From Geosiphon pyriformis uo1 (taxonomy: Eukaryota > Fungi > Glomeromycota): DNA of 64,000 nucleotides. A program made the translations under genes and the position numbers. How positions within the stretch are numbered: the first letter of the stretch is position 1; each line of letters begins with the position of its first letter. Location: assembly GCA_016748015.1 (NCBI GenBank), contig JAAOMT010000607.1:372001-436000 (forward strand), given 5' to 3'. The notes under the pieces are model-generated. The model did not search any database. It worked only from the letters and a program-made list of their open reading frames with translations, and had not been told where the DNA came from. Shown here one piece after another: positions 1 through 64,000 of this stretch.

Positions 1-1060
1 GTGAATTTATGAATCAAATATGTCCTAACTTACTTAATAGAGAGAAAAAAAGAGTTCTTGTAGTCTATAATAAATGTATTTTTTATTTAAATAATAACAA
101 ACATGGCATATAAACTGAACATAAAAATTTGCCACTAAAAAAAAAGGAAATAGAAAATTATTTATGGTCAGTAAATTTTTAACTAAAATTAATAGATGTT
201 TATATTTACAACAAAATGATATAGAAAACTATTCTAATATATTAGAAAAAGCATAATGTTATTTGCAATCTGGTATAAATCAAGATAGTTATTGGACAGC
301 AAACTATCTTCTTAAACAAATTAAATATAAAGCAATTTTAATTTTTAAGAAATTATATCCAGATTGTACAGTCATATTTGCTTTCAATAATAGCTTTAAT
401 TATACAGTATTTAGTAAAGATACTTTAATTACAAGCAGAATAAATTTAAGTCCAGGTAGAAGACAATCATTAATACAAAATATTTTTTTTGGATTAGATA
501 ATTAATTACAATTAATAATCTTTTTAGAAACATATTCAGATGAAAAACTTTGAGAATTGTCTAAAAAAATTAAACAAGTATTAATAGAACAAGAAAAATG
601 ACTATCAAAAAAATTAGTATTAGAATGCAAAAAATGCAAAAAAAAAATCAAAAATTTTCAAAAGTTTCTTATTATGCACATCAAGTAATATCTTTGGAAT
701 CTGATTTTTTTACTCAAAAAAATGCAATTACAGAATTAATCAAAAGTATAGAACATAAGTACATTTTTTTTCCAAAATTTCATTGTAAATTAAATTTTAT
801 TGAAAAATATTAAGGAGTTGCTAAAAGATATACACATAACAAATACAATTATTCATGAAAAGAATTACAAAAAACAGTATCTAAAAGTTTTAAATTAATA
901 TCTTTAATAACTATTAGACAATTTTCAAGAAAATATTGGTGTTATATAAATTTTTATAGAAAAAGTCTTAATGAAAAATTAGTAAAATATGCTATAAAAA
1001 AGTATTAATCTTATAAAAAAATTTCAGATAATATTCTTGAAAAATTAGACAAATTAAATA
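1..1060 (+). pseudogene. DDE transposase pseudogene, IS630/Tc1/mariner superfamily (C-terminal part)
   Basis: ORF fragments NQDSYWT...FAFNNSFNY (decayed FAFDNSSNH, second D) and HKYIFFPKFHCKLNFIEKY (P-x-x-x-x-E/D-L-N-x-I-E catalytic-E motif). Many stops. The long D-to-E spacing resembles fungal Sagan-like ITm elements (inference). Confidence 0.75.
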
Positions 1061-1330
1061 ATATTCAAACTTTGTAATACTGTATTTGGTTTTATATTAT
1101 ATAAAATTTAATAAAATTTTATTTTTTATTATAAATAATATATTAAAAACACATGTATATTGACCAATAAACTTTAATTATATAAATAAAAACACATAAA
1201 AATTATCATTTAAAATTTCGGACTGATTTATATTTTTGATGATTATAAATAGTTTGTATTATATTATTGATATTTTTTTAAAAAAAAAATTTTATAAAAT
1301 TTTATATTTAATTGTATTAATTATATATAA

Positions 1331-1430
1331 AAAAACTTGTTTTATTGGTTATAATCTGGATATATATGAACAGAACAAATGTGTTGTTATTTGTTTTGCT
1401 AATAAAGCTTTAAAAAAAACTATTATTAAC
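1331..1430 (+). mobile_element. About 100-bp internal fragment of LINE ORF1, present only in the left arm
   Basis: Translates as KTCFIGYNLDIYEQNKCVVICFANKA, similar to LINE1 ORF1 KTCFIGHNPGLYVHNRCAIICFKNKT. Absent at the matching right-arm position (~58370). Confidence 0.75.
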
Positions 1431-1813
1431 TATATTTTATATTAATTAAATTATTGATAATAATTTAATTACAAAAATGTTATATAAATTTTTTATATAT
1501 ATTTTATATTATAAAAGAAAATAATTTAATTTTAAAATTACAATTAAATAATTATTTTAATACCAAAATATTTGTTTTTATTTAATTAAAAGATAATTTA
1601 AAAATTTAAAATATATACAAAAATAAGTTATAAAAAAATTTTATTAAAAACAATAATCATATAATATATTTATTAAAAATTATTTTAAATAATTAAAAAT
1701 ATTAATTATATATTTTTTTTTATTAAGTTTAATGAGTATAATCTAATTATTACTTAATATTTTAGAACAAATTAAGTATTTTAAACCAAATGTAGTTTAT
1801 GTATTTTCTATAT

Positions 1814-2770
1814 TATTATTTGAAGAAAAAAAGCCTATTAAAAAAAGAAAGAAAAATATGACTTAAAGAAAAAATGTGACAAAATATGAAGGAACACAGA
1901 ATAATATACAATAACATTGGATAATACATTATAATATAGGATAATGTATTATAATGCAGGATAACATAGAATAATATATTATAATATAAGATAACATATT
2001 ATAATGCAGGATAACACAGAATAACATATAATAATGTCAGATAACATATTATAACATAAGATAATTAGTTATAACATAAAAAAACAAAATGATAGCTAGT
2101 AAGAACAAACAATCCAAAGCAATCCTGTAAAACTAGAGAATATGTATATATAATAGTAGCATTAAAAGCAAAAAAGACAGAATCACCAGACAAAAATTCA
2201 TTAGTTACTATTCCCTAATTAGAAACAATATCATTCCAAATATCAATAAATATACTTATTCAGCATCTCAAATTCAATTGCTTACTATCTACTCTAAATG
2301 TTGATAGTAATTAATACTTGATCATACTAGAACAATAGCTCTTGATCATGGCTATTAATAGGATATTAACTTGCAATTGCCTTGGCTTATTTTTTTATTT
2401 TTTTCTTTATCTTTTTTATTTTTTTTTTCTTTATTTTGTTGTGTTTACTAATTGATTAAGGATTAAGTGCTAAGTTATTGACATCAAAGATTGTCTGGTA
2501 AAAAACCTCTGTGAGTGGGTAAAATGTATAAGAATTATGGATTGCTTACTAGAAGATTGCCAGCCACCAAACTAAGAAAAAAATTGACAAAATTGCAATT
2601 CTGGGAAGCTATAGATAAAAATAACACAGGAATCTCTGTTCATTATACAAAAAACTCAATTAAAACCTTCAGAACATGAAAATCTTCAGATTACTATCAT
2701 CCTATATTAATTGAGCACCAAGTTATAAGTTTATTATTTGTTTCAAAATCCCAAATAATTACTTGTAATA
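1814..2770 (+). repeat. 5' LTR of element A
   Basis: Direct repeat of 11110-12067. TATA-like TGTATATATAA at ~2143, AATAAA at ~2245, ends TGTAATA. Confidence 0.93.
1901..2080 (+). promoter_or_regulatory. U3 array of 18 x 10-bp units (mostly ATAAYRYRNN), putative enhancer
   Basis: Perfect 10-bp register, e.g. ataatgcagg/ataacatatt/ataacacaga. Repeated at ~11198-11377. Confidence 0.7.
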
Positions 2771-2788
2771 TTTGGTGCTTTCTGTGAA
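2771..2788 (+). promoter_or_regulatory. Primer-binding site of element A
   Basis: TTTGGTGCTTTCTGTGA directly after the LTR. The family consensus TGGTGCTCCCTGTGAG would pair with a tRNA ending ...GGAGCACCA (Ile-UAU or elongator Met type; inference). Confidence 0.8.
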
Positions 2789-2833
2789 GTATAATTCTAC
2801 AAAGAACCAGTACCAATAAACAACCATCCAAAA

Positions 2834-5800
2834 GTAACAGAATTAGAAAGAATAGGGACAAACTATTTAGAATTTGCCAAATCCTTATTTTAACATTATT
2901 GTTAATATTTAAGATTAATCCACAATTACTTATCAGCAGAATCTGCCTTTAACTTTTACATTAACAAAAAAATCTCATATTTGCTAGGAGTACCAGTAGA
3001 AACAGACTTAACAAGAGGAAATTTTTACAATGAACTAATTCAAAACACCAGCCTATTAGCAAATCATAATTTTACAGCAATTCTTACTGAAATCAATAAA
3101 AAAATTGAACATTACACTTAACAAAAATATCTTATCACTTATACAACCAAAAATAAAAGAAAACTACAGATATTAGCAATAATACTTCAAAAAATACAAC
3201 CACCTACTTGAAAGAAAACAAGAGTTGAATCACCAACTCATCTATCATATTACTACATACCTAGAAGCATCATTAACATTTTATTAGCAGGCGCATTCAC
3301 ATCAAATGTAAAAACACCATTAGCATAGATACCATTTCAAAGTAAACAATCAAAAACTGACTTATTAAAAACCTATAGCAAATATTTTGAAAAATTTAAA
3401 TTGCAATCTCTGATGCCATCAAGATTTCAATCACTACTACCACCACCACCAGATTTCAAAATCACAAGCTCTTGGAAAGTAACAGAATCAGAAGAAAAGG
3501 AAGATGACAATCAAGAATTTAATTATCAAAACCCAATTGTAGAAAACCTGGAAGTTGAAACTCTGAATATTCAAATTCCAGAAAATCAGAACAATCCAAA
3601 TTCTGACATTATTAACCAGCAACATCTATCTTCAGTAATCATAACCAATTAGCCACCAATTAAACCAATTTAACAGTCACAAGTACCACCTCAACAACAA
3701 TTGTAACAACCACTTTAACAATCACCACAACAAATAGCATATGCATCAATTGCCAAGATTGAAAAATTTACTGGCAAAGAAGATAATACACAAGTATGGC
3801 TGAATAATATAAAAAAAGCCATTGCAGCCAACAGATAAAACAATACCAGAGTACTCCAAGCCATCCCATACTTTCTTTAGGATACTACTGACTTATAATA
3901 TCAAAGCTTGGCCAACAAACTTCAAGATTTCAACATGTTCAAAATTGAATTCTTGAGATATTTTAACAATAATAATAGTATTAATTGCTTGGCCAATATC
4001 TTTACTACCATTAAGCAAAGGGAAACTAAAACAGTCATTACTTATTTAGGACACTTCTACAGAAATTTATGCCAAATTTAAGCAATACAAACTGATTATT
4101 TCACCATATCACAAATCTTGAATCAATTTATTAGAGGTTTGTGCAATAGCATTCTTTAATGCATATGTCTATTACATTCAACAGATTTTCAAGTTGCAGT
4201 TACTTATGCCAGAGATTTGAAGCCACTGAATTAGAAGCCAACCACACCCAAGCTGTAAATTTAATAATAAATGGATTATCTAACATAGATTCCAAATTGA
4301 AACAATTCAGTGATTCGATTAATCAAAAAATTAAAAGGTACTTAGCTAACAACAATTAATCTATTTATCAATCTTTACAATATTGCAACAACTCAGGAAA
4401 CTCCAGTCAGCCTTAAAATCAAATGTGTCCACCATCATCAGTCAATTAATTATGACAACAAAAAACATGTGTTTGTTACAATTGTGGTAAATAAGGTTAT
4501 CTTAGAGCTAACTGCAGAGCATATTGCAATCAACTACAATCAGAGAGTTAATATTAAAACCCTGATCACAGATTTTAAACCCCGAACCACTACTCAAATC
4601 AAGATTACTATCAACCACATTACATTCAAGTAGCACAACAACCAATCTACCAAACTCCAATGTATTAAACTCCAACACCAGTTATCTACCAACCACAGCC
4701 ACAAGTGATATATCAACTCCAACAAATTTAAACTCTGCCACAAAATCCAACCCAGATGTTACCTAAAAACCAAAAACTGAGAATTGTTCAGCAAAACTGG
4801 AGATCAGTAATAATTGTTCATCAACTGACCCCCAGTTTATCTAACCACGCCTTAGGATTATGTCCCAGAAATTCAGGAAACAAGTACAACCAAAATCCAA
4901 GTTTTTTAAACTATCCAAGTCTTTTAGTTACTCCAGAAGATGTTTTAACCAACAATCTAAAAACCTTTCTGAAACAAACAATCAACAACAACATACCTCC
5001 AGCCACCATTACCAATGATAAATCATTAGCAACCATTTTTTTCTTCAAAATTAAGGGACCAACTGAAACTCCTTTTTTTAGTGAAACTGTCTTTGATATA
5101 AAACTCATCACTGCTATATACACTAATGCCAAGATTAATGGGCAGGCCATTAAGCTAATCTTAAATAGTGGTTCAGCAGACAGCATCATTATATAACAAC
5201 TCATGAACCAATTAGGTTACCAAGTTGATTGCACTGTTAATACTAGGATTAATATGGCAATGAAGCCACAAAAACTTCCATTAACAAGATTGATGACTTT
5301 CTCTTAGAAGTTAACAGTATTACTGTATCAATTAAAGTCCTAGTAATAGAAGCCACCCAATACCAAGCACTCATTGGTAATAACTGGTTGTTCAAAACCA
5401 ATACAATACTTGATTAGACTACACAGAAACTTTAATTCAGTCAGAATGGTCAATACACACGTGTACCAGCCACATGTGATTACTTCAAGACCACCAACAC
5501 ACAAGCACTACTTATCAAATTCAATGACAAAGAAAAAAAATCTACCTGAGAAGCCTACCAAGTTTTTTGGGCTGATACTAATCACAATAAATTACCATTG
5601 CTACTCTTCTGAAATGACAAAGAGAAAGAAAGAAAAGAAGATGTACTTGAAGAAGACACCACCAAAGAAGAAATCACTAGTGACTGAAAAAAAGAGTACT
5701 TACATAAACCAATAAAGGAGTCACTATATATACCACTCAAATACAAAGACTGCCAGAAAAAACTTTTTTTCATAGGAGCTTGGATTACACCTAATGAAAA

Positions 5801-8800
5801 CTACTGAACAAAAACTCACTATTACTGCAAGCCATGCCACAGAAAACACTACAGCTACCCAAAACAACAAGGAAAGTGGGATAATAAACTATGTTTTACT
5901 TATGGCAAACAATTACTCAATGAAAAAATGTGGAACAACATTTCTGGTTGAAGAGAAATATCCAACACTTTATGCCAGTACATGATTCTCATTAGTAACT
6001 AGATAAGTCATAAAACACCTATTACAGCTGCATAGCACCAAGCAATCTCTTACTTGAACAGTTACTTACATGACAAAGATAAAATCTGGCAAATGGCAAA
6101 CACCAAAGTTGAAAGCACTTTGTCCAATAAAATTTTAGAAATTAAAAACAACTCACTAAAGCCAGTGGAAACAGTTTTCATTCCAAATTCTGATGTTTTT
6201 CTCGACATTAAAACAGACCCAAAAAAATTTCATAAACACTATCAAAATCTAACACCTATAAGAACAGAGCAAGAACAACACTTGAAAGAAATAAACACCC
6301 AACTATGTAACCACTGTTTGATTCTATGTGATTTTCAATATTGTAATGAGTGTAACCTCATTTACAATCCACCATTATGCATGATCTACACAATCTTAGA
6401 AGAAGATAAACCAATTAGCAGCTGTATATTAGAATTGGAATCACAGTTCAATTTTAATTTAAACTCTGACAATGATAATGATAAAAACAACAGTCCCAGC
6501 TCTATTCAAAATGGCAATAATAATAATAATAATTCAAACTCCAATGCCAACTCCAAACAATATATCATGTTTTCTAATCTCTTCAAGGAGCAAGAACTCA
6601 AATAGTTCAGCAATAATGATGAAAGCATTATGCCAGAACATGCACATGATACAGATGTAGAGTTTAATCTGAGGTATCCCAGAAAAGAAGCCATAAAATT
6701 GGAACCACATTTGCACACATGTATTGATTTAAAAATAGCACTGGAAATCTTAGCAACTACAATAGTTCAGTTAGCATCTAGAAGTAGTTTGGCAAAAAAA
6801 AAAATTAATATAAGAGAAAAAATAATTAACACAGAATACATAAGAAATACCATTGCTATACTACAAAATGATTCAAAAAAGACCTATATTATAGAACCAA
6901 ACAAAAAGATAGCATAGGCAATATTCTTGCCTCTGGTTAAAATAACTCAGCTAGTGTTAATAGAAAACAAGAAAAAATTAGAAATAATAGCAAAAGGGAT
7001 AAATAGATTTGGATCCATGGAAAAAGTAGATATATCAGTTAATATGACAGAGGAAAAGATTGTTGACAAGGGAAAAATTATCTCTATTTGTCAACCAATC
7101 TCTATTCTATCATATGACCAGTACATAGTAGCTATAGAAAAGAAAGTAAAGGATTAGGCTCAAATATTTGAAGCAGAAATTATGATCTGTAAATCAAGAA
7201 AAATTAAACTTACTAATTTTTACATATCAGCTAAAAGCTTTAAAAATATCAAAATCCCAATATACAATACTACTGAAGATGTCATTAAAATCCTGGAAAG
7301 AACTATTATTAGATATTTGACTATTGAAGTTGAGGATCAACCACCAAACCACATTTTAAACTTTCCACAGCTGTGTAGTTATGTAGATATTATATCACAA
7401 ACTATTTACAGACAAAACAAATATTATCTACTCTAACCAAAACAATTGAAAAAGATAAACTTGGAAAATCTAGACTCACTTCAATATATGCAGATCAAGA
7501 TGTTACTTAACAACTTTAATAACATTTTTGCCAGTCAAAATGAATTTGGCTATACTAATATCATCCAGCATTAGATCAAGACTGGTAATATAATGCCAAT
7601 AAAACAATGAGCATACAGAGTACCACTAGCCAGCCATAAAATCATCCAGCAGAAAATCAATTGGATGCTAGACAATGGGTTAATTCAATCATCCATGAGT
7701 TCATGATTATTACCAGTGATACTAGTCCATAAAAAAAATGGGAAAATCTGCTTTTGTGTGGATTATAGAAAACTCAACAGAGTTATTTGTGAAGACAATT
7801 ATCTGATTTCATGTATCCAAAAATTATTTGATGCTTTTGGTGGAAAAAAATAGTTTTCAACATTGGATTTAAATAGTGGTTACTGACAAATAGCCATAAA
7901 TTCAGCCAACAAAGAAAAAATCACATTTATAACAAAGAGAAATTTTAAATTTGAAGTAATACCATTTGGCTTAATAAACACTTCAGCCACATTCCAATGG
8001 CTAATGGAAATTGTTTACATTAGACTACTATGGAAATCAGTAGTTGTGTACTTAGATAATACCAACATGTTTTCTAAGACATTTAATGATCATTTACATT
8101 ATCTCTAACAAGTGTTTGAAAGATTGAGAAGAGTCAGACTAAAGTTAAATGCCAACAAGTGCTTCTTTGACAAAACAGAATTAAAATTTTTGGGACATAT
8201 TGTAAGTAAAAATGACATCAAAATGGATCCAGACAAGATTGAGATAGTTAAAAACTTTCTAGTACCAACCAATTTAACCAAACTATAAATATTCTTGGGA
8301 TTTGCTGGATACTATCACCACTTTATTAAAGACTTTTCTAAATTGGCTTAACTATTACACCAGCTTTAAGCAAAGAACACCAAATATAAATAAATGAAAA
8401 ACCAGCAAGAAGCTTTTGACATATTAAGAAGAAAGCTTATTTAAGCTTCAATACTGATTTATCCAGATTACAGCAAGCCATTTATCATCACCACCAATGC
8501 ATTAGATCAAGCATTAGAAGCAGTATTATCACAGAGAGGACCAGATAGAAGAGAATATCCAGTAGTATATGTTAGCCAAAGTTTGAGTCCAGCAGAAAAA
8601 AACTATAAAACATTAGCATTAGAACACTTAGCTATTTATTAAACAGTTATAAAATGGAAGAAATACTTAAGCCAAAAATTTGACATATATACTGATCACA
8701 AAGAATTGACATTAATCCAGAAACAAGAATTTGGAGATAATCACTATGTCAGATGTAAAATAGAACTATCACTATTTAAATATACAGTACATTATAAAAA

Positions 8801-10245
8801 AAGAAAAGACAATAGAAATGCTGATGGCTTGTTGCAAATAAGACAAATCTGAACATTTCAAAAAAAAAAACAACAAAAGATGAACACACAAAAATACCAA
8901 TAACTCCAAAATTATATAAATACTAAACAGTTCAAGGAGAAATTATCTCAAAAAAAACAAAACACCATAAAACAACAATCAAAATATTTTATCATCTATT
9001 GCAATCTACTTTATCAAAAGAACCAAAAAAATTTTGAACAACCAACTAGAGTAATCACAAAAGCAGAGAAGGAAACAATACAATTCAACATGTACTCAAA
9101 TCCAACAGTAGGACATTGCCATAAAAAAACAACCATAAAAAAAACCAGAAATAGATATTATTAGACATCCATGTATTCAGACATTATCCAATACATTCAA
9201 AATTGTGATGCTTGTTAGAAAAAAAAAAACAAGACTCAACGAGCCATTAAGACCAATCAAAATAGGACAACTATTTGATTATATTGGAATTGACTTAGTC
9301 AGACCATTAACAATAACTAGCAGAGGGAACAGATATATTACAGTAGTCATAAATTATCTCACTAAATGGCCAGAAGCAAAAGTGATTCAAAGAGCAAATG
9401 CAGAATCTGTTGCCAAATTTGTCTATCAAGATCTGATTTGTCAACATAGATGTCCAAAAGAATTATTATCTGATCAAAAAACTCACTTTGTAAATAAAAC
9501 ATTAACAGAACTAAGTTAAAGATTCGGAATAAAAAGACTATTATCATCACCATATCATTCACAAACCAATGGATTAGTTAAAAGATTTAATAAAATATTG
9601 TGCAAAGTAATAGCCAAGATCAGCCAAAAAAACCAGGATAAATAAGATTTATTCATACCATCAGTATTATTTGCTTATCAGACAATAAAGCAAGATACTA
9701 TATAAGCAACATCATTTGAATTAGTATACAGTAGAACAGCAACATTACCAGTTGAGATAGAGATTAATACATATCCAATAGAACCAATAACAAAAGACAA
9801 TTTCCAAGAAAAATTGCTGAAAAAAACATATGACTTAATGGAAATGCTAGAAAACAAATGATGAAAAACAGCTGATAACATCCAAAAGTCACAAAAAAAA
9901 CAAAAAAAAAGACACAATAACCAACTACCAGATAAACCAGTTGAATTCAAAATTGGAGACAAAATACTATTACATTATACCAAAGTGGAAAAACAGTAAA
10001 ATAGAAAGTTTGGCCCAAAATAGAATAGACTATTTCACATACACAAAATTTTGGAAAATGGATCTTACAAGTTATGATTAGAAAACAGAATTCTGAAAAA
10101 AACAGCACATAGAAATCATTTAAAAATTTATTAAACAACACAAAAATTGACATTATTGGTACCATAACTAAGAGCACAAATTCCATTAATCAGACTAAAA
10201 AATATACCACGAGATATGAAACCAATTATAATCATCAAAACATAA
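2834..10245 (+). pseudogene. gag-pol of element A (Gag, zinc knuckle, protease, Cys-rich domain, dUTPase, RT, RNase H, integrase)
   Basis: Decayed CCHC knuckle CYNCGK at ~4474, LILNSGS (decayed DSG) at ~5155, dUTPase at 6630-7025, RT YLDN (decayed YLDD) at ~8049, integrase GIDLV...TKWPEA at 9286-9378. Many nonsense mutations. Confidence 0.92.
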
Positions 10246-10254
10246 CTATAACAC

Positions 10255-11094
10255 ATGCCAAAATTTAGATATTACATATATATAAGCCTTAAGACCACAA
10301 AAAAGGAAATGATAGAAATTTCAAACATAGATCTTTTAGACAAAATTTTAAAATTATCTAAACAATTATTTAATAAAATTCAAAAATCTACATCTCAAAT
10401 AGAGATTATAATCAATAAAAAAAAGATAAGATATAGAGATAAGGAGAAAAAGAGATAAGCAAAAGTTCAACTAAAACTAACTATTCCTATCTTTACACTC
10501 TGCCCAAGAAAAAAATTTTACAAAAAAGAATTAAATATATTTCTTAGACAGAACATGAAGAAAAAGAAGGGGAGAAAGAAAAAGAAGTAAAAAAATTGGA
10601 TAAAAAACAAAAACAATTATATACAACATAATTGGCTTTCAAGCTAGAAAAAATTAAAGAATCTTTAACTTATAGAACCAAACTTCCTAAAACAGGGAAG
10701 TGGACACCAAACAATGTCCAAGAGTAGAAAAAAACTCTCTTCAACATATTGGTTTTACAAAATTAGGGAACAACTAGACTTAAAAAACCCATATAGAGAC
10801 TACAACCAGAAAACTTTTAACAAAGAAGCAATACAACAAGTAGAAAAATTTATAGGAAGAAGCAACCAGACACTATACTACAAAGCAACATGTCGATTAT
10901 ACATCACTTTTTAATATTGTTCAAACATACTATTGAATGAATCTTTAAAAAAGATAACAGTTAACAACATAAGATAAATGACTAATCAACAGTTTGAAAA
11001 TTTACAAAAAGCCATAGTCAACATAACCATTAAATATTACATGAATAAAGTTCTATTAACAGATATAACTGATTTTGCAGAAGCTCAATATTAA
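10255..11094 (+). pseudogene. Extra 3' ORF (ORF3) of element A, unknown function
   Basis: ATG 10 nt after the pol stop. Fragments 10255-10458 and 10714-10914 are homologous to B ORF3; ends DFAEAQY-stop at the PPT. Confidence 0.7.
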
Positions 11095-11109
11095 AAAAAA
11101 AGATGATAA

Positions 11110-12067
11110 TATTACTTGAAGAAAAAAAGCCTATCAAAAAAAAAAGAAAAAATGTCATCTAAAAAAAAAACATAAAATAAATATGAAGGAACACAAAATA
11201 ATATGCAATAATATTAGATAATATATTATAACATAGGATAATGTGTTATAATGCAGAATAACATAGAATAATGCATTATAACATAGAATAACATATTATA
11301 ATACAAGATAACACAAAATAACATGTAATAATATCAGATAATATGTTATAACATAGGATAATTAGTTATAACATAAGAAAATAAAGTGATAGTTAGCAAG
11401 AACAGACAATCCAAAGCAATCCTGTAAAACTAAAAAATTTGTACATATAACAGTAGCATTAGAAGCAAAAAAACAGAATTGTTAGACAAAAATTCATTAA
11501 TTACTATTCCCTAGTTAAAAACCATATTATTCTAAATATCAATAAATATACTTATTCAGCATTTCAAATCCAATTATTTGCTATCAACTCTAAATGTTGA
11601 TAGTAATTGATACTTGACTATACTAGAACAATAGCTTTTAATCATGACTATTGACAAGATATTAATTTGCAATTGTTTTGGCTTATTTTTTTTATTTTTT
11701 TTTTTATTTTTTTTATTTTTATTTTTTTTATTTTGTTGTGTTTACTAATTGATTAAGGATTAAGTACTGAGTTATTAACATCAAGAATTGCCTGGTAAAA
11801 GACCTCTGTGAGTGGGTAGAACACATAAGAATTACAGATTGCTTATCAGAGGATTGTTGGCCATCAAGCTGAGAAAAAAATTAACAGAATTATGATTTTG
11901 GGAAGCTACAGATAAAAATAACATGAAAATTTCTGTCCATTATATAAAGAACTCAATTAAAACCTTTAGAACACGAAAACCTTCAGATTACTACCATCCT
12001 ATATCAATTGAGCACCAAGTTACAGGTTTGTTATTTGTTTTAAGACCCCAAATAATCACTTGTAACA
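11110..12067 (+). repeat. 3' LTR of element A
   Basis: Preceded by a purine tract (11093-11109), ends TGTAACA, matches 1814-2770 with mostly transition differences. Confidence 0.93.
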
Positions 12068-14110
12068 ACATGTAATTAGTTATTTAAGCCAGTTTAGACT
12101 ATACTATATTGCTATAATAGAAGTAAATTTATCTAAAGTCAACATCTTTTGAATTATATCAAATAATATAACACTATAAAAGATTAATCTAACCAGTTAT
12201 TTAGCTGTTTTTAAGTAATTAGTTTTAATATTTTTGGTTTATATGTCTAAAAAAACATTAAATTAAAAAATATATCATTATCAACACTAACTGAAAAATC
12301 TGAATTACCAAACATGTTAATATTATTTATACAACACTTTTTTTTTAGTAAAACCACTTTTTTTCCTAACTTACCAACAACTTTGCTAAAAAAATCCAAA
12401 TAAATTATAAGTTTATTAACCTTGAGATTAAAAACACTGCTTAAAACCAAATTATCATTAATGAACTGTTCAAATGTAGTAACTAAAGAGCTAATAGGCT
12501 TAATAATTAATTTAATCAATGTAAAAAGTTTGGTCAGATTAAATTTCAAAAAAAACAACTAAAACAGCACCAAAAAGTCATCAATAACAACAGAAAAGAA
12601 GACAAAAGTCATCAAAAATCAAAATTCAGAAGAGCTCAAAGAAGTAAAAGCTTTGGCATAAGACTTAAAGCTAACAAAACAAAGTGTAAACATCTTAAAA
12701 GTCTTAAGAAGAGAAGGTGAAAACATTTTATAATCTACAGCCAGATAATTTATTTTTTAATATCTAAAACAGTATCAACAGCCAGAGATTTTTTATTAAA
12801 TATAGCACTTTTTTAGTGTACTAGTTTTGCTTACAGCAGTATTTAAATTCACTTAAAATCTAAACATAACTAGAGCAAACTAAAAACAATAATCAGAATT
12901 AAGAAAGTAAAAAATAAAACATGTTTAATTACAAACTTAAGAAATCATATTACTAATTTTAAAAACAGTACAGCCAAAAAAAAAGTTAACCAACTTGGTC
13001 TTAAATCTATTATAAGACAGAATAATCTCATTTTGATTTATTATAGAGAAAATTTTAACATTATTTTTACCTACTAAAACTGATCAATAATTTAAAATAG
13101 ATACAGCAAAATTCAGGTTTTCAAAATAAACAACCACATATTATCAAATACTAGTAGACTTTAACATAATACAAACAACTTTACTAAACACATTAAGAGC
13201 TGTTTTAATATTAACAACAGATATACTTAAAAGTATATTATACAGCACAACAGCAGCAGAAGAAGAACCAAATTTAGAAACTACCAAAGATTTGACAATT
13301 TAAAATTAACTAAATAAACAGAACTTGTAAGCTCAACCAAAAAAGCAGCTTTCAAAAACTCTTGAAAAGCAAACTCTATACAAAAAAGCTTTATATTGTT
13401 TTTTAATACTGACTTTGTATTTAAAAAGCCATGTATAGACTAGAAAACAATCTTAATATAAGCCAATTTAATTTTGAAAATAGTATTAAACATCTATTCA
13501 GCAAATCTTTAATGACTAGTAATAATTTCTCAAGTATTACCAATAGCAGCACCAAAAATCAATAAAAAAGACAATTTAGTTTTTATTTGGTCAATATAGT
13601 TTTTAAGAACAAATAACTCTACAAAAAATGATTATTTTAATTTTAAAACCAGTAAAAATTTGTTAGAAGACATCATATTTGACAACATAGCTAGTAGTTA
13701 ATTTTAGCTTATCTTAGACAATATATTAGATAATACAACAAAAATTTTATATAAAATCTCATTTGGAAATTACAAAAAAATTTGGTGTAACAATAACAAA
13801 AGTAAACAACTGCTCTCATTTTTTTTAAAAAAAAAATGCTAACAGTATTTGATGTAAAAACTATAAAAAAAACCAGCTTATTGACTAGTCTATTATTAAA
13901 AAATTTTAGGCTCTTTAAAAAAATAAAGACAATATTAAGACTAATCTAAATATGTCTTTTTGAGAAGACTTTGACCAGAAAAAAACCAATCAAAAATAAG
14001 AAAAATGCTTTAGTGGTCATTAAAAATAGTTTTTTATTATAAATATTTAAGAAAAAAGCTTTTAAGACATTCTGTTTAATAATTTTTACAACAAAAAGAG
14101 CTTTTTTGAT
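12068..14110 (-). mobile_element. Old ORF1-only LINE derivative (left-arm copy; its 3' end continues at ~1713-1813 beyond element A)
   Basis: Reverse complement of ~28010-29939 plus 39983-40110. Has a decayed ORF1 and the LINE-family 3' UTR, with poly(A) seen as a T-run at 1713-1721. The 5' boundary is approximate. Confidence 0.65.
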
Positions 14111-16000
14111 TGAAATTTTATTAAATATCTCAAGAAAAATATTAGTTATAGCTTTTTTACTCTTTATTCTGGTTATAAATATAAAATTAAGAAGACAAAA
14201 AATTTAATTTTTTTAAAATTTATAATACAAAAAAATTAATTATTAATAAAATAAACCAAATAAAATAATTAAAATAAACTGAAATTTATAAATATTAAAC
14301 CAAAGAGAATTAATAATGTGTTTTTTAGATAAATTAATTTTTATAAGCATTAATATATATAAAATTTTTTGTTTATAATATAAAAAAAAGTTGAAATTAT
14401 AATTTTTAAATATTAAATTTTTTAAAACTAAAAATACAAATAAAAGTTAACTTAAAAGAATAAAATATTATTTTATTAAAAACAATATTTTTAATTTATT
14501 AATTTAATACCAAAATTTATTAAAAAAAATTATGTGATCTATTATTTTTATTAATATATTAAATAAAAATAATTAAAATTATATAAACTTAAAAAAATTT
14601 ATATAATTTATTTGTATAATAAATATATTAATTTAAATTATAACTTAGTTCAAAATATTAATATTATAATTTAAATTACTAGTTTTATTTAATAATAACA
14701 TATTAATTTAAAAAATATTGCTTTTTTTAAGATTAAATTATATTAAATTAAAATTTGTATTTATTTTGCATTTAGGCTTTTTATATAATATTATATTTAT
14801 TTTAAAACTTATTAATTTTAATTTTTTAAACTTATAAAACATCAATAGTTTTAATTATTTTATTATAAACAATTTTATTATTTATAATTTTTATCAATTT
14901 TTTTTGTTATATTATTTATTTTAACATAAAAATTCTAAAAAATAAGTATTGTTTTTAATTATTGTATTTTTTTAGCATAAAAATTATTTTTAAAAATTTA
15001 TATATAATCTAAATATAATTTATTTTTAATATTTAAAATTGTTTTTGAAAATATTTAACTATAAATTTTAAATAATAATTAATATTAATTATTAGTTTTA
15101 ACAAATATACTTTGATAATTTAAATAAAAATATAGAAAACATCCAACTACTAAAAATTTTTACAAATTAATATGACTTAGCAAATTTCAGAACATATTAA
15201 AGTATTTTTCAAACAAGTAAACACATAATTAGACAATTCAATATTACTACACATTAAATACAACACTTTTGGATAATCTTTATTTCAGAGATACAGATAA
15301 AAATTTTGGACATTATATAGGTAGATGTTTTAAGAGTTTTGACTATTGCAAAAAGAGCCAAAATTTTTATACAAAGATTTGATCTCTTGGATATAAAACT
15401 TATTTCACTTCAGGTATTATATATTTTATTATTAATAAAATTAAAAATTTAAATTATAATAAAAAAGTAAGTAAGTAATATATTTTATTGTTAAAAACAG
15501 AAAATTGCAAAATAAAACCAGTAAAAAATATAATTTAAGACAATTTAAATTGTCTTATTAATAAAAACTTTTATTATTAAGTAAAAAATCAATTATACAG
15601 CATTTTTAATCTTTTTAATTTTAATTATAGATTTTAAATATATTCTATAATTATATAAGTGTTTATGTCTTTTTACTTTGTACAAAAAAAGATTATAAAG
15701 GTTTTTTAAAGCAAAAAAAATATATTTTATTTTATAAAAATCTTAAATAAATTCAAAATTCAAAGTTTTTAATAAAATTTTTTATTAATGTATTGTTTTA
15801 TATACTTTTTTAATATTAATTTTAAACTATTAATTAATTAATATAATAACATTATATGCTTGCAATATAGTTACAATTATGTTTACACATATACTAAATT
15901 TTAAAAAAACTAACTAGTAATAAACGATATTTCAAAGTTATAGTATAGCAAAAAAACNNNNNNNNNNNNNNNNNNNNNNNNNNNNNNNNNNNNNNNNNNN

Positions 16001-17345
16001 TAATAATACTTGCTTTTGCTTTCCACACCATTACAATTGTTGACAAAGCCTTTTTACCAAATTCAGAAATTCTGGTTGGTATTTCAAAAAGCCGCACACG
16101 TGATAACCGGCACACATTTCCCACTGGTGAATCCAATCTTATTAAAGATATCTTTAAGCCTAAAAACACAAATAACAAAATAAAATAAAAATACTTTAAT
16201 AAATCAATAACGATAAAAAATTTTATATACCTGCTATAATAAAGCCAACAGTTTCTAGTTTCTTTATTTTGTTTTTTTCATTATTAACAGCTTCACATAA
16301 ATCAACAAACATATCTTTCATCATCTTAGGCATTTTGAGACTTTTTTCTTCCAATAATTTTGTGCCATTATTTCCATCAAAGATCTTGCCAGCTTCACAA
16401 CAACCATATTCTGTATGCCATTTTCTGATGATTAAATCACCACGTCTACCCATTGCTTTTCTTTTTAGTGGATTTGTGGATGCGGCAACACGGTGTAGAT
16501 TTTTTCTTTTTGACGATGCACGGCTTGAACCTTCACCTCTGTCATAAAAATAGGAAAAAAGTTAATCATAGGCAACGATTGATTTTTTCAAAAAAAAAAA
16601 CATTACCTTACAACTTCGACCCCATCTATATCTAAAAAAGCTTTATCAATAAATGACCAAATGTGCAACATTATCCATGTTTCAGCGTGGTCATTTTCGA
16701 GATGATTCGCTTCATATTCAAGTAAACTATGAAAATAATAATAATATTATTATTATTATGTGTCTTAAATAAAAAAATTGCGAATTCAAACTTACAGATT
16801 GTATACAGTATTACGTATCCAATCGAAATCGAAATTTTTTGATCGATCAAAAGATTGATCATATATATTTGAGTTTAAAATTAATTTTCGCATGTCGGAG
16901 GCATTTGTCTAATAATATATATTAAAATTATAATAAATAATAGAAAACAACCATTATGTTCAAAAAAGTACTTACCGCCCGGAAACTGTTCAAGTACTTT
17001 AGAAGATCAGTTGGCATTAATGGCATAGGTTTTTTGTTAAACGATTGAATTTCTTTTAATTCATTCATTGTGAATACATTATTTTTTAAATAGTTCTCGT
17101 CATATGGGTCGATAATAAAAGAATGACAAAGACTTAAAAATAAAAAAAAAGATTAAGTAAATAAATAAAAATTACGTATATCACAGAATAAATACTTACT
17201 GTTCATGTGAACATTGCATTCCGTAGTGATATAATGCATCTTCGACACGTTTTCCAGTCGATAACACCCATTTATCTCCTTGAGCTCGTTGCAGTAACAT
17301 ATGTGGTAGTCTTTGAGCTATCCAGTGTTGGTTGCAGTAACACAT
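16001..17345 (-). CDS. Spliced gene for a PD-(D/E)XK-like nuclease-fold protein, N-terminally truncated copy (3' end runs into an N gap)
   Basis: Exons joined in frame across GT-AG introns: 17345(or 17300)-17200, 17132-16976, 16908-16796, 16726-16607, 16538-16231, 16159-~16001. Gives DKWVLSTGKRVEDALY...HSFIIDP...RGEGSSRASSKRKN...GRRGDLIIRK...EYGCCEAGK...LKMPKMMKDM... with no stops; CpGs retained. Confidence 0.85.
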
Positions 17346-18198
17346 GTGGTACCCTTTGAGCTATCCAGTGTTTGGCCCCTGAGCTCGTTGCAATAACAAA
17401 TGTGGTAGCCTTTGAGCTATCCAGTGTTGGGTCCTTGAGCTCGTTGCAGTAACATATGTAACCTTTGGGCTATCCAGTGTTTGGCCCTTGAGCTCGTTGT
17501 AGTTCATCAAGTGTTGTCAAAATCTCGCTATATCATTATGCAAACACATGTGATGGCCCTTGAGCTCGTTGCATCTTGCTATATCTAATCTGTTNNNNNN
17601 NNNNNNNNNNNNNNATGTGGTAGTCTTTGAGCTATCCAGTGTTGGTTGCAGTAACACATGTGGTAGTCTTTGAGCTATCCAGTGTTAGGTCCTTGAGCTC
17701 GTTGTAATATCATATATGATAGCCTTTGAGCTATCCAGTGTTGGGTCCTTGAGCTCGTTGCAATGACATATGTGGTAGTCTTTGAGCTATCCAGTGTTTG
17801 GTCCTTGAGCTCGTTGCAGTAACATATGTGGTAGTCTTTGAGCTATCCAGTGTTGGTTGCAGTAACACATGTGGTAGTCTTTGAGCTATCCAGTGTTAGG
17901 TCCTTGAGCTCGTTGTAATATTATATATGATACCCTTTGAGCTATCCAGTGTTGGTTGCAGTAACACATGTGGTACCCTTTGAGCTATCCAGTGTTTGGC
18001 CCCTGAGCTCGTTGCAATAAAAAATGTGGTAGCCTTTGAGCTATCCAGTGTTGGGTCCTTGAGCTCGTTGCAGTAACATATGTAACCTTTGGGCTATCCA
18101 GTGTTTGGCCCTTGAGCTCGTTGTAGTTCATCAAGTGTTGTCAAAATCTCGCTATATCATTATGCAAACACATGTGATGGCCCTTGAGCTCGTTGCAT
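17277..18198. repeat. Minisatellite of 56-bp units with a 43-bp variant, in the palindrome spacer
   Basis: Unit ccttgagctcgttgcagtaacatatgtggtagtctttgagctatccagtgttgggt. The short variant lacks gtccttgagctcg. Interrupted by 20 N at 17595-17614. Confidence 0.93.
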
Positions 18199-18248
18199 CT
18201 TGCTATATCTAATCTGTTTCCTGTTTCTTTTTTAATGGACTTTTCTAG

Positions 18249-19047
18249 TTTAATAAGTGTTCTTCAGAAGTTAGAATGTTTTGGAGCAAATTTAGTACTT
18301 CAAAATTACAACACGATCTTGAGGATGTCCAATTGCAAAAAGAACTAACATCGGATGAGGTGAGAATAAAAATTCCAGTGGAATGTTTGTTGAATTACTC
18401 ACCTTAATGTAAATTTTCAGTGTAATGCAGAGTTGTCCAACTCTGACTCCCCCTCTGATTCCTCCTCTGACTCCTCTGACTCCTCAAGCGGGCAAGAAAT
18501 CACCAACCCTTTTTTAGCAAAAAAGGTTAGTGTAATTTTTGGAATTCATTGTATACACTATTGTAATAGCTCGTAAGGCATAAAAAAATTGTTTATTTTA
18601 TTATGTAGAGTAATGATGGAGTTGCGTATGATGAGTTTGATGCAACGTTCAAAGCGATTCCACAAAGTGATAAATGGGTGTTATCGACTGGAAAACGTGT
18701 CGAAGATGCATTATATCACTACGGAATGCAATGTTCACATGAACAGTAAGTATTTATTCTGTGATATACGTAATTTTTATTTATTTACTTAATCTTTTTT
18801 TTTATTTTTAAGTCTTTGTCATTCTTTTATTATCGACCCATATGACGAGAACTATTTAAAAAATAATGTATTCACAATGAATGAATTAAAAGAAATTCAA
18901 TCGTTTAACAAAAAACCTATGCCATTAATGCCAACTGATCTTCTAAAGTACTTGAACAGTTTCCGGGCGGTAAGTACTTTTTTGAACATAATGGTTGTTT
19001 TCTATTATTTATTATAATTTTAATATATATTATTAGACAAATGCCTC
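18249..19047 (+). CDS. Second (plus-strand) copy of the nuclease-fold gene, with extra 5' exons; continues into the N gap
   Basis: Exons 18249-18359 (FNKCSSEVRMFWSKF...), 18433-18525 (Ser/Asp-rich), 18609-18745, 18813-18969 and 19037->19047 splice in frame. 18669-19047 appears identical to the reverse complement of 16898-17276. Confidence 0.8.
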
Positions 19048-19549
19048 NNNNNNNNNNNNNNNNNNNNNNNNNNNNNNNNNNNNNNNNNNNNNNNNNNNNN
19101 NNNNNNNNNNNNNNNNNNNNNNNNNNNNNNNNNNNNNNNNNNNNNNNNNNNNNNNNNNNNNNNNNNNNNNNNNNNNNNNNNNNNNNNNNNNNNNNNNNNN
19201 NNNNNNNNNNNNNNNNNNNNNNNNNNNNNNNNNNNNNNNNNNNNNNNNNNNNNNNNNNNNNNNNNNNNNNNNNNNNNNNNNNNNNNNNNNNNNNNNNNNN
19301 NNNNNNNNNNNNNNNNNNNNNNNNNNNNNNNNNNNNNNNNNNNNNNNNNNNNNNNNNNNNNNNNNNNNNNNNNNNNNNNNNNNNNNNNNNNNNNNNNNNN
19401 NNNNNNNNNNNNNNNNNNNNNNNNNNNNNNNNNNNNNNNNNNNNNNNNNNNNNNNNNNNNNNNNNNNNNNNNNNNNNNNNNNNNNNNNNNNNNNNNNNNN
19501 NNNNNNNNNNNNNNNNNNNNNNNNNNNNNNNNNNNNNNNNNNNNNNNNN
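19048..19549. other. Assembly gap (others at 15958-16000 and 17595-17614)
   Basis: N runs. By symmetry this gap should contain the mirror of 15958-16897. Confidence 0.95.
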
Positions 19550-20449
19550 GTTTTTTTGCTATACTATAACTTTGAAATATCGTTTATTACTAGTTAGTTT
19601 TTTTAAAATTTAGTATATGTGTAAACATAATTGTAACTATATTGCAAGCATATAATGTTATTATATTAATTAATTAATAGTTTAAAATTAATATTAAAAA
19701 AGTATATAAAACAATACATTAATAAAAAATTTTATTAAAAACTTTGAATTTTGAATTTATTTAAGATTTTTATAAAATAAAATATATTTTTTTTGCTTTA
19801 AAAAACCTTTATAATTTTTTTTTGTACAAAGTAAAAAGACATAAACACTTATATAATTATAAAATCTATAATTAAAACTAAAAAGATTAAAAATGCTGTA
19901 TAATTGATTTTTTACTTAATAATAAAAGTTTTTGTTAATAAGACAATTTAAATTGTCTTAAATTATATTTTTTACTGGTTTTATTTTGCAATTTTCTGTT
20001 TTTAACAATAAAATATATTACTTACTTACTTTTTTATTATAATTTAAATTTTTAATTTTATTAATAATAATATATTTTTATATTTTTATTTAAATTATCA
20101 AAGTATATTTATTAAAACTAATAATTAATATTAATTATTATTTAAAATTTATAGTTAAATATTTTTAAAAACAATTTTAAATATTAAAAATAAATTATAT
20201 TTAAATTATATATAAATTTTTAAAAATAATTTTTATGCTAAAAAAATGCAATAATTAAAAAGAATACTTATTTTTTAAAATTTTATGTTAAAATAAATAA
20301 GAAAAAAGTAAAAATCTTTTCTCTTGTCAATCCCCTGACCACGATGAGAGCAAAAAATTTATTAAAGTTATAGTTTTCTCTTTTCCTATCTCCCTTTGTT
20401 TCCCATAATTATTTCTTTGAACAACCCTGTATTTGTCACAATAGAACCA

Positions 20450-22378
20450 ATGAGCTCATCTACTGATGGGTCTGGTTCTGGCTCGACTGGTTTGGGGACT
20501 TGTCTAAACACCAAAAAAAAGTGAGTGGAAAGTGTCTACTCCTGTGGTGTGTCGTTTAAAAAACTGAAAAAGCCTGAAACTAGTGGAAGCATAGTGAACT
20601 TGTCTGCCAGACTACTGAATTTGTTGAATATTGGTAATTCTGGAACGAAACCTGCAGTGTCTTGGGGCAGCAAAGTAGGTAGTGTAATTAGTAGTGTTAG
20701 TGGTCTTTCTGACATAAAAAACATGGAAAATACAGTCACTGAAGAGACCAATTATGCGGATTTGGTTGCTTCTGAGCATGGTGAAAGTGAGGATGAAACA
20801 ATGCCTAGGAAAACCCATACTCGGATGTATGTATTAGGGCACCTGCCGAAGGTTCCAACATTTGATAACATGAGTGATGACGATGATGTTTTGATGCTTT
20901 TTTCTCCTAAGTTTGCCAGCTTTGTGCTGTTGATTGAATCATGTGCAGTAGATACACGTAGTTTTAGGCCAGTCAAATCCTTTACCCTAGATATAGAGCT
21001 GTCTGTTGTGCCTGAAAAAACCAATGGTGATAAGTTGTTTGCAGTAAAAAAGATTTTTTATAAAATTGATGGTTTTGGGGGAGCTTCCACTCCCTCAAAA
21101 TTTCCTGGTATTATTAGATTATCCTTTACATCAGAATCTAGTTTGAATAAGGCAAAGTTGTTGGCAGTTAGTGAGAATATTCTGGTTAATGATGATCATA
21201 GAAAAGTAAACAGCCATTCAGATCAAGAAATTATTGTCAAGGAGATCCCAATTGATCTTCCCAAATCAGCTATCATAGCTGTGTTTTCTAAATTCGGAAA
21301 GATCATTTCAATTAAGATGCAACTTATTGGTCTTTGGCAAAAGGCCCTGGTAGAATATGAATCATCTAAGTTGGCTGATTTGGTCGCAGCTAGGTGGTCT
21401 GTACTTGTGAGAAAAGATTCTGTTCGTGTGGTGAAGACAATTAAGAACAAACAAACATAGGTATTCAGAGATCAGCATTAGGCATTGCTTTACACTCTCC
21501 CAATTGGCACTACTGCTCATGATCTCTCTGGTCTGTTGGATTTATATAATGGGAAAACTTGTTTCATTGGTCACAATCCTGGTTTATATGTTCACAATCG
21601 GTGTGCAATTATTTGTTTTAAAAATAAGACTGCCAGATTGGCTGCTGTTAGTACTGTTCCAATTTTCAAGGGTGTTGGTTTGCATTGGGCTAGTCTTGTT
21701 TTGGCTAGCTGTGCCAAGTGTGACCAATTTGGTCATATCCATGCTGACTGTTCTGTGGGTGAAAGTTATGGTGTTTGTGGGAAAAGAGTGGTTTCTGATC
21801 AGGATTGGGTTCACCTAGCTGGTATATATAAAAAGAAATTGGCTCTTATTGCTCGTCCAGTTTCGTTTGGTGGCAAGACATGGGCCCAAGTTGCTAGTAG
21901 CACTCTCTCCCATGCGTTTTTCTCTGGTTCTGGTTTGCATTCTGGTTTGGTTCTTCCTTCTGTGGTCTCTGATCCTCTTGTTGTTTCCTGTTTGAGTGAT
22001 TGTTTGGTGATTTTGGAACGCTCTTTGAAGCTTTTGGCTGACCATGTTTCTGGCATCCTGGTTAGGTTGAATTCCTTTGGTGTGGTTCCTTTGGTTCCTT
22101 CTTTCTTGGTCTCCCCTCCTATTGCTTCTGCAGTTTTGGATTCTGAGATGGATTCAGATATGATTGTAGACAATGCTTTGAGTTCTTCGGATATTACTCC
22201 CCCTGTCACTGATGATACTGTTGTCAACCTCAATACTAGTGGTTCCAAGGTTCTTACTGCCAAGATAGGCAGTTTGGAAATGAAATTGGTCGCTTTGAAA
22301 GCTTTAGTTGGCTCAATTTTGGATAAGTTGAATCTTCTGTGTTCTGGTTCGAGTTTGTTAGCTCCCACATTAGCTTAA
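20450..22378 (+). pseudogene. LINE1 ORF1 (RRM-like region and CCHC zinc knuckle)
   Basis: ATG at 20450, in frame with ORF fragments 20525 and 21485. IIVKEIPIDL...FSKFGKI (RRM-like) and CAKCDQFGHIHADC. In-frame stops. Confidence 0.85.
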
Positions 22379-25300
22379 TGACTCATTTAGTTTGGAAGAT
22401 TGCCACGTGCAATGTCAGAGGTATGAACAATTGTGCAAAGCAGGCAGACATTGTTCGTTGGCATAAAAATATGAACAATCTGGTTTCCATTGTTACTGAA
22501 ACAAAGTTGAAGGGAAAGATTCACCCTTGGATTGCTGATAGGTTTGATGGCATTTGCGTTTTTACTTCTGGTCTGAATTCTAATCACATGGGATCTGGTG
22601 TTGCTATTATTTTGAACTCTTTATTGGTGAGACATGTGTGCAAAATTTTGGAGGTGCCTGGTCAGCTCTTGTCGGTGAGGCTGCTTTTTAAGAACAAACT
22701 TTCTGTGTCAATTCTAAGACTGTATGCTGGTGCTTCTTCGGTGGTTTGTTTCTCTCAGGCTGGTAATATCAACTCTTTCATTGCTAAAGCAATGAATGAA
22801 TTTTCTTTTGTCATTCTTGATGGTGATTTCAATGAGGACGGTTCTCACAAATGTGCCAGTTTCAATAAGTGTTTTGATTTGGGTTTGGTCAACTCTTTAG
22901 GCGGGAGTTTGTTTGTGAAATCTCTAACTTGGTGCAATTCTTGTGGTGTTGCCAAAACAATTAACTATGTTTTTGTCTCCTCTAATTTGATTAACGTGGT
23001 TGTGGATCGCAGTGTGGCTAGTGTTGATGACTTTTTTGATACTGATCATAAGGCTGTTTCTGTGTCTGTGGGTATAAGTGGGTTATTGGATGTGCAACTA
23101 TCTTCATTGCACAAACAGGCCAACAGGAATCATTGGAAATTTGACATCAAATGTGCCAGTGAGGTGAAATAGTTGGAGTTCAAGAATATCACAGCCAATA
23201 ATGCTTCTATGTTTTCAGATGCTTTTGTTACAACTAAGAAATTTTCAGATATGGATGAGATATGAAACATTGTTCAGAAAATTATGGTTCTTTTAGTAGA
23301 TGGAACTTTCAAAAAAAATGGTTCAAGAGTTTTGATAGTGTTTTTAATAAGATTTTGTCTAGGTTTTATAAACTGGAGCTGCTGGTGTCTAAGCTGGTTA
23401 GGAATTCTTACTTAGTTTCTGGTGGGGATTTTGCTTCATTGTTGAAGACATAAGATAAGATTGATTCCTCTGGTGCATCGGTGGTAAGATCTCTGTTTCT
23501 TTCAGGTTCTGGTTTCAGTCTCATTCATTCTGTGCTGGTCAAAGCAAGGAAGTTGTATTGTGCTTCTAAGTTGTTGGAATCCAAACACGCTGAAGAATCT
23601 TTGATCAAGCAGGCTATTAGTAAGAGGATGGAGAGTTTTGAACTAAACAAAGATCACACCATTAGGAGTGTTTTGAAGCATCCCTTTTGCAAGGTAGTCT
23701 TAAATTATTTGATTGTGAGAGATAAGTTGGTTTTGGAGCCTGACTCTGTTAAGTCAAAGGTGGATGAAATCATAGAGGGGTGGACCAAGAAGCATAGGGT
23801 GGTTTCTGACATCTCCGGAGATTGGGTTCACCAATATCGGCCTCTGGAGCATGTTTTTGATAGTGCTTTCTCTGGTGTCATGTGTCCGATTAGTTTTGAT
23901 AAGATGTCAACAGTCATCAAAAATTTTCTTGATGAAAAGACGGCTGGTCTTTCTGGTATCTCTAACGAATTGTGGAAGTGTTATGACAAATCAGTTTTGG
24001 ATATGCTTCTGGTGCTTTTGAACCTATGTTTAGTTAGTGAGTCAATTCCTGGACCTTGGAGAGAAGCTTGGATTTCTATGATTCCTAAACCATATGAATG
24101 GGAGGAAGTTCTCATGAACACTTGTCCTATTGCTCTAATTGAAACGGCCCACAAGATTCTTTCCAAGATCCTCTTAGATAGAATTTCTTCGGCTTGCAGC
24201 ACTTTTAATGTTCTTTGCAGGGACAATTTTTCAGTTTTAAAGAGTACAACAATGCAGTCTCCCATTTTTGCTGTAGGTTCAGTGATTGAAGATGCTCTAG
24301 AAAAAAACCAAGAACTCTAGCTGGTTTTACAGGACATGCATAAGGCTTATGACTTAGTTGGTTGGGAACATCTTAGGAGGAGTCTGGTCAGAATTAAGAT
24401 GTGTGATAAGTTTATTAGATTTTTTGGTAGCATTCACAATAGTCACATTAACAGAGTGATGACTGACTTCAGCTTGACTGATGGGTATTGTGTTTATGAT
24501 GGGCTGGACCAAGAGGAAGTTTTCTCTCCTCTTCTCTGGTATATATTCTATGATTCACTTTTGTGTGAAGTCAAAAGACAGAATAGTGTGTATAGCTACA
24601 GGTTGAATTCTCATTTTATATCCAAAACTGGCCAGACAGATCCTCAAGCTGGGCTGTCTTCATTTCTTGCTGCCAGCACTTTTGTCAATGATACTATTTG
24701 GGTTGGTAGCAGCCAGGCTGCTACACAACACATCCTTGATGTTGCTAGTAAGTTTTTTAAGTTTAACAATATTTCTGTAAATAATGACAAAACAGTGGCC
24801 ATCTCTATCAATTGCCAGGTGTCAGACCCTTATTTAACTATCAGTGGTGTGCCTATCTCTATTGCCAAGAAAGGGGAATCTCATCGTTATTTAGGCATTT
24901 TTTTATCTTCCGAGGGTCTTTTGAAGCCCAGTTTAGCTAAAGCCCAGATGGATATGCAGTTTTTTGTAAATCTGGTTTTGAGAAAAGCAGTTTCTGATAA
25001 ACAATGTGCATATTTGGTGTTTGCAGTTTTGTTTCCCATTATCAGCTATAAGACTCAGTTCAGTTTCATTTCTGTGGGTGTTTGTAACAAATGGGATGCT
25101 TTAGTATGCAAGATCTTGAAATCTAAGTCTGGGTTGTCCTGTGATTTCTCCAATGATGCACTGCACCACCTCTTATTGTATGGTCTAAAGACTTTTGAGC
25201 AGATTCAGGCTGAGAGTAAATTGGTATCCACTGTTATTTTTGCGAATTCTGCTAGTATTTTGGGTCACTTTTTTTCTCATAGGTCTTATGATCTTCAAGT

Positions 25301-27065
25301 TCTCAGCTGGTGCCTGCATCATCCTTTGCTATTTCCTTCTCGTATTAGTGTCAATCCCTCAAACAATTTTTTGGCTGGTGTGGTTCATATTTTTTTTGGG
25401 TGTGATTTGTCTTTGGGTGGCTCTCTGGCTTGTGCTTTTCGCCATTGGTATGGTACTCCTATGTCTTTGGTTCTTGGTGAACCCTGTTTTTTCAAGTGTG
25501 TTTCTTTGCTCAGGTGTTATGGAATTACTTTTGTGGAACAGCTTCATGGCCAAGATAGTAATGTTTTCAGCTGGGGAACCTTCAAGCATTGGAAGAGGCT
25601 GGACCCTTGTGGCCTAATCCCTTTCTGGTTTGATCTTTCCATTCACTTTCTTGGTGATGTTGTTCCCCTCTCCTTGAGTTCTTCTTTGATGGATGGTTAT
25701 GCTGTGTCAGATGTTCATTTTTCTTGTAATTTTGGTGTAGTTTGTAACACTCTGCTGACCATTGATGCTACCTGCCTTTCTGTGTATACGGATGGGTCTC
25801 TGTCTGGTCTAGGCACTATTGACATGAAAGCAGGTGCTGCCATTTTTTTTGAAGACATTAACTTGGGTTTGGGTGTTGGGGTGTCTGGTTTGGTTTTTTC
25901 TACTATGACGGAGCTGCAAGCCATAGCTTTGGCCCTTGAGTGTGTTCCTTCTTCTCATTCAATTGACTTGTTTTCAGATAGCCAAGCCACTTTGGATGCA
26001 TGTGAGTCAGAATTTTTGTTTATTTATCCGGATTTCAGGAACCACTGTTGGATCGAGTGTTGCCATATTACTATTATCATTTGTCGAAAAAATTTGGATG
26101 TGAATTGGGTTAAGATAAAAGGTCATTCAGGTGTCTCAGACAATAAGCATGCTAATGCATTTGCCAAAAACGCTGTTCTATCTGCTTGGCGTCTGCCTCA
26201 TTTAGTCAGTGAACATTTTCTGTGTGCTGATGGTACAGCAGTTTTTGGTAATTCTAGACACTTTGTTTGTGATGTTTTCCGATCAGTTAATCAAGCTCGT
26301 TGGAAAGTTGGAGTTGGTTCTCGCATTGTGGCTGATAGTTTGCATGCTAATATCAATTGGTTTAAGTCTTCTTTGGTGTGGCATACTGATTCTCACTTGG
26401 CCTCCAGTTTCACTAGCATGTGCACGGCAAGCTGTCATACTTACTTTATGAAGGCTTTTCATTATTAGCTTCCTGTTGCTGTGCACAAGCACTTATATAA
26501 TAGGAGATACTCCAGTGTGGTCTGTCTGTTCTGTGGTGATGTTGAAATTTCGGATTACATCTTTTCATGTCCTCAAGATGCCACTGACCATGCTTGTTTG
26601 TTGGACACTTATGCTTCAGCTTGGGAGACTCTTTCTGGTTTATCTCGCTTTTCCTCATGTGTCTTGCAGGTGTTGGCTTCTTGTATTTCTGAGATTAAAA
26701 TTGGTGTTGCTCTGTGTAAGGGCTTTGTTTTTGATGACTGGTTTCATGAGTCTGTCTTGGTTTTTAAAGATTCTAAGGAAGGTGCTAAAAAGATTGTAAG
26801 CTTTGTGTGTGAATTTTGTCTTGTATTTCAGGATGATATCTGGTTGGTCTGTGCCAAACATCAGGTGTTTATGGAGAGGCATAATTTGATACCACATGAT
26901 GGATCCATTCCCATGTCAATTTTTGGTTTGTCTGCTGTGTTTTCGGCTGGTGTGATTAGGTTGTTGGGTGTGGCTGAAGCTTTTGGAGTTAGTTTTGGGT
27001 TTCATAAGCTTTGTTTGTTCTTTTCGGGTATTAAAGACGCAGTTTCTGTGCATATAAGTGTGTAG
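22378..27065 (+). pseudogene. LINE1 ORF2: apurinic endonuclease, reverse transcriptase, RNase H, C-terminal Cys motif
   Basis: IATCNVRG/ETK/GDFN/TDH (APE); GLDQEEVFSPLLW and FVND (FVDD in LINE3) (RT); VYTDGS..ELQAI..FSDSQ..KGHSG (RNase H); CLFCGDVEISD. Confidence 0.92.
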
Positions 27066-29939
27066 TATTGTCCTGGCTAACTTAAGTGGCTGGTCATGTG
27101 TAGAAAGTGCATGATTTGCCCCTAGTTTGGATCGTTTGTATAATGTATAGTGCTAGGTCACATTTGGACCTCATTCATAAAATAAATAAATAAAAATAAA
27201 TAAATAAATAAATAATATAACAAAAAAAATTAATCAAAAATTAATCTAATTTTGATAAAAATTATAAATAATAGAATTGTTTATAATAAAATAATTAAAA
27301 TTATTGATGTCTTATAAGTTTAAAAAATTAAAATTAATAAGTTTTAAAATAAATATAATATTGTATAAAAAGCCTAAATTCAAAATAAATACAAATTCTA
27401 ATTTAATATAATTTAAAAAAAGCAATATTTTTTAAATTAATATGTTATTATTAAATAAAACTAGTAATTTAAATTATGATATTAATATTTTGAACTAAGT
27501 TATAATTCAAATTAATATATTTATTATACAAATAAATTATATAAATTTTTTTAAGTTTATATAATTTTAATTATTTTTATTTAATATATTAATAAAAATA
27601 ATAGATTACATAATTTTTTTTAATAAATTTTGGTATTAAATTAATAAATTAAAAAAATTGTTTTTAATAAAATAATATTTTATTCTTTTAAGTTAACTTT
27701 TATTTGTATTTTTAGTTTTAAAAAATCTAATATTTAAAAATTATAATTTCAATATTTTTTATATTATAAACAAAAAATTTTATATATATTAATGCTTATA
27801 AAAAATTAATTTATCTGAAAAACACATTATTAATTCTCTTTGGTTTAATGTTTATAAATTTCAGTTTATTTTAATTATTTTATTTAGTTTATTTTATTAA
27901 TAATTAATTTTTTTGTATTATAAATTTTAAAAAAAATTTAACTTTTTATCTTCTTAATTTTATGATTATAATTAGAATAAAGAGTAAAAAAGCTATAACC
28001 AATATTTTTCTTGAGATATTTAATAAAATTTCAATCAAAAAAGCTCTTTTTGTTGTAAAAACTATTAAATAAAATGTCTTAAAAGCTTTTTCCTTAAATA
28101 TTTATAATAAAAAATTATTTTTTAACCATTAAAGCATTTTTTTTATTTTTAATTGGTTTTTTTCTGGTCAAAGTCCCTTTAAAAAAACACATTTAAATTA
28201 GTTTTAGTATTGTTTTTATCTTTTTAAAGAGCCCAAAATTTTTTAATAACAGACTAGTCAATAAGCTGGTTTTTTTTTATAGTTTTTATATCAGATACTG
28301 TTAGCATCTTTTTTTTTAAAAAAATGGGAGCAGTTGCTTATTTTTGTTATTATTACACCAAATTTTTTTGTAATTTTCAAATGAGATTTTATATAAAATC
28401 TCTGTTGTATCATTTTAAAATAAGCTAAAATTAACTACTAACTATGTTGTCAAATATAGTGTCTTTTGACAAATTTTTACTGGTTTTAGAAACAAAATAA
28501 TCATCTTTTATAGAGTTATTTGTTCTTAAAAACTAGATTGATCAAATAGAAACTGAATTGTCTTTTCTATTAATTTCTGGTACTACCACTGGTGGTATTT
28601 GAAAAATTATTAGTAGTTATTAAAGATTTGCTAAATAGATGTTTAATACTACTTTCAAAATTAAATTGGCTTATATTAAGATTGTTTTCTAGTCTATACA
28701 TAGTTTTTTAAGTGCAAAGTCAGTATTAAAAGACAATATAAAGCTTTTTTGTATAGAGTTTGCTTTTCAAAAGTTTTTGAAAGCTGTTTTTTTGGTTGAG
28801 CTTACAAGTTCTGTTTATTTAGTTATTTTTAAAATTGTTAAGTTTTTAGTGATTTCTAAATTTGGTTCCTCTTCTGTTGCTGTTGTGCTATATAATATGC
28901 TTTTAAGTCTATCTGTTGTTAATATTAAAACAGTTCTTAATGTGTTTGGTAAAGTTGTTTGTATTATGCTAAAGTCTACTAATATTTAGTAATATGTAGT
29001 TGTTTATTTTGAAAATCTGGTTTTGCTGTATCTATTTTGAATTATTGGTCAGTTTTGGTAAGTAAAAATAGTGTTAAAATTTTCTCTATAATGAATTAAA
29101 ATAAGATTATTCTGTCTTATAAAGATTTAAGACCAAGTTAGTTAACTTTTTTTTTGGTTATACTGTCTTTGAAATTAGTAATATGATTTCTTAAGTTTGT
29201 AATTAAACATGTTTTATTCTTTACTTTCCTAATTCTGATTATTGTTCTTAGTTTGTTTTAGTTATGTTTGGATTTCAAGTGAATTTAAATGCTGCTGTAA
29301 GCAAAACTAGTATCCTAAAAAAGTGATATATCTAATGAAAAATCTCTGGCTATTGATACTGTTTTAGGTATCAAAAAATAAATTATCTGGCTGTAGATTA
29401 TAAAATGTTTTCACCTTTCTTTCTTAAGACTTCTAAGATGTTTACACTTTGTTTTGTTAGCTTTAAGTCTTATGCCAAAGCTTTTACTCCTTTAAGCTTT
29501 TTTGAGTTTTGATTTTTGATGACTTTTGCTCTCTTTTCTGTTGTTATTGATAACTTTTTGGTGCTGTCTTAGTTGTCTTTTTTGAAATTTGATCTGATTA
29601 AACTTTTTACATTGATTAAATTAATTATTAAGCCTATCAGCTCTTTGGTTACTACATTTGAACAGTTTATTAATGATAATTTGGTTTCAAGCAGTGTTTT
29701 TAATCTCAAAATTAATAAACTTATAATTTATTTGGATTTTTTTTAGCAAAGTTGTTGGTAAGTTAGGAAGAAAAGTGGTTTTACTAAAAAAAAAGTGTTG
29801 TATAAATAATATTAACATGTTTGGTAATTCAAATCTTTTAGTTAGTGTTAATAATAATACATTTTTTAATTTGATGTTTTTTTAGACATATAAACCAAAA
29901 ATATTAAAACTAATTACTTAAAAACAGCTAAATAACTGG

Positions 29940-30760
29940 TGTTATTCATAGAAATATAGGAAATATATTAGCATGATTATTAGCCAATCAGAAGTAGGCG
30001 TAATAAAGGTGGAATTCCAGGATTTCTCTCAGAAATTTCAGGATTCCCCAATGAAGAATTACAGGATTCCAGAATTCCAGGATTCCTCTCAAGGGAATTG
30101 CAGAATTCCAGGAATTCCAGAATTCCTGTCGTGAAGAATCAAGGAATTGAGGAATTTCAATTATGTATATATAGCAGTAGTATTAAAAACAGAAAAGATA
30201 GAATTGATACTACAGAATCCTTAGCCTAGAAACAAAATCATCAAATAAATAATTATTTCATATCTCAATTCGCTCTCCACTATCAACCCTTTATGTTGAT
30301 AGTAATTGAAACATAACCATACTGGAACAATAGCTCTTGATCACAGCTATTGACGGGATACTAAATCTGCAAATCACCTTGGCTTATTTCTTTAGATTTC
30401 TTTATTTTTCTTTATTTTTTGTGATTTTGTTATCATGCACTAACCAATTGATTAAAAGCGCTAATTACTGACATCAAGGATTGTCTGGTAAAAGACTCCT
30501 GCAAGAGAGTAGGCCATATACAATAGATATGGAATACTTACCAGAAGATTGCTGGCCACCAAGCCGAGAAAAGAATTGACAGATTTGCAAGTCTGGGAAG
30601 CTACAAATAAAACCATTATTGAATCTCTGTCCATTATACAAAGGACTCCATCAAAACCTTCAGATACAACTCATCCAGAACATCATCAATGAAAATAGCT
30701 TTTGAGCACCAAGTTATGGGTTTTTATTTAATCTAACCAAAGAAATATTCACCTGTAACA
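29940..30760 (+). repeat. 5' LTR of element B
   Basis: TGTTA...TGTAACA ends, CCAAT box at ~29984, GGAATTCCAGGATT repeats at ~30011-30160, TATATATAG at ~30167, AATAAA at ~30244. Confidence 0.93.
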
Positions 30761-30822
30761 TTTGGTGCTTCTTGTGAGATATAATCCTACAGAGAACCAA
30801 CACCAACGACACCAAACCAAAA

Positions 30823-33800
30823 GTGGCAGAATTAGAAAATATAGGAGCAAACTATTTAGGATTTGTGAAATCCTTGTTGCAACAATACAGCCAACAATTA
30901 GGATTGAACAGTAATCATTACCCAGCCGAATCAGCCTTCAACTTTTACATTAACGACAAAATCACTGAATGCTTAGGAGGAACAGTTAACATTGAAGCAG
31001 TAAGAGAAAACTTTTATACAGAATTATTCTAACACACCAACTTACCAAGGAACTATAGTTTTGCACCAATAATCAGAGAAATCAACCAAACTATTGAAAA
31101 GTACACTCAACAACAATTTCCTATTACCTACACAGACAAAGGTAAAAGAAGAATACAAATACCAGCAACAACACCAAAAGGAATACAGTTATCTAGTTGG
31201 GTAGAATCACCAACCGCTCCATCATATTACTACACATTGGGAAGCACTATCAACATCTTATCAGCAGACACGTTCACCTTAAATGCAACATCAACATTTA
31301 GAAGATTTCAGTTCCAAAGCAAACAATGGAAAAAAGACTTGCTAGGACCATATGGAGCATATTTTGAAGGATTTAAATTATGATTACCAACTCCATCAGA
31401 AATTTGATTACCGCTGCCTCAACCAGACTTTGGAACTGCTACTCCATGGGAACTATCTGAAGAAGAAGAGGAAGAAGAAGAGGAAGAAGAATCGGAAGAT
31501 CAAGAATTTACTTATCAAAATCCGATTACTGAAAACCCAGAAGTTAAAACTCCAAATCTTTAAGCTCAGTAAAATCTAAATCTAGAAAATTCGGAAATCA
31601 AAACTCCGAATCATTAAAGGCAGAACAATCCAAACCCCGAATTAATTAATCAGCAAAACTTACCTCCGGTAATTGTCATTGATCAACCACCAATTAATTC
31701 CATAGCCGAACCCATACAACAGCCACTTCAACTACCACCCCAACAACCAGTACAACAACAACTGCTTCAACAGCCACCACAACTACCTAACTTAGATCCA
31801 ATAGCCTACGTACCAATTGCAAAACTTGACAACTTTACTGGCAAAGAGGATGATGCTCAAGTATAGCTGAACAATATAGAAAAGGCCATCACAGCCAATG
31901 GATGGAATGATGCCCGAGCAATGCAAGCCATTCTCTACTTTCTCAAAGATACCGCCAATTCATGGTATCAGAGCTTGGTTAATAAACCACAAGATTTCAA
32001 TGCCTTCAAAGCGGAATTCCTAAGATACTTCAGCAACAATAACAGCATCAATTGCCTAGTCAATACATTCACTACCATGAAACAGGGAGAAACTGAAGCA
32101 GTCACCACTTATTTAGGATGCTTCCATCGAAACTTGTGCCAAATTCAAGCAATTGATGCCAACTATTTCACAGCACCACAGATACTCAATTAGTTTATCT
32201 GTGGCCTGCACAGCAGTATTTTACAACATGTACGTCCATTGCATCCTGGCATTCTTCAAGATGCAGTTACACGCACCAGAGATTTTGAATCTGCTGAGTC
32301 AGAGGCCAACCACGTCTAAGCCATTAACCTAGTAATAAACAGATTATCTGAATTGGATTCCAAATTGGAGAAGTTCAGTAAATCAATTAATAAGAAATTA
32401 AAAGAATACTTAGCTGACAATCACGGCATTTATCAGCCTCCACAATGATGCAATAATCAAGAAAACTCTAATCATAGCCAAAATCAATCACATCTATCAT
32501 CCTTGACAGCACCTAGTTTGACATGACAGCCAGAAACGTGTGTCTGTCACAACTGTGGTAAACAAGACCATATTCAAGTTAATTGCCATACTTATAACAA
32601 CCAACAATCGGGAAATCAATACAAAAACCCTGATCGCTGGTTTTAAACTCCAAATTGTTATCCAAATTACGATCAAGACCAATATTAAAATACTTACCTG
32701 CCAATAATGCAGCAACCAATCTACCAACTGCCAGTGTATCAAATCCCAGTTTATCAACTGCAGCCACCAGCAATTTATCAACAGCAGCCTCCAGTAATTT
32801 ATTAGCCACAGCCCCAAATAATTTATCAGTCTTAACTATCAATCCAAACACCACTCCAAAACTCAGCTATGATAACATCAGGAAACCCAAGACCCAGAAT
32901 TGCTCAAAATTGAAGATCGGCAATAGTTGTTCATCAATTGATTTCCAGTTCCTCTTACCAAAGCTCAGGATCCCGTTCTCAGAATTCGGGTACTGGCGCC
33001 ACCCAACACCCAAATTCCCAAAACTATTTAAGTCTCCTAGTTACTCTAGAAGACGCCACATCCAGCAACTTAGAATCAGACCAACAGACAACACTTACCA
33101 ACAACATCCCACCAGCAACAGTCACCAATGACAAATCATTAGCAGCCATCTTCCCTTTTGAACTGGAGGAACCATCCTGATTACCGTTATTCAGTGGAGC
33201 CACCCTCGAGGAGAAACCCATTACAGCAATGTACACTAATGTGAAAGTAGATGGACATTCAATCAAACTCATCCTTGATAGTGGTTCAGCAGGCAGTATC
33301 ATCACGCAACAACTTATGGACCAATTAGGTCACCGAGTTGATTGGGCTGCTAGTGCTTGTATAATTACTGCTGATGGAGTGACTAAAACTCCAATTGGTA
33401 AGATAGATGACTTCCCATTTGAAGTCAACAGCATCATCACTCCCATCAAAGTCTTGGTGATAGAAGCCACCCAATACCAAGCTCTAGTTGGTAATGTCTG
33501 ACTGTCCAAAACCAATGCCATTCTGGACTGGACAATGCAAGAGCTCCAACTAAGTATCAATGGTCAACACACACATGTGCCAGCCACGTGTGGTTACTTC
33601 AAGAGTTCTTCAAAAGAGGAACCATTGATAGAGCTAGAGGAAGAAAAAAAGTCTATTTGGGAAGCTTTTCAAGTTTTCTGGGCTGATGCTAATTACAATG
33701 AACTACCACTCATACTCTTATGGAATGACAAGGGAAAGAAAAAAGAAGAAAAACTTATCTGGAAACCAAACCTAGGAGCATGGGGTGAGGACAAACTAAG

Positions 33801-36800
33801 TGAATCAACTGCCAAGTAGACCTGGGAAAAAAAAAAAAGAGAAAGAAAAGGAAGACAACCAAGCACCAATTCAGCTTATATCCCATACTCTACGCCACCA
33901 CAAACAGGATACTGTCAACCCAAACTAGTATGCGTTAGTTGTGGTAAGAAATTGTCAACAATGGGCGCATGCTGTAGTAAGGACGAAGAATGGATAACAG
34001 CAACTGAATACTACTGTTGCCCATGCATCCTTGAATGCGATAGATGACCGCCAAAAATGGGAAAATGAGACAGTACTTTGTGTCTAACCTGTGGAGATAC
34101 TATTTTGGATGAAGAAATGTGGAAAAACATTCCTGGAAGAGGGGGAGCATGTGACGAAACATGCCAATACACGATCCTGATTAATGACTGGGTACAAAAG
34201 GGAACTCCAATCAATGACGCCTGGAAGGATACCCACATGACAAAGATGAGATCTGAAAAATAGCATATGCTATGTCTGAAGATGCTACAACAGAGGAGCT
34301 GAGAGAAATTAAGGACAACCCACTATCACTGCCAGAACCAGAATACATCCAAACATTTGATGTCTTTAGCAATGTTGAGGACAATCTGGAAGAATTTCAT
34401 GAACACTACCAGTGACTAGCACTCACAAGAGAAGAACAAGAAGAATGTTTAGCACAGCTAAACACTCAATTATGTGACCATTGTTTGATTCCATGTGACT
34501 TCCAATATTGTAATGAGTGTGACCTTATCTACAATCCACCACCATACATGATCTACACGATCTTCGAAGAAGAAAAACCAATCAGCAGCTGCGCATCAGA
34601 ATTAGAATCACCACTTGATTCTAATTCAAATCTCAACAATGATGATAATGAGAATAATGGTTCCAGTTCTGTTCAAAATGGCAATGACAATGATAACAAT
34701 ATCAACTCAGATTCAAACTCTGACTCAAACTATGAACAATATATTGCACTTTCTGATCTTACCAAGGAACAAGAACTGAAATAATTCAGCAATAATAATG
34801 AAGGTATTATGCCAAAACGTGTGCACAATACTGATGCAGAATTTGATCTGAGATATCCAGGAAAAGATGCCATCAAATTGGAACCACATTTATGCACCTG
34901 CATTGATCTAAAAGTAGCTTTAGAAATTCCAGCAACAACAATGATTCAACTAGCATCTAGGAGTAGTTTAGCAAAAAGAGGGATAAACATCAGAGAAGGA
35001 ATAATTGATGCAGGATATATAGGAAATATCATTGCTATGCTACAAAATGACTCAAAAAAGACCTATATAATAGAGCCCAACAAAAAGATAGCACAGGTAA
35101 TATTCCTGCCTCTGGTTAAAGTAGCTCAGTTAGTATCAGTGGGAAAGAGGAAGGAATTAAGAATAACAGTGAGAGGAATACAGGGATTTGGATCAACAGG
35201 TAGAATAGATATACCAGTTAATATGGCAGAGGAAAAAATTGTTGGCCAAGGAGAAATTATCTTAACTGGTCAAGCTATTTCCATTTCACCATATAACCAG
35301 TACATACTAGCAATAAAAAGGAAGGAAAAAGACCAAGCACAAATTTTTGAAGCAGAAGTCAGTCTTTGTGAATTAGGAGAAGTGGGACTCATCAATCTCC
35401 ACATACCAGCCAAAAATCACAGCCACATCAAAATTTTCATCTACAACAACACAGGAAATGTCATAGTAATACCAGCCAGAACTATCATTGAATACTTAAG
35501 TACTGAAATAAAAAATCAACTACCAAGTACTATTCCAGACTTTCCACAACTTTGTGAATATGTCGATATTATATCACAAACAATATACGGACGAAGTGAA
35601 TGTTATTTGCTCCAACCAGAACAATTAGAACAAATGAACATAAGAAACTTAGATCCACTCCAACGTATGCAACTCAAGATGTTGCTCAATCAGTTCAATA
35701 ACATCTTTGTCAGTAAAAATAAGTTTGGCCGAACTGATATCATTCAGCATCAGATCAAGACTGGAGATGCAATGCCAATTAAACAAAGAGCATACAGAGT
35801 GCTACCAGCCAGCCACGAGATTATTTGTTAAAAGATAACCCAAATGCTTGACAATGGGCTAATTCCATCAATGAGCCCATAGTCATTACCAGTGGTACTC
35901 GTCCATAAGAAAAATGGAAAGATTTGATTTTGTGTGGACTACAAAAAACTCAATGGTGTAATTCGTGGAGACAGCTATCCAACTCCACGAATACAGGAAT
36001 TATTTGATGCTTTTGGTGGGAACAAATGGTTCTCAACATTAGATTTGAACAGTGGTTACTGGCAAGTAGCCATGAATCCGGCCGACAAAGAAAAGACAGC
36101 ATTCACTACTAGAGAAGAGAATTTCAAATTTGAAGTAATGCTATTTGGCTTAACCAATGTCCCAGCGACTTTTCAATGGCTAATGGAAATTGTTTATACT
36201 GGCTTATTGTAGAAATCAGTAGTTGTATACTTGGATGACACCAATGTATTTTCAAAGATGTTTGATGATCATCTTCATCATTTTCAACAAGTGTTCGAAA
36301 GACTAAGAAAAACAGGGCTAAAGTTAAATGCAACAAAGTGCTTCTTTGGCAAGACAGAACTAAAATTCTTGGGACACATAGTTAGCAAAGACAGCATTAA
36401 AATGAATTCGGAGAAAATAGAGATAATAAAGAACTTTTCAGTGCTGATCAATATGACAGAACTGAAATCATTCTTGAGATTCGCCAGCTACTATTGATGT
36501 TTTATCAAGAACTTTTCCAAGATAGTGCAGCCACTCAACCAACTGCAAAACAAAAATACAAAATATGAATGGACAGAAAATCAACAAGAAGCTTTTGATG
36601 TTCTAAAAAGAAAGCTCATCCAAGCTCCAGTACTGATCTATCCAAATTACAGCAAACCATTCATCATCACAACAAATGCATCTGGCCAAGCATTAGGAGC
36701 AGTACTATCACAGAAAGAACCAGATGGCAGAGAACATCCAGTAGCATATGCCAGCAGAGGTTTAACACCAGCCAAAAAGAACTATGGAACACTGGAACAA

Positions 36801-38486
36801 GAACACTTAGCAATATACTGGGCAGTCATGAAATAGAAAGAATACTTGAGCCAGAAGTTTGAAGTGTACACAGATCACAAAGGATTAATATCACTTCAAA
36901 AACAAGAATTTGAAGATGAAAGACAGTCAAGATAGAAAATGGCACTTGCACCATATAATTATACTATACATTATAAAAAATGAAAAGACAATAGAAATGT
37001 GGATGGTTTATTGTGAATGAGACAAATCTAAGGACATTTCAATCCAAAAATATAACAAAACCAAAACAATACCAACAGAAAAATACAACAAAAAATAAAA
37101 TAAAAAATGAACATACAAAAATATCAACAATTGCAAAATTATATAAACACTCAACAGTTCAAGAAGAATTTATCTCAAACGGAATGAAAGAGTATCAAAC
37201 AACAATCAAAATATTTTATCACTCACCAAAATATACTTTATCGGAAAAATAGAAGAGATCCAGATCAACCAACCAGAGTAATTACAGAGCCAAAAAAAGA
37301 GACAATATTATTCAACATGTACTCAAATTCAACAGCAGGACATTTTCACAAAGAAGCAACCATGGAAAGAACCAGAAAGAGATACTATTAACCATCAATG
37401 TATCCAGACATCATTCAATATGTTCAAAATTGTGATGCTTGTCAGCAAAGAGGAGGAACAAGACCCAGTGAACCATTAAGACCAATCAAAGTGGGACAAC
37501 CATTCGACCATGTTGGAATTGATTTAGTTGGACCATTAACAATCACCAGCAGAGGAAACAGATACATAGCAGTAGCTATGGACTATTTCACTAAATGGCC
37601 AGAGGTGAAAGCAATTCAAAGAGCAGATGCAGAATCCGTTGCCAAATTTGTTCATCAGGTTTTAATTTGTTGACATGGATGTCCAAAAGAATTATTATCA
37701 GACCAAGGAACTTATTTTGTAAACAGAACATTAACAGAATTAAGCCAAAGATTTGGAATCAAGAAACCATTATCATCATCATACCATCCACAAACCAATA
37801 GATTAGTAGAAAGATTTAACAAAACATTGTGTGAAGCAATAGCTAAGCTCAGCCAAGAAAACCAGAACAATTGGGATTTGTTTATACCATCAGTACTATT
37901 TGCTTATCAAACAATGAAACAAGATACTACACAAGCAACACTATTTGAATTAGTGTATGGGAGAACAGCAATATTACCAGTAGAGAGAGAAATTAATACA
38001 TATCCAGTTGAACCAATAACAGAAGAAAATTTTCAAGAGACATTGTTGAGAAGAACATATGACTTAATGGAAACATTAGAAAACAAATGAAGAAAAGCAG
38101 CTAATAATATTCAAAAGTCACAAGAAAAACAGAAAGAAAGACACGATAGTCAATTACCAGACAAACCAGTTGAATTCAAAATTAGAGACAAAGTATTACT
38201 ACATTGTACCAAAGCGGAAAAACAATGGAGTGAAAAATTTGACCCCAAATGGGATGGACCATTTCACATAGAAGAAATTCTAGGAAATGGAGCTTACAAA
38301 TTAAGATTGGATAAAATTTTAACCAAAGCAGCACATAGAGATCGACTGAAACCATATCACAACATTACACTACTATCTACCAGTAATATTCTACAATTAG
38401 GAGTACAGAAAATACTAGTCCAACCAGATAAGATTCCATGAGATCTGGAACCAATCATTATTATTGACAACAACACATTAAATTGA
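30823..38486 (+). pseudogene. gag-pol of element B, apparently one long ORF ancestrally
   Basis: Fragments at 30823, 31921, 32938, 33229, 33535 and 34078 share one frame. Knuckle CHNCGKQDHIQVNC at ~32545, protease LILDSGS at ~33268, RT LDLNSGYWQ and YLDD at ~36228, RNase H TNASGQALGAVL, integrase GIDLVGPL..MDYFTKW, and C-terminal PKWDGPF. Confidence 0.94.
34809..35202 (+). pseudogene. dUTPase domain within Gypsy B pol, between protease and RT
   Basis: Motifs DAEFDL (I), SRSSLA (II), GIIDAGYIG (III), KIAQ (IV) and RGIQGFGSTG (V). Confidence 0.93.
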
Positions 38487-38510
38487 TCCATTAAAAGAAT
38501 ATATAAAGAC

Positions 38511-39169
38511 ATGGTAGATGCGACAGGAAATATCAGAAAAATGAAAATTACAGACAACATTTACTTGCTAGCACAACAATTCTTTCAATTAATCCAACAC
38601 CAGAAAATGGAGATTACAATCAATCAACAAACTATTCAATATCAAGATACTAGAAAGACATTGCAACTTAAAACACAGAAGAAAACTGAAAATACTGTGG
38701 ACAAAATCATTGTGAAAGTAAAATTAGCAATAAAAAAGTTGACAAAAGAGTCACTATATCAAGAGTTGATTAAAAAAACTTGGAATTGGTGGATACAACA
38801 ATTTCCACGAAACTATTGTTATTTTTACTTGGGACAACATGTAAATATCCAGAATCTATATACGGATAAAACAAAGCAATTATTCGACAAAAAAATACTA
38901 CAACAATTAGAACATTTTGTGGGAAAGAACAACTTATCTACACAGGCCCAAGCCATATACCGAATACACACAGCATTTCAGGATAGACCAGAAATATTGC
39001 TCAACAAAGCAATAGATATGGTTACCAGTAATCAATTGAGAAAAATCATCAATGTTTAATTTAAAGAATTACAGACCCAAATAACACAAGTAATTCTCGA
39101 AAACAAAATCCAGGAAATACTTAAGAGGGGGAATTAAATGAGTTGGATTTCGATGGAGCTCAATATTAA
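38511..39169 (+). pseudogene. Extra 3' ORF (ORF3) of element B, unknown function
   Basis: A 182-aa open segment plus a tail ending LDFDGAQY-stop that abuts the PPT. Homologous to A and C. Confidence 0.75.
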
Positions 39170-39183
39170 AAAGGAGGAAATAA

Positions 39184-39982
39184 TATTACTCATAGAAATA
39201 TAGGAAATATATTAGCATAATTATTAGCCAATCAGAAGTAGGCATAGTAAAGGTGGAATTCCAGAATTCCTCTCAGAAATTGCAGGATTCCAGGAATTTC
39301 AGGATTCTCCGATGAGAAATTGCAGGATTTCAGGAATTCCAGGATTTCTGTTGTGAAAAATCAAGGAATTGAAGAATTTCAATTATGTATATATAGCAGT
39401 AGTGTTAAAAACAGAAAAGACAGAATTGATACCACAGAATTCTTAGTCTAGAAACAAAATCATCAAATAAATAATTATTTCATATCTTAATTTGCTCTCC
39501 ACTATCAACTCTTCATGTTGATAATAATTGATACATAACCACACTGGAACAATAGCTCTTGATCACAGCTATTGACAGGATACTAAATCTGCAAATCACC
39601 TTGGCTTATTTCTTTAGGTTTCTTTATTTTTCTTTATTTTCTGTGATTTTGTTATTGTGCACTAACCAATTGATTAAAAGCACTGATTACTGACATCAAG
39701 GATTGTCTGGTAAAAAACCTCTGTGAGAGGGTAGGCCACGTACAGTAGATACAGAATACTTACCAGAGGATTGCCAGCCACCAAGCCAAGAAAAAAATTG
39801 ACAGACTTGTGAGTCTGGAAAGCTACGGATAAAACCATTATTGAATCTCTGTTCATTATACAAAGGACTCCATCAAAACTTTCAGATACAACCCTTTCAG
39901 AACATCATCAATGGAAATAGCTTTTAAGCACCAAGTTATGGGTTTTTATTTAATCCAACCAAAAAAATATTTACCTGTAACA
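39184..39982 (+). repeat. 3' LTR of element B
   Basis: Matches 29940-30760 with fewer U3 repeat units; ends TGTAACA. Confidence 0.93.
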
Positions 39983-40198
39983 CTGGTTAGATTAATCTTT
40001 TATAGTGTTATATTATTTGATATAGTTCAAAGGATGTTGGTTTTAGATAAGTTTATTTCTATTATAGCAATATAATATAGTCTAAACTGGTTTAAATAAT
40101 TAATTACATATAGAAAATGCATAATTTACACTTGGTTTAGAATACTTAATTTGTTTTAAAATATTAGGTAGTAGTTGGATTATACTTATTAAACTTAA

Positions 40199-43100
40199 AT
40201 TTTTTTTTTTATGATTTAACAAGTGAAATCCAAACACTACCTAGTACAATACATCATATAAATAATCTAAACTAAGTGTAAATTATGTATTTTATACATG
40301 TAACCAGCTACTTAGGCCAATTAGAACAACACTAAACACCTATATGAACAGAGACTATGTCCTCTATACCCAAAAAAACAGACAAGATTTATAAAACCTG
40401 AAACTCACACCAACTGTCTCAGTAATATCCAATAACTTAACCATACCAGCCAAAAATATCAAAGAAAACACAGAAACTAGAACAGAAATAGAACTATCAT
40501 ATGAGATCAGACTATTTTTTTTTATAAACACTTGGTGCTTGGCACAAACCAACCAGATATCTTTTCAAAATACAAGACAAAATTTGTACACAAAATTCAC
40601 AATATTCTGACCTGCTACTTTACAATCTTTGAAAACAGAAACAGATTCATAAAACCAATTATTAAAAACAAAATCCTTAAACAGAGTGGTGCTAATCACA
40701 ACATCAGAAACACAAGTAGACAACAACTACACAACACATAAAGAAGAATAAGATAAACCAGAGTGTAAACTCCAAACAGATGCATGGATATTTATCAACT
40801 GAGCACAACCAGCAGCATTAAATAGACAAAAAAAGGCACAGAACAAACACACTATACTGGAGTAGTGCTTATTATATAGCCACTTATGCACAGCAACAAA
40901 AAGTTGATAATGAAAAGCCTTCATAAAATATGTTTGAGAACCAGTGGTTTGATTGCTAATAAAACCAGCAGCCAAGTGAAAATCCAGATGCCACACCAAA
41001 GATAATCTAAACTAATTAATATCTACACACAGACTGTTGGCCACTACCTGAGAACCAGAACCAATCTCCCAATGTGCACAATGAACAGACTAAAAAGCCT
41101 TCTAAACAAAATGTTTAAAGTTACCAGAAACAGCAATACCATTGGCTCTAAGATAATATTCACAGACCAAATGAGGTAGGTGCCAATTAGAGAGAGCAGC
41201 TGTTTTGGCTAATACATCAGCACACTCATTATCTAAAACACCAGAGTGACCCCTAATTTTGTGCTAATTGACATCCAAATTTTTATGACAAATAATGCTT
41301 ATGATGTGATAATGTTTGATCCAGCACCAATTTCTAAAATCTGGACAAACTAACTCCAATTCAGACTTGTACACATCCAAAACAGCTTGGCTGTCTGTAA
41401 ACAAGTCCATCAAATGAGAAAAGGGAACACACTTAAGAGCCAAAGCAATGGCCTGCAATTCAGCCATAGTGGAAGACAACAAACCAGAAACTTTTACATC
41501 TAATTCCAAATTAATGTTCTCAAAAAAAACAGCTGCACCAGCTCTTACACCAAAAGTTCTCAGACTACTTAAAAATCTATCTGTATAGACAGAAAAATGA
41601 TCAGCATTAGTATGCAAAAAATTGTCACCAATGACCCCAAACTTATGAGATTAAAAAATATCTGAAGAGCTATGATTATTCAAAATTAGAGAACAGACAG
41701 ATAAAATAGCTATGCCACCAAAAAATCAAACAGAAAGCTCAAACTAAATAAGAACAGGACCACAGAGGTCCAACCATTTCTACCATTTGAAGGTCTTCTA
41801 ATTGAAAACAGCACTTTTTTGATCATATAACTGGTCCACAAAAGCTATTCTATAATGTTAAAGTAAAGAAACATACTTAAAATAAACTGATTTACTGAAA
41901 ACAAGAAACATAGAAGTTCCATCCCAAAAACAAAAAGCACTGGATAGAGAGTTATCCAAGGACAGATTACACCCAGAAAATATATGCACCACATCTGCTA
42001 AAAAATTATTCAAAAGATTGACTTTAATATAAGTCAGAAACTGTGAAGAATGAAGTAAATGCCAGCTGAGAATCTGTAGATTATGTGATCTGTGAAAAAA
42101 TAACCAGCCCAAAATACCAACAGAATTCACAAAAGAAACAACTGAAACCAATTTGCTTTCAACCTGGATCTGCTTAAATGTTTTCAAACTGTATAAAGAA
42201 GGATAATGGATTGTATTATTGGGGAAATCAAGCAGCAGACTAGACTTAGACTTCAAATTCTTTCGAATAAGAGCATTTTATTTATTATACACACTAATAG
42301 AAATGAAACTAAATTGAGTCCTGTAACTAATAATCAGATAAAGGACTACTGACACTAAATATGCAAACTGTTTATTTAAAATTGTTTTTCTTAAAACAAG
42401 ATTGACAAAAAACTGAACATTCAAGTATGTTTTAGCCAAGTTAAGCACTGACAAACTCTCAGAAGATAAAAAAATACCCAAATAACAATAAGATTTCTCT
42501 TTTTTGGTAACAAAAATAGGCAAGCTGCTGATCTCAAGATAAGAATCCCTGATTTGACAGTTGATAAAAATAGCCATAGTCTTATTATTATTAATGAAAA
42601 TATTATTAAACTTAAAAAATTTACTTGCAACATTGAGAATATGTTATGTAGCAGCTTGGCTATTACCAATCCAGATTGTGTTATCAATAAAAGCACCAGC
42701 AGCAAAAAATAAGCTCAACCTGGTTTGAAATTCTACTTGGCCTGTTTTGGAAACAAAATAAAAAATCAATCTATAACTACACACACTTTCTTGCCTCTTA
42801 ATCTTACACAAGAGTAAATCATAGAATATGTACCAAAGAAGAGGTAAAAAAACCTTTCTTTGATTCAACCCATCATGAACATGGTATCTGCTAGTCAAGC
42901 CAAAGTCTGTCATCATTCTGTTAATGTAACTATTGTAAATGCTACTAAAAAATCTAATGAATTTATCACATATCTTGATCCTAACCAAACTTCTTCTAAA
43001 ATGCTTTCACCTAACAGAGTCATAGGCCTTATGCATGTTCTGCAAAACCAGCCATAGTTTTCTGTTTTTCTTTAAAACATCTTTAATTACAAAACCAACA

Positions 43101-46100
43101 GCAAAAATAGGAAATTGCATTAACATATCCTTTAACACAGAAAAATTGTTTCTATAGAGAACATCAAAAGTGCTATAGGCCAGAGAAATTCTGTCTGAAA
43201 GAACCTTGGAAAAGATCTTGTAAACTCTTTCAATTAAAGCAATAGGATGAGTATTTGTAAGAACATTTTCTCATTCATAAGATTTGAGAATTATTAAGAC
43301 CCAAGCTTCTCTTCAAAGTTCAGGCACCAATTTGCAAGTTAAATAAAAGTTTAAAAGCACCAAAAGCATATCTAAAACTGATTTGTTACAGTGCCTTTAT
43401 AATTTATTTGAGATGCCAGAAAGACTGACTGCTTTCTCATTAGGCAGATCCAAGACCATAGCAAACATCTCATCGAACACAATTGAACACATTACATTGA
43501 AAAAAGCACTATCAAAAACATAATCCAAAGACTAATATTGGTAAAGCCAATCAAAAAAGATATCAGATACCATCCTATACTTTCTAATTCAATCTTCTAT
43601 GATCTTGTTCACCTTAAATTTAACCAAATTGGACTCCAATATCAACTTATTATCTACAACCAGATAATCTAGCACTACTTTGTGAAAAAAACACTCCAAA
43701 ACACTTCTAATAGTATGATCCTTATTCAATTCAAAATTTTCTATTCTTTTATTAATAGCTGTCCTAATGTGAAACTTTTCAGCATACCTGAATTCTAGCA
43801 TCTTAGAAAAGCAGTAAGACTTCCTTGTCTTAGCCAAAGCTGACTGAATTAAGTCAAAATTAGAACTCAAAAGAAAAAGAGATTTTACTGTTAATGCACC
43901 AACAGTGTCAAGTCTGTCCCATGTATCCAACAATAATGAAAATTTTTTATTAGAAACTAAACAAAAAGTCTTAACCAGCTTAGATACTAACAACTCCAGC
44001 TTATGAAATCTGGAAGACTTTTTAGTGAACACACAATCATAACCCTTAAACTATTTTTTTTTGAAAGTTTTATTTGCCAAGAGAGTAATTATCTTGTGAA
44101 CAATATCTCATATAACATCTAAATTTGAAAATTTCATGGAGGCAATAAACTCATCTGAGAGCACTGCAGTATTGGCTAATATGGTGCATTGAAAATTGTT
44201 CTATTTAATTTTATTAGCACCCTTGAAATTAAACTTTCATTGATCTTTATTTGCTTGTTTACAAATAGAGTTCAACTGCATATCCAAAAGCCCATCCAAA
44301 TCAATAAACACAAATACAGTCTGGTGATCTGTGTCAAAATGTTTATTGACATTTAAAACATCATAACATACTATCACATTAACCAGATTTAGAAAAACAA
44401 ACACATAATCAATTGTTTATATGACACCTTTGGAGTTTTTTTATGTAGGCTTTTTTACCACTATGCTATCGACTAAAGAATTGACCAGCTTCAAACTGAG
44501 ACACTTTTTAAAACTCACACACTTGTAAGAACTGTCTTTATTGAAATTGCTACCAAAGATGATAAAAAAAGACTTATTTGTAGCTTTGGCAATAAGAAAG
44601 TTAATATTATCCACCTGAGAAAACTAAATTACCAAAAAAATGCTAATATAGATCCCCAATATTGAAACAGAAAGTTTATTTTTGAAAAGTAATTTAATAG
44701 ATAGGAGCTGGCCAAGCATCTCAAAAACTTTGCATACATGCTTTACCAAAAAAAAATCCATGATGACTATAATACCAGTCCCCAGATATCCAGATTCCAG
44801 ACTAGAAGTAAACACCCAAATGCCATTAAATTTGTTGGCAATCCAGGAGCAAATTTTTTCTTTGAGTTTTAATTCCGTAAAAATAGAAACTAAATTGTTT
44901 ATGTTCTTGTGTCAACAAATAATATCATTTTGCTTTGTAGGATTGTTCATACCTATAATATTACACATGGCAATTTTCTAAACAAACTGACTTATTGAGA
45001 AAAAAGTATAGAAGACACACCACCAGCCAAAATCAAACCATCTAGACATGCTAATATACTTATCACTGTAGCAAAAAGACCTTTCAATATGTTCTTCAGT
45101 TTAACAATTTTAGGGGAGGCAGACAAATCCAAATTTGTAGTAGTCTTATCTTTAGTAATATTATTTGAGTCCTCTCTTATTATTATATCATCTACCTAAT
45201 TCTGTGGTAAGGGAGTCACTGACAGCTGGCATCCAAGGCTAGGCTGAAAAACTGCTGGCATGAATGAGTCTAACTTTTTAGCCAACTCACTAATTTGTCT
45301 TGTAAGACTGGTAAGACTGCTCTCTAAAACAGCAAATTTTTTATTAATGTTTTTTGTAACAGGAAGGGTAGGCTTTATCTTCATAGAAAAGCCAAAGTTA
45401 ACCAAAGCATTTTGCACAGAAAAAAGAGGAAACAAAGATTTACCAACTATCTTAGCCCATGAAACACTACCAAAAGCTACTGGTCAGACAACAGAAGCCA
45501 AATGTTTGGCATAAATGGTAACCAGTCTGCTTTTATCTGTCTTTGAAAATGCTCTATGTGGTGAAGTACCAGATAAAAATTTTCCACCAACTGCACAGTC
45601 CAAAGATGTATAACCCAAGTTTTCATACTTAGAACACTTAACCAGAACAAGATGAGACCAATGCAAATTGGCACCCCTCAGTACTGGCATGGCTCTTAGG
45701 ACTGCATCCAATAATTCAGTAGAATCAAAACAGATAGCAGCACACCTGGCCTAAGCATATGAAACCAGATAATAGTTAATGACACAAGTTTTCTCACCAA
45801 TTAAGGCAATATAATCCCAAATATCATGTGTATTAGTTTCTATTGGCAAAGTGTACAACAGTGCTTTGTGTATATCTCTTATATCTCATGATTTTTTGTC
45901 CATATCAGATCTAGCAACACACACTGCATCTTTCCCAATTAGGATAGACTATTTTGTTGTGACCAAATCAGCATGATCAACCTATTTAAATTCAACTACA
46001 GCTTTCTGCCACAGCTCCACCAATTGCATTTTAATTAACACAATTGCTCTAAACTCAGATAGTGCAGTGCATACAGCCTTAATAAAAGTACCAATTAGAA

Positions 46101-46939
46101 TTTCTTTCAAAACCACAGCCCAATCAGAACATCCAGTAAACTTTTTAAGATCAGTGTTTACCATAATTTTCACATTAGTAGTCTTTTTAGTGGCTTTTAT
46201 TAGACCCAATTCGAAGATAAATGTCATTCTAATAATCTTTAAGAATTTTGAGAAAGTAGATGCCTCTCCCAAAACCATTGATATCTGAAAATAACTTCCT
46301 AACAATAGCATACTTTTCTTAAGCTGTTTTGTCAACTACTTTATTCAACTCAATATCCAATATGAAAGATTTTCTAACAGAAATATTGACCAAATTTATC
46401 AAGAGAGAAGAGAGTTCCAAGAGGGCATTTGAAAGAACATCATTATTATTATCACAACTTGAGAAATTTATCTTCCCTAATGGTTTGCCCAATGTTTTTT
46501 TGGTTTTAATATTTGGCTCTTTAAGCATCTGATTAAGATTCTCATTAACAAAAACACTATTCTTACTATAGTCAAAGCTGGTTTCCTCTACCAGATACTC
46601 TTTTTCTATATCAATGCTATCAAACTCAGTGGTGTCACCAGTTTCAGAACTCCATGAATAGCCACTTGGCATTTTAGTAGACTTTTTTTTGTCTTCAACA
46701 CCCTTTTCTAAAGCACCACTTTTCCTTTTCTTCCTCGATGAAACAGGTCTAAAACTTTTATTGGAGCCAGAATCTTTAATAATTTTCTTCATAATAGCAA
46801 TATTAAAGCCAACAATGGTTTCAAAATCAAAAAATGGTTTGGTTTTATTGTACTAAATAGTGAAAAAAAACTTCTTTCAAAAACTTTTGTCTCTTTTTTG
46901 GAAATTTAAGATGAATAAAAGAAAGAAGTTTTTTTTTTT
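40199..46939 (-). mobile_element. LINE2: full-length, strongly degenerate LINE (ORF1 ~46792-44992; ORF2 ~44995-40332)
   Basis: Poly(A) seen as a T-run at 40200-40210, TSD AACTTAA (40192-40198 / 46940-46946), and ORF fragments homologous to LINE1 APE, RT (AFIDN) and RNase H (VYTD). Confidence 0.92.
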
Positions 46940-47141
46940 AACTTAATAAAAAAAATATATAATTAATATTTTTAATTATTTAAAATAATTTTTAATAAAT
47001 ATATTATATGATTATTGTTTTTAATAAAATTTTTTTATAATTTATTTTTGTATATATTTTAAATTTTTAAATTATCTTTTAATTAAATAAAAACAAATAT
47101 TTTGGTATTAAAATAATTATTTAATTGTAATTTTAAAATTA

Positions 47142-50100
47142 TTAATATTTAATAAAAAATTTAAATTTTTTATTATTGTTATTTTAGAAAAAATTAAGTC
47201 TTGTCAGCTTCACAGGACAAATTGGTGAGTTGGCTAAGAGATTGGACTCATTTGTGCTGGCGGTTTTCCAGTCTAGCCCTGAACATTAGCTGCCAGTGAA
47301 CCCCTCATCACAGGATCAGATAGGTGATGTAATAATGGGAGAGGGCTTGGGTGAGGCCACAAGTGGTAAAACTGCTGCAATTTTGGATTCTTCTTCTTTT
47401 CCTGAAGTTAAAAGATTGGAAAACATGTTGGAAAAACTTTCTGCTTCAGTTTTAAGTCTGATGGCAAGATTTGATGATTCAATTTTGGCTGGTGGTGCAT
47501 TGCCCAAACTCTCTTTTCAATGACCAGTTTAGTTTGAAAGATTGCCATGTGCAATGTTAGAGGTATAAATAATTCTGCAAAACAGAATGATATCATTTGT
47601 TGGCATAAAGAAATGAACAATTTAGTTTCTATTTTCTCGGAATCAAAGTTGAAAAGGAAAGTTTGCCCTTAGATTGTCAACAAATTTGAAGATGTGCAGG
47701 TATTTACCTTTGGTTTAGAATCTGGTTATCTGGGTGCTGGTGTTGTGATTGTTATGAACTCTTCTTTGACAAGACATGTGTGCAAAATTTTAGAGGTGCC
47801 TGGTCAGCTCTTGTTTATCAGATTGCTTTTCAAAAAGAAACTTTCAGTATTAATTCTGGGGCTTTACACTGGTGCTTCATTGGTGGCTTGGTTTTTTCAG
47901 GCTGGCGATATCAACTCTTTTATTGCAAAGACTGTCAATGAATCTTTTTTTGTCATTCTCAGAGATGATTTTAATGAAAATGGTTCTCATAAGTGTACAA
48001 GTTTCAAGAAATGCCTGGATTTTGGTTTGGTTAATATTTTGGGTGAGAGCTTTTATAAGAAGTCACTAACTTGGTCCAATTCTTGTGGCATTGTTAAAAC
48101 AATTGATTATGTGCTTATTTCTTTGAACTTGGTTAATGCAGTGGTGGGTCATAGCGTGTTTGGTATTGAGGAGTATTTTGATACTAATTATTAGGCTGTT
48201 TCTGTGTTGGTGGGTCTAGGTGGTTTGCTTGATATCTGATTAAATTCTGTTCACAAACAAGCAAATAAGGATTGCTGGAAGTACAATTGCAAAGATGCAA
48301 ATGATATTAAATAGACTAAATTTAGGGATAATACGGTGGCAAATACTGCTATAGTACATGATGATTTTTTTGGGACCAGAATGCACTCTGACTTGGATGT
48401 GATGTGGGTTGCTCTCTATAAAGTATTATGTCTGTATGCTGAAACAGTTTTTAAAAAGAAATAATTCAAGGACTATGATCATGTTTTTGTTAAGAAGTCA
48501 TCCAAATTTCACAAGCTGGAGCTCTTAATTTCAAAGTTAGTTAAGGCATCTTGATTGGATTTTTTTGAGAAATTCACATCCTTGCTTAACAAGTAAAAAA
48601 GTTTGGATTCAGTTAATGCTTCAGTGATAAGGTCTCTTTTTCTGTCAGGTTTTTTCTTTGATGCCATTAGGTCAGCTCTGTTTAAGGTTAGAAAGTTATA
48701 TTGATCCTCCAAAATGTCAGAAGCAAAACGTGTTGGGGAATCTAGAATCAGGTCAGCAATAGATAAGAGGATGGAAAGTTTCGAATTGAATAAAAGTCAT
48801 ACTATTAGAAGTATGCTAAAACATCCCTTTCACAAGGTAACTTTGGATCATCTGGTCATGGATAATGAATTGGTTTTGGAATCTGATCTGGTCAGAACCA
48901 AAGTGGATAAGATCATAGAAGGATGGACTAGAAAGTGCAATGTGGTTCCTGTTGTCTCTAATGTATGGTATTGCCAATACCAGCCTTTGAAGTATGTTTT
49001 TGATGGCACTTTTTCTGATGTAATGTGCTCAATTGACTTCGATAAGATGTCTGAAGTTATCTCAAATCTACCTAATAAGAAAGTGGCTGGTCTCTCTGGT
49101 ATTTCAAATAAGTTATGGAAACATTGTGACAAGTCAGTCTTGGATATGCTTTTGGTGCTTTTGAACTTTTGCTTGGATTGTGAATCTGTTCTTGGGTCTT
49201 GAAAGGAGGCTTGGGTGTCTATGATTCCCAAACTATATGAATGCAAAGGTGTTTTCACAAACACTTATCCTATTGCTTTGATTGAGACAGCTTGCAAAAT
49301 CCTTTTTAAGATTCTTTTGAACAGGATTTCTTTTGTGTGCAGTAAATTTGATGTTCTTAGAGGGGATAATTTTTCTGTTCTAAAAGGTATAACCATGCAG
49401 TCTCCTATTTTCATTATTGGGTCAGTTATTGAAGATGCTTTGGAAAAGAACCGTGAACTGTGACTAGTATTGCAGGACATGCGGAAGGCTTATGATTCTG
49501 TTGGCTGGGAGCATCTTAGGGAGGGTTTAGTTAGGATAAAGATATGTGACAAGTTTATTTGGTTTTTTGGTGATATTCATAATGGTCGGATTAACAGAGT
49601 TATGACAAATTTTGGGTTGACCAATGAATATATGGTGCATGATAGTTTGGACCAAGGGAAGGTGTTTTCTCCTCTTCTTTGGCACATATTTTATGATCCT
49701 CTTTTGTGTAAAATTAAGAGACAAAAAAGTGTGTGTGAATACAAATTGGATTCTCATTTTATAAACAGGATTGGTCGCTCTGAATCTCAGGCTGGTTTGA
49801 CTTTTTTTCTTGCTGCAGATGCTTTTGTCGATGACATTATTTGGGTTGATAGCAGCCAGACTGCTATGCAACATATTTTTAATATTGCTAGCAAATTTTT
49901 TCAGATCAATGACATTTTGATTAATAATGACAAAACAGTAATTATTCCCATTAATTGCAGAATTTCTGAGCCTTATTTGTTGATCAGTGGTTTGCCTATT
50001 TTGATAGCCAAGAAAAGGGAGCCTTATCAGTACTTGGGCATTTTTTTGTCTACTGAGAGTTTGTCAAAGCCTAGCTTGACTAAGGCCCATCTGGATGTCT

Positions 50101-53100
50101 GGTTTTTTACCAATTTCATGCTGAAGAAGGCTGTCTCTAACAAACAGTTCTCATATTTGGTGTCAGTGGTTTTTCACTTTATTGTTGCATACAGGACTCA
50201 GTTCAGTTTTGTTTCTATTAATGTGTGTGAAGTGGAACACTATGATTCGCAAGGACTTAAAATCCAAATCTGGCTTGCCACACGACTTTCCTAATAATGC
50301 TATTCACCATCTTTCTCTGTATGGTTTGAAGTCTTTTAAACAGGTTCAGGCTGAAGACAAGTCAGTTTCTATTATTAGTTTCATCAATTTTGTTGGTATC
50401 TTGGGCTGTTTGTTTGCACATAAATCACATGACTTGCAGGTTCTCAGCTGGCACTCTCGCCACTCCCTACTGTTTCCTTTCCATATTAATATCAATTCTT
50501 CAAATAATTTTTTGGCTGGCATTGTTCAGATTTTTTTGGGATGTGATCTTTCTCTGGGTGGTCTTGTGACCAATGCTTTTTATTTTCCAAATGAAATTCT
50601 TATGTCTATTGTTCTTGGTGAGCCCACCTTTTATAGATGTGTCTCTTCACTTTGATGTTATGGAATTGCCTTTGTTAAGCAGCTTCACAATCGTGCTGGT
50701 TCTATTTTCGAATAGAAGACTTTCAAGTAGTGGAAGAGATTGGATCCTCAGGGCCCAGTTCTTTATTGGTTTGATGTTTTTGTTTGCTTTCTGAGTGATT
50801 CTGGGCCATTTTTTGTCTGTGATCTTCTGTTGCCAAAAGTTGGTTTGTTTAACATTCTTAAGTCTCATGAGTTTGAAATTGTGCATAGTCGTCTATTGGA
50901 GGTTGACTCCAGTCATCTTTTTTTGTTTATAGATGGGTTTCTGAGTGGGCTGGGTACTCTTAGTATGAAAGCTGGTGCTGCTGTTTTTTTTAAGAACATT
51001 GATTTGGGTTTGGGTGTGGAGGTATTTGGGTTGGTTTTTTCTACTATGGCGAAGTTATAGGCTATTGCTCTGGCTTTCAAGTGTGTTGTTTTTTCTCATT
51101 CGGTCGACTTGTTTTCGGACAGCCAGGCTGCTTTAGATGCGTGCAAGTCAGAATTTATATTGACTCATCCAGATTTTAGGAATCAGTGTTGAATTGAGCA
51201 TTGCCATATTGCTGATGTTATTTAACACAAAAATTTAGATGTTAATTAGATTAAAGTTAAAAATCACTCTGGTGTCTTGGGCAATGAGCATGCTGACACT
51301 CTTACTAGTGCTGCTGCAGTCTCTAGTATGCATCTTTCTCACATAATTAATGATGTTACAGATGACTATTTCTGGTGTTGGATTAAGTAACAAACCTGTA
51401 ACTTGGTGCTCAAATCTAGTTGCAGTTGATAGTAATCTGAAGGTTTGTGTCTGAAGGATTTGTATCCAAAGAGTTTGGTTGAGTTCTTTGTATAATGAAC
51501 AGAGATTCAATAGTAATAGTTTTATCCATAGCTTCCTGAAACTGCAGTTTTGTCAATTTCTTTCTCAGCTTGATGGCTGGTATTTTTCTTGGTAAGCTAT
51601 CCTTAATCAAGTGTTTTACCCTTATTTCTGGATCTTTTACCAGTCATGTTTATCTTGACGTCAGTATCCTGTGCATTAATCCTTAATAGAGTTAGTAAAC
51701 AACAATAAAATCAAAGCAAGAAATAAAAAAAATAAGCCAAGGCAATTTGCAAATTAGTTTTCCATCAATAGCCGTGATTAAGAGCTATTGTTTCAGTGTG
51801 ATTAAGTATCAATTACTATCAACATGAAGTGTTGATAGTAACAGCAGGTTTGAGATAACAAACAGTTATTTATTTGTGGTTTTGGAAAGTTGTCTAGATG
51901 AAATCTAAACTAAGAGGTCTATCTTTTTAGCTTCTAATCCTACTGCTATATATACATAATTGAGATTCCTCAATTCCTCAATTCTTTACAACAAGAATTC
52001 TGGGATTCCTGGAATCCTGCAATTCCTTTGAGAGGAATCCTGGAATTCTGGAATCCTGCAATTTCTTGTGAGAATTCTGTAATTTCTGGAATCCTGCAAT
52101 TCCTAAGAAGAATCCTGAAATTCCACATTTTACTACGTCTACTTCTGATTGGTTAATAACTATGCTAATATATATTCCTTATATTTCTATGAGTAACATT
52201 ATTCCCTTCTTTTAATATTGAGCTTTGTCGAAATCTAACTCTGTTAATTCTTCTTTTTGAAGTATTTCCTGAATTTCATTTTCAAGAATTACTTGTGTTA
52301 TTTGAGTCTGTAATTCTTCAAATTGAGTGTTGGTAATCTTTCCTGGATATATCAGATCAAATTCTGCATCAGTATTATGCGCACATTCTGGCATGATACT
52401 TTTATCATTATCACTGAACCATTTCAGTTCTTGCTTCTTGGTGAGGTCAAGAAGTACAATATATTGTTTGTAGTTTGAATCAAAGTTTGAATCTGAGTTG
52501 GAATTATTGTCATTGTTATAGCCATTTTAAATAGAGCTAAAACTGTTATTTTTGTTGTTGTCGTTGTCAGAGTTTGAATCAGGATTGGAACTTGATTCCA
52601 ATTCTAATGTGCAGCTGTTTATTGGTTCTTCTTCTTCAGGGATTGTGTAGATCATATATGGTAGTAGATTGTAGATGAGATCACAATTATCACAGAATTG
52701 GAAGTCACATGAAATCAAACAGTAGTCACATAATTGGGTGTTGATTTCTTCCAAGCATTGCTCTTGCTCTTCTCTCATGGGTGCTAGATTCTGATAGTGT
52801 TCATAGAATTTTTCTGGGCTGTTTTCTAAGTCAATAAAGGCATCCAGGTTAAGAACCAAAACAATGTCTGTTGGTTCTGGAGGGTTATTTTTGATTTCCA
52901 GAATTTCACTGGGCAAAGTGCCTTCTACTTTGGCATTGGCCATTCGCTAGATCTCGTCCTTGGTGTGTAGATAGCTGTCTAGGTGGGATATAGCTCGATG
53001 CCATGCTGCTGTGATGGGCGTACCACGACTCACCCAGTCACTGATAAGGATCGTGTATTGGCATGAAGTGTCACACATTCCTCCTCAACCAAGAATATTG

Positions 53101-56100
53101 TTCCACATTCCTTCATTGAGTAATTGTTCACTGCAAACAAGACATGGTTCATTGTCCCACTTGTCTTGTTTTTTTGGGTAGTCATATTGTTCTCTATGAC
53201 AGGACTTGCAATAGTAATGAGTTCACGTCTAGTAGTCTTCATCTGGCTCTACTCAAGCTCCTATTGAAGACAGTTTTTTCTTACAGTCCTTGCATTTGAG
53301 AGGTATATATAGCGGTTCTTTTATTGGTTCACGTGAATATTTCTTTTCCCAGCCACTAGTTATTTCTTCTGTAGTGGTGGTTTCTTTAGATATGTTTTCT
53401 TCATTTTCTTTCCCTTTTTCCTTGTTCTTTTCTTCCCAATCTAGAATTGGTGGTATTTTACTTTGGTTGTTGTTGGTCCAAGTGTTGATGATGGCTTCCC
53501 AGGTAGGTTCTTCTCTTTGTTTCTTCTTTCCGTTGTTGTTGTTGTTCCAGGCAAGTATTGGTGGCAGTTCGTTGTAATCGACATCAGCTCACAAGACTTG
53601 GTATGCTTCCCAGGTGGGTTTTGCTTTTTCTTTCTTGAATTCGATAAGTGGTATTAATGGTGTAGTGATGGGCTTGAAGTGGCCACATGTGGCTAGTACC
53701 CGTGTGTGTTGACCGTTCTGGCTAAGCTGGAGCTCTTGAGTGTTCCAATCTAGTGTCATATTGGTTTTGGACAGCCAGTCATTCCCAATGAGTGCTTGGT
53801 ATTGAGTGGCTTCCATAACGAGTACTTTGATTGGTACTATGATGCCATTGACTTCTATGAGGAAATCATCAATCTCTCCAATAGGTGTTTTGGTCGCTCC
53901 ATCAGCTGTAATAATCCTGGTGCTGGCAGTGTAATCAACTTGGCAACCTAATTGATCCATGAGTTGTTTTGTGATGATGCTGCCAGTTAATCCACTATCT
54001 AGAATCAGTTTAATAGAGTGATCATCAACTTTTGCATCAGTATACATCATGGTGATGGATTTCTTTTCGAGTGCTGCTCCACTGAACAAAGGTGAATTGA
54101 TGGTTTTTTCCAATTCGAAAAGAAAAATGGCTGCGAGAGATTTGTTTTTGGCGACCATTGCTGGTGGAATATTGTTGGGGAGTGTTGTTTGGAGTTGGTT
54201 GGATTCCAAGTTGTTGGTGGTGGTGTCTTCTGGGGTAACCAGGAGACTTAAATAGTTCTGGGAATTCAGGTTTTGGGTGGAACTGGTACCCAGATTTCAC
54301 TGTTGAGAGCCTAATGGTTGGTGAGAGGAGCTGGGAATTGGTTGATAAACAACCATTGCTGATCTCCAATTTTGAGTGATTCTAGGTCTTGGGTTTCCTG
54401 ATGTCATTTGAGTGGAGTTTTGGAGTGGTGTTTAAATTGGTTGTTGGGGCTGATAAATTATTTGGGACTACAGCTGATAAATTACTGGTGGCTGTGGTTG
54501 ATAAATTGAAGATTGATATACTTGTAGTTGATAGATTGGTTGCTGCATCATTGGCAGGTAAGTGGTTTGATATTGGTCTTGATTTGGGTAGTGATTCTGA
54601 GTCTGAAATCTGTGATCGGGATTTCAATATTGATTTTCCAATCATGAATTGTTGCTATAAAATTGACAGTCGGCTCTAATGTGATTTTGTTTATCATAGT
54701 TGTGGCAAACATGCATTTCTGGCTGCCATAACTGATTGGGTAACAATGATGACAATGATGTTAATGGACATGGCTGATTTTGGAAACAATTTGTGTTTCC
54801 TAAATTATTGCATCGTTGTGATAGTTAATAGATTGCTCAATTGTCAGCTAAGTATCCCTCTAATTTCTGATTGATTGTATTACTGAATTGTTTTAGTTTG
54901 GAATCCAAATCAGATGATCTGTTCATCACTAAATTTACAGCTTGGGTGTAGTTGGCTTCTAGCTTGGCTGCTTCAAAATCTCTAGCATGGGTAATGGCAG
55001 TTGGGAGGTTAACTGGATGCATTGAACATATTCGCTAAAGAATGCTACTGCACAATACTCTGATGAACTGGTTCAAGATCTGTGGTGCTGTAAAGTAATC
55101 AGCTTGGATTACCTGAATTTGGCGCAGATTTCTATGGAAGTGTCCCAAGTAAGTGGTGACTGCTTCTGTGTTCCCTTGTTTGATGGTGGTGAATGTGTTG
55201 GTCAAGCAATTAATACTATTGTTATTACTAAAGTATCTCAAAAATTCTGTTTTGAACTCATTGAAAATTTGTGATTTGGCAGCTAGGCTCTGATACCATG
55301 AGTCGGCAGTATCTTTGAGAAAATAGGGGATCACTTGAAGAGCTCTACTGTCATTCCATCTGTTGGCCACTATGGCTTTTTCAATGTTGTTAAGCCATAT
55401 TTGGGCGTCATCTTCTTTGCCGGTAAAATTGTCAAGTTTTGCAATTGGTGCGTAGGCCATTGGATCTAAGTTGGGTTGTTGGAGTGATAGTTGAAGTGAC
55501 AATTGTATGGGTTTGGCTATTGGATTAATTGGTGGTTAATCGATGATGATTATTGAAGGTAAGTTTTGTTGATTTATTAAATTGGGATTTTAATTATCCT
55601 GAGTTGGCAGTGTTTGAATATTTGGAGTTTTGATTTCCAGATTTTCTGGATTTAGATTTTGCTGGGTTTGAAGATTTGGGGTTTCAAATTCCAGGTTTTC
55701 AGTGATCAGATTTTGGTAAGTGAATTCTTGATCTTCAGCTTCTTTTTCTTCCTCTTCTTCTGATTCCGTTACTTCCCACAAATCAGAAATTCCGAAATCT
55801 GGGGGAGGCAGTGGCGATTGGAGTCCTGATGACATTGATGATCACAAGTTAAATCCTTCAAAATATGTGCCATATGGTCCTAATAACTCTGCTTTTCTTT
55901 GTTTACTTTGGAATGGGAATCGTCCAAATGCTGATGTTGTGTTTGATGTGACCATGCCAATAGATGTAATATTAATGGTGCTTCTGGGTGTATAGTAATA
56001 TGATAGATTAGTTGGGGACTCAACTTTTGTTTTCTTCTAAGTAGGTGGTTGTTTTTTTTTGGGTGTTACTGCTAGTGTTTGTAGTTTTCCTTTGTCTTTG

Positions 56101-58278
56101 TTTGTGTAAGTAATGGGGTATTTTTGCTATGTGTGGTGTTCAATTTCTTTGTTGATTTCCATGATGATGGAGGCGAAATTATGATTTGTTGACAGGTTGG
56201 TATTTTGAATTAATTTACTGTAAAAAACTTTTCTTGCCGATTCAATATTTACTGGTGTTCTTAACAGATAGGCAATTTTTTTGTTGACATAGAAATTGAA
56301 AGCTGATTTTACTAATATGTGGTTGTGATTTAATCCCAAATGTTGACAGTAGTGTTGAAATAAGGATTTTGCAAATCCTAGATGGTTTGCTTCTATGTTT
56401 TCTGATTTTGCCACTTTTAGATTTGTGTTAGTGCTGGTTCTCTGTAGGATTATATCTCACAGGGAGCACCAAATGTTACAGGTGACTATTTCTGGTGTTG
56501 GATTAAGTAACAAATCTGTAATTTGGTGCTCAAATCTAGTTGCAGTTGATAGTGATCTGAAGGTTTGTGTCTGAAGGGTTTGTATTTAAAGGGTTTGGTT
56601 GAGTTCTTTGTATAATAGACAGAGATTCAATGGTAATAGTTTTATTCATAGCTTTCTGAAACTGCAGTTTTGTCAATTCCTTTCTCAGCTTAATAGCTGG
56701 TATTTCTCCTGGTAAGCTATCTTCAATCAAGTGTTTTGCTCTTATTTCTGGGTCTTTTACCAGTCATGTTTATCTTGATGTCAGTACTCCATGCATTAAT
56801 CCTCAATAGAGTTAGTAAACAACAATAAAATCAAAACAAGAAATAAAAAAAATAAAGAAAATAAAGAAAGAAAAGAAATAAGCTAAGGTAATTTGCAAGT
56901 TAGTTTTTCGTCAATAGCCATTATCAAGAGCTATTGTTCCAGTATGGTTAAGTATTAATTACTATCAACATGAAGTGTTGATAGTGGCAGCAGATTTGAG
57001 ATAACAAACAGTTATTTATTTGTGGTTTTTGGAAAGTTGTTTAGATAAAATCTAAACTGAGAGGTCTGTCTTTTTAGCTTCTAATCCTATTGCTATATAT
57101 ACATAATTGAGATTCCTCAATTCCTCAATTTTTCACAACAAGAATCCTGCAATTTCTTGTGAGAATCTTGTAATTCTTAGAATCCTGCAATTCCTAAAAA
57201 GAATCCTGAAATTCTACATTTTACTATGTCTACTTCTGATTGGTTAATAACTATGTTAATATATATTTCCTATATTTCTATAAGTAACAATAAACATTTT
57301 CTCAGGACCAGTAGTACTGCAGTGTCCAGTAATTTTAGGCATTTTGTGCATGGTGTTTTCCAATCTGTTCACTGTGCATGCTGAGAAGTTGGTTCTGGTT
57401 TCTGGGTCTTGGTGGATAGTCTGTGTGCTGATGTTGATTGGTCTAAATCTTCTTTGGTGTGGCATCCAGACTTTCATTTGGCTGCTGGTTTCACTAGTGC
57501 TCAGACTGCTGGCTTTTGGACATATTTTATAAAGGCTTTGCATTATCGTCTTCCAGTTGCTGTGTGTAAGTGTCTTTATAATAGGAGTTACCCCAGTGTG
57601 GTTTGTCTGTTTTGTGGCGATGTTGAGATTTCAGACCATGTGTTTTCTTGCCCATTTGATGCTGCTGACTGTGCTTGATTGGTGGAAGTACCTACATCTG
57701 CTTGGGAGACACACTTGGGTTTATTTCACTCTTCTTCATATGTTTTGTAGTTGCTTTCTACTTGCATATCAAATGTTAGTGTTGGTACAGCTCTGTGTAA
57801 GAGCTTTGTTTTCAGGGAGTGGTATCATAAATATGTTGCTGTTTTTAAAGACTCCAAGATGGTGGCTCAGAATATTATAGCCTTTGTGCATGAGTTTTGT
57901 CTTGTATTTTATGATGATATTTGGCTGGTGCATGCTAAGCACTAGGCTGTTATGGAGAAAAGTGGCATAATCTTACATAATGGCTCTGTTCCTACTTTTA
58001 TCTCTGGTTTTTTTTTAGTGCTTTCAGCTGGTATGGTTAGATTGTTAGGTATTGCAAATGCATTTGGTGTCAGTTTTGGGTTTCATAAATCTTGTTTATT
58101 TTTTTCAGGTTTAGGTGACATGGTTTCAGTACACATAAGTGCCTAGTGTTGTCTTGACTAGCTTGAGTAACTGGTTACATATAGAGAATATATGATTCAC
58201 ACCTAGTTTAAATCACTTGTATAATGTATTGTACTAGGCAGTATTTAAACTTCATTCATTAATATAATAAAAAAAAAA
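47142..58278 (+). mobile_element. LINE3: 5'-truncated LINE (end of ORF1 47198-47523; ORF2 47520-58146), interrupted by Gypsy C
   Basis: Poly(A) tail at ~58269-58278, TSD about AAAATTA (47135-47141 / 58279-58285), RT AFVDD at ~49821. ORF2 resumes at 57294. Confidence 0.9.
51354..57289 (-). mobile_element. Ty3/Gypsy element C, internally deleted (no RT/RH/IN), nested in LINE3
   Basis: LTRs 56474-57289 (5') and 51354-52198 (3'), TSD ATGA(51350-51353)/ATAA(57290-57293), PBS 56473-56457, PPT 52199-52213. Gag, protease and Cys-rich fragments are present; the dUTPase start is fused to the ORF3 tail at ~52340. Confidence 0.94.
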
Positions 58279-58639
58279 AAAATTAAACTATTTTCTTATA
58301 TAATATAAAATATATATATTAAAATAATAAAAAATATATGTAATATTTTTGTAATTAATATAAAATATAAATTTTTTACATATAATTAACACAATTAAAT
58401 ATAAAATTTTATAAATTTTTTTTTTTAAAAAAATATTAATAATATAATACAAACTATTTATAATCATTAAAAATATAGATCAGTTCAAAATTTTAAATGA
58501 TTTTTATATGTTTTTATTTATATAATTAAATTTTATTGGTTAATATACATGTGTTTTTAATATATTATTTATAATAAAAAATAAAATTTTATATAATATA
58601 AAACCAAATACAGTATTACAAAATTTAAATATTATTTAA

Positions 58640-60500
58640 TTTATCTAATTTTTTAAAAATATTATTTGGAATTTTTTTATGAGATTTATACTTTTTTATA
58701 ACATATTCTACTAATTTTTTACTAAGACTTTTCTATAAAGATTTATATAATACTAATATTTTCTTGAAAATTGTTTAATAGTTATTAAAAATATTGATTC
58801 AAAACTTTTAGGCACTGTTTTTTGTAATTTTTTCCATAAATAATTGTATTTGTTATGTGTATATCTTTTAGCAGCTCTCCAATATCTTTTAATAAAATTT
58901 AATTTACAATGAAATTTTGGAAAAAAAATGTATTTATGTCTCATACTTTTGATTAATTCTTTAATTGCATTTTTTTGAGTAAAAAAATCAGATTTCAAAG
59001 ATATTACTTGACATGCATAATAAAAAACTCTTGAAAAATCTTTGATTTTTTTTGCATTTTTGGTATTCTAATACTAATTTTTTTGATAGCCATTTTCTTT
59101 GTTCTATTAATACTTGTTTAATTTTTTTAGGCAATTTTCAAAGTTTTTTATCTAAATATGTTTCTAGAAAGATTATTAATTGTAATTAATTATCTAATCC
59201 AAAAAAAGTATCTTGCATTAATAATTGCTTTCCATTTAGACTTAAATTCATTCTGCTTGCAATTAAAACATCTTTACTAAATACTGCATAATTAAAACTA
59301 TTATTGAAAGCAAATATGACTGTACAATTTGGATATAATTTTTTAAAAATTGTAATTGTTTTATATTTAATTTGTTTAAGAAAATAGTCTGCTGTTTAAT
59401 AACTATCTTAATTTATACTAGATTACAAATAGCATTATGTCTTTTCTAGTATATTAGAATAGTTTTCTATATCATTTTGTTGTAAATATAAACATCTATT
59501 AATTTTAGTTAGAAATTCACTGACCATGATTAATCTTTTATTTTTTTTTTTAGTGGCAAATTTTTATATTTAGCCTATATGCTATATTTGTTATTATTTA
59601 AATAAAAAATACATTTATTATGGATTACAAGAACTCTTTTTTTCTCTCTATTAAGTAAATTAGAACATATTTAATTCATAAATTCACTTTTATACTTTGA
59701 CATATACTTTTTATGATTATATATTTTATCTAAAAATTCTTTTCAAGATTACAAGATGTCATTTCTTTTATGTCTATTATAATATAAGTCTTAATAATAT
59801 TGTTGGAATAAATAATCAAGAATTTTAAGTCATTTTACTGCAGTCATAAGACTAATAGTTTTTTCTTTCATTATTCTAATATTAGAAAACAATTTATGCT
59901 TAATGAATTTTTTAAATATGACTGAAATGACATTGAAGTTTTGGTTTTTAATCCAAATATGACATCTTTCTACAATGTTTTTATTATCAATTATTGTAAT
60001 TGTTTTTTGGTGTTTTCTATGTTTTAATGTTAAAAACTTATCATTAAGCAACCAATACTTTACAAAATATTAAATTCTTCATGTTTTCTATACATTATCA
60101 TCAATAAAAATCTTTTGGGCAATTTTCAAACTGGCATTAATTTTTTCATGCATTATTATTATTTAACAAGATAAAATATTCAAAAATAACTCTTTTTTGA
60201 TTATATTCAAAAACAGTTAATTAAGCATGTTGTTTTTTTAAATGTTCTTTTAACTTTTGTCCTTTTTTTATTTGACTAATATATAAATCAACCTCACTTT
60301 TTGAATTGCTTGAAGATTCATTAAATTTAAATCATTGTAAATCTGTAGTTTGAGTATTACTAATATTAAAGAAAGTAGTAATTTTTTTAGTTTTGACTGC
60401 TGCTTTAATGAATAAACTATTTGGTCTATATTTATTATAATAAGTTGACTTTAGTATTTTTTTTGTCATATAAAAGCCTCACTTTTTTTTTAGATGATTG
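58640..60500 (-). pseudogene. IS630/Tc1/mariner-type transposase pseudogene (right-arm copy, including the N-terminal part)
   Basis: HKYIFFPKFHCKLNFIKRYWRAAKRY (58753-58998), the mirror of 1-1060, plus upstream fragment 59830-60051. The upstream limit is approximate and TIRs were not identified. Confidence 0.72.
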
Positions 60501-61759
60501 TTATTTTTCTATATTAAACTGAGTTTTTTTAATTTTCTATTTATTTTAATTGTGGCTTTTATATCTTTTGTATCATTTTATCTACTGTTATTATCATCAC
60601 TTCACTTTCTATTATTAACATCCAGTCTGTTAAATTTATTTACTTCAATATTATAATCATTTATTGAAGTAATATGATGTGTTTTTTTATATGATTTTTT
60701 TGTATTTCTAACTTGATCTTTAGCTTTTTTTTTCTTAAAAATAAAGTGGCATTTTTTATGTAATACAATGTTAATTTAGTGTGTAATTGGTGCTTAGACA
60801 GAATTAAAAAATTTGAACTATGTAATGTTATACAACAAAATTGTATCACAATGGAAATAACATTTTTAATTCAGATATATATCTATTCTTTAAATCTCTT
60901 TGGTTCTAATTTAAACTTTAATTTCTGTTTTGTAGTTCTGAATAAAAAGCAATCAAAAAAAGCTCCTTTGGTATTCATCAAAAAAAAATTTTTATTGGGA
61001 TTGGAAAAATCATCTGAACCAAAAATTCAGATAATATCAATAAAAATAGTTACTACAAAAATTTCTTCGACTTATGACAAGAAATTTGGACAAAAAAGTC
61101 TAACATTAACAAATAAACAATCAACTTAAAAGAAACCCAATTTTCAAATTAAAGTTGATTCTTTAGAGCTGATAAAAGATTTATTGCAAATGATTATTAA
61201 TTAAAAAGATAGTAGATAAAGATATTTGAAATAGATTTTAATTTTAATATTACAGCTTAATTGTAACCTCTTATTTTCATATTTAGTGGTTGACAATATG
61301 CCAAATTATTTATGAATTTACCATTCAAAAAAAAATATCCAGAATATTATGATGTGATTAAAGAGCCAAAATTCTTAAACATAATTAAGATTGGTACTAT
61401 GCACTTTTTTCCCATTGGTTACTTAATACTTGACATATGTTTTCTACATTATATTAATAGAAAATTTGAAAAAATTATTATTTATTTATGAATTTAATCA
61501 GAACTTGCAATTGATTTCGAAAATGCAATGTATTTTAATAATAATTCACACATTTTTAAAGATGTCAAATTCTTACAAGTAAAAAGTTTATTAGGTTTTT
61601 ACAAAAAAATTTGGGTTTTATCTATTTGAACTAATATGTTTTATATATTTTTTGCATTAAAACAAACTTGTTAGAAAATATACAACACTAACAAAAAAGA
61701 GCTATTCAAGATTATAAGCTTTAAGACAACTTCAGTTCTCTTAATTAAAATAAAACCAA

Positions 61760-64000
61760 TGTTACTAGTAGAATTTTAGCTATTAATTAGCAGGAAATTA
61801 CTCTTATAATTCTTATTATTAATTAGCATATATGATTATCATTTCAATTATTATTATTATTTAATCAAATTAGCAATTATTATTACTCAACCAATAACCC
61901 AATTTGTATCATAGAAATTAAAATGATCAAATTACACAATACTTTGAACCATTTAACATAGTCAAAATTCGCCGAAATTAATAAAAATTGGCCGAAATAA
62001 TTAATAGTTCAGTGAAAATAACTTGTAGTTTGCCAAAATATAGCTTTAGTTTGCTGAAATTAGAGCAAAAAGAAAAGTGCAAGTTTAAAGACTAGTACTA
62101 CAACAAGTTGTATAAAAGAAAAGCTTCTTTTTTCAAGAAAATGTATTTTTTCCATATTTTATCATAGTATCTTACTTTAGATATCTTAATTGAAACAAAT
62201 CACTTTTTACAAAATCAAATAAAAATTAAAATATTCAAAAACCAAATTCTTAAATTATTATATTTGAAATTCTCTCAACACAACTAATGTTTTGAAATTG
62301 ATTAGCTACCAATTTCAATAAACTGTTAGTGACTCCAGATCTGAATAGAAAACGTTTCCCTTAACAAAATTCTATTTCTTTTATTTTTCTTTTCTTTTTT
62401 TATCATAATCATTAGAATAGTCTATAGATAAGATTCCTGTAGAAGAGTTGACTTTTACAGCTAAGTAATTACAAATTTTTAGTGAGCTTTCAGATGAGCA
62501 ATTCCTGAAAAAGAGTTGATGTTTACTACAATGTAACTACATAAAGTAACTGGCACAGAATTGGCCATTTCACTTATAAGCTCAGCAGTTCAAATTATAG
62601 GAGATAATTTGAAGATAAATTCAGTTACTGGAGGTTCAACTACTTCCTGAAAACGTGAATTCACAGCAAACAAACATTAACAACATTTGAGAAAAGAGAC
62701 CAAAAACCTCTGGTAACATTTGGTGCTCTTCTACAGAAACAACACAGCAATAACAATTTCAAAGTGGCAACCACACCAGAGACAGCAACTCTAGAGTATT
62801 ACCAGTCAATTTACACCCATTGCAAGCAAAGATTTGACATTTCAGATGGAATTGAAATTGTTAAAAGAACACTTTACCTGTATATTGAAAACTACATTAA
62901 CAATTATCTTCTTGGAAATTACAACATTTCAGAAGTTAGAAGCAATCTCTACAATAATTTAGTACACTATTTACAATTGGGAATTGAAAATCTTAACATC
63001 AACTTCCAAAAACTCAATTTCAACATTATCCAGTATTGTGAAAAAAATTATCCAGTATAGTCTAAATACTCTATTAACTTTGAATTGGAAACAGAAACAA
63101 ACAACAAAAGCAAACAAAAACTAAAGCAACATTCAAGTACTACTCTAAACATTCCAAGGGCACCAAAGATAACTGCCAAACACTTGCAAACTCCAGAACA
63201 AAGAACCAGCACCAAACTTCCACTTTCAGTCACCTCATTTCCAATTTTATTTGCTCAACCACAGACACCAAACTCATTTCTTATTTAATTTTCAAGACCA
63301 GAAGATTTCACTTTACCAAAAAGCCTTATTCAACAGCAGAAACCAATATCAACTAGCACCAATATTATTGATTACTTACAGGAAAACGAAAATAATTATT
63401 CAGAAAGCTTAGAAAGTGAAGAAACTGAGTCAAAACAAGAAAAAACCTCTAAAAATAAAGAAGAAATGGCAATTGCTTATATTGCAAAAATTCCTGAATT
63501 CATTGATAAAGACAATAATACCAGTTCACAAGAATGGCTTGATAAAGTCCAGAAAGCAGGAGATGCAAATGGATGGAATACAGCAAGAATGTTAAAAACT
63601 ATTCCATACTTTCTCCAAGGAACAACAGAAGAATAGTTTGAGAACTTAACTGAACTCTTTGAAAACTGGCAAGCATTCAAAAATGTTTTCTTGCAACAAT
63701 TTACTGACAACAACATCTCTATCACTCTTTGAAATCGCTTTTGCAATATTAAACAAGAACCCAGTAAATCAGTTATAACCTACTTAGAAAAGTTCAACAA
63801 ACTTCTTAGAAGAATTCACCAATTAGAAACCAATAAATACTATTCGGATGCCCAAATTTTGAATCAATTTATTGCTGGTTTAAAAGACAAACTCATTAAG
63901 AAAGTTTGTCTACATGCTCCAAAAGATCTAACCACTGCCATTTGACATGCAAAGAACTATAAAATGGCAATGGAAGAAGCAAACCACACCAAACTTGTGA
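61760..64000 (+). mobile_element. Ty3/Gypsy element D (divergent family): 5' LTR 61760-62718, PBS, and gag truncated by the window end
   Basis: TGTTAC at 61760, GGTAACA at 62712-62718, then TTTGGTGCTC. Gag capsid-like MAIAYIAKIPEF..WLDKVQKAGDANGWN..IPYFLQG is similar to A-C. The LTR start is inferred without the partner LTR. Confidence 0.82.

Follow-up and report, generated by a model that had tools for sequence, protein, structure and literature searches.

A probable fold-back inverted duplication around a nuclease-fold-family gene in Geosiphon pyriformis, with C-to-T decay of its transposon-derived parts

The window analysed here, 64,000 nucleotides of a Geosiphon pyriformis uo1 contig (JAAOMT010000607.1, positions 372,001 to 436,000), lies in a transposon-rich part of the genome and holds the inner part of a large palindrome. 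As assembled in a gapped short-read scaffold, this palindrome is probably a real head-to-head inverted duplication that arose by fold-back or template-switch repair, later received insertions of transposable elements (TEs) and underwent C-to-T decay in its TE-derived parts alone; we give this combined reading a probability of roughly 0.6. Since the duplication, a C-to-T process acting on both strands has altered about one-third of all C/G sites in those TE-derived parts, in the left arm and the right alike, whereas the unique gene unit that was duplicated with them (about 2.3 kb, counting introns and flank) has been spared and shows low divergence in which transitions (ts) are about as frequent as transversions (tv).

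In self-BLAST, the window read from 17282 leftwards to -2067 (negative positions precede its first letter) is the reverse complement of 18663 to 61759, and the two are collinear once the TE insertions found in one arm only are removed. An asymmetric spacer of 1380 bp (17283 to 18662) separates the arms. Without insertions the left arm measures 8.7 kb and the right arm 8.2 kb; correcting for the gaps brings both to about 8.9 kb. The giant palindrome proposed in the first-pass annotation, with arms of at least 7 kb and a spacer of about 1.4 kb, is thereby borne out; the limits given for it there (1 to 59687) are not, as the feature runs past both ends, and most of its arm sequence consists of old copies of dispersed TE families. 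Beyond -2067 the arms continue outwards for at least 19 kb more, the left one to at least -21416, and the outer breakpoint of the duplication was not found either as far as that position or, on the right, as far as position 174174 of a second scaffold, C536.

From the outside inwards, self-BLAST gave the following inverted pairs: -2067..1334 with 61759..58372 (90.4%), 1527-1732 with 47141-46937 (98.5%), 12070-12197 with 40109-39982 (93%), 12192-14897 with 29940-27252 (92.5%; 164 ts, 13 tv), 14897-15138 with 20315-20075 (94.6%), 15421-15957 with 20075-19550 (97.2% with gaps, 99.2% without) and the core pair 16898-17282 with 19047-18663, identical at 383 of 385 positions. The core's two mismatches are found 3 and 5 bases in from the breakpoint, leaving about 380 bp identical, introns included, much as the 379 bp reported earlier. 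The parts of the structure are listed below, with the strand where one applies and with ts/CG standing for transitions per C/G site.

1 to 1334, onward to -2067: left arm outer piece, an old member of an AT-rich, dispersed repeat family of about 4.3 kb (dozens of copies at 85-88%; extends about 940 bp past -2067); ts/CG 0.23-0.48; pairs with 58372-61759.
1335 to 1432: about 100 bp extra, left arm only (junction and alignment reading).
1433 to 1809: left inter-TE stretch, matching three right-arm pieces (58371-58280, 47141-46937 and 40195-40110), collinear at 89% in a reconstructed alignment.
1810 to 12067, + strand: LTR retrotransposon L-b, left arm only, with LTRs 1810-2768 and 11106-12067 that are 86.5% identical (122 ts, 7 tv); the right arm is an uninterrupted site.
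12070 to 15138: left TE-derived part, hypermutated, a dispersed repeat relic with an AT-rich tail (more than 40 family copies at 71-79%; ts/CG 0.18-0.38; CpG o/e 0.00); pairs with 40109-39988, 29940-27252 and 20315-20075.
15139 to 15420: small repeat insertion L-a, 282 bp, left arm only; the right arm is continuous at 20075; copies also at C536:155544-155689 and 171277-171423.
15421 to 15957: left unique 3′ flank of the gene, not hypermutated (ts/CG 0.02-0.08); 4 mismatches and one 11-bp indel against 20075-19550; no genome copy beyond the partner arm, except that the innermost 122 bp (15836-15957) recur on C536.
15958 to 16000: left gap, written as 43 N, really about 227 bp; the left copy's last exon falls inside it.
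16001 to 17282, - strand: left gene copy L of the putative PD-(D/E)XK-fold family, mid exon 3 to exon 8, 5′-truncated at 17282 (tblastn of family member P0001); 97% identical to C536:116377-117678.
17283 to 18218, + strand: 56-bp minisatellite, the larger part of the spacer, in a single orientation throughout (TRF periods 43, 56, 99 and 155).
18219 to 18662, + strand: 5′ region of the right copy, the unique part of the spacer, comprising ATG 18276, exons 1 and 2 and the initial half of exon 3 (from alignment with the copy on C536).
18663 to 19047, + strand: assembled portion of right gene copy R that L also has, from the latter half of exon 3 to where exon 5 starts (partner 17282-16898).
19048 to 19549: right gap, written as 502 N, really about 1145 bp (ruler C536:116761-117905).
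19550 to 20315: right unique 3′ flank, leading into the first stretch of TE-derived DNA; partners 15957-15421 and 15138-14897.
20316 to 27251, + strand: LINE-like element R-a, right arm only, with Pfam RVT_1 and RNase_H (reverse transcriptase, RNase H) in the ORF 24336-26465; the left arm is continuous at 14897.
27252 to 29940: right TE-derived part; pairs with 14897-12192 at 92.5%.
29941 to 39987, + strand: LTR retrotransposon R-b with dUTPase and protease, right arm only (junctions, LTR pair, Pfam dUTPase), with TG..CA ends and an (A)CCAG target duplication.
39988 to 40195: right arm piece; pairs with 12191-12070 (93%) and 1809-1733.
40196 to 46936, - strand: LINE-like element R-c of the R-a family, inverted relative to R-a, right arm only (junctions); 22374-27196 matches 44999-40202 at 69%.
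46937 to 47141: right arm piece; pairs with 1732-1527 at 98.5%.
47142 to 58279, + strand: LINE-like element R-d of the R-a family, right arm only (direct matches to R-a; RVT_1 at 49470-50291; junctions), holding a nested LTR element with LTRs 51353-52201 and 56473-57292.
58280 to 61759: right arm outer piece; pairs with 1526..-2067.
61760 to 62719, + strand: Gypsy-type 5′ LTR that cuts the right arm; its 3′ junction (150558-150799) and the rest of the arm (150800-174174) are on C536.

Chance pairs of TE copies were ruled out as the source of the arms. The arms are 90-99% identical to each other as against 71-88% to other family members, their collinearity runs through the flanks between the TEs, and junction reading shows reciprocal empty sites, either arm being uninterrupted where the other carries an insertion. 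The inner arms occur just twice in the genome and the gene copies just three times. The duplicated segment already held old TE relics before it was copied, and several retroelements landed afterwards in either arm, some with target duplications; LTR pairs confined to one arm have a similar transversion age (0.25-0.9%).

The centre offers a view of how the duplication could have arisen. A right copy with its 5′ exons faces a left copy from which exons 1 and 2 and half of exon 3 are missing and whose truncated end is fused to the 56-bp minisatellite; fold-back or template-switch repair would be expected to leave such an arrangement. The event would have begun with a break at the edge of the minisatellite just upstream of the gene, and repair by either route would have yielded a head-to-head inverted segmental duplication. 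The broken end, we infer, would have primed 1.38 kb away, at 18663 within exon 3, and from there synthesis would have run outwards again along the chromosome. The copy on the intact side would keep its own satellite and 5′ exons, the mirror copy would start in mid exon 3 and abut the satellite at 17282/17283, and 1380 bp of asymmetric spacer would come to lie between them. The satellite is present at just three places in the genome, and at the other two gene copies it lies upstream of the gene in the expected orientation; within the spacer, blocks 17277-17594 and 17901-18218 are 97% identical. The junction of the inverted, truncated exon 3 with the satellite is internal to one contig (16001-17594), and shows 0-2 bp of microhomology and no shared k-mer able to cause a graph chimera.

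The left and right assembly gaps can be sized against the C536 paralogue, which has no gaps. Both sides of the left gap align collinearly with it (16001 corresponds to C536:117678 and 15957 to 117906), and the gap itself equals C536:117679-117905, with the last exon at C536:117733-117900. The flanks of the right gap correspond to C536:116760 and 117906, so that the gap should hold the rest of the right copy, the partner of 16001-16897. A third gap of 20 N (17595-17614) lies inside the satellite and joins two contigs that end in it; neither gene copy in the window is fully assembled. Three N gaps at the centre, a core (16001-16897) assembled only once and the 20-N satellite join are observations that weigh against the fold-back account.

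They would also be expected if the palindrome were a scaffolding artefact, in which two arms that are copies of a large dispersed segmental duplication were joined head to head via a collapsed, identical gene repeat and a satellite and no chromosomal palindrome existed. We regard this as unlikely. The gaps (15958-16000, 17595-17614 and 19048-19549) and the singly assembled core, the three contig ends that stop in the same satellite (17594, 17615 and C536:3), the fact that C536 carries a third gene copy besides the distal right arm, and an assembly that appears to be Illumina short-read (PMC9453076) all speak in its favour. However, contig 16001-17594 by itself links the inverted truncated gene to gene-proximal satellite in head-to-head orientation, and that satellite block is 97% identical to the block upstream of the right copy and only 86% to that of C536. 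Moreover, a two-locus solution requires a fourth gene copy and a third inner arm, and neither was found in the genome.

Scaffold C536 begins with the same satellite and carries the third, complete gene copy, in the same orientation and without arms. Its satellite (C536:1-1012) and contig 17615-19047 are 92.5% alike, a value that is no evidence on overlap either way. C536 is not a haplotig of the window, since it matches just 2.4 kb around the gene plus the distal arm, and the middle arm pieces are absent from it. The distal arm on C536 is collinear with about -2059..-21416 at 86-91%, and no distal right arm was found within +114 kb of the window's own scaffold. Both ends of the Gypsy insertion have a CCAA target duplication in common (CCAA then TGTTAC in the window, GTAACA then CCAA on C536), which ties 61759/61760 of the window to C536:150799/150800; the left arm provides the uninterrupted site. 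The insertion marks the point at which the distal right arm moves to C536, and flags a probable rearrangement or mis-join in the assembly between scaffolds C667 and C536. Other scaffold joins are conceivable, as C536 has the distal arm, the third gene copy and a satellite start.

The inverted duplication acquires its main interest from the way in which its arms have diverged. They are truly different sequences with near-pure transition divergence, so the earlier view that the outer arms are not an assembly echo stands. Transitions amount to 2% of C/G sites in the unique 2.3-kb core versus 32% in the TE-derived arm parts (left-right contrast, Fisher p=1.5e-21). The excess consists almost purely of transitions (275 ts to 17 tv, and 164 to 13), the ts/tv ratio being 12-16 in TE parts versus about 1 in the gene; the C/T class is similar to the A/G class, and both arms are equally affected. 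Arm identity, followed against distance from the centre as the first-pass annotation had proposed, shows a step and not a gradient: ts/CG is 0.18-0.48 in the adjacent TE DNA and 0.00-0.08 in the duplicated gene unit, and the change, under 300 bp wide, falls at 15138/15421 on the boundary between multi-copy and unique DNA. Identity appears to rise toward the centre because the TE parts have decayed and the unique unit has been spared.

The same contrast is found against the unlinked copy on C536, where the left copy differs by transitions at 10/376 C/G sites in the gene versus 277/770 in the flank (p=4e-43) while transversions are equal (0.70% versus 0.67%). CpG o/e is 1.17 in the core versus 0-0.27 in the TE parts, and decay proceeds in DNA whose CpG is already exhausted. 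Sequence context matters on the 5′ side (48% of TpC sites changed versus 23% of ApC sites), and there is no preference for CpA (33% of sites changed) over CpT (34%) or CpC (35%). The gene unit has been spared although it is duplicated, and we therefore infer that the process is aimed at transposon or heterochromatic DNA and not at duplication as such.

Two explanations of the near-identical core had been offered before. Protection from deamination fits the data, in that the excess outside is made of transitions, ends at the TE/unique boundary and recurs in the comparison with C536. Homogenisation by arm-to-arm conversion may have contributed, but is not needed, given transversions that are not significantly lower in the core and the contrast with C536. 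In its full form, it would make the palindrome old and real, its inner 2.3 kb kept identical by conversion and the step the end of a conversion tract, which we consider rather improbable. Left-right transversions in the core (0.22%) are nominally below those of the outer arms (0.54%) and of the left-C536 comparison (0.70%), yet neither difference is significant (p=0.31 and 0.14), the core value resting on 2 events in 911 bp. The right copy differs from C536 at many sites as far as 18645 and at hardly any from 18663 on, the very point at which the left copy starts, a pattern that would fit homogenisation of the part common to all three copies. On the other hand, the excess outside the core is one of transitions only and its step sits on the TE/unique boundary; the unlinked C536 copy has the same gene-versus-flank contrast at equal transversion age; and the core has kept its CpG, which conversion between two decayed copies could not have restored, while the arms have lost theirs. 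The small transversion count leaves room for a core that may be younger or converted.

A large mobile element with long terminal inverted repeats and its own nuclease, also suggested by the first-pass annotation from inward-pointing transposase copies at the outer ends, is hardly credible: a nuclease-fold gene does sit at the centre and oppositely oriented retroelement copies do lie further out (2284-5576 versus 56985-53583, 69%), but those copies are unrelated one-arm insertions at non-homologous arm positions, the arms are mosaics of unrelated older TE relics and unique DNA that on the left extend at least 19 kb past the window and on the right pass to another scaffold, no arms flank the gene copy on C536, and the unit as a whole occurs once in the genome and has neither termini nor a target duplication.

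Inverted duplications with a spacer, made by fold-back (hairpin-primed) or template-switch (MMBIR/FoSTeS) repair, are known from yeast, human genomic disorders and tumours. The present palindrome resembles them in its mirrored arms, in a short, asymmetric spacer that is the original stretch from break to priming site, in having little or no microhomology at the inner junction and in a break beside a tandem repeat; it differs in that no second junction was found on the outer side, the age of the arms has allowed several retroelement insertions to accumulate in them and the linkage is that of a gapped scaffold. Break repair is known to give such duplications, so the palindrome is in itself nothing unusual. 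The palindromes of primate sex chromosomes, which are maintained by conversion and have genes near their centre, likewise combine large inverted repeats and a short spacer with near-identical, gene-bearing inner arms. Here, however, high identity is confined to non-TE DNA, one of the gene copies is truncated and transversions give no significant sign of homogenisation.

The value of the palindrome is that of a natural experiment. Both arms are of the same age and in the same location, so that the contrast between decayed TEs and an untouched gene is a direct measure of what the C-to-T process targets. Classical RIP in Neurospora and other Pezizomycotina targets any duplication above about 0.4-1 kb, genes included, prefers CpA, and depends on cytosine methyltransferases of the RID/Dim-2 type and on a sexual cycle. 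The decay described here shares with RIP the near-pure C-to-T and G-to-A change on both strands of repeats, the equal damage to both copies and the AT-rich relics. It differs in preferring a 5′ T, in lacking a CpA preference and in sparing a duplicated, unique 2.3-kb gene unit of 98-100% identity. One published study reports that it detected no RIP signatures in Gigaspora margarita, a relative of this glomeromycete, or in Mucoromycotina (PMC8647823). The target choice seen here argues against a duplication-triggered mechanism of the RIP type in this lineage. It is possible, at somewhat less than even odds, that this glomeromycete has a cytosine-deaminating genome defence that is guided by TE identity or chromatin state, ignores a 2.3-kb duplication of 98-100% identity and is mechanistically distinct from RIP.

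The description of the centre as a nuclease-fold gene pair holds in part: the two genes belong to a family with a predicted restriction-endonuclease-like fold, but the left one is truncated and the pair is not intact. Natural homologues served as proxies in the fold test, P0001 at full length and P0008 at domain length, and the window exons were searched singly. The P0008 model has a predicted restriction-endonuclease-like alpha/beta core (mean pLDDT 91.3), and its structure matches were led by DrdV (Z 10.7 over 140 residues, 3.0 A), BpuSI (Z 10.3) and HsdR (8.2), followed by many chains of the same fold. The 513-residue model was poor and its N-terminal helices dominated the structure search; Foldseek returned nothing significant for either model (for P0008, a weak match at E 0.059). 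By sequence, Pfam gave no match for any exon or for ten full-length members save one sub-threshold Endonuclease_1, and a PDB search with a 76-sequence profile gave none. The likeness to the N-terminal nuclease domains of DrdV and BpuSI lies in the predicted fold and in conserved acidic and lysine residues: D97, E111, K123, E127 and D138 (P0008 numbering) are conserved at 90% or more, on or near the central strands. The family differs from these enzymes in having no Pfam or PDB match at the sequence level and in that the canonical (D/E)xK spacing is not evident. Among the sequences searched, it is restricted to Glomeromycotina, and the models lend fold-level support to a large, unannotated, Glomeromycotina-specific family of putative nuclease-like proteins. 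At four short loci (about 3 kb each) from a DNA search with the core gene, there was no local inverted duplication around the match. The window exon retains GRRGDLI and EYGCCEAGK, and an open frame from a satellite-borne ATG at 17345 continues in frame into exon 3 of the left copy.

Comparison of the window and its surroundings with themselves bore out the collinear, reverse-complemented halves described in the first-pass annotation, and the sequence points to a real inverted duplication of the fold-back type that is larger than first reported, with its arms putatively linked across N gaps at the centre. The assembly searched comprises 128.3 Mb in 792 scaffolds (the window is G000:C667:372001-436000); the published Geosiphon pyriformis assembly comprises 129 Mb in 795 scaffolds with 29% GC and 64% repeats, from Illumina reads (PMC9453076, Table 1). 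The window itself is very AT-rich (12-40% GC) and consists of nested retroelements with reverse transcriptase, RNase H, dUTPase and protease domains.

Mirrored pieces of the left arm (descending coordinates) and right arm, from the centre outwards; negative values lie upstream of the window
17282-16898 with 18663-19047, innermost pair
15957-15421 with 19550-20075, second pair
15138-14897 with 20075-20315, third pair
14897-12192 with 27252-29940, fourth pair
12191-12070 with 39988-40109, fifth pair
1809-1433 with 40110-40195, 46937-47141 and 58280-58371, sixth pair
1334 to -2067 with 58372-61759, outermost pair

The count of six transposon insertions proved correct, and at their junctions the opposite arm provides the empty site in every case. 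The flanks of the left-arm insertion 1810-12067 adjoin in the right arm, those of the right-arm insertions 40196-46936 and 47142-58279 (the latter with a nested LTR element inside) adjoin in the left arm, and the right-arm insertion 29941-39987 is bounded by TG..CA and flanked by an (A)CCAG target duplication. Stripped of their insertions, the arms come to 8.7 kb (left) and 8.2 kb (right), a correction for gaps bringing each to about 8.9 kb; about 100 bases at 1335-1432 are present in the left arm alone. Three insertions (20316-27251, 40196-46936 and 47142-58279) belong to one LINE-like family with copies about 70% alike, all within about 3 kb of original right-arm sequence and none in the left arm. 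A small repeat of about 150-280 bp, possibly a miniature element, occupies 15139-15420 in the left arm only and has copies at C536:155544-155689 and 171277-171423 (84-86%) on another scaffold.

The arms are composite. The outer piece belongs to a dispersed AT-rich family (dozens of members, 85-88% identity) that itself runs about 940 bp past the end of the mirror match, and the stretch from 12192 to about 15077 to a different one, of which there are over 40 members at 71-79%. The only other genomic copy of 15421-15957 is the partner arm, except for its innermost 122 bp, which also lie beside the gene copy on C536; the gene unit occurs in three places only. Because the mirrored pieces are much nearer to each other than to any other family member and share their flanks, the transposon relics are older than a single duplication.

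The arms continue past both ends of the annotated stretch (1-59687) and have no end inside the window. A Gypsy-type 5' LTR starts at 61760 directly after CCAA. A same-family LTR on C536 stops at 150799, and beyond it come CCAA and the window sequence from -2068 onwards, in reverse complement. The left arm is uninterrupted at this point, and the two LTRs mark the opposite ends of a single insertion. On C536 no more than 242 bp remain of the 3' LTR, with other elements before it. C536:150800-174174 is collinear with -2059 to -21416 at 86-91%, so that the left arm reaches at least 38.7 kb, transposons included, and the distal right arm is carried by a different scaffold; differences over the first 3.6 kb are mostly transitions (277, with 24 transversions). 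Another copy (81%) of the Gypsy element, C536:174181-176992, starts exactly where this collinearity is last seen, and the duplication may continue beyond it.

The proposal of a self-inverted mobile unit carrying a nuclease is not supported, as there are no termini, no target duplication and no second copy of the unit; the 'inward-pointing' outer transposase copies are retroelements that each inserted into one arm, at positions that do not correspond between the arms. A scaffolding artefact is unlikely but deserves more weight. In its favour, no partner for the outer left arm turned up within +114 kb on C667, the distal right arm being on C536. That scaffold also bears the third gene copy, which has the same orientation and lies 32.5 kb upstream, and it starts with the same satellite as the centre, beside the upstream region of that gene in inverted form. 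The cause is either a wrong join between scaffolds or a rearrangement that cut the arm within the Gypsy element. The inverted repeat at the start of C536 (791-1383, followed by a 790-N gap) matches the upstream flank and satellite at C536:115255-115846 at 92%, 114 kb away. A 94-codon open frame without a Pfam match (C536:114877-115613; locus L002:438-719) lies just upstream of that satellite.

The central junction lies inside one contig (16001-17594). In the right gene copy the start codon lies at 18276 and exons 1, 2 and 3 come after it; upstream of this copy a 56-bp minisatellite (17283-18218) keeps a single orientation across its whole length; the left copy (minus strand) starts mid exon 3 at 17282, against the far end of the same satellite. 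At 17282/17283 the sequences have no common word long enough to yield a chimera in the assembly graph; their microhomology amounts to just 0-2 bases in a loosely similar stretch. Repair of a break at 17283 could have primed at 18663 of the same molecule and proceeded by outward copying, leaving 17283-18662 as the loop; a one-way satellite with a left copy truncated against its far end is the product expected from such a repair. The minisatellite has three genomic sites (17283-18218, C536:115614-115941 and C536:3-1012), directly upstream of a gene copy at two, while the third runs off the start of C536. At 17196-17345 (minus strand) an ATG in the reverse-complemented satellite is in phase with truncated exon 3, and the left copy could encode a chimeric protein.

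With the gap-free paralogue C536:115614-118022 as a ruler, both window copies are incompletely assembled. The left gap (15958-16000), whose flanks are collinear with the ruler, lacks 227 bp rather than 43 and hides the last exon; the right gap should span about 1145 bp and hold the partner of 16001-16897 and the remainder of the right copy. A 20-N gap sits within the satellite. The core is present essentially once in the assembly.

The gene has short introns, and its relatives come from Glomeromycotina only (Gigaspora, Dentiscutata, Funneliformis, Rhizophagus and Ambispora). The spliced model was searched one exon at a time, and fold work used natural relatives. No exon or full-length relative matched Pfam, and a 76-sequence profile found nothing among PDB sequences. 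The model of a full 513-residue relative was poor; that of a 281-residue member corresponding to exons 5-8 was confident (mean pLDDT 91.3). Among its top structural hits are nuclease domains with the restriction-endonuclease fold, from DrdV (Z 10.7; 140 residues, 3.0 Å), BpuSI (Z 10.3) and HsdR (Z 8.2), together with two mitoribosomal-protein chains (7a5f_s3, Z 10.5; 3j7y_5, Z 9.8); BbvCI, EcoRI, NgoMIV, NucC, Hjc and others rank lower, and Foldseek agrees weakly. Together with conserved D, E and K residues on or beside the central strands, kept in the window exon, these neighbours support the predicted nuclease fold at fold level, on a homologue.

The identical inner core of about 379 bp was confirmed (about 380 bp, introns included); the 385-bp core has two mismatches, 3 and 5 bases from the junction. 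Arm-to-arm differences elsewhere are dominated by transitions (275 against 17 transversions in the outer piece; 164 against 13 in 12192-14897). Instead of a gradient of identity with distance from the centre, there is a step in one mutation class at the unique/multi-copy boundary: 15421-17282 has 0.00-0.08 transitions per C/G site, against 0.18-0.48 at all points outside 15138. Pooled, the core has 4/173 and the transposon-derived parts 455/1419 (p=1.5e-21), with transversions at 0.22% and 0.54% (p=0.31). The contrast recurs when the left copy is compared with the unlinked C536 copy: 10/376 in the gene and 277/770 in the distal flank (p=4e-43), with transversions at 0.70% and 0.67%. For CpG, the observed/expected ratio stands at 1.17 in the gene core and at 0.00-0.27 in the transposon parts. 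The step in transitions only, the transversions that do not differ significantly and the intact core CpG argue that a C-to-T process has struck transposon-derived DNA and spared duplicated unique DNA since the duplication, in support of the suggestion that the core is protected from deamination.

Changes are equal in both arms and on both strands, TpC sites changing at about double the rate of ApC or GpC sites, with no CpA preference; the LTR pairs of the one-arm insertions, at similar transversion ages, follow this pattern too. Arm-to-arm conversion is not required, although it may have contributed: the core offers two transversions for the comparison, and differences between the right and C536 copies stop just before 18663, where the left copy starts. 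That the core is near-identical probably comes from which DNA a transposon-directed C-to-T process targets and not from how far the core lies from the centre; for that process the locus adds a same-age, internal control.

Between the right copy (18276-18662) and C536:115990-116376, the three 5' exon stretches have about 22 differences in about 245 bp, at synonymous and non-synonymous sites, along with an in-frame indel of 9 bp within a Ser/Asp-rich repeat; the two intervening introns differ at 2 positions over about 143 bp. This excess in exons over introns could stem from patchy conversion or from diversification of the N-terminus.
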